A stretch of DNA of 19,227 nucleotides, from positions 1 to 19,227 of the forward strand of contig CAXTTL010000077.1 of assembly GCA_964247135.1 (NCBI GenBank). The letters run 5' to 3'. Both the position numbers and the translations under genes were made by a program. Below the pieces are notes generated by a model. It was not told the origin of the DNA and made no database searches. It was given only the letters and a program-made list of their open reading frames with translations. This DNA is from an uncultured Deinococcales bacterium. Lineage in GTDB: Bacteria > Deinococcota > Deinococci > Deinococcales > JAAFIG01. Shown piece by piece: positions 1-19,227 of the stretch (position 1 is its first letter; the number at the start of each line of letters is the position of its first letter).

Positions 1-103
1 CCCGTTAGGTGCATCTTATGGTCAAGACAGGTGCTGCTTTAAGGGTCAAGAAGCGCGTCAACGGATATGCAAGGCGCTGTAGAGGCTAAAACAAGATCGG
101 TTC

Positions 104-127
104 CGAATTTGAGTCGGCTCAGATTCG
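104..127 (-). terminator. Possible terminator hairpin after the 132..1613 gene
   Basis: CGAATTTGAG-tcgg-CTCAGATTCG, 10-bp arms with 1 mismatch, 4 nt past the stop; U-tract weak. Confidence 0.3.
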
Positions 128-131
128 AGTT

Positions 132-1613
132 TCAATCTTTTGGTGAACTACTCGAACCTCGGGCTTTCAAAAGTTTCTCGAGCGTTCCTGACGGCATCAA
201 GCTGAGTATCAAAATCAGACCGATCATGCTGAAAAAGAGTCCCGCGTTGCCAACATTTAAAAAACACAGTGGCGCGAGCGCACTGAAGGCAACGGGCAGG
301 GCAAACTCGAGTCCGAGGGCGAGCACCGCCAGAACAATCGCAAGAATCGCGCCGAGCCAGCCTGCAACTGCGGGCGAGGTGTAGCCAAGCAACATGGCGT
401 TGACGGCAAAGCCAAAACCAAAGCCAAGCACCGCCAGCAACACCCGTGAAGGCTCGAGCTTCCAATGGCGCCGCCAGGCGAAGGCGATCACCCAGGCGAT
501 CATGATTAAAACTGCAAGTGGCGCAAAGCTAAAGACTTTGGTCAAGGTTTCGCGCAAACTGCCTTCAGGGAAGCTTAAAACCACACTTTGCGAGGTGATG
601 ACGTTTGAGAGTTTCCACTCGAGCGTGCCGTTTTGAGTGGTCGGGTACAGGCTGCCGCGCAAGAATTTGACGGCTCTCGGGGCGCTGACGTTCAGTTTGA
701 AATTGCGAATCGGCTCGCGCCGAGCGCCAAAATCGTAATTCCAAGTTTGAGCGCCCTGATTGCGGTATTTCACAGCAATTTCAACTTTTTGCTTGCCCGC
801 CACATCACCTTCCCAGACATAACCTTGGCTGAGGTCAGATTGCGTGACCACAACCCCGTTCACTTTCATCTCGAAGTCCGAGAGCGTGCCGGAACCGTCG
901 GGCAGCGGAAAAGTAAAACGCAACTTGGTGGGTTTCTCGAGCGGGTTGGTGAACGTGTATTTGCCACTAAAATTGGCGCGGTAATACGAACGTCCCGCGC
1001 CGATGTCACCAAAATCAAAATTGACGGCGACCTCGGCATTCTCGAGCGCCACGGGAAGGCGTTGGATCACCTCGAGGGTACGGGTGTACAACAGGGCACC
1101 AGCTTTTTTCACGAACGAATCGTCGACCTTGCGTACAAATTGGCTGTTCGGATCGTTGTTGATGTACGGCGCGAGGGCTTGGGCGGGATCGTTGCCGAGT
1201 CGTTTGGCAATGTCTGGCGGCAGGGCAAAGGTGCGGGTATAGCTGATGGTGTTGTCGTAACTGACGCTTGGACTGTACTGCACGGTTTGCCCACCGCTCG
1301 GGTCTTCGCGGCTGGAATACTGGGCGTTTTGCTGGTTCGAGAACCTCAAACCCACGGCTTGGCGGGCAATGCCCAAACCCACGGCAACCGCAAACACCGC
1401 CAACAGTACCGGCAACCAAACCAAGCTCGAGCGCAAATAATTCCAAAGCCAATCCCTGGTTTTGGCAAAAGCTTCGCGGTCAATGGCGTACAAGACCAAA
1501 CTGGCAATCAAAAGCACCGCCAGGACGATCAACAACACCAGCAAGATTGGGATCAGAAGCGCGATCAAGCTCGAGAGGGAATCGTTTAGCCAACGCAATG
1601 TGCTTTGCACCAT
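132..1613 (-). CDS. Multi-pass membrane protein with large extracytoplasmic domain (loosely CreD-like), 493 aa
   Basis: Long ORF; two N-terminal hydrophobic helices, a ~270-aa beta-rich soluble region (YRANFSGKYTFTNP...FTFPLP), several C-terminal TM helices; GGAGG SD at 1622-1626. CreD resemblance is from architecture only. Confidence 0.75.
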   Translation of the reverse strand: MVQSTLRWLNDSLSSLIALLIPILLVLLIVLAVLLIASLVLYAIDREAFAKTRDWLWNYLRSSLVWLPVLLAVFAVAVGLGIARQAVGLRFSNQQNAQYSSREDPSGGQTVQYSPSVSYDNTISYTRTFALPPDIAKRLGNDPAQALAPYINNDPNSQFVRKVDDSFVKKAGALLYTRTLEVIQRLPVALENAEVAVNFDFGDIGAGRSYYRANFSGKYTFTNPLEKPTKLRFTFPLPDGSGTLSDFEMKVNGVVVTQSDLSQGYVWEGDVAGKQKVEIAVKYRNQGAQTWNYDFGARREPIRNFKLNVSAPRAVKFLRGSLYPTTQNGTLEWKLSNVITSQSVVLSFPEGSLRETLTKVFSFAPLAVLIMIAWVIAFAWRRHWKLEPSRVLLAVLGFGFGFAVNAMLLGYTSPAVAGWLGAILAIVLAVLALGLEFALPVAFSALAPLCFLNVGNAGLFFSMIGLILILSLMPSGTLEKLLKARGSSSSPKD

Positions 1614-1696
1614 AAAGTGTGCCTCCGTAAATTCAGGATACGGAGATTTGTAAGTTTTGATGAGAATACGGCTTTCACGAATTGTTCATGCAAACT

Positions 1697-2881
1697 TTAA
1701 TCGATCAGCTCGACAACGTCCTCGAGTTCGATGCCGTCGTCAAATTCAAAAGCAATCAGTGGCATGTTGATGTAAAAAATCGCGCCCTGACCGCGTTCAG
1801 ATTCAGCCCAGATTCGCCCGCCGTGTTGTTCGATGGCAAGTTTGCAAAACGCCAAACCCATGCCCGAATCAAAACGGGTGGTGTTGGTCAACCTCGAGCG
1901 TTCAAAATCGGCAAAGATTTTTTCGATGTCCTCGGCGGGGATACCCTCGCCGTCATCGCGCACGGTGATCTCCAGGAGTGCGTCTTTGGACCTGGCTTCG
2001 ACTTGAATCCGTCCCGCATCGCGGGTGTGTTTGACGGCGTTCGAGATCAGGTTGGCAAAAACGCGGCGCAAGACTTCGGGATCGGCATTAAAATCGGGCA
2101 GGGTTTTGGGCACGATAAAGCGCAAGTTACGGGTTTGACCCTGCATTCCGACATCACCGAGCGCCAGTTTCAGCACGTCCGCAAAATCGGTGGCGGTCAG
2201 GATTTTGCTGGTCAAATTCAGTTTGCCGTCACGCATTTTGCGGACATCCAAAATGTTGGCTGCCAGGTGCAGCAAATGCCGAGATTCGTCGAACGCCATT
2301 TGCAACAGGCTTGAAAGTTTGGTCGGAAGGAGCGCCTGGGTGTCCATGCGCACCAAATCCAGAGCGCCCATGACCGCCGCGATAGGGTTTTTCAGATCAT
2401 GCACCAACATGTGCGTGAGCCTGTCCTTCATGCGGTCATCCTCGAGCAACAAATCGTATTTGCTTTCAATGTTTTGCACGCGACTCAGGGTTTCACGGTG
2501 TTTTGATTTTGAGCGCATCGCCCCGTCCAAATGCGCCCGAAAACGTTGCCCATCGAGCGGTTCAATCTCGAAAGATTCCAAACCCGCCATGTAAAACGCG
2601 GTTGCCGTCTCGAGCGGACCAAGCCCGACAATCCAGGTGTGACGCATTTCTGGACGGCGCGACAGCAACGATGCCACTTCGGGCGCACTGAGCGAACCGT
2701 TCAGGTCGTAATGCACGATCACCAGGTCTGGGGCATTGTCGATGTTTAAAGTGTGCGTTTCGCCGAGCGCCGCTTCGGCGCTGCGGTACAACAGGCATTG
2801 GTAATCGCCCAGCATCAACTCGAGTTGATCTGTGACGACTGGGTTGCTGGAAACAATCAATGCGCGTGCCACTGTTCTCAT
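1697..2881 (-). CDS. Cytoplasmic histidine kinase with degenerate N-terminal receiver domain (pseudo-REC-HisKA-HATPase)
   Basis: H-box LVHDLKNP, N-box ANLISNAVKH, G1 DDGEGI, G2 GMGLAFC; N-terminus has a receiver-fold pattern (ALIVSS...PDLVIVH...EP); no TM segments. Confidence 0.9.
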   Translation of the reverse strand: MRTVARALIVSSNPVVTDQLELMLGDYQCLLYRSAEAALGETHTLNIDNAPDLVIVHYDLNGSLSAPEVASLLSRRPEMRHTWIVGLGPLETATAFYMAGLESFEIEPLDGQRFRAHLDGAMRSKSKHRETLSRVQNIESKYDLLLEDDRMKDRLTHMLVHDLKNPIAAVMGALDLVRMDTQALLPTKLSSLLQMAFDESRHLLHLAANILDVRKMRDGKLNLTSKILTATDFADVLKLALGDVGMQGQTRNLRFIVPKTLPDFNADPEVLRRVFANLISNAVKHTRDAGRIQVEARSKDALLEITVRDDGEGIPAEDIEKIFADFERSRLTNTTRFDSGMGLAFCKLAIEQHGGRIWAESERGQGAIFYINMPLIAFEFDDGIELEDVVELID

Positions 2882-2971
2882 CCTAACTCATCTTTTAAAA
2901 CCCGAAAGGTGAATTTCGACATTCTTTCAAAAGGCAGCATTCCTGACGTGCTGATTCGAGTCAACTCGAGA

Positions 2972-2977
2972 TAGAAT
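2972..2977 (+). promoter_or_regulatory. -10 element of leaderless azlC promoter
   Basis: TAGAAT 5 nt before GTG 2983; no SD. Confidence 0.6.
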
Positions 2978-2982
2978 CGATT

Positions 2983-3693
2983 GTGAAATTTTCAGTGTTC
3001 GCTCGAGGTTTCCGAGCCATGTTCCCGATTTACCTTGGTGTGATCCCGTTCGCCCTGGCATACGCCGTGACCGCTCGGGCGGCGGGTTTGAGCGTGCTCG
3101 AGACGTGTTTGATGAGCGTGCTGGTCTTCGCTGGTGCGAGTCAGTTTTCGGCGGCGGGCGCTTTTGCCGGTGGCGCGGGTGGTTTGACCATTGTCTTCAC
3201 CACGTTTTTACTCAACGTTCGGCATCTGCTGTACGGCTTATCGCTTGGGCGCGAAATCAAACTTTCCAATTCACAACGCGTGTTCAGCGCGTATTTTTTA
3301 ACCGACGAGGCTTACGGCGTGGTCATGGCGAGCGGTGAACGCAGTTTTGATTTCTTGCTCGGTTGCGAACTCAGTTTGTTCGTGTCCTGGAATATTTTTA
3401 CGCTTGTTGGGGCAGTCGCGGGTTCGATCATTAGTGATCCTGCAAAACTGGGCGTCGATTTTATTTTTCCATTGTCGTTCACGGCGCTTATCGTGCCATT
3501 GCTGCGCTCGAGAAATGATTTGGTCGTGGCTGTCATTTCTGGGGTTCTGGCATTGGTTTTTTCTAAAGTGTTACCTGGAGGTTTTTCCATTTTTGCCACC
3601 GGCGTCATCGGTAGCTTGCTCGGCGCGTGGTTGACCCGTTCCGAACCACCTGAACTTCCGAATTTCGAGGACAATACCAGGGAAGTCGCATGA
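2983..3693 (+). CDS. azlC: AzlC family branched-chain amino acid exporter permease
   Basis: Motifs MSVLVFAGASQF, LLNVRHLLYG, LTDEAYG, GVDFIFP; hydrophobic. Confidence 0.93.
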   Translation: MKFSVFARGFRAMFPIYLGVIPFALAYAVTARAAGLSVLETCLMSVLVFAGASQFSAAGAFAGGAGGLTIVFTTFLLNVRHLLYGLSLGREIKLSNSQRVFSAYFLTDEAYGVVMASGERSFDFLLGCELSLFVSWNIFTLVGAVAGSIISDPAKLGVDFIFPLSFTALIVPLLRSRNDLVVAVISGVLALVFSKVLPGGFSIFATGVIGSLLGAWLTRSEPPELPNFEDNTREVA

Positions 3694-4004
3694 GTTTGCG
3701 CCTCGAGATTCTGTTGGTGTTTCTTGGCATGTGCGCGGTGACGTTCGGCTCGAGGTTGGCGGGTTTGATGTTGCGTGCACCGTTGCCGCCGTTTTGGTTG
3801 CGGTTCTTGCGGTTTGTGCCAATCTCGGTGTTTGCCGCACTTATTATTCCCGCCATTCCTGGCGATCAAGGCGAAAGCACGATTCGTATCGTTGCTGCCG
3901 TACTTGCCGCGTTCGTGGCGTGGCGCACTCGAGTCTTGTGGCTGACGGTGTTGGTCGGTTTTGGCACATTTTGGGTTTTTAAATTTTTCGGCGTTCACGT
4001 TTGA
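3690..4004 (+). CDS. azlD: AzlD domain membrane protein
   Basis: ATGA overlap with azlC; GMCAVTFGSR...LRFVPISVFAALIIP pattern; small hydrophobic protein. Confidence 0.9.
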   Translation: MSLRLEILLVFLGMCAVTFGSRLAGLMLRAPLPPFWLRFLRFVPISVFAALIIPAIPGDQGESTIRIVAAVLAAFVAWRTRVLWLTVLVGFGTFWVFKFFGVHV

Positions 4005-4029
4005 TAAAAATACGTTCGTATTGTAATCT
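4001..4029 (+). promoter_or_regulatory. Sigma70-type leaderless promoter of the TetR gene with palindromic operator in the spacer
   Basis: TTGATA(4001-4006)-17 nt-TAATCT(4024-4029), 6 nt before GTG 4036; inverted repeat AATACG-TT-CGTATT at 4009-4022. Confidence 0.7.
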
Positions 4030-4035
4030 TTTGGT

Positions 4036-4623
4036 GTGCGAACCTCGAGCCAGCGCCAACCCATTCTTGAACGCGCCGTTCAACTCGCGTCCGTGCATGG
4101 TTTAAACGGTTTAACCATCGGTTCGCTCGCCGAACATGTCAGCATGAGCAAAGGCGGCATCTCGGCGCATTTTAAATCCAAAACCGCCCTGCAACTCGAG
4201 GTTGTGAAAAGCGCCAGCGAACTGATGATTGTGCATGTCATCACTCCTGCCCGTAAAAAATCGGCTGGGTTGGCGCGTTTAAAAGCCTTCGATGCCGCCT
4301 GGTGGAAGTACCTCGAGGGTCGGGTTTTTGAGGGCGGTTGTTTTTTTACCAACGCCATTCTCGAGCTTGACGACCTTGAAAATGATGAGGTGGCGGCAGC
4401 CGTGCGCGAGAATTATCAACGCCTGATTGCTTACCTGGAATCTGAAACCAAAACCGCCAAACAACAAGCCGAATTGCAATCCGACCTGAACGTTTCAAGC
4501 TTTGTGCTCGAGTTTATGTCATTGCGTTTTGGCGCCATCATTTACCGCAGTCTTGGCATTCAAAACGGCGTGTCAATGGCAAAAAAGGCGGTGAAAGCTT
4601 TGATCACTCGAGCATCAGTATAA
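4036..4623 (+). CDS. TetR/AcrR family transcriptional regulator
   Basis: N-terminal HTH ILERAVQL...GLTIGSLAEHVSMSKGGISAHFKSKTAL; C-terminal GGCFF motif. Confidence 0.93.
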   Translation: MRTSSQRQPILERAVQLASVHGLNGLTIGSLAEHVSMSKGGISAHFKSKTALQLEVVKSASELMIVHVITPARKKSAGLARLKAFDAAWWKYLEGRVFEGGCFFTNAILELDDLENDEVAAAVRENYQRLIAYLESETKTAKQQAELQSDLNVSSFVLEFMSLRFGAIIYRSLGIQNGVSMAKKAVKALITRASV

Positions 4624-4642
4624 TTTTTGCATTTTTAAAAAC

Positions 4643-4654
4643 ACGAACGTTCGT
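4643..4654. promoter_or_regulatory. Putative TetR operator upstream of dinB-family gene
   Basis: Perfect 12-bp palindrome ACGAACGTTCGT flanked by A-run/T-run, just before GGAGG SD (4663-4667). Confidence 0.65.
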
Positions 4655-4671
4655 CTTTTATTGGAGGATTC

Positions 4672-5214
4672 ATGCACACCAAATCAGAAATCATCGCCGC
4701 GTTAGAAATTCAGAAACTCGAGATTCCAGCTTTTTTAGAAAACATTCCCAGCGAACAATTTTTTGATGGCTCGAGCGAACGCTGGTCGGTGGGATACCAC
4801 GTTCAGCACATCACCAGCGCCGTGAATCGGGTGGCAGGAGGCTTGTTGAACGCTGGCGTGCTGCCAAAACGCGAACCCGCCACCGCCTCGAGAGACTTTG
4901 CCACCATGCGAGAATTCTATTTGGAAACCCTCAAGAACACGCCCAGCGAAACTTTGCGGCAACTTGGCAGCCGTGTCACGCTCGAGGAGCACACAGATTT
5001 GGAAGCTTACAAAACCCAGTTGATCTCAAACTTTGAAAATGCAATTACCAATTTCAACAACGCACTCGAGCATTTTGACGAAACCAACCTCGAGAACCTG
5101 GGAATGCCGCACCCTGTCATGGGCTTGCTCTCGAGCCGAGAGATGGTGTTTTTTATCGTTTATCACAACACGCACCATCAAAACGGAATCAAGAACTTGC
5201 TCGAGAAAATTTAA
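4672..5214 (+). CDS. DinB/YfiT family metal-binding four-helix-bundle protein
   Basis: WSVGYHVQHI and PHPVMGLLSSREM..FIVYHNTHH His-triad pattern; GGAGG SD. Confidence 0.88.
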   Translation: MHTKSEIIAALEIQKLEIPAFLENIPSEQFFDGSSERWSVGYHVQHITSAVNRVAGGLLNAGVLPKREPATASRDFATMREFYLETLKNTPSETLRQLGSRVTLEEHTDLEAYKTQLISNFENAITNFNNALEHFDETNLENLGMPHPVMGLLSSREMVFFIVYHNTHHQNGIKNLLEKI

Positions 5215-5855
5215 AGAGCCGCAAGCTTGTTCGCCAAATCCTCGAGCGAATCCAATTGCAAACTGGCTCGAGCCACTTCTGGGCGTGTGGCGTGAATAAC
5301 CCCCCAAGGTCCACGCCGCACAAAAATCGCTTTCAAGCCAACCTCGAGCGCGGGGAGAATATCGTTGTCGAGTCGATCTCCGACGTAAGCAACCTCATGG
5401 GCTTCGAGCGCGGTGATCTCGAGAATCTTCTGAAAAAATCGCGGGTCTGGTTTTTCGATTCCCCACGAACTCGAGCTGGCAATGTAATCCACAGGCAAGC
5501 CGTAACTTGTTAATAACGCCTCGGCTCGAGCGGGTTGATTGCCACTGAGTCCAACTTTGAACCCTCGAGATTTTAAGGCTTGCAAGCACGGAATCGCGTC
5601 AGGGTAAAAATCTGAAAGCTGCATTTCGTCTGGGATGCCCAATTTTTGCCGCTCGAGGTTGGCGGTAGCACGTTCAAAACCTGGCTTGATCATCTCAAAA
5701 ACCTTGCTGTGATGCAGGTTTTGTGCGATGACCGCGCCCATTGCCGCGAAAAACGTGAACCGCGTCACACCCAAAAAATCTGCCCACAAACCCCACTGGC
5801 GTTCCTCGTTCACCAAGGTTTCGCCCACGTCAAAAAAAACAGCTTTGATGGTCAT
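5211..5855 (-). CDS. HAD-superfamily hydrolase
   Basis: Motif I FFDVGETL, motif II SGNQ, motif III EKPDP, motif IV VGDRLDND; -10 TAAAAT (5867-5862) 6 nt before ATG. Confidence 0.92.
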   Translation of the reverse strand: MTIKAVFFDVGETLVNEERQWGLWADFLGVTRFTFFAAMGAVIAQNLHHSKVFEMIKPGFERATANLERQKLGIPDEMQLSDFYPDAIPCLQALKSRGFKVGLSGNQPARAEALLTSYGLPVDYIASSSSWGIEKPDPRFFQKILEITALEAHEVAYVGDRLDNDILPALEVGLKAIFVRRGPWGVIHATRPEVARASLQLDSLEDLANKLAAL

Positions 5856-5951
5856 GACAGTATTTTACAGGCTCGAGTTTAAACCGAACGTTTCATGGCA
5901 ATTGAACGCGCTGCCAGAAGAGAAGAAATCAGTGGCGCAAATGGCGTTGTT

Positions 5952-6446
5952 TTAAGTAACGGAATCTCGAGTTTTGGTCATCAAATCAAGGCATAAGAAT
6001 TTGATTTGAAAGCCATGACGCTCGAGTTGAGAACGCCATTCGTGCCAATCGGTGTCGGTGGCGTTCAAAATGGTTGGATTGTTGATGCTGGCATTGGCAA
6101 CGCCAATATACACGTGGTCACTTGGGTCAAACCCACGTAAAGCAGCAGGAACTTCTGAGAAAGAATGCTCTTCAATCGTCAAAGACACAATCTCGCAATG
6201 TGCGGTATCACCTTGGTTGAGATACAACCAACGAAAAAACGAATCCCCCAAACCAGGTTGACCATGAAAACTGTTGTACCTTTGATATTGTCCAAAAATC
6301 AGACCAAAACTGTCCAGAACAACAATCTTTTCTCGAGCCGCTTCAAGTGCCGACACGCAATTCAGCACACAATTGGGTGTTGCTTGTTCGGTTTCTCGAG
6401 CGTTGGCAACGATCAAAACGTTGACATCAATGACAACTGCATTCAT
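5952..6446 (-). CDS. PIN-domain-like putative nuclease, 164 aa
   Basis: N-terminal VVIDVNVL strand, FDPSDHVYIGVA and NATDTDW acidic motifs match PIN-fold catalytic spacing; ATGA overlap with upstream ATPase. Confidence 0.7.
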   Translation of the reverse strand: MNAVVIDVNVLIVANARETEQATPNCVLNCVSALEAAREKIVVLDSFGLIFGQYQRYNSFHGQPGLGDSFFRWLYLNQGDTAHCEIVSLTIEEHSFSEVPAALRGFDPSDHVYIGVANASINNPTILNATDTDWHEWRSQLERHGFQIKFLCLDLMTKTRDSVT

Positions 6447-7738
6447 GAAGAAGAAAGTGCCTTTTTGCGTTCCATTGCCGCTTTGGTCATTGCTGCAATT
6501 TCGCCAAAATCATTGCCGAAAAAGTCTTTCGGGTAATTGCGAATGTTGCCGTACTCATCCATGTCCAGCATTGTTAGTTTCGATTCGCCTTTCTCGAGCG
6601 AACAAAAGTACAGGTTGACATCGGTGGGAGAAATGATTTCTTCCGCAATTCGCCGTTGCAAACGCCGCAACAAATGCTCACTGTGACTCTCGAGAATAAT
6701 TTGCACCCCACGTTTTTGGTACGCATCAATAAAAACATCCGCCAGCCCAGATTGCACACTTGGATGCAAATGCAGTTCGGGTTGCTCGAGCAGAATGGTA
6801 GAACCTTCGGGAACGTAATAGCACAGCACCAGCACGGGTAAAACTTGCGATACACCAAAGCCAACATCGGTCAGCGAAACTTCAGGAGATTCTGGTGTGC
6901 GACGAACCAAAACCCGAAAGATGTTTGTGCCTTCGCGGAGTTCCTCGAGCCTGAAACTGTCAATCAAACCAAGGTCTTGAAGTTTTTGCGCAATGTAATT
7001 CTCGAGTGGAATATCACCAACTTTGTTCCCACCAACTCGAGCGGCGAGAAGTGCTGCAACGGTGTTTTCGCCTTGTTTGCCTACGTCTGAAGGAGCAGCA
7101 CCAGACCATGAATAAGTAGCCTTTGGAAAATCCCGCAATGGTCCAAGATATTGGATACCCTTGAGCATGTACTCAAGACTTAACTCAATGGATGTGGTAT
7201 TTTTCTGAATTTGAAATTGTTCAGCAAGAAAACTAGCTGAAACTCTATGAAAATTTCGGGAGAGCGAGTGAATACGTTGAATCGTCTTGGAGTCATCTGT
7301 ATCTAGACTAAAATTTGGCGATCCAAATGATGTTTTCGTGCCATCCATTTCTAAGATATAATTGTTCGATTTAATATATAAAAGAGAGCTAAACTGTGAA
7401 ATTCCCACAGTAAATTTTAATTTGTCGGTTATTCCCTCATTGTTAAATGTAGAATTATCTTCCCAGTCAACCTCGAGTTTTAATGAAAGATTCAAATTAT
7501 TTCTAAAAATAGTTTCCTGGAACGATCTAAGTTGTGTTAGATGTTTTTCGGCATTATCTCCAAATTGAAGAACTTGCCCTCGATCTGAACTTTCCACTGT
7601 TTGTTTCATCAATAGCAACGCCTGCAACAAACTGCTTTTCCCACTGCTGTTCGTGCCAAAAAATCCTGTAATCGGCGCAAGTAGTGCGTTCACCTCACGC
7701 CAAGATTTAAAATTCCCGAGTTGCAAGGCTTTCAGCAT
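6443..7738 (-). CDS. ABC-type (AAA_15/AAA_21, DUF3696-like) ATPase
   Basis: LGNFKSW start, Walker A GTNSSGKS, YLGPLR, signature-like DVGFGVSQVLP, Walker B/D-loop LLEQPELHLHP, H-loop ESHSEH, C-terminal DEYGNIRNYPKDFF; -10 TAGAAT (7750-7745) 6 nt before ATG. Confidence 0.9.
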   Translation of the reverse strand: MLKALQLGNFKSWREVNALLAPITGFFGTNSSGKSSLLQALLLMKQTVESSDRGQVLQFGDNAEKHLTQLRSFQETIFRNNLNLSLKLEVDWEDNSTFNNEGITDKLKFTVGISQFSSLLYIKSNNYILEMDGTKTSFGSPNFSLDTDDSKTIQRIHSLSRNFHRVSASFLAEQFQIQKNTTSIELSLEYMLKGIQYLGPLRDFPKATYSWSGAAPSDVGKQGENTVAALLAARVGGNKVGDIPLENYIAQKLQDLGLIDSFRLEELREGTNIFRVLVRRTPESPEVSLTDVGFGVSQVLPVLVLCYYVPEGSTILLEQPELHLHPSVQSGLADVFIDAYQKRGVQIILESHSEHLLRRLQRRIAEEIISPTDVNLYFCSLEKGESKLTMLDMDEYGNIRNYPKDFFGNDFGEIAAMTKAAMERKKALSSS

Positions 7739-7766
7739 TCTGGCATTCTACCGCGCCTTCGATTCC

Positions 7767-7800
7767 AAACAAAAGGACGCTCGAGATCACCTCGAGCGTC
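7767..7800 (-). terminator. Rho-independent terminator of the DUF2330 gene built from two CTCGAG sites
   Basis: Perfect 10-bp stem GACGCTCGAG(7776-7785)/CTCGAGCGTC(7791-7800), 5-nt loop, followed on the minus strand by CTTTTGTTT; 16 nt after stop 7817. Confidence 0.8.
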
Positions 7801-7816
7801 ACCAAACCCCAAAATC

Positions 7817-9100
7817 TTAACGGAAGTTTTTGATTTGCTGCCGTACCGAATCAATGCTCCATCCCGTCAAATTGGCGGTGGTTTGCGCTTCAGTCTCGAG
7901 CCTCGTTTTCAAATCTTTGCGGTATTGCTCGCCTGGTTGCCCGCAGTTGGTGTTGCCTTTGAACGGGTGCTGCATGATGTACCGCGCCTGAAAATTTTCG
8001 GTGTTGTCGGTCTGCTTGAACATCAGGTCTTCTTTAAAGTTTGCGGCATCGTATCGCACATGAAGGCGCGTGAAGAAAACACTGTCGTTCGGGTTTTCGG
8101 CAAGCCAGAATGCTCCTGCGGCGCGAAGCTGCATGACATCTGGTGGTTCGCTGGCGCACGGGTCACAAGAGTTTGGCGTCCAGGCGTACTCGAGGAAGAC
8201 CGATTTTTTGCCCTCGCGCTCGTAGGCTTTTTTGAAGGTTGCGCCGTAAAAATCCCCGAATTTGGGTTGGACAAATTCTGGAATGTTCTTATCGCTTGGG
8301 ACTTTAACATTCTGGTAATTGGCGGCTTCGACCCGTCCTTTGCGCGTCAGGCTGTACACAGTCAGGTCTTGCGTGCCGTTCGCGTTAATCATGCCCAGTT
8401 GCAATGGCAGCATAAAACCTTTGGATTTGAACGACATCCGAATTGGGCGCAGTTTCATAAAGCCGCTCGAGTCCACTTTTGAAAGGTTGACTTTTGCCAC
8501 AAAAAACTTCATGCCCGCCTTGATGTACGGCGCAAGGACTTTGCTCGCACCAGCAGGAATTTTATAACCTTCTTGCAACAGGTAGGTCTCGAGTCCGTCC
8601 GATTGCGTGGCGGAAAGAATCACAATCGAGTATTCGCCGACGCTGTACCTGGCTTCGACGGTCACACCGAGCGATTTTTGCAATTCGCCTCGAGCCTGCA
8701 TGTTGGTGGCTGGCGCTGACATGGGTTTGGCGGCATCTTCGGCAACCATTGGCGGCGGCGGGTTGCACGGGTCGGCGTCAAAATATTCGACCAGACGCGG
8801 GGCGCTGTAAGCATCGAGTTTGTCGATGATGGTCGAGTCGTTGATGCCAATCTCGGCGCGTTTTAAAACTTTGGGAACGGGCACGACCAGCGCAAAATCT
8901 TTTAACGCGCCCTGATAATCCGAAACCATCGTGATGGTTGTGCGTTCGCCGTCCCTGGCGATCATGATTTGCGAGGCTTTGTTGTACAGTTTCGCGTCCA
9001 CCCGTCCGACGTAAAACCCGCAAAATGCGGTCACGCTGCCGATAACACCAAGTCCGACGGTCACGATTCCAGCCCAGAAAAAACGGTTTCTCGGGTTCAT
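7817..9100 (-). CDS. DUF2330 domain exported protein
   Basis: Signal peptide then FCGFYV, ARDG.RT.ITM..DYQG..KDFALVVPVP, YSAPRLVEYFDADPC, SCDPC, FFTRLHVRY; SD AAAGGA upstream. Confidence 0.88.
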   Translation of the reverse strand: MNPRNRFFWAGIVTVGLGVIGSVTAFCGFYVGRVDAKLYNKASQIMIARDGERTTITMVSDYQGALKDFALVVPVPKVLKRAEIGINDSTIIDKLDAYSAPRLVEYFDADPCNPPPPMVAEDAAKPMSAPATNMQARGELQKSLGVTVEARYSVGEYSIVILSATQSDGLETYLLQEGYKIPAGASKVLAPYIKAGMKFFVAKVNLSKVDSSGFMKLRPIRMSFKSKGFMLPLQLGMINANGTQDLTVYSLTRKGRVEAANYQNVKVPSDKNIPEFVQPKFGDFYGATFKKAYEREGKKSVFLEYAWTPNSCDPCASEPPDVMQLRAAGAFWLAENPNDSVFFTRLHVRYDAANFKEDLMFKQTDNTENFQARYIMQHPFKGNTNCGQPGEQYRKDLKTRLETEAQTTANLTGWSIDSVRQQIKNFR

Positions 9101-9191
9101 AAAATTCCTTTCACGAGAGGCTTGGGGTTGATGGTACTCGAGTTTGAAGTGTTACAGCTTGACCTGAAATGTGTTGTGCATCCACCTGATT

Positions 9192-10709
9192 TCAAACTGA
9201 TACAAAGTACGCGGGGATGCTCAAACCAACCCGAGCGCCGCCTTCCGTGCGGTTCTCGGCGTGTACAGTGCCGCCGTGAACCCGAGCGACGGCTTCGACG
9301 ATTGCCAAGCCCAGTCCAGTGCCTGCACCCAGCTTAGCGAACGGCTCAAAGGCTTTGGGCAAGAGTTCGGCGTTAAAACCTGGTCCTGTGTCTTCGACCC
9401 ACAACCAAGTACCGTCGGCTCGAGCTTCGACGCGAATGTTTTTCGCGCCGCCCGCGTGATGGCTGGCATTGTTCACCAGGTTCTCCAAACTCAACTCGAG
9501 CAAATCGCGTTCTGCCCAGACTTCGCCCTGTCCTTGAACGGGCACATCGAAATGCGCCTCCAGAAAACTCGAGAGGTCGATGCGTTCGCGTTTGGGTATG
9601 CCTTGCCCTTCCAGCCGTGCCAATTGCAGTAAACTCGAGAGGATTCGTTCGGTGCGGTCTAACGCCCCTAAAGCGCCCTGCGTCGCCTCGGTGCGGCTTG
9701 GGTGACGCTCGAGCACCTCGAGATAATTTCTGGCGGCGGTTAGCGGATTTCGCAACTCGTGCGAGGCATTGTACGCGAACCGTCTGGCGCTGGATTCCTG
9801 GGTTTTGAGACGCTCGAGGGTATCATTCATGTCTGCCAGCAAACGGTTCAGGGCATTCACGGCGGGACGCAATTCGGGCAGTGGCGGCACGGCAATCATC
9901 TCGAGGCTGCTGGCATTGCGGCGCTCGATCTCGGCTGCCAAACTGTAAAGCGGTGACAGCGAACGCCGCACGCCAAACGCGCCCAGCAGCAACGCCAGAA
10001 TCAACAATCCGACGCTCGAGAGTAAAATCCAATTGTTTGGGTTGGAAATACGTTCAAACTCGAGGTTGCCATTGCGTTGACGCACCAACACCGTCGAATT
10101 TTTTGAAAGTTGTTTGAGTTCTGAAATTTGATTGACTTTGTCATCCACAGGTTGCGCACGGGTTTCGCTGCTCGAGGTTACGCCTTCGAGTATGGGAGGC
10201 GGACTCGAGGCTGGCGTTGTCGGAAGGGCTGCTGGCACGGTTGGATTGCTCGGTATCACTGGAGCGGCTTGAATTTGTGCGGGACTCGGTTTTGCACCAG
10301 GTTTTGCTTGTTCCGCTCGAGTTGTTGGCGTTGTGACCGCAGGACTTGGCGCCGCAACTGGTTTGATCGGGACTGCCGACGGTGTGGCGACTTTGCTGCT
10401 CGAGCCAGCCGACAAACTGGCGTCGCTCGAGTTTGGCGTTGTGGCAAGACGTGTTTGATTTTGCGTTTTTTCGACACTCGCGGGAGCGGTGACGGTATCC
10501 GCCGTGGTTGCTGCTGGCGGCTTCGCGCTGTTGTTGAATTCTTGAATTGGAACACCAATTTGACCCGCAGGATTGTTCGAGTTTTGCGCGACAGTATTGC
10601 TTACACCTGAATCTCGAGTCACCAATGAATTCAACAACCACACTTGACCCAAGGCAAGCACCGCTAAAGCTGGCAGCAACCACAATAAAACTCGAGTTCG
10701 CAAGGTCAT
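9192..10709 (-). CDS. Membrane sensor histidine kinase (TM-low-complexity-TM-HAMP-HisKA-HATPase)
   Basis: Two TM helices, HAMP-like SLSPLYSLAAEI...ELRPAVNALN, H-box ASHELRNPL, NLVNNA, DTGPG, GTGLGL; ATGA overlap with response regulator. Confidence 0.92.
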   Translation of the reverse strand: MTLRTRVLLWLLPALAVLALGQVWLLNSLVTRDSGVSNTVAQNSNNPAGQIGVPIQEFNNSAKPPAATTADTVTAPASVEKTQNQTRLATTPNSSDASLSAGSSSKVATPSAVPIKPVAAPSPAVTTPTTRAEQAKPGAKPSPAQIQAAPVIPSNPTVPAALPTTPASSPPPILEGVTSSSETRAQPVDDKVNQISELKQLSKNSTVLVRQRNGNLEFERISNPNNWILLSSVGLLILALLLGAFGVRRSLSPLYSLAAEIERRNASSLEMIAVPPLPELRPAVNALNRLLADMNDTLERLKTQESSARRFAYNASHELRNPLTAARNYLEVLERHPSRTEATQGALGALDRTERILSSLLQLARLEGQGIPKRERIDLSSFLEAHFDVPVQGQGEVWAERDLLELSLENLVNNASHHAGGAKNIRVEARADGTWLWVEDTGPGFNAELLPKAFEPFAKLGAGTGLGLAIVEAVARVHGGTVHAENRTEGGARVGLSIPAYFVSV

Positions 10710-11374
10710 GATTGTACTGATTCCTTGAGCTTTAAGGCGTACCCAACACCGCGCACGGTCTGAATCAAACTTGGTTCGCCAAGTGCCCGCCGCGCCGAAG
10801 CAATCAAAACATCCAGCGTGTTCGGGTCAACCTCATCGCCCCAAATCAGGTTCATCAAGGTTTCTCGAGGCATCACGCGTTTGGGATGCTCGAGCAGCAC
10901 GGACAGCAACCGAAAACCCTTGACGGTCAACTCAATTTGCTTGCCATTTCGCCAGACTTCCATCGTCTCTGGGTCAAGTGTGACATCCTCGAACTGACGT
11001 TTGCCCGATTCGGTTTTGCTGCGCCGCAACAAGACCTCGATTCGCGCCAGCACCTCGGAGAGCGAATAGGGTTTGACCACATAATCATCCGCGCCGCCGC
11101 GCAAGCCTTTCAGCTTGTACTCGAGTTCATCCAAGGCGGTCAGCATCAAAACGGGCACACTCGAGCGCAAACGAATTTCGGTCAAAACACTAAAACCGCT
11201 CGAGCCTGGCAGCAATACGTCCAAAATCACCAGATCGGGTTGCTGCGCCATGCAGCGCAAACCGCTCGAAGCATCACCCGCCTCGAGCACGGTGTAGCCC
11301 TCGAGTTTTAAACCCAGCGCCAGGGATTCGCGCACGCCAGCATCATCTTCGACAATTAAAATCGTGGTCACCAT
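10706..11374 (-). CDS. OmpR/PhoB family response regulator
   Basis: ILIVEDD, PDLVILDVLLP, LMLTA, GADDYVVKP; winged-helix end IQTVRGVGY; -10 TAAAGT (11386-11381) 6 nt before ATG. Confidence 0.95.
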   Translation of the reverse strand: MVTTILIVEDDAGVRESLALGLKLEGYTVLEAGDASSGLRCMAQQPDLVILDVLLPGSSGFSVLTEIRLRSSVPVLMLTALDELEYKLKGLRGGADDYVVKPYSLSEVLARIEVLLRRSKTESGKRQFEDVTLDPETMEVWRNGKQIELTVKGFRLLSVLLEHPKRVMPRETLMNLIWGDEVDPNTLDVLIASARRALGEPSLIQTVRGVGYALKLKESVQS

Positions 11375-11438
11375 ACGACCACTTTAGCGCCCAGACCTGA
11401 GATGAGGCTCGAGATCAACCTGAAATGAAGGTGAAAAA

Positions 11439-11711
11439 TCAGCGCAAAGATTGGATCAGACGGTCATATTCGATATGTCCACCAATCCAAAACCAGGTGA
11501 TTTTATCGCCCTGTAATGTCCCGAGCGCCCTGTAACCACGCGTGACCCTGACTGAGCACAGCGAAATGGCTGGCACGACTTGTTTGAATTGCAAACCAGG
11601 ATGCTGAGGGTTACTGCGGAAAAAACGGTACGCTTCACGCGCTTGCCATTGAACGTCTTCTGGAAGGGCGTAATAGGCTTTCCAAAACAACGCCGTTGTT
11701 TCAGAAATCAC
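11439..11711 (-). CDS. RelE/ParE/HigB-like type II toxin, ~90 aa
   Basis: TTALFWKAYYALP...NPQHPGLQFK...SVRVTRGYRALG...WFWIGGHIEYD; start placed at GTG 11711 with GGAGG SD (11721-11717). Confidence 0.85.
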   Translation of the reverse strand: MISETTALFWKAYYALPEDVQWQAREAYRFFRSNPQHPGLQFKQVVPAISLCSVRVTRGYRALGTLQGDKITWFWIGGHIEYDRLIQSLR

Positions 11712-11731
11712 ATGCGCCTCCAATTGGTGCT

Positions 11732-11739
11732 ACTATAAT
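11732..11739. promoter_or_regulatory. Overlapping divergent -10 elements between toxin and antitoxin
   Basis: ACTATAAT reads TATAAT on + (11734-11739, 8 nt before ATG 11748) and TATAGT on - (11737-11732, ahead of the toxin SD). Confidence 0.55.
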
Positions 11740-11747
11740 TGCCGAAT

Positions 11748-11966
11748 ATGACCAAATTACTCGAGAAAGCTGTCACAGAAACCGAGCGTCTGCCTTTAGA
11801 GGAGCAGAATCGTATCGCTGAATGGTTGCTTGCCGAATTGGAAGACGAAGCCCAATGGGATGCCCAGTTTACTGGATCAATTGAGACTCTTGAGCGTTTA
11901 ACAAAAGAAGCCTTGTTAGAATCCAGCGCTGGACGAACAAAATCTTTAACTCCAGATTTGTTGTAG
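11748..11966 (+). CDS. Small acidic putative antitoxin, 72 aa
   Basis: MTKLLEKAV...LPLEEQNRIAEWLLAELEDEAQWDAQF...LTKEAL...AGRT pattern of the small proteins usually encoded upstream of this toxin type; acidic; adjacent to toxin. Confidence 0.78.
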   Translation: MTKLLEKAVTETERLPLEEQNRIAEWLLAELEDEAQWDAQFTGSIETLERLTKEALLESSAGRTKSLTPDLL

Positions 11967-12059
11967 ATTTCTGTTTGGTTTAATCCTGCTTGCATGAACC
12001 AGTGTAACTTTTCACTGCGTCATTTTAAAACTGCCCTCGAGCATTTTGGACTCGTGTTT

Positions 12060-14258
12060 TCACAACTCGAGCGGCAAATCCCGAATCCGTTTTTGCGTCA
12101 GCGCAAACACCGCATTCGCCACGGCTGCCCCTATCGGTCCTATCGCGGGTTCACCCATGCCGTAGGGCGTATTCCCACCCTCGAGAAAGTTCACGTCAAT
12201 ACGAGGCGGGGTTTCTTTTAAGGTCAGTAGCGGATACTGCTTAAAATTCGCTTGTTCCACCAGCCCGTCTTTCACGGTCAGTTTCTCGAGCAGTGTGGAG
12301 CTTAACCCCATGACCACGCTGCCTTTGGCTTGCAGTGCGGCATTGGCAGGATTCACGACCAAACCCGCGTCTATCGAAACGGTCACGCGATGCACGACAA
12401 TGCGTTTCTCGAGAATCGAAACCTCAGCCACTTGCGCGACAAAAGTCTTGCCTAAACTCGAGAATGCCACGCCTCGAGCACGTCCTGGTTCTGGTGGTTT
12501 TGCCCAGTCGGAACGTATTTTGACATCCTCGAGCACCCGTTTTAAGCGCGTGCCGTCTTCTGAATTTGGAACGTGTTTTAACCTGAACTCGAGTGGGTCG
12601 GTTTTGGCAGCAAACGCCATTTCGTCCATGAAACTCTCGAGCGCGAAGGTGTTCGGGAACACACCCAATCCGCGCCATGAACCTGTCGGCACGGGCAGGT
12701 TGAGGCGGTGGCTGCGAACGCGGTAATTGGGAAAATCGTAAGGCGAGAGTTGCCCGCTGAGGACGCCAAAATCAAAGCCGATCAGGTTTTTGATGGGTTC
12801 TGGAATCGGAATCACCGAGAACAAAATATCGCCGCTGGCGGTGACTTGATCGATGGCGTTAATCCGTCCGTCGCTGCTTAAACTGCCACGAAGTCTGGTG
12901 TGCGAGGGCGGACGAAAAAAACCGTGTTGAATGTCTTCCTCGCGCGTCCAACCGACATGCACGGGTTTGCCCACGGCGTTCGACAATCGAACCGCCTCGA
13001 GCGCCGCACTTTGCGAGCCTTTGCGCCCAAAACTGCCACCCATCTGCATGGGGTAAACAATGACCTCGCGTGTTGCTCCGCCCACTGCCTCTTGCACGCC
13101 CTTGGTGTCGCCACTGGTAAATTGCGTGGGAACCCAAAGTTCGATTTTGCTGGCTTGCACGTGCGCCATCGCGTTTAACGGCTCGAGGTGCGCGTGCGCG
13201 GCGAATGGCGTGCGGTATTCGGCGGTGATTTGCGTGCCTGTCAAAATGTTCGCGTCCACGTTGCCACGTTTTTTGATCACCACGCCATCGCCATCTCGAG
13301 CCGTGACCATCGCATCAATATCACTTTGGTTGACGTTCGTGCCGCCCTGCCACTCGAGGGTTAAAAATTTGATGGCTTCTCGAGCGCGGGTGCGGGTGTC
13401 AGCGACCACGCCCGCGAAGTTGGCTTTGAGGTCGATCACGACTTTAGTCACGCCAGGTTGATTCGCTGCTTCTCCCGCGCTGGCACTTTTCAGGGTTGCG
13501 CCGTAACGTGGCGGTCGGGCGACCGCGCCGTAAAGCATGTCTGGAACTCGAGCGTCATAACCATAAACGGGTTGTCCCAACAGTTTGGCGCGAACGTCCA
13601 CGCGTGGAGTGTTCTGCCCAATGCTGGTGAAGGCTTTACGGACTTTGAGGATAGGTTTTTCTTTGGGTACAACCCAATCGTTTTGTTTGGCGGCGACGAT
13701 CTGCCCATAAGTCAATTTCTTGGTCATGTCTTGCCGCGCAAAACACTCACCGCGCAACGCTACGATCTCGTTCACACTGACCGAAAGTTGTTTTGCCGCC
13801 TCGAGCCGCAGCATTTCGCGCATGGTCGCAGCGGCTTCACGCAAGGGCGTGAAAAGCCCATTCACCGACGTGCTGCCAAAAGTGAACATCAATTGCGGAT
13901 CAAAACCTTTGCTCGAATCGGCTTGACGCACCGTCAGTTGTTTGACATCCACCTCGAGTTCTTCGGCGGCAATTTGTGCCAGCGCACTGTGAATGCCTTG
14001 ACCCATCTCGAATTTGGGCGCGTAGAAAACCATGCTGTTGTCGGGTTTGAGTTCAAACCAGAGGTTTGGGACGGGCATTTTGACGGGTTGCGACGCGCCG
14101 CCCTTCTCGAGCAGGTCAACCAGCGCTGGGCGACCCTCGTTCAAGCCAAAATAACCGCCAACCGCCAGCACACCGAGGCTGCCCGTGCCGATCAAAAAGC
14201 GGCGGCGCGTGATCTTCCAGCGTTGCTCTGGGGTCAAAGGTGCTTTTTTGGTTTTCAT
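12060..14258 (-). CDS. iorB: Xanthine-oxidase-family molybdopterin subunit (isoquinoline 1-oxidoreductase beta-like) with Tat signal
   Basis: TRRRFL Tat motif, EMGQG, TFGSTS, AHAHLEP, GGSFGRK, WTREED, VPTGSWRG, GMGEP; start set at ATG 14258 (ATGA overlap with the 2Fe-2S gene). Substrate unknown. Confidence 0.92.
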   Translation of the reverse strand: MKTKKAPLTPEQRWKITRRRFLIGTGSLGVLAVGGYFGLNEGRPALVDLLEKGGASQPVKMPVPNLWFELKPDNSMVFYAPKFEMGQGIHSALAQIAAEELEVDVKQLTVRQADSSKGFDPQLMFTFGSTSVNGLFTPLREAAATMREMLRLEAAKQLSVSVNEIVALRGECFARQDMTKKLTYGQIVAAKQNDWVVPKEKPILKVRKAFTSIGQNTPRVDVRAKLLGQPVYGYDARVPDMLYGAVARPPRYGATLKSASAGEAANQPGVTKVVIDLKANFAGVVADTRTRAREAIKFLTLEWQGGTNVNQSDIDAMVTARDGDGVVIKKRGNVDANILTGTQITAEYRTPFAAHAHLEPLNAMAHVQASKIELWVPTQFTSGDTKGVQEAVGGATREVIVYPMQMGGSFGRKGSQSAALEAVRLSNAVGKPVHVGWTREEDIQHGFFRPPSHTRLRGSLSSDGRINAIDQVTASGDILFSVIPIPEPIKNLIGFDFGVLSGQLSPYDFPNYRVRSHRLNLPVPTGSWRGLGVFPNTFALESFMDEMAFAAKTDPLEFRLKHVPNSEDGTRLKRVLEDVKIRSDWAKPPEPGRARGVAFSSLGKTFVAQVAEVSILEKRIVVHRVTVSIDAGLVVNPANAALQAKGSVVMGLSSTLLEKLTVKDGLVEQANFKQYPLLTLKETPPRIDVNFLEGGNTPYGMGEPAIGPIGAAVANAVFALTQKRIRDLPLEL

Positions 14259-14734
14259 GACCGACCACCCGCAATTTCGGCGGCTCGAGCCACGTTCTTG
14301 CGGATGTTGTTGTAACCGCCGCAACGGCAGTAATTTTCGTTCATGGCGTTGTCAATTTGTTCGCTGTTTGGGTTCGGGTTCTTCTCGAGCAACGCCACCG
14401 CGTTCATGATGTGACCGCTCATGCACCAGCAGCACTGCAATGGATTCTCGAGAAACGCGGCTTGCACGGGGTGAAGCTCGAGTTTGTCACCCTCACCTTT
14501 TGCCAGCCCCTCGAGGGTCGTGATGTTCTTGTCCACAGCTTCAGAAGTGGGCGTTTGGCACGAACGTTTTGGTACGCCGTCAATCAGCACATTGCACGAG
14601 CCGCAAACGCCAACGCCGCAACCGTAACGCGTTCCAACCAGCCCGAGCGTGTCGCGCAGCACCCAGACCAGCATTTCCGAGGCTTGAAAATCTGGCACTT
14701 CCCAAGTTCGCTGGTTAATCTCGAGTTTGAGCAT
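14255..14734 (-). CDS. iorA: (2Fe-2S)-binding small subunit (IorA/CoxS-like)
   Basis: GTRYGCGVGVCGSC...SC and QCCWCMSG...NYCRCGGY; -10 TAAGAT (14745-14740) 5 nt before ATG. Confidence 0.93.
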   Translation of the reverse strand: MLKLEINQRTWEVPDFQASEMLVWVLRDTLGLVGTRYGCGVGVCGSCNVLIDGVPKRSCQTPTSEAVDKNITTLEGLAKGEGDKLELHPVQAAFLENPLQCCWCMSGHIMNAVALLEKNPNPNSEQIDNAMNENYCRCGGYNNIRKNVARAAEIAGGRS

Positions 14735-14806
14735 GATTTATCTTAAATACTGCTCGAGGCGCTTTCATCAATAAGGCACACAATCTTCAACAGACGCGCC
14801 TTGACC

Positions 14807-14835
14807 TTGCAGGATGAGGCACAACTGGTTACGCT
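14807..14835 (+). promoter_or_regulatory. Leaderless sigma70-type promoter of xisH-xisI
   Basis: TTGCAG(14807-14812)-17 nt-TACGCT(14830-14835), 5 nt before ATG 14841. Confidence 0.55.
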
Positions 14836-14840
14836 AGATT

Positions 14841-15254
14841 ATGGCTCGAGATTTTTACCACGATATTGTCAAACGAGCGCTTGAAAAAGATGGTTGGCAC
14901 ATCACGCACGACCCTTACGAACTCGAGTTTGGTTCGAGTGCGTACAAAATCGATCTTGGTGCGGAAGGTTTGGTTGGGGCTGAACGAGAAGGGCAATTAA
15001 TTGCCGTTGAAGTCAAAAGTTTTCTTGGGCGTTCATTGCAGCATCAACTTCATGAGGCGGTTGGTCAATTCACCAATTACCGTGTGTTGCTCGAGGAAAT
15101 TGAGCCTGAACGCATGGTGTACTTGGCAATTCCTGAGAACATTTTTCAAGAATTGTTTGAACTACAATTTGCTCGGCTCATTCGTGAACGAACATCGTTG
15201 CGTTTGATTGTTTTCAGCCATCAAACAGAGGAGGTTATTCAATGGAATCCGTGA
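14841..15254 (+). CDS. xisH: XisH family protein (PD-(D/E)XK-like)
   Basis: MARDFYHDIVKRALEKDGWHITHDP...IDLGAE..IAVEVKSF..HEAVGQFTNYR..LAIP..EVIQW signature. Confidence 0.93.
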   Translation: MARDFYHDIVKRALEKDGWHITHDPYELEFGSSAYKIDLGAEGLVGAEREGQLIAVEVKSFLGRSLQHQLHEAVGQFTNYRVLLEEIEPERMVYLAIPENIFQELFELQFARLIRERTSLRLIVFSHQTEEVIQWNP

Positions 15255-15580
15255 AATTGCGCCAAATTGTTCGTGAATTGCTCGAGTATTATGTTTCCTT
15301 GGGTGCAAGTCACCGCACCCAAGACAATCCTGCTTTTGTGCTGGTCGACAAAGACGAAAATCATTTTCAATGGATGCGCTTGGGTTGGCTTGGTCAACGT
15401 CGCGTTTATGGTTGTGTGATGCACTTGGAAGTCAAAGACAACAAGATTTGGGTTCATCAGGACAATACCGATTTGGACCCTGTGGGTGCGTTGCTCGAGC
15501 GAAACATACTGCCAAGCGATATCGTGCTGGCGTTTCATCCGCCTTATGTCAGAAAAGACACGGGTTTTGCAGTTGGATAA
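15242..15580 (+). CDS. xisI: XisI family protein
   Basis: GW.GQRRVYGCVMHLEVKDNKIWVHQDNTD...DIVLAFHPPYVRKDTGFAVG; overlaps xisH end; GAGGAGG SD. Confidence 0.93.
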   Translation: MESVKLRQIVRELLEYYVSLGASHRTQDNPAFVLVDKDENHFQWMRLGWLGQRRVYGCVMHLEVKDNKIWVHQDNTDLDPVGALLERNILPSDIVLAFHPPYVRKDTGFAVG

Positions 15581-15594
15581 GTATTCGCTCGAGC

Positions 15595-16176
15595 TTATTT
15601 GCGTTTCTTGCCAGGTTTGACTTTTTGCGGCAAATCAAATCGAATCACGTTCGGCGCAGCTTTTTTGTATTGCAAACTGGCAACCACGGCTTTGGCGCGA
15701 CGTTCGACTTGCAGCGCACGGCGCACGTTTTGCTGACGCAATTCGGCAATCGCTTTTAATTCCTCGGTCGTCAGGACAATTTCGTTTTTGTACTTCAAAA
15801 CGCGTTTGCCAATTTTGTCCGACAACTCTTTTAACTTGTCACGTTCGCCCGCCAGTTTTGCCCGCAAGCCCTCGATTTCGACTCGTAGCGCCTCGGCATC
15901 TTTGCCATTGATGGTCACGGGTTTTTCGGCTTCGCTGCCGCCAGCAATTTTGAGCTTGATCTCTTTTAGACTCAAACCCTCCAAGCGGAGCATCTTGACC
16001 AACTCGAGCGCGTCAAAGGCGTCCAGGTCATAGACTTTTTTGTTTTCACGATCAAAGCTTTTTAAAAACCCCTCTTTTTCGTAATTGCGTAACGTCGCGC
16101 TCGAGATTCCAGCCAGTTCTGCCAGACGCGTTTGGGTCACGCCGGCGATCAATTCGGTTTTTAAGTTTGAATCCAT
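15595..16176 (-). CDS. MerR-type HTH protein with long C-terminal coiled coil, ~193 aa
   Basis: LAELAGISSATLRNYEKEGFL...VYD...LRLEGLSLKEIK; heptad-rich C-terminus; start moved to ATG 16176 because TAAACT (16189-16184) lies 7 nt upstream. Confidence 0.8.
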   Translation of the reverse strand: MDSNLKTELIAGVTQTRLAELAGISSATLRNYEKEGFLKSFDRENKKVYDLDAFDALELVKMLRLEGLSLKEIKLKIAGGSEAEKPVTINGKDAEALRVEIEGLRAKLAGERDKLKELSDKIGKRVLKYKNEIVLTTEELKAIAELRQQNVRRALQVERRAKAVVASLQYKKAAPNVIRFDLPQKVKPGKKRK

Positions 16177-16292
16177 AAGCTCGAGTTTACCTTGCCCAGC
16201 CAGCCAAGTCCAAGGTTTGTGTTTTGCAAGTAACACCAAAAACGTAGCCAAAAGCACGTCTCGAGCCAGAATCCCGCGTTACAATCCGCCCC

Positions 16293-16925
16293 ATGACCCA
16301 GACCTTGAGACCAGCCGCCGCCACCGTCAAAGAAGCCATCGAAAGCCGCCGCAGCGTGCGCCAATTTGAGCAAACCCCAATGCCCGAAGCCGATTTGCTC
16401 GAGATTCTGCGCTTGACCAGCCTCGCCCAGAGTGCTTTCAACATGCAGCCCTGGCGTTTTGTGGTCGTGACCAACAAGGAAGTGAAAGCCAAGCTCGAGC
16501 TTGCCGCCAACGGTCAAAAGCAGGTCGGCAGTGCGCCGGTGGTGATTGCCGTGGTTGCCGACGGCGCTGAATTTCATCAGCCGACCGAACTGTTGGCACG
16601 TCCCGAAGTGCTGGCTGACCCCGAAAAATTTGAAAAGTACAAGGCGACGGTTGACCGCGCTTACGGTTCCAAACCCGTCGAGGCGAACACCGAATTTGCC
16701 GCCCGCATGAGTTACATCGCCATCGGGTATTTAACGCTCGCCGCCAGGGGTTTGGGTTACGACACCAGCGTGATGCTGGGCTTCAAACCAGCCGAGGTCA
16801 AAGCCCTGCTCGAGATTCCCGAACACGCCCAGGTCACGGCGTTGATTGCCCTCGGTCGAGGCGTCGAAGATGGCTTGCCGCACCACCGTTTGCCACTCGA
16901 GGTTTTAACGCGTTTTGTGCGTTGA
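16293..16925 (+). CDS. Nitroreductase family flavoprotein
   Basis: IESRRSVRQF, AQSAFNMQPWRFVVV, LGYDTSVMLGF, ALIALG, RLPLE; -10 TACAAT (16280-16285) 7 nt before ATG. Confidence 0.94.
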   Translation: MTQTLRPAAATVKEAIESRRSVRQFEQTPMPEADLLEILRLTSLAQSAFNMQPWRFVVVTNKEVKAKLELAANGQKQVGSAPVVIAVVADGAEFHQPTELLARPEVLADPEKFEKYKATVDRAYGSKPVEANTEFAARMSYIAIGYLTLAARGLGYDTSVMLGFKPAEVKALLEIPEHAQVTALIALGRGVEDGLPHHRLPLEVLTRFVR

Positions 16926-17022
16926 AAGGCTCGGTGCTTCGTTGATCGCTTTCAAGTTCGGGTAAAAGATTGATGTACCGACCATGACACGCCCATAAAC
17001 GGCAATGGATTATATTGAGTCC

Positions 17023-17805
17023 ATGATCGATCTTGCCACCCGCGCACGCACCCTGCTCGAGCTTCACACCGCCCCGCAAATCCTCAGCCTGACCAACGTC
17101 TGGGATGTCGTCTCGGCACAGGTTGTCGCCGCCACGCCAGGCACGACGGCACTCGCCACCGCCAGCCATTCGATTGCCGCGACCTTCGGTTACAAAGACG
17201 GCGAGAACATCCCGCTCGAGCTTCATTTCGACATGGTTCGGCGCATCGTCGCGGCGGTCGATCTGCCCGTCAGCATGGACTTTGAAGCCGGTTACGGACA
17301 CCCTGGCGAAACGGCACGAAAAGCCATCGCCGCCGGTGTGGTCGGCGGCAACCTCGAGGATCAAATGAAACCGCTCGAGGAGGCGGTCGCGGCGGTCAAA
17401 GCGGTGCTGGCTGCTGGACGTGAGGCTGGCATCGATTTTGTTCTCAACGCCCGCACCGACGCGCTGATACGCGCCGATGCCAACGCCCCGCGCAGCCAAG
17501 TTTTGGATGAAGCAATTCGCCGTGGACTCGCCTTTCTCGAGGCTGGCGCTCCGGTGGTTTTCGTGCCAGGGTTGGTGGCGAGGGACGAAATCAAATTGCT
17601 GGTCGAAGCGTTCGGACCCCAAAAACTGACCGTCATCAGCGTGCCAGGAAAGAGTCTGCCCGCTCGAGAACTCGAGGCGCTGGGTGTGGCTCGGGTTTCG
17701 ACCGGACCGTTCACGCAAAGGGTGGCACTCACGGCGCTGCAAGATGCGGCAACCGCAATGAATGCTGGCGGAGAGTTGCCAAAGGAAACACGGGCTTTGA
17801 ACTAA
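17023..17805 (+). CDS. Isocitrate lyase/PEP mutase family protein
   Basis: NVWDVVSA, ALATAS, GYKDGE, PVSMDFEAGYG, GGNLED, LNARTD, AGAPVVFVPG, LGVARVSTG; start moved to ATG 17023 (TATATT at 17011-17016, 6 nt upstream). Confidence 0.92.
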   Translation: MIDLATRARTLLELHTAPQILSLTNVWDVVSAQVVAATPGTTALATASHSIAATFGYKDGENIPLELHFDMVRRIVAAVDLPVSMDFEAGYGHPGETARKAIAAGVVGGNLEDQMKPLEEAVAAVKAVLAAGREAGIDFVLNARTDALIRADANAPRSQVLDEAIRRGLAFLEAGAPVVFVPGLVARDEIKLLVEAFGPQKLTVISVPGKSLPARELEALGVARVSTGPFTQRVALTALQDAATAMNAGGELPKETRALN

Positions 17806-17864
17806 GAACGTGTTGATGAAGTCGATTGGAACAAGAATATGGCGGTGGTTTGTTGTTGTTTTGA

Positions 17865-17929
17865 CTATAAGCTTTAAGCGATAAGCTCTAAGGAACATCG
17901 GTTTTTGGCTTACATATAGCAGCTTATAG
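17865..17929. repeat. Degenerate heptamer tandem repeat with inverted arm between convergent genes
   Basis: CTATAAG-CTTTAAG-CGATAAG-CTCTAAG (17865-17892); CTATAAGCT (17865-17873) is the exact reverse complement of AGCTTATAG (17921-17929). Confidence 0.55.
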
Positions 17930-17981
17930 CCCTACTCGAGACACCTTCATAAACACCTTCTAATGCGTTGGCTCGTCCGAT

Positions 17982-19028
17982 TCAACGCAGGGCGCGGGCA
18001 AACAATTGATCCCAAGCCGCCAAGGCAGGTTTGGGATCGAGATCGCTGGTGACCAAACCCAAATGCAAAAATGGCTCGAGGTTGCTGGGCAGGTTGCCGT
18101 CTGGAAAAAACGCTTTGCCGTCCAGGTCAGCAAATTGCAATTGAAAAACCCCCACGAGTTTGGCTTGATCGGCTTGTTCCGCCATTCGTCGAATGTACCT
18201 GGCTTGCAGGTTCGGGTTTGAATTGAAACCCGTTCCAGAACCCGAGGACCAGCCGCCCTCGACCAGCAAGGTTGGCAGCTTGTGACCTTGGATCACCTTT
18301 GACAGGTAATCGAGCGGAACCTCTTCGGGCGTGTTGTAATGCGCCAAATACGGGTAAGAGGAAAGTCCGACGGCTTGTAAAAACGGAAAATCGAGAAAGT
18401 CTTGTTCTGCGCCAACAAAAACGTTCGTTCCCTGGAAACGCCCCCAGGCGGTATCGACTTGAAGGCTGACAAAACGTTTGATGTTTGGCGCTAGCCTCGT
18501 CACATCGTTTGCGGCGGCATTCACCAACGGAACGAGCGCCGCATAAAGACTTGGATTTGCCAACCGAATCAAATTCGTTTCTGCCGCCAAACCCAGATAA
18601 CTGGGTTGAATCAACTGAGCGACCGCCAAAGTGTAAGCGCGGTAGAGGTTTTGAATCGCGGTTTCGTTCAAACTTCGCCCCGCCGCCACCAACTCTGGCG
18701 CCTCCTCGGCGCGGTTCAGACCATTGGTGATGTCCAACGTTACGACCAGCATCAGGTTTTTTTGCCGAAAATAATTCGCCACGGGCAATTCATTTGCCGC
18801 CAAAAGTTCTTGTGGCGTTTTGCCCTCGAGCAGAGCCTTCCAGGGAATAGCAATATGAAAAATGGCGGCGTCGGAGCGTTTGGTCCAAAGCTCGAGGGTC
18901 TGCACCGCTTGATTCACATCGGGTCGAGGTGGGAGGTTTTGGAAACCCATCCGGTAGGTTCGGGATTGAATCTCATTCAGAGACGTGCAGCACAGTAGTA
19001 TTAGCAAAAGGGGCAACACTTTGAACAT
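17982..19028 (-). CDS. Exported/lipoprotein glycoside-hydrolase-like TIM-barrel protein (clan GH-A-like)
   Basis: Signal peptide MFKVLPLLLILLCC; candidate catalytic Glu in YLGLAAETN and LLVEGGW; GLSSYPY; C-terminal LGLV...PKPALAAW; -10 TAAGGT (19040-19035) 6 nt before ATG 19028. Confidence 0.7.
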   Translation of the reverse strand: MFKVLPLLLILLCCTSLNEIQSRTYRMGFQNLPPRPDVNQAVQTLELWTKRSDAAIFHIAIPWKALLEGKTPQELLAANELPVANYFRQKNLMLVVTLDITNGLNRAEEAPELVAAGRSLNETAIQNLYRAYTLAVAQLIQPSYLGLAAETNLIRLANPSLYAALVPLVNAAANDVTRLAPNIKRFVSLQVDTAWGRFQGTNVFVGAEQDFLDFPFLQAVGLSSYPYLAHYNTPEEVPLDYLSKVIQGHKLPTLLVEGGWSSGSGTGFNSNPNLQARYIRRMAEQADQAKLVGVFQLQFADLDGKAFFPDGNLPSNLEPFLHLGLVTSDLDPKPALAAWDQLFARALR

Positions 19029-19059
19029 CACAAAACCTTACCGCAAAACGGTGAGTTCA

Positions 19060-19078
19060 GGCTAAGCTCAGCTTAGCC
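19060..19078. promoter_or_regulatory. Perfect inverted repeat (operator or 3' hairpin)
   Basis: GGCTAAGCT-C-AGCTTAGCC, right after the upstream stop codon and near the -35 zone of the 19028 gene. Confidence 0.45.
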
Positions 19079-19079
19079 A

Positions 19080-19227
19080 TCAACTCTCAGCGCCAGGGGT
19101 GTTCCAAACGCCACCCACCCCAAGCCAAGCGTTGACAAAATCCTCGGGCGGACTGCACTCGAGCTTGATGAGTTCGTTTGTAACCGGATGATAAACCTCG
19201 AGCCGCCAAGCCTGAAGTGCCTGCCGG
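19080..19227 (-). CDS. C-terminal end of an RluA/RluD-family pseudouridine synthase (5' part outside the window)
   Basis: Manual translation from 19226: RQALQAWRLEVYHPVTNELIKLECSPPEDFVNAWLGVGGVWNTPGAES*, matching RQALHA..L...HP.T.E......P.D. Confidence 0.75.
   Translation of the reverse strand, partial: RQALQAWRLEVYHPVTNELIKLECSPPEDFVNAWLGVGGVWNTPGAES

What the first reader, a model, noticed from the sequence alone, without database searches (positions are those of the whole stretch)
177..19202. CTCGAG is a HIP1-like highly iterated palindrome (~30-fold enriched)
Seen: about 140 CTCGAG sites by hand count, about 1 per 135 bp, against about 5 by chance. Flanking bases vary, so the unit is the hexamer. 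It is used in all three coding frames (Leu-Glu; x-Arg via CGA, e.g. ITRA at 4607; Ser-Ser/Ser-Arg via TCG-AG, e.g. RTSS at 4044) and in non-coding DNA (2965, 5872, 7780, 7791, 9137, 11408, 12036, 14753, 15588, 17935). Codon-pair bias alone therefore does not explain it. Established: restriction-site palindromes are usually depleted, while cyanobacterial HIP1 (GCGATCGC) and Neisseria/Pasteurellaceae uptake sequences are the classic over-represented motifs. CTCGAG is the XhoI/PaeR7I site and contains the TaqI site TCGA. Inference: a dedicated system (orphan methyltransferase with methyl-directed repair, DNA-uptake bias, recombination or nucleoid binding) maintains this motif. I cannot check whether it has already been described for this lineage.
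Basis: partly seen in the sequence, partly recalled or inferred. Interest (0 to 1): 0.85.

Follow-up and report, generated by a model that had tools for sequence, protein, structure and literature searches.

The report
Family-wide hyper-abundant CTCGAG palindrome
The six-letter palindrome CTCGAG occurs about once every 150 bases throughout this bacterium's genome and in all its uncultured relatives of one Deinococcales family, a HIP1-like genome signature so strong that it has reshaped codon and amino-acid usage, with no known enzyme yet found to explain it.

Summary
The window has 142 CTCGAG sites against 3.98 expected. The 5.09-Mb genome has 33,925 sites, 25x over base composition, and CTCGAG is the commonest hexamer. 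A protein-preserving synonymous-codon shuffle still leaves a 7x excess. 77% of Leu-Glu dipeptides are written CTCGAG, and Leu-Glu itself is 2.4x over-used. Short intergenic gaps are denser still, at 1 site per 107 bp. One-letter variants and TCGA outside the motif are not enriched.

All 19 genomes of one MAG-only Deinococcales family (GC 46-65%) carry 4.3-6.8 sites per kb. Deinococcus-like genomes are depleted. One Trueperaceae-like genome instead has the octamer GCTCGAGC.

Sites are conserved between congeners far beyond codon-matched controls. They are missing from low-GC islands.

The machinery is not identified. No XhoI-family nuclease, neither XhoI-linked methylase type, no Vsr and no RecC was found in the family.

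Verdict: this is a real HIP-type element outside cyanobacteria, maintained on the whole hexamer. The mechanism is unresolved. I favour weak selection on a protein-read DNA mark.

The parts
177..19202 (.). Array of 142 dispersed CTCGAG hexamers (7.4 per kb). There is no longer repeat unit.
   Evidence: 142 against 3.98 expected; no carrier repeat; 83 CTC|GAG, 21 xCT-CGA-Gxx, 24 xxC-TCG-AGx, 14 non-coding
7780..7796 (.). Two CTCGAG sites 11 bp apart (start to start) in the 78-bp spacer between ORFs 6443-7738 and 7817-9100.
2965..2970 (.). Intergenic site between the histidine-kinase ORF (1697-2881, minus strand) and the AzlC ORF (2983-3693, plus strand).
11408..12041 (.). Three sites (11408, 11760, 12036) in a 686-bp stretch with no ORF of 100 aa or more.
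4044..4049 (+). Site read xxC-TCG-AGx (Thr-Ser-Ser) at the start of the TetR-family gene 4036-4623.
4607..4612 (+). Site read xCT-CGA-Gxx (Thr-Arg-Ala) near the end of the same gene.
6443..7738 (-). AAA_15/AAA_21/DUF3696 ATPase gene lying in the window's lowest-GC 2-kb bin (6001-8000, GC 44.5%). It still carries 7 sites (5.4 per kb).
18081..18824 (.). Longest motif-free stretch of the window (745 bp start to start), inside ORF 17982-19031.

Best explanation
CTCGAG is a genuine highly iterated palindrome of the HIP class. It is the hallmark of a whole uncultured family of Deinococcales and is not a local feature of this window.

Shown:
- A directional force acts on the DNA hexamer as a unit, in coding DNA of all three frames and in non-coding DNA.
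- It holds about 4-7 copies per kb whatever the genome's GC content (46-65%).
- It overrides synonymous codon choice and has roughly doubled the Leu-Glu dipeptide content of the proteome.
- It keeps individual copies in place between congeneric species.
- Copies are missing from low-GC islands that look recently acquired.

Inferred:
- The force is most likely weak selection on each copy as the recognition site of an abundant DNA-reading factor. That factor could be a 'self'/nucleoid-type mark or a still unidentified modification enzyme.
- Returns diminish for copies closer than about 60 bp.
- Unlike cyanobacterial HIPs, no cognate methyltransferase, XhoI-type nuclease, Vsr or RecBCD could be found in this family.

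My odds: real lineage-wide HIP-type element maintained at the DNA level, 0.95. Maintained mainly by selection on a protein-read site rather than by neutral biased repair, about 0.5. Methylated by an enzyme I missed, about 0.25-0.3.
For: Abundance:
- 142 sites against 3.98 expected in the window.
- 33,925 in the genome, 24.8x zero-order expectation, and the top hexamer by more than 2x.
- Expected counts from motif-masked Markov backgrounds are 564 (order 2) and 883 (order 3).

Not codon usage:
- 26,696 sites in 3,743 long ORFs against 3,622-3,807 in 5 synonymous shuffles and 1,559-1,607 in 3 codon-order shuffles.
- 16,340 of 21,226 Leu-Glu dipeptides are written CTCGAG (77% against 11% expected).
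- Leu-Glu O/E is 2.38 at the amino-acid level, against 1.01 for Glu-Leu.

Non-coding DNA: 1,659 sites in 178 kb of short intergenic gaps, against 37 expected.

The unit is the hexamer:
- The 9 one-off variant pairs have O/E 0.08-1.7.
- NTCGAN words other than CTCGAG number 121-2,188 each.

Lineage-wide:
- 19 of 19 family genomes have 4.3-6.8 sites per kb.
- In all 8 family genomes tested, the excess over synonymous shuffles is 2.9-11.4x and Leu-Glu O/E is 1.9-2.5.

Conservation against five congeners at 84-86% nucleotide identity:
- 71-89% of sites are kept, against 41-45% of other hexamers.
- 27 of 51 sites are shared by all six genomes, against 16.7% of control hexamers.
- Where the amino acid is conserved, CTC is kept in 248 of 270 cases before GAG and in 126 of 241 elsewhere.
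- GAG is kept in 255 of 276 against 162 of 230. CGA is kept in 67 of 74 against 46 of 90. TCG is kept in 84 of 91 against 158 of 241.
- Non-coding sites are kept in 22 of 31 comparisons, against 42% for control hexamers.

Spacing:
- Pair correlation is 0.31 at 6-15 bp, rises to about 1 by 60-75 bp, and is flat beyond.
- Variance/mean is 0.79 in 150-bp windows, and 0.71-0.83 within intergenic gaps.

Residence time:
- Of the 13 longest motif-free stretches, 9 have GC 27-40%.
- Most R-M genes carry 4.3-6.7 sites per kb. A GC-39% MvaI/BcnI-type pair has 0.6 per kb.
Against: - No reader or writer of the motif was identified, so 'recognition site of a factor' is inference.
- Conservation and accumulation would also follow from a biased repair or gene-conversion drive. 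Divergence data cannot separate the two.
- Between genera of the family, only 61 of 264 in-frame sites are still CTCGAG. Positions therefore turn over, and it may be density rather than position that is kept.
- G000 is 84% complete and most relatives are MAGs. Absences rest on Pfam models and BLAST.
- Only five Pfam DNA-methylase families were scanned. PF07669 was run on all 19 family genomes. The other four were run on G000 plus five relatives.
- The ORF set is a longest-ORF heuristic (150 aa or more), not a gene caller.
Confidence: 0.55

Rival explanations
1. Methylation-linked HIP, as proposed for cyanobacteria. A CTCGAG-specific methyltransferase, orphan or in an R-M pair, marks the sites. 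Methyl-directed repair or selection for the mark, as in Elhai's ratchet, makes them accumulate.
For: - Elsewhere in the same order, CTCGAG-type systems are common.
- XhoI-family REases occur in 5 of 23 f4 genomes, with a broken copy in G031.
- Each sits next to a methylase: a 340-aa PF01555 type or a 583-aa Eco57I/TaqI_C type.
- The PF01555 type occurs at 62-66% identity in G027. G027 is the genome whose top 8-mer is GCTCGAGC: 102 copies in 119 kb against 2.1 expected, and 102 of its 125 CTCGAG sites are flanked G..C.
- That architecture, G + methylase site + C, is the one Elhai 2015 describes for HIP1 (PMC4390886, section 3.4 read).
Against: - In the family that holds the window, neither methylase type was found. 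The Eco57I/TaqI_C type gave only 29-35% identity relatives, in 1 of 19 genomes. The PF01555 type gave only a 43% partial match, in 1 of 19. tblastn of the Eco57I/TaqI_C type against G000 found nothing.
- The complete genome G011 has no PF01555 methylase at all.
- G000's methylases are paired with MvaI/BcnI-, PvuII-, NotI-like, NgoPII-, Eco29kI- and SacI-family REases.
- The only orphan found is M.CbeI-like, in 9 of 19 genomes.
- Across the order, methylase presence does not track CTCGAG density. For example, g27 has the Eco57I-type enzyme at only 0.9 sites per kb, while g13 has 2-3 per kb with the enzyme in 3 of 10 genomes.
Confidence: 0.27
2. Neutral by-product of biased mismatch repair or biased gene conversion between genome copies. 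Heteroduplexes resolve towards the strand that carries CTCGAG, so the motif spreads without having any function.
For: - The excess appears wherever constraint is lowest: 1 per 107 bp in intergenic gaps against 1 per 153 bp in ORFs.
- Positions turn over between genera while density stays constant.
- Density is independent of GC.
Against: - A single-position drive of the Vsr type can at most about triple a hexamer, and Vsr was found in 0 of 19 family genomes. A drive would have to act on all six positions.
- One-off variants are not depleted (O/E 0.5-1.7, apart from the CTAG-containing pair).
- Independent per-site conversion predicts no short-range repulsion, yet sites avoid each other below about 60 bp, also in non-coding gaps.
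- Xu et al. 2018 used the same kind of site conservation to argue for selection on HIP1 (PMC5861425, abstract and section 25 read).
Confidence: 0.25
3. DNA-uptake or recombination 'self' signal (DUS/USS- or Chi-like) used during natural transformation or double-strand-break repair.
For: - The motif is a sharp family signature that is absent from foreign-looking islands.
- Spacing is more even than Poisson at short range.
- A 2026 paper argues that HIP1 may act as an uptake sequence (PMC13756078, passages read).
Against: - A hexamer once per 150 bp is far shorter and denser than known uptake sequences or Chi (recalled).
- A palindrome cannot carry Chi's orientation.
- RecC was found in 0 of 41 genomes.
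- No competence receptor was examined.
Confidence: 0.12
4. Codon-pair, amino-acid or composition artefact. CTC and GAG are favoured codons and Leu-Glu is common, as in GC-rich genomes.
For: - Outside the family, GC-rich relatives show 1-3.4 sites per kb with only 1.8-3.2x over synonymous shuffles.
- GC-rich viral contigs reach 2-6 per kb.
- Codon usage therefore explains part of the weaker signals elsewhere.
Against: - In G000 the excess is 7x over a shuffle that already contains the motif-inflated codon usage.
- It is stronger out of frame than in frame.
- It is strongest in intergenic DNA of 46% GC.
- Family members with 46-51% GC show 10.6-11.4x.
Confidence: 0.02

Closest known systems
HIP1 (GCGATCGC) and alternate HIPs (GGCGCC, GGGATCCC, rCCGGy, GCsGC) of cyanobacteria
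   Same: - Palindromic and 15-300-fold over-represented.
- Present in all frames and between genes.
- Conserved at orthologous positions and characteristic of a lineage.
- Variants replace one another between related genomes. Here the hexamer is used in family f1 and the octamer GCTCGAGC in G027.
- Papers: PMC4390886 (passages and section 3.4 read); PMC5861425 (abstract and section 25 read).
   Different: - A different phylum (Deinococcota).
- A 6-mer of 67% GC rather than an 8-mer of 75% GC or more.
- 4,300-6,800 copies per Mb, against 300-2,700 quoted for HIP1.
- A measurable imprint on amino-acid content.
- No cognate methyltransferase was found in the family, whereas Elhai reports one in every HIP genome.
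- Large-scale periodicity was not testable on a fragmented assembly.
XhoI/PaeR7I-type restriction-modification (target CTCGAG)
   Same: - Same recognition word.
- XhoI-family REases and two linked methylase types do occur in the same order.
   Different: - Targets of resident R-M systems are normally avoided. Here GAGCTC numbers 0, CAGCTG 15 and CCGCGG 11 beside their REase families, while CTCGAG is the commonest hexamer.
- None of these genes was found in the 19 family genomes.
Very-short-patch repair shaping CCWGG/CTAG frequencies in enterobacteria (recalled)
   Same: A repair bias that raises the frequency of a methylase target.
   Different: - It drives one position only and gives modest excess.
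- Vsr was found in 0 of 19 family genomes.
- The excess here is 25-fold and concerns all six positions.
DNA uptake sequences (Neisseria DUS, Pasteurellaceae USS) and Chi (recalled)
   Same: An over-represented short word that serves as a lineage 'self' signature.
   Different: - Those are non-palindromic, 8-12 nt long and about one per 1-5 kb.
- Chi needs RecBCD or AddAB. RecC was found in 0 of 41 genomes.

Membership tests
HIP class (highly iterated palindromes) | Palindromic word, grossly over-represented genome-wide (O/E about 15 or more) | tested here: met
   O/E is 24.8 zero-order and 38-60 against motif-masked Markov backgrounds. CTCGAG is the top hexamer.
HIP class (highly iterated palindromes) | Not explained by codon usage; present in all frames and in intergenic DNA | tested here: met
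HIP class (highly iterated palindromes) | Copies conserved at orthologous positions beyond background (Xu et al. 2018) | tested here: met
   The test covers this window only, against 5 congeners.
HIP class (highly iterated palindromes) | Lineage-wide distribution | tested here: met
   19 of 19 family genomes have 4.3-6.8 sites per kb.
HIP class (highly iterated palindromes) | A methyltransferase predicted to recognise the word or its core is present (Elhai 2015) | tested here: not met
   None was found in the family. The feature is met in the related genome G027.
HIP class (highly iterated palindromes) | GC content of 75% or more and about 1,000-2,000 copies per Mb (Elhai's description of alternate HIPs) | tested here: not met
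   CTCGAG is 67% GC and numbers 4,300-6,800 per Mb. The G027 octamer is 75% GC at about 860 per Mb.
HIP class (highly iterated palindromes) | 10-90 kb periodicity along the chromosome | not tested
   G000 has 386 contigs. Only short-range spacing was analysed.
Target of a resident XhoI-type R-M system | Cognate REase and methylase genes in the genome | tested here: not met
   PF04555 was found in 0 of 19 family genomes. Homologues of the linked methylases were not found. The XhoI-like partner protein has no hit in G000.
Vsr/VSP-repair-driven motif | Vsr endonuclease present | tested here: not met
   PF03852 was found in 0 of 19 family genomes. It was found in 2 of 22 other genomes and in the E. 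coli control.
Chi-like RecBCD signal | RecC/RecBCD present; oriented non-palindromic word | tested here: not met
   PF04257 was found in 0 of 41 genomes, with the E. coli control positive. The word is a palindrome.
DNA uptake sequence | Sequence-biased uptake during transformation | not testable with these tools
   Needs uptake or transformation assays.
Dispersed repeat element (REP/MITE) | Conserved sequence beyond the core | tested here: not met
   Flanks are near background. Only G at -1 and C at +1 reach 38%. No carrier repeat was found.

The most novel reading that the evidence does not exclude
CTCGAG in this uncultured Deinococcales family is a methylase-independent mark that is read by a protein, serving as a 'self' or nucleoid-organising site. 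It would be the densest iterated palindrome so far described, maintained by selection strong enough to double a dipeptide in the proteome. Together with the GCTCGAGC octamer plus SPPY-type methylase in a sister lineage, it would show that HIP-type genome marking is a general bacterial phenomenon that evolved independently of cyanobacteria. It could then be dissected in tractable relatives, namely the Thermus-like and Meiothermus-like members of the order.
Probability: 0.3. Interest if true: 0.85.

Novelty: new variant of a known kind. Interest (0 to 1): 0.72.

Why it matters
HIP1 has been an unexplained peculiarity of cyanobacteria for thirty years. This finding gives an independent and stronger case in another phylum, with three useful properties.

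- It has a graded series within one order: depleted in Deinococcus-like genomes, moderate in Meiothermus-like and Trueperaceae-like genomes, an octamer variant in one genus, and an extreme hexamer in one family.
- That series offers a natural comparative system for asking what creates and reads such motifs.
- It would show that a DNA-level force can visibly rewrite protein sequences.

Practical consequences also follow:
- The motif is a sharp marker for binning and for spotting foreign DNA in these genomes.
- Their DNA would be cut to about 150-bp pieces by XhoI or TaqI unless it is modified.

Tried and rejected
1. The C4 466-aa PF01555 methylase as the cognate enzyme. It is sporadic: full-length relatives at 62-89% identity occur in 3 of the other 40 genomes, two of them with stop codons.
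2. The roughly 500-aa PF07669 hits that recur in relatives. They are diverse type I HsdM subunits at 25-30% identity.
3. The Dam-family orphan 'D12-A'. It is a close homologue of M.CbeI (PDB 7M6B, E 1.7e-91) and was found in 9 of 19 family genomes.
4. The SacI-family REase plus Dam-family methylase as a disguised CTCGAG system.
   - It was found in 11 of 19 family genomes and 0 of 22 others.
   - GAGCTC is most common in the three family genomes with the highest counts, and all three lack the REase (G008 568, G010 161, G015 114). This fits a GAGCTC target.
5. Vsr and RecC: none was found in the family.
6. A viral-contig scan for three clustered CTCGAG sites. It is uninformative about phages of this family.
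7. Maximal-order Markov expectation gives 27,444. This is meaningless here, because CTCGA, TCGAG and TCGA counts are themselves dominated by the motif.
8. Metagene profiles show no promoter or terminator-like localisation. There is only a modest peak 2 nt after stop codons (169 of 3,716 ORFs).
10. One search failed through my own slip, because I gave a whole locus as a protein. It was redone with ORF coordinates.


Full report
OBSERVATION. The window holds exactly 142 CTCGAG sites between 177 and 19202. Dinucleotide-preserving shuffles give 3.98 +/- 1.99 with a maximum of 11, and 0 of 200 shuffles reach 142. Against the ORFs I take as genes, 83 sites read CTC|GAG, 21 read xCT-CGA-Gxx and 24 read xxC-TCG-AGx. 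Repeat finding returned only weak 20-39 nt families, several of which share little beyond the motif itself. There is no dispersed element that carries the motif.

GENOME-WIDE COUNTS AND NULL MODELS. The window is contig C77 of a 5,091,702-bp assembly of 386 contigs, with GC 52.7% and 84% estimated completeness.
- The genome has 33,925 CTCGAG sites, one per 150 bp and 24.8 times the base-composition expectation of 1,369.
- CTCGAG is the commonest hexamer by more than two-fold, and the runners-up are its own overlaps.
- When the background is estimated with the motif masked, the expected counts are 564 (order 2) and 883 (order 3). The maximal-order model gives 27,444, which is uninformative because the motif dominates its own sub-words.
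- TCGA outside CTCGAG numbers 20,685 against 19,754 expected.
- The nine one-letter variant pairs have O/E 0.08-1.7. Every other NTCGAN word numbers 121-2,188.
- Flanks are near background, apart from G at -1 and C at +1 at 38% each. The unit is therefore the hexamer.

CODING IMPRINT. I used a heuristic gene set of 3,743 non-overlapping ORFs of 150 aa or more, 4.10 Mb in total. It holds 26,696 sites: 16,340 as CTC|GAG, 4,169 as xCT-CGA-Gxx and 6,187 as xxC-TCG-AGx. (One search's printed labels for the last two were swapped.)
- Permuting synonymous codons within each gene keeps the proteins and the codon usage, which is already inflated by the motif. This gives 3,622-3,807 sites in 5 replicates: about 2,800-2,900 in frame, 289-305 in the xCT-CGA-Gxx register and 478-587 in the xxC-TCG-AGx register.
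- Permuting codon order gives 1,559-1,607 in 3 replicates.
- The excess is therefore about 7-fold overall and larger out of frame than in frame.
- Of 21,226 Leu-Glu dipeptides, 16,340 (77%) are written CTCGAG, against 11% expected from codon frequencies.
- Leu-Glu itself is 2.38 times more frequent than its amino-acid composition predicts, while Glu-Leu is 1.01.
- At in-frame CTCGAG sites, best-hit orthologues in other families have Leu-Glu in only 2 of 21, 9 of 48, 2 of 34, 14 of 46 and 12 of 55 cases. Control dipeptide identity is 23-33% (small samples, best-BLAST-hit orthology).
- Many of these Leu-Glu pairs thus look like replacements made in this lineage. A DNA-level force has leaked into protein sequence.

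NON-CODING DNA AND LAYOUT.
- In 1,499 gaps of 30-300 bp between long ORFs (178 kb, GC 46%) there are 1,659 sites, one per 107 bp, against 37 expected.
- All 297 contigs of 5 kb or more carry 2.6-10.5 sites per kb, with a median of 6.8.
- Of the 13 longest motif-free stretches, 9 have GC 27-40%.
- A GC-39% MvaI/BcnI-type R-M pair has 0.6 sites per kb. The other restriction and methylase genes have 4.3-6.7 per kb.
- Sites avoid each other at short range. Pair correlation is 0.31 at 6-15 bp, 0.75 at 15-30 bp and 0.93 at 45-60 bp. It is then flat near 1.0-1.07 out to 1.2 kb.
- Counts are under-dispersed in 150-300-bp windows (variance/mean 0.79-0.83) and inside intergenic gaps (0.71-0.83). They are over-dispersed at 1 kb and above.
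- No spacing of exactly 6 occurs, because it would create GAGCTC.
- Metagene profiles are nearly flat. The one exception is about two-fold more sites just after stop codons, with a peak 2 nt downstream (169 of 3,716 ORFs).
- ARAGORN's 66 tRNA calls hold 10 sites in 5,129 nt. That is fewer than the genome density predicts (34), and some of those calls look doubtful.

WHO HAS IT.
- FtsZ of this genome is 64-69% identical to named Deinococcus species, 59-64% to Truepera/Trueperaceae MAGs and 59% to Meiothermus luteus.
- The tool's relatives fall into five families of one order. The names I use for f2-f5 are my inference from genome sizes and GC: Trueperaceae-, Deinococcus-, Marinithermaceae- and Thermus/Meiothermus-like. 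The handles themselves are unnamed.
- The window's family f1 has 19 genomes in 5 genera. Eighteen are multi-contig assemblies at 57-94% completeness and G011 is one 5.09-Mb contig.
- All 19 have 12,028-35,442 CTCGAG sites, or 4.3-6.8 per kb. GAGCTC numbers 0-568, and it is 25 or fewer in 16 of the 19.
- In 14-40-kb samples CTCGAG is the top or joint-top hexamer at GC from 46% to 64.5%.
- The excess over synonymous shuffles is 2.9-11.4-fold and Leu-Glu O/E is 1.9-2.5 in all 7 sampled relatives.
- Deinococcus-like genomes (36) are depleted, at 37-1,193 sites or 0.01-0.27 per kb.
- Thermus-like genomes have about 0.9 per kb. The rest have 0.3-3.4 per kb, with 1.8-3.2-fold over shuffles where tested, or 5.4-fold in a small G027 sample. 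Much of that moderate signal is codon usage in GC-rich genomes.
- G027 (f2, GC 52%) instead has the octamer GCTCGAGC. It has 102 copies in 119 kb against 2.1 expected and is the top 8-mer. Of its 125 CTCGAG sites, 102 are flanked G..C. Each one-off octamer has 6 copies or fewer. The octamer occurs in all frames and in non-coding DNA, about one per 1.1 kb (whole-genome count 2,645).

CONSERVATION. The window was aligned to five congeners at 84-86% nucleotide identity, covering 10.4-16.1 kb each.
- 64 of 90 to 74 of 83 aligned sites (71-89%) are still CTCGAG, against 41-45% identity for all other hexamers.
- Where all six genomes align (6,761 positions), 27 of 51 sites are shared by all six, against 16.7% of control hexamers.
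- Codon-matched controls, restricted to conserved amino acids:
  - CTC is kept in 248 of 270 cases before GAG and 126 of 241 elsewhere.
  - GAG is kept in 255 of 276 against 162 of 230.
  - CGA is kept in 67 of 74 against 46 of 90.
  - TCG is kept in 84 of 91 against 158 of 241.
- Non-coding sites are kept in 22 of 31 comparisons, against 42% for controls.
- Between genera of the family (58% amino-acid identity), only 61 of 264 in-frame sites are still CTCGAG.
- Copies are therefore protected in the short term and turn over in the long term, while density is held.

SEARCH FOR THE MACHINERY.
- G000's DNA-methylase genes mostly sit beside REases of recognisable families: MvaI/BcnI, PvuII, NotI-like, NgoPII, Eco29kI and SacI. 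The matching words are almost absent: GAGCTC 0, CAGCTG 15, CCGCGG 11, and GGCC-containing hexamers 1-125.
- 48 of 64 palindromic hexamers have O/E below 0.5.
- The remaining enzymes are a sporadic 466-aa PF01555 protein, a type I HsdM, two MmeI-like proteins and a 1,502-aa methylase-helicase.
- The single-contig relative G011 has no PF01555 methylase. It has one C5 methylase beside HD-CE and ORC/CDC6-like genes, three PF02384 (N6_Mtase) methylases of 514-693 aa, one 1,108-aa protein, the SacI-type pair and one orphan Dam-family enzyme.
- That orphan is a close homologue of M.CbeI (PDB 7M6B, E 1.7e-91). CASP14 describes M.CbeI as an alpha-class N4-cytosine methylase (PMC8616854, passages read). 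Its GGCC specificity is my recollection. It was found in 9 of 19 family genomes.
- XhoI-family REases (PF04555) were found in 0 of 19 family genomes, 5 of 23 f4 genomes, and as a broken gene in G031.
- Their neighbours are a 340-aa PF01555 methylase with an SPPY motif and a 583-aa Eco57I/TaqI_C methylase. Reading SPPY as N4-cytosine type is my recollection.
- The Eco57I/TaqI_C type has orthologues at 46% identity or more in 9 of 151 genomes, none of them in f1.
- The PF01555 type was found in 33 of 151 genomes, including 15 of 22 Thermus-like genomes and G027. In f1 there is only a 43% partial match, in G006.
- In G027 and in a Thermus-like genome, this methylase is followed by a 209-225-aa protein. 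The two copies are 37% identical to each other. They are weakly similar to the XhoI catalytic core, with SLK in place of ELK. The protein has no hit in G000.
- Vsr was found in 0 of 19 family genomes. RecC was found in 0 of 41 genomes.
- Absences in MAGs are weak evidence individually. They are consistent across 19 assemblies, one of them closed.

INTERPRETATION.
- Shown: a directional force acts on the whole hexamer at the DNA level. It is independent of reading frame and of GC. It is strong enough to fix synonymous sites and shift amino-acid content. It is family-wide and is absent from foreign-looking DNA.
- A drive acting on a single position cannot produce a 25-fold excess.
- Independent per-site conversion does not predict the short-range repulsion.
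- The density, about 34,000 sites, means that only an abundant binder or a processive or catalytic enzyme could use them all.
- I therefore favour weak selection on each copy as a recognition site, with diminishing returns for close neighbours (about 0.5 within the real-HIP reading).
- Next come a methylation-linked mechanism with an enzyme I failed to detect (about 0.27) and a function-less repair or conversion bias (about 0.25).
- The G027 octamer with its methylase fits Elhai's 'G + methylase site + C' scheme (PMC4390886, section 3.4). This keeps the methylation model alive for the order.

KNOWN OR NEW. Six full-text searches found no report of CTCGAG or GCTCGAGC over-representation:
- CTCGAG + 'highly iterated palindrome' returned 0 papers.
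- CTCGAG + overrepresented + palindrome + genomes returned 3 papers, of which 2 were listed, both unrelated by title and abstract.
- CTCGAG with Deinococcota terms returned nothing holding CTCGAG among the 15 papers listed.
- GCTCGAGC returned 2 unrelated papers.
- A mixed methylome/orphan search returned nothing relevant by title and abstract.
- Elhai 2015 holds 0 occurrences of CTCGAG.

The library lacks most subscription journals, and supplements were closed, so prior mention cannot be excluded. I class this as a new variant of a known kind: a HIP-type element outside cyanobacteria that is hexameric, denser, and without the expected methylase.

LIMITS.
- Genes were defined heuristically.
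- Site conservation was tested on this window only.
- Samples of relatives were 5-119 kb.
- Family names are inferred.

Noticed in passing
G027 (loci L137, L160-L165; methylase on L319:731-1579, minus strand): A related genome (family f2, GC 52%) has the octamer GCTCGAGC as its top 8-mer: 102 copies in 119 kb against 2.1 expected, and 2,645 genome-wide. It also has an SPPY-type PF01555 methylase that is 63% identical to one found beside XhoI-family REases. That methylase is followed by a 209-aa protein weakly similar to XhoI.
   Followed up: partly
whole genome G000: Palindrome avoidance is extreme. 48 of 64 palindromic hexamers have O/E below 0.5. GAGCTC numbers 0, GGGCCC 1, CGGCCG 3 and GGATCC 7. 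At least six type II R-M gene pairs are present (MvaI/BcnI, PvuII, NotI-like, NgoPII, Eco29kI and SacI families).
   Followed up: partly
Thermus-like genomes G022, G026, G038 (L136, L177, L178): TCGA is depleted, and in G022 all 24 TCGA in 20 kb lie inside CTCGAG. CTCGAG is almost always flanked C..G, as CCTCGAGG (22 of 24, 20 of 24 and 16 of 19). 15 of 22 such genomes carry the PF01555 methylase that is linked to XhoI-family REases elsewhere.
   Followed up: partly
Deinococcus-like family f3: CTCGAG is strongly under-represented: 37-1,193 copies per 1.9-4.8-Mb genome. This is the opposite extreme within the same order.
   Followed up: no
window 1-83 (also 5902-5956 and 17802-17955): Short sequences, about 27 nt periodic at the contig end, match dozens of places in the five congeneric genomes. 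This looks like a dispersed or tandem small repeat that probably breaks assemblies.
   Followed up: no
G000 C13:11892-14536, C70:14167-16418, C20:7985-9673, C1:102560-104482: Islands of GC 27-33% carry no CTCGAG for 1.7-2.6 kb. They are probably recent horizontal acquisitions.
   Followed up: no
G031:C1:1093829-1096226 (L186): An XhoI-family REase gene is broken by two stop codons next to an intact 583-aa Eco57I/TaqI_C methylase. This looks like an R-M system decaying to an orphan methylase.
   Followed up: partly
G000 ORF ends, genome-wide: CTCGAG starts exactly 2 nt after the stop codon in 169 of 3,716 ORFs, about four times the neighbouring positions. The usual form is TAA or TGA, then two purines, then CTCGAG.
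   Followed up: partly
window 5952-7738 (minus strand): An AAA_15/AAA_21/DUF3696 ATPase (431 aa) and an upstream-overlapping 164-aa ORF lie largely within the window's lowest-GC 2-kb bin (6001-8000, GC 44.5%). This may be a defence-type gene pair.
   Followed up: no
G011:C1:4320394-4321239 (L151) and orthologues: An orphan Dam-family methylase closely related to M.CbeI (PDB 7M6B) sits between housekeeping genes. It was found in 9 of 19 family genomes and in G019.
   Followed up: yes
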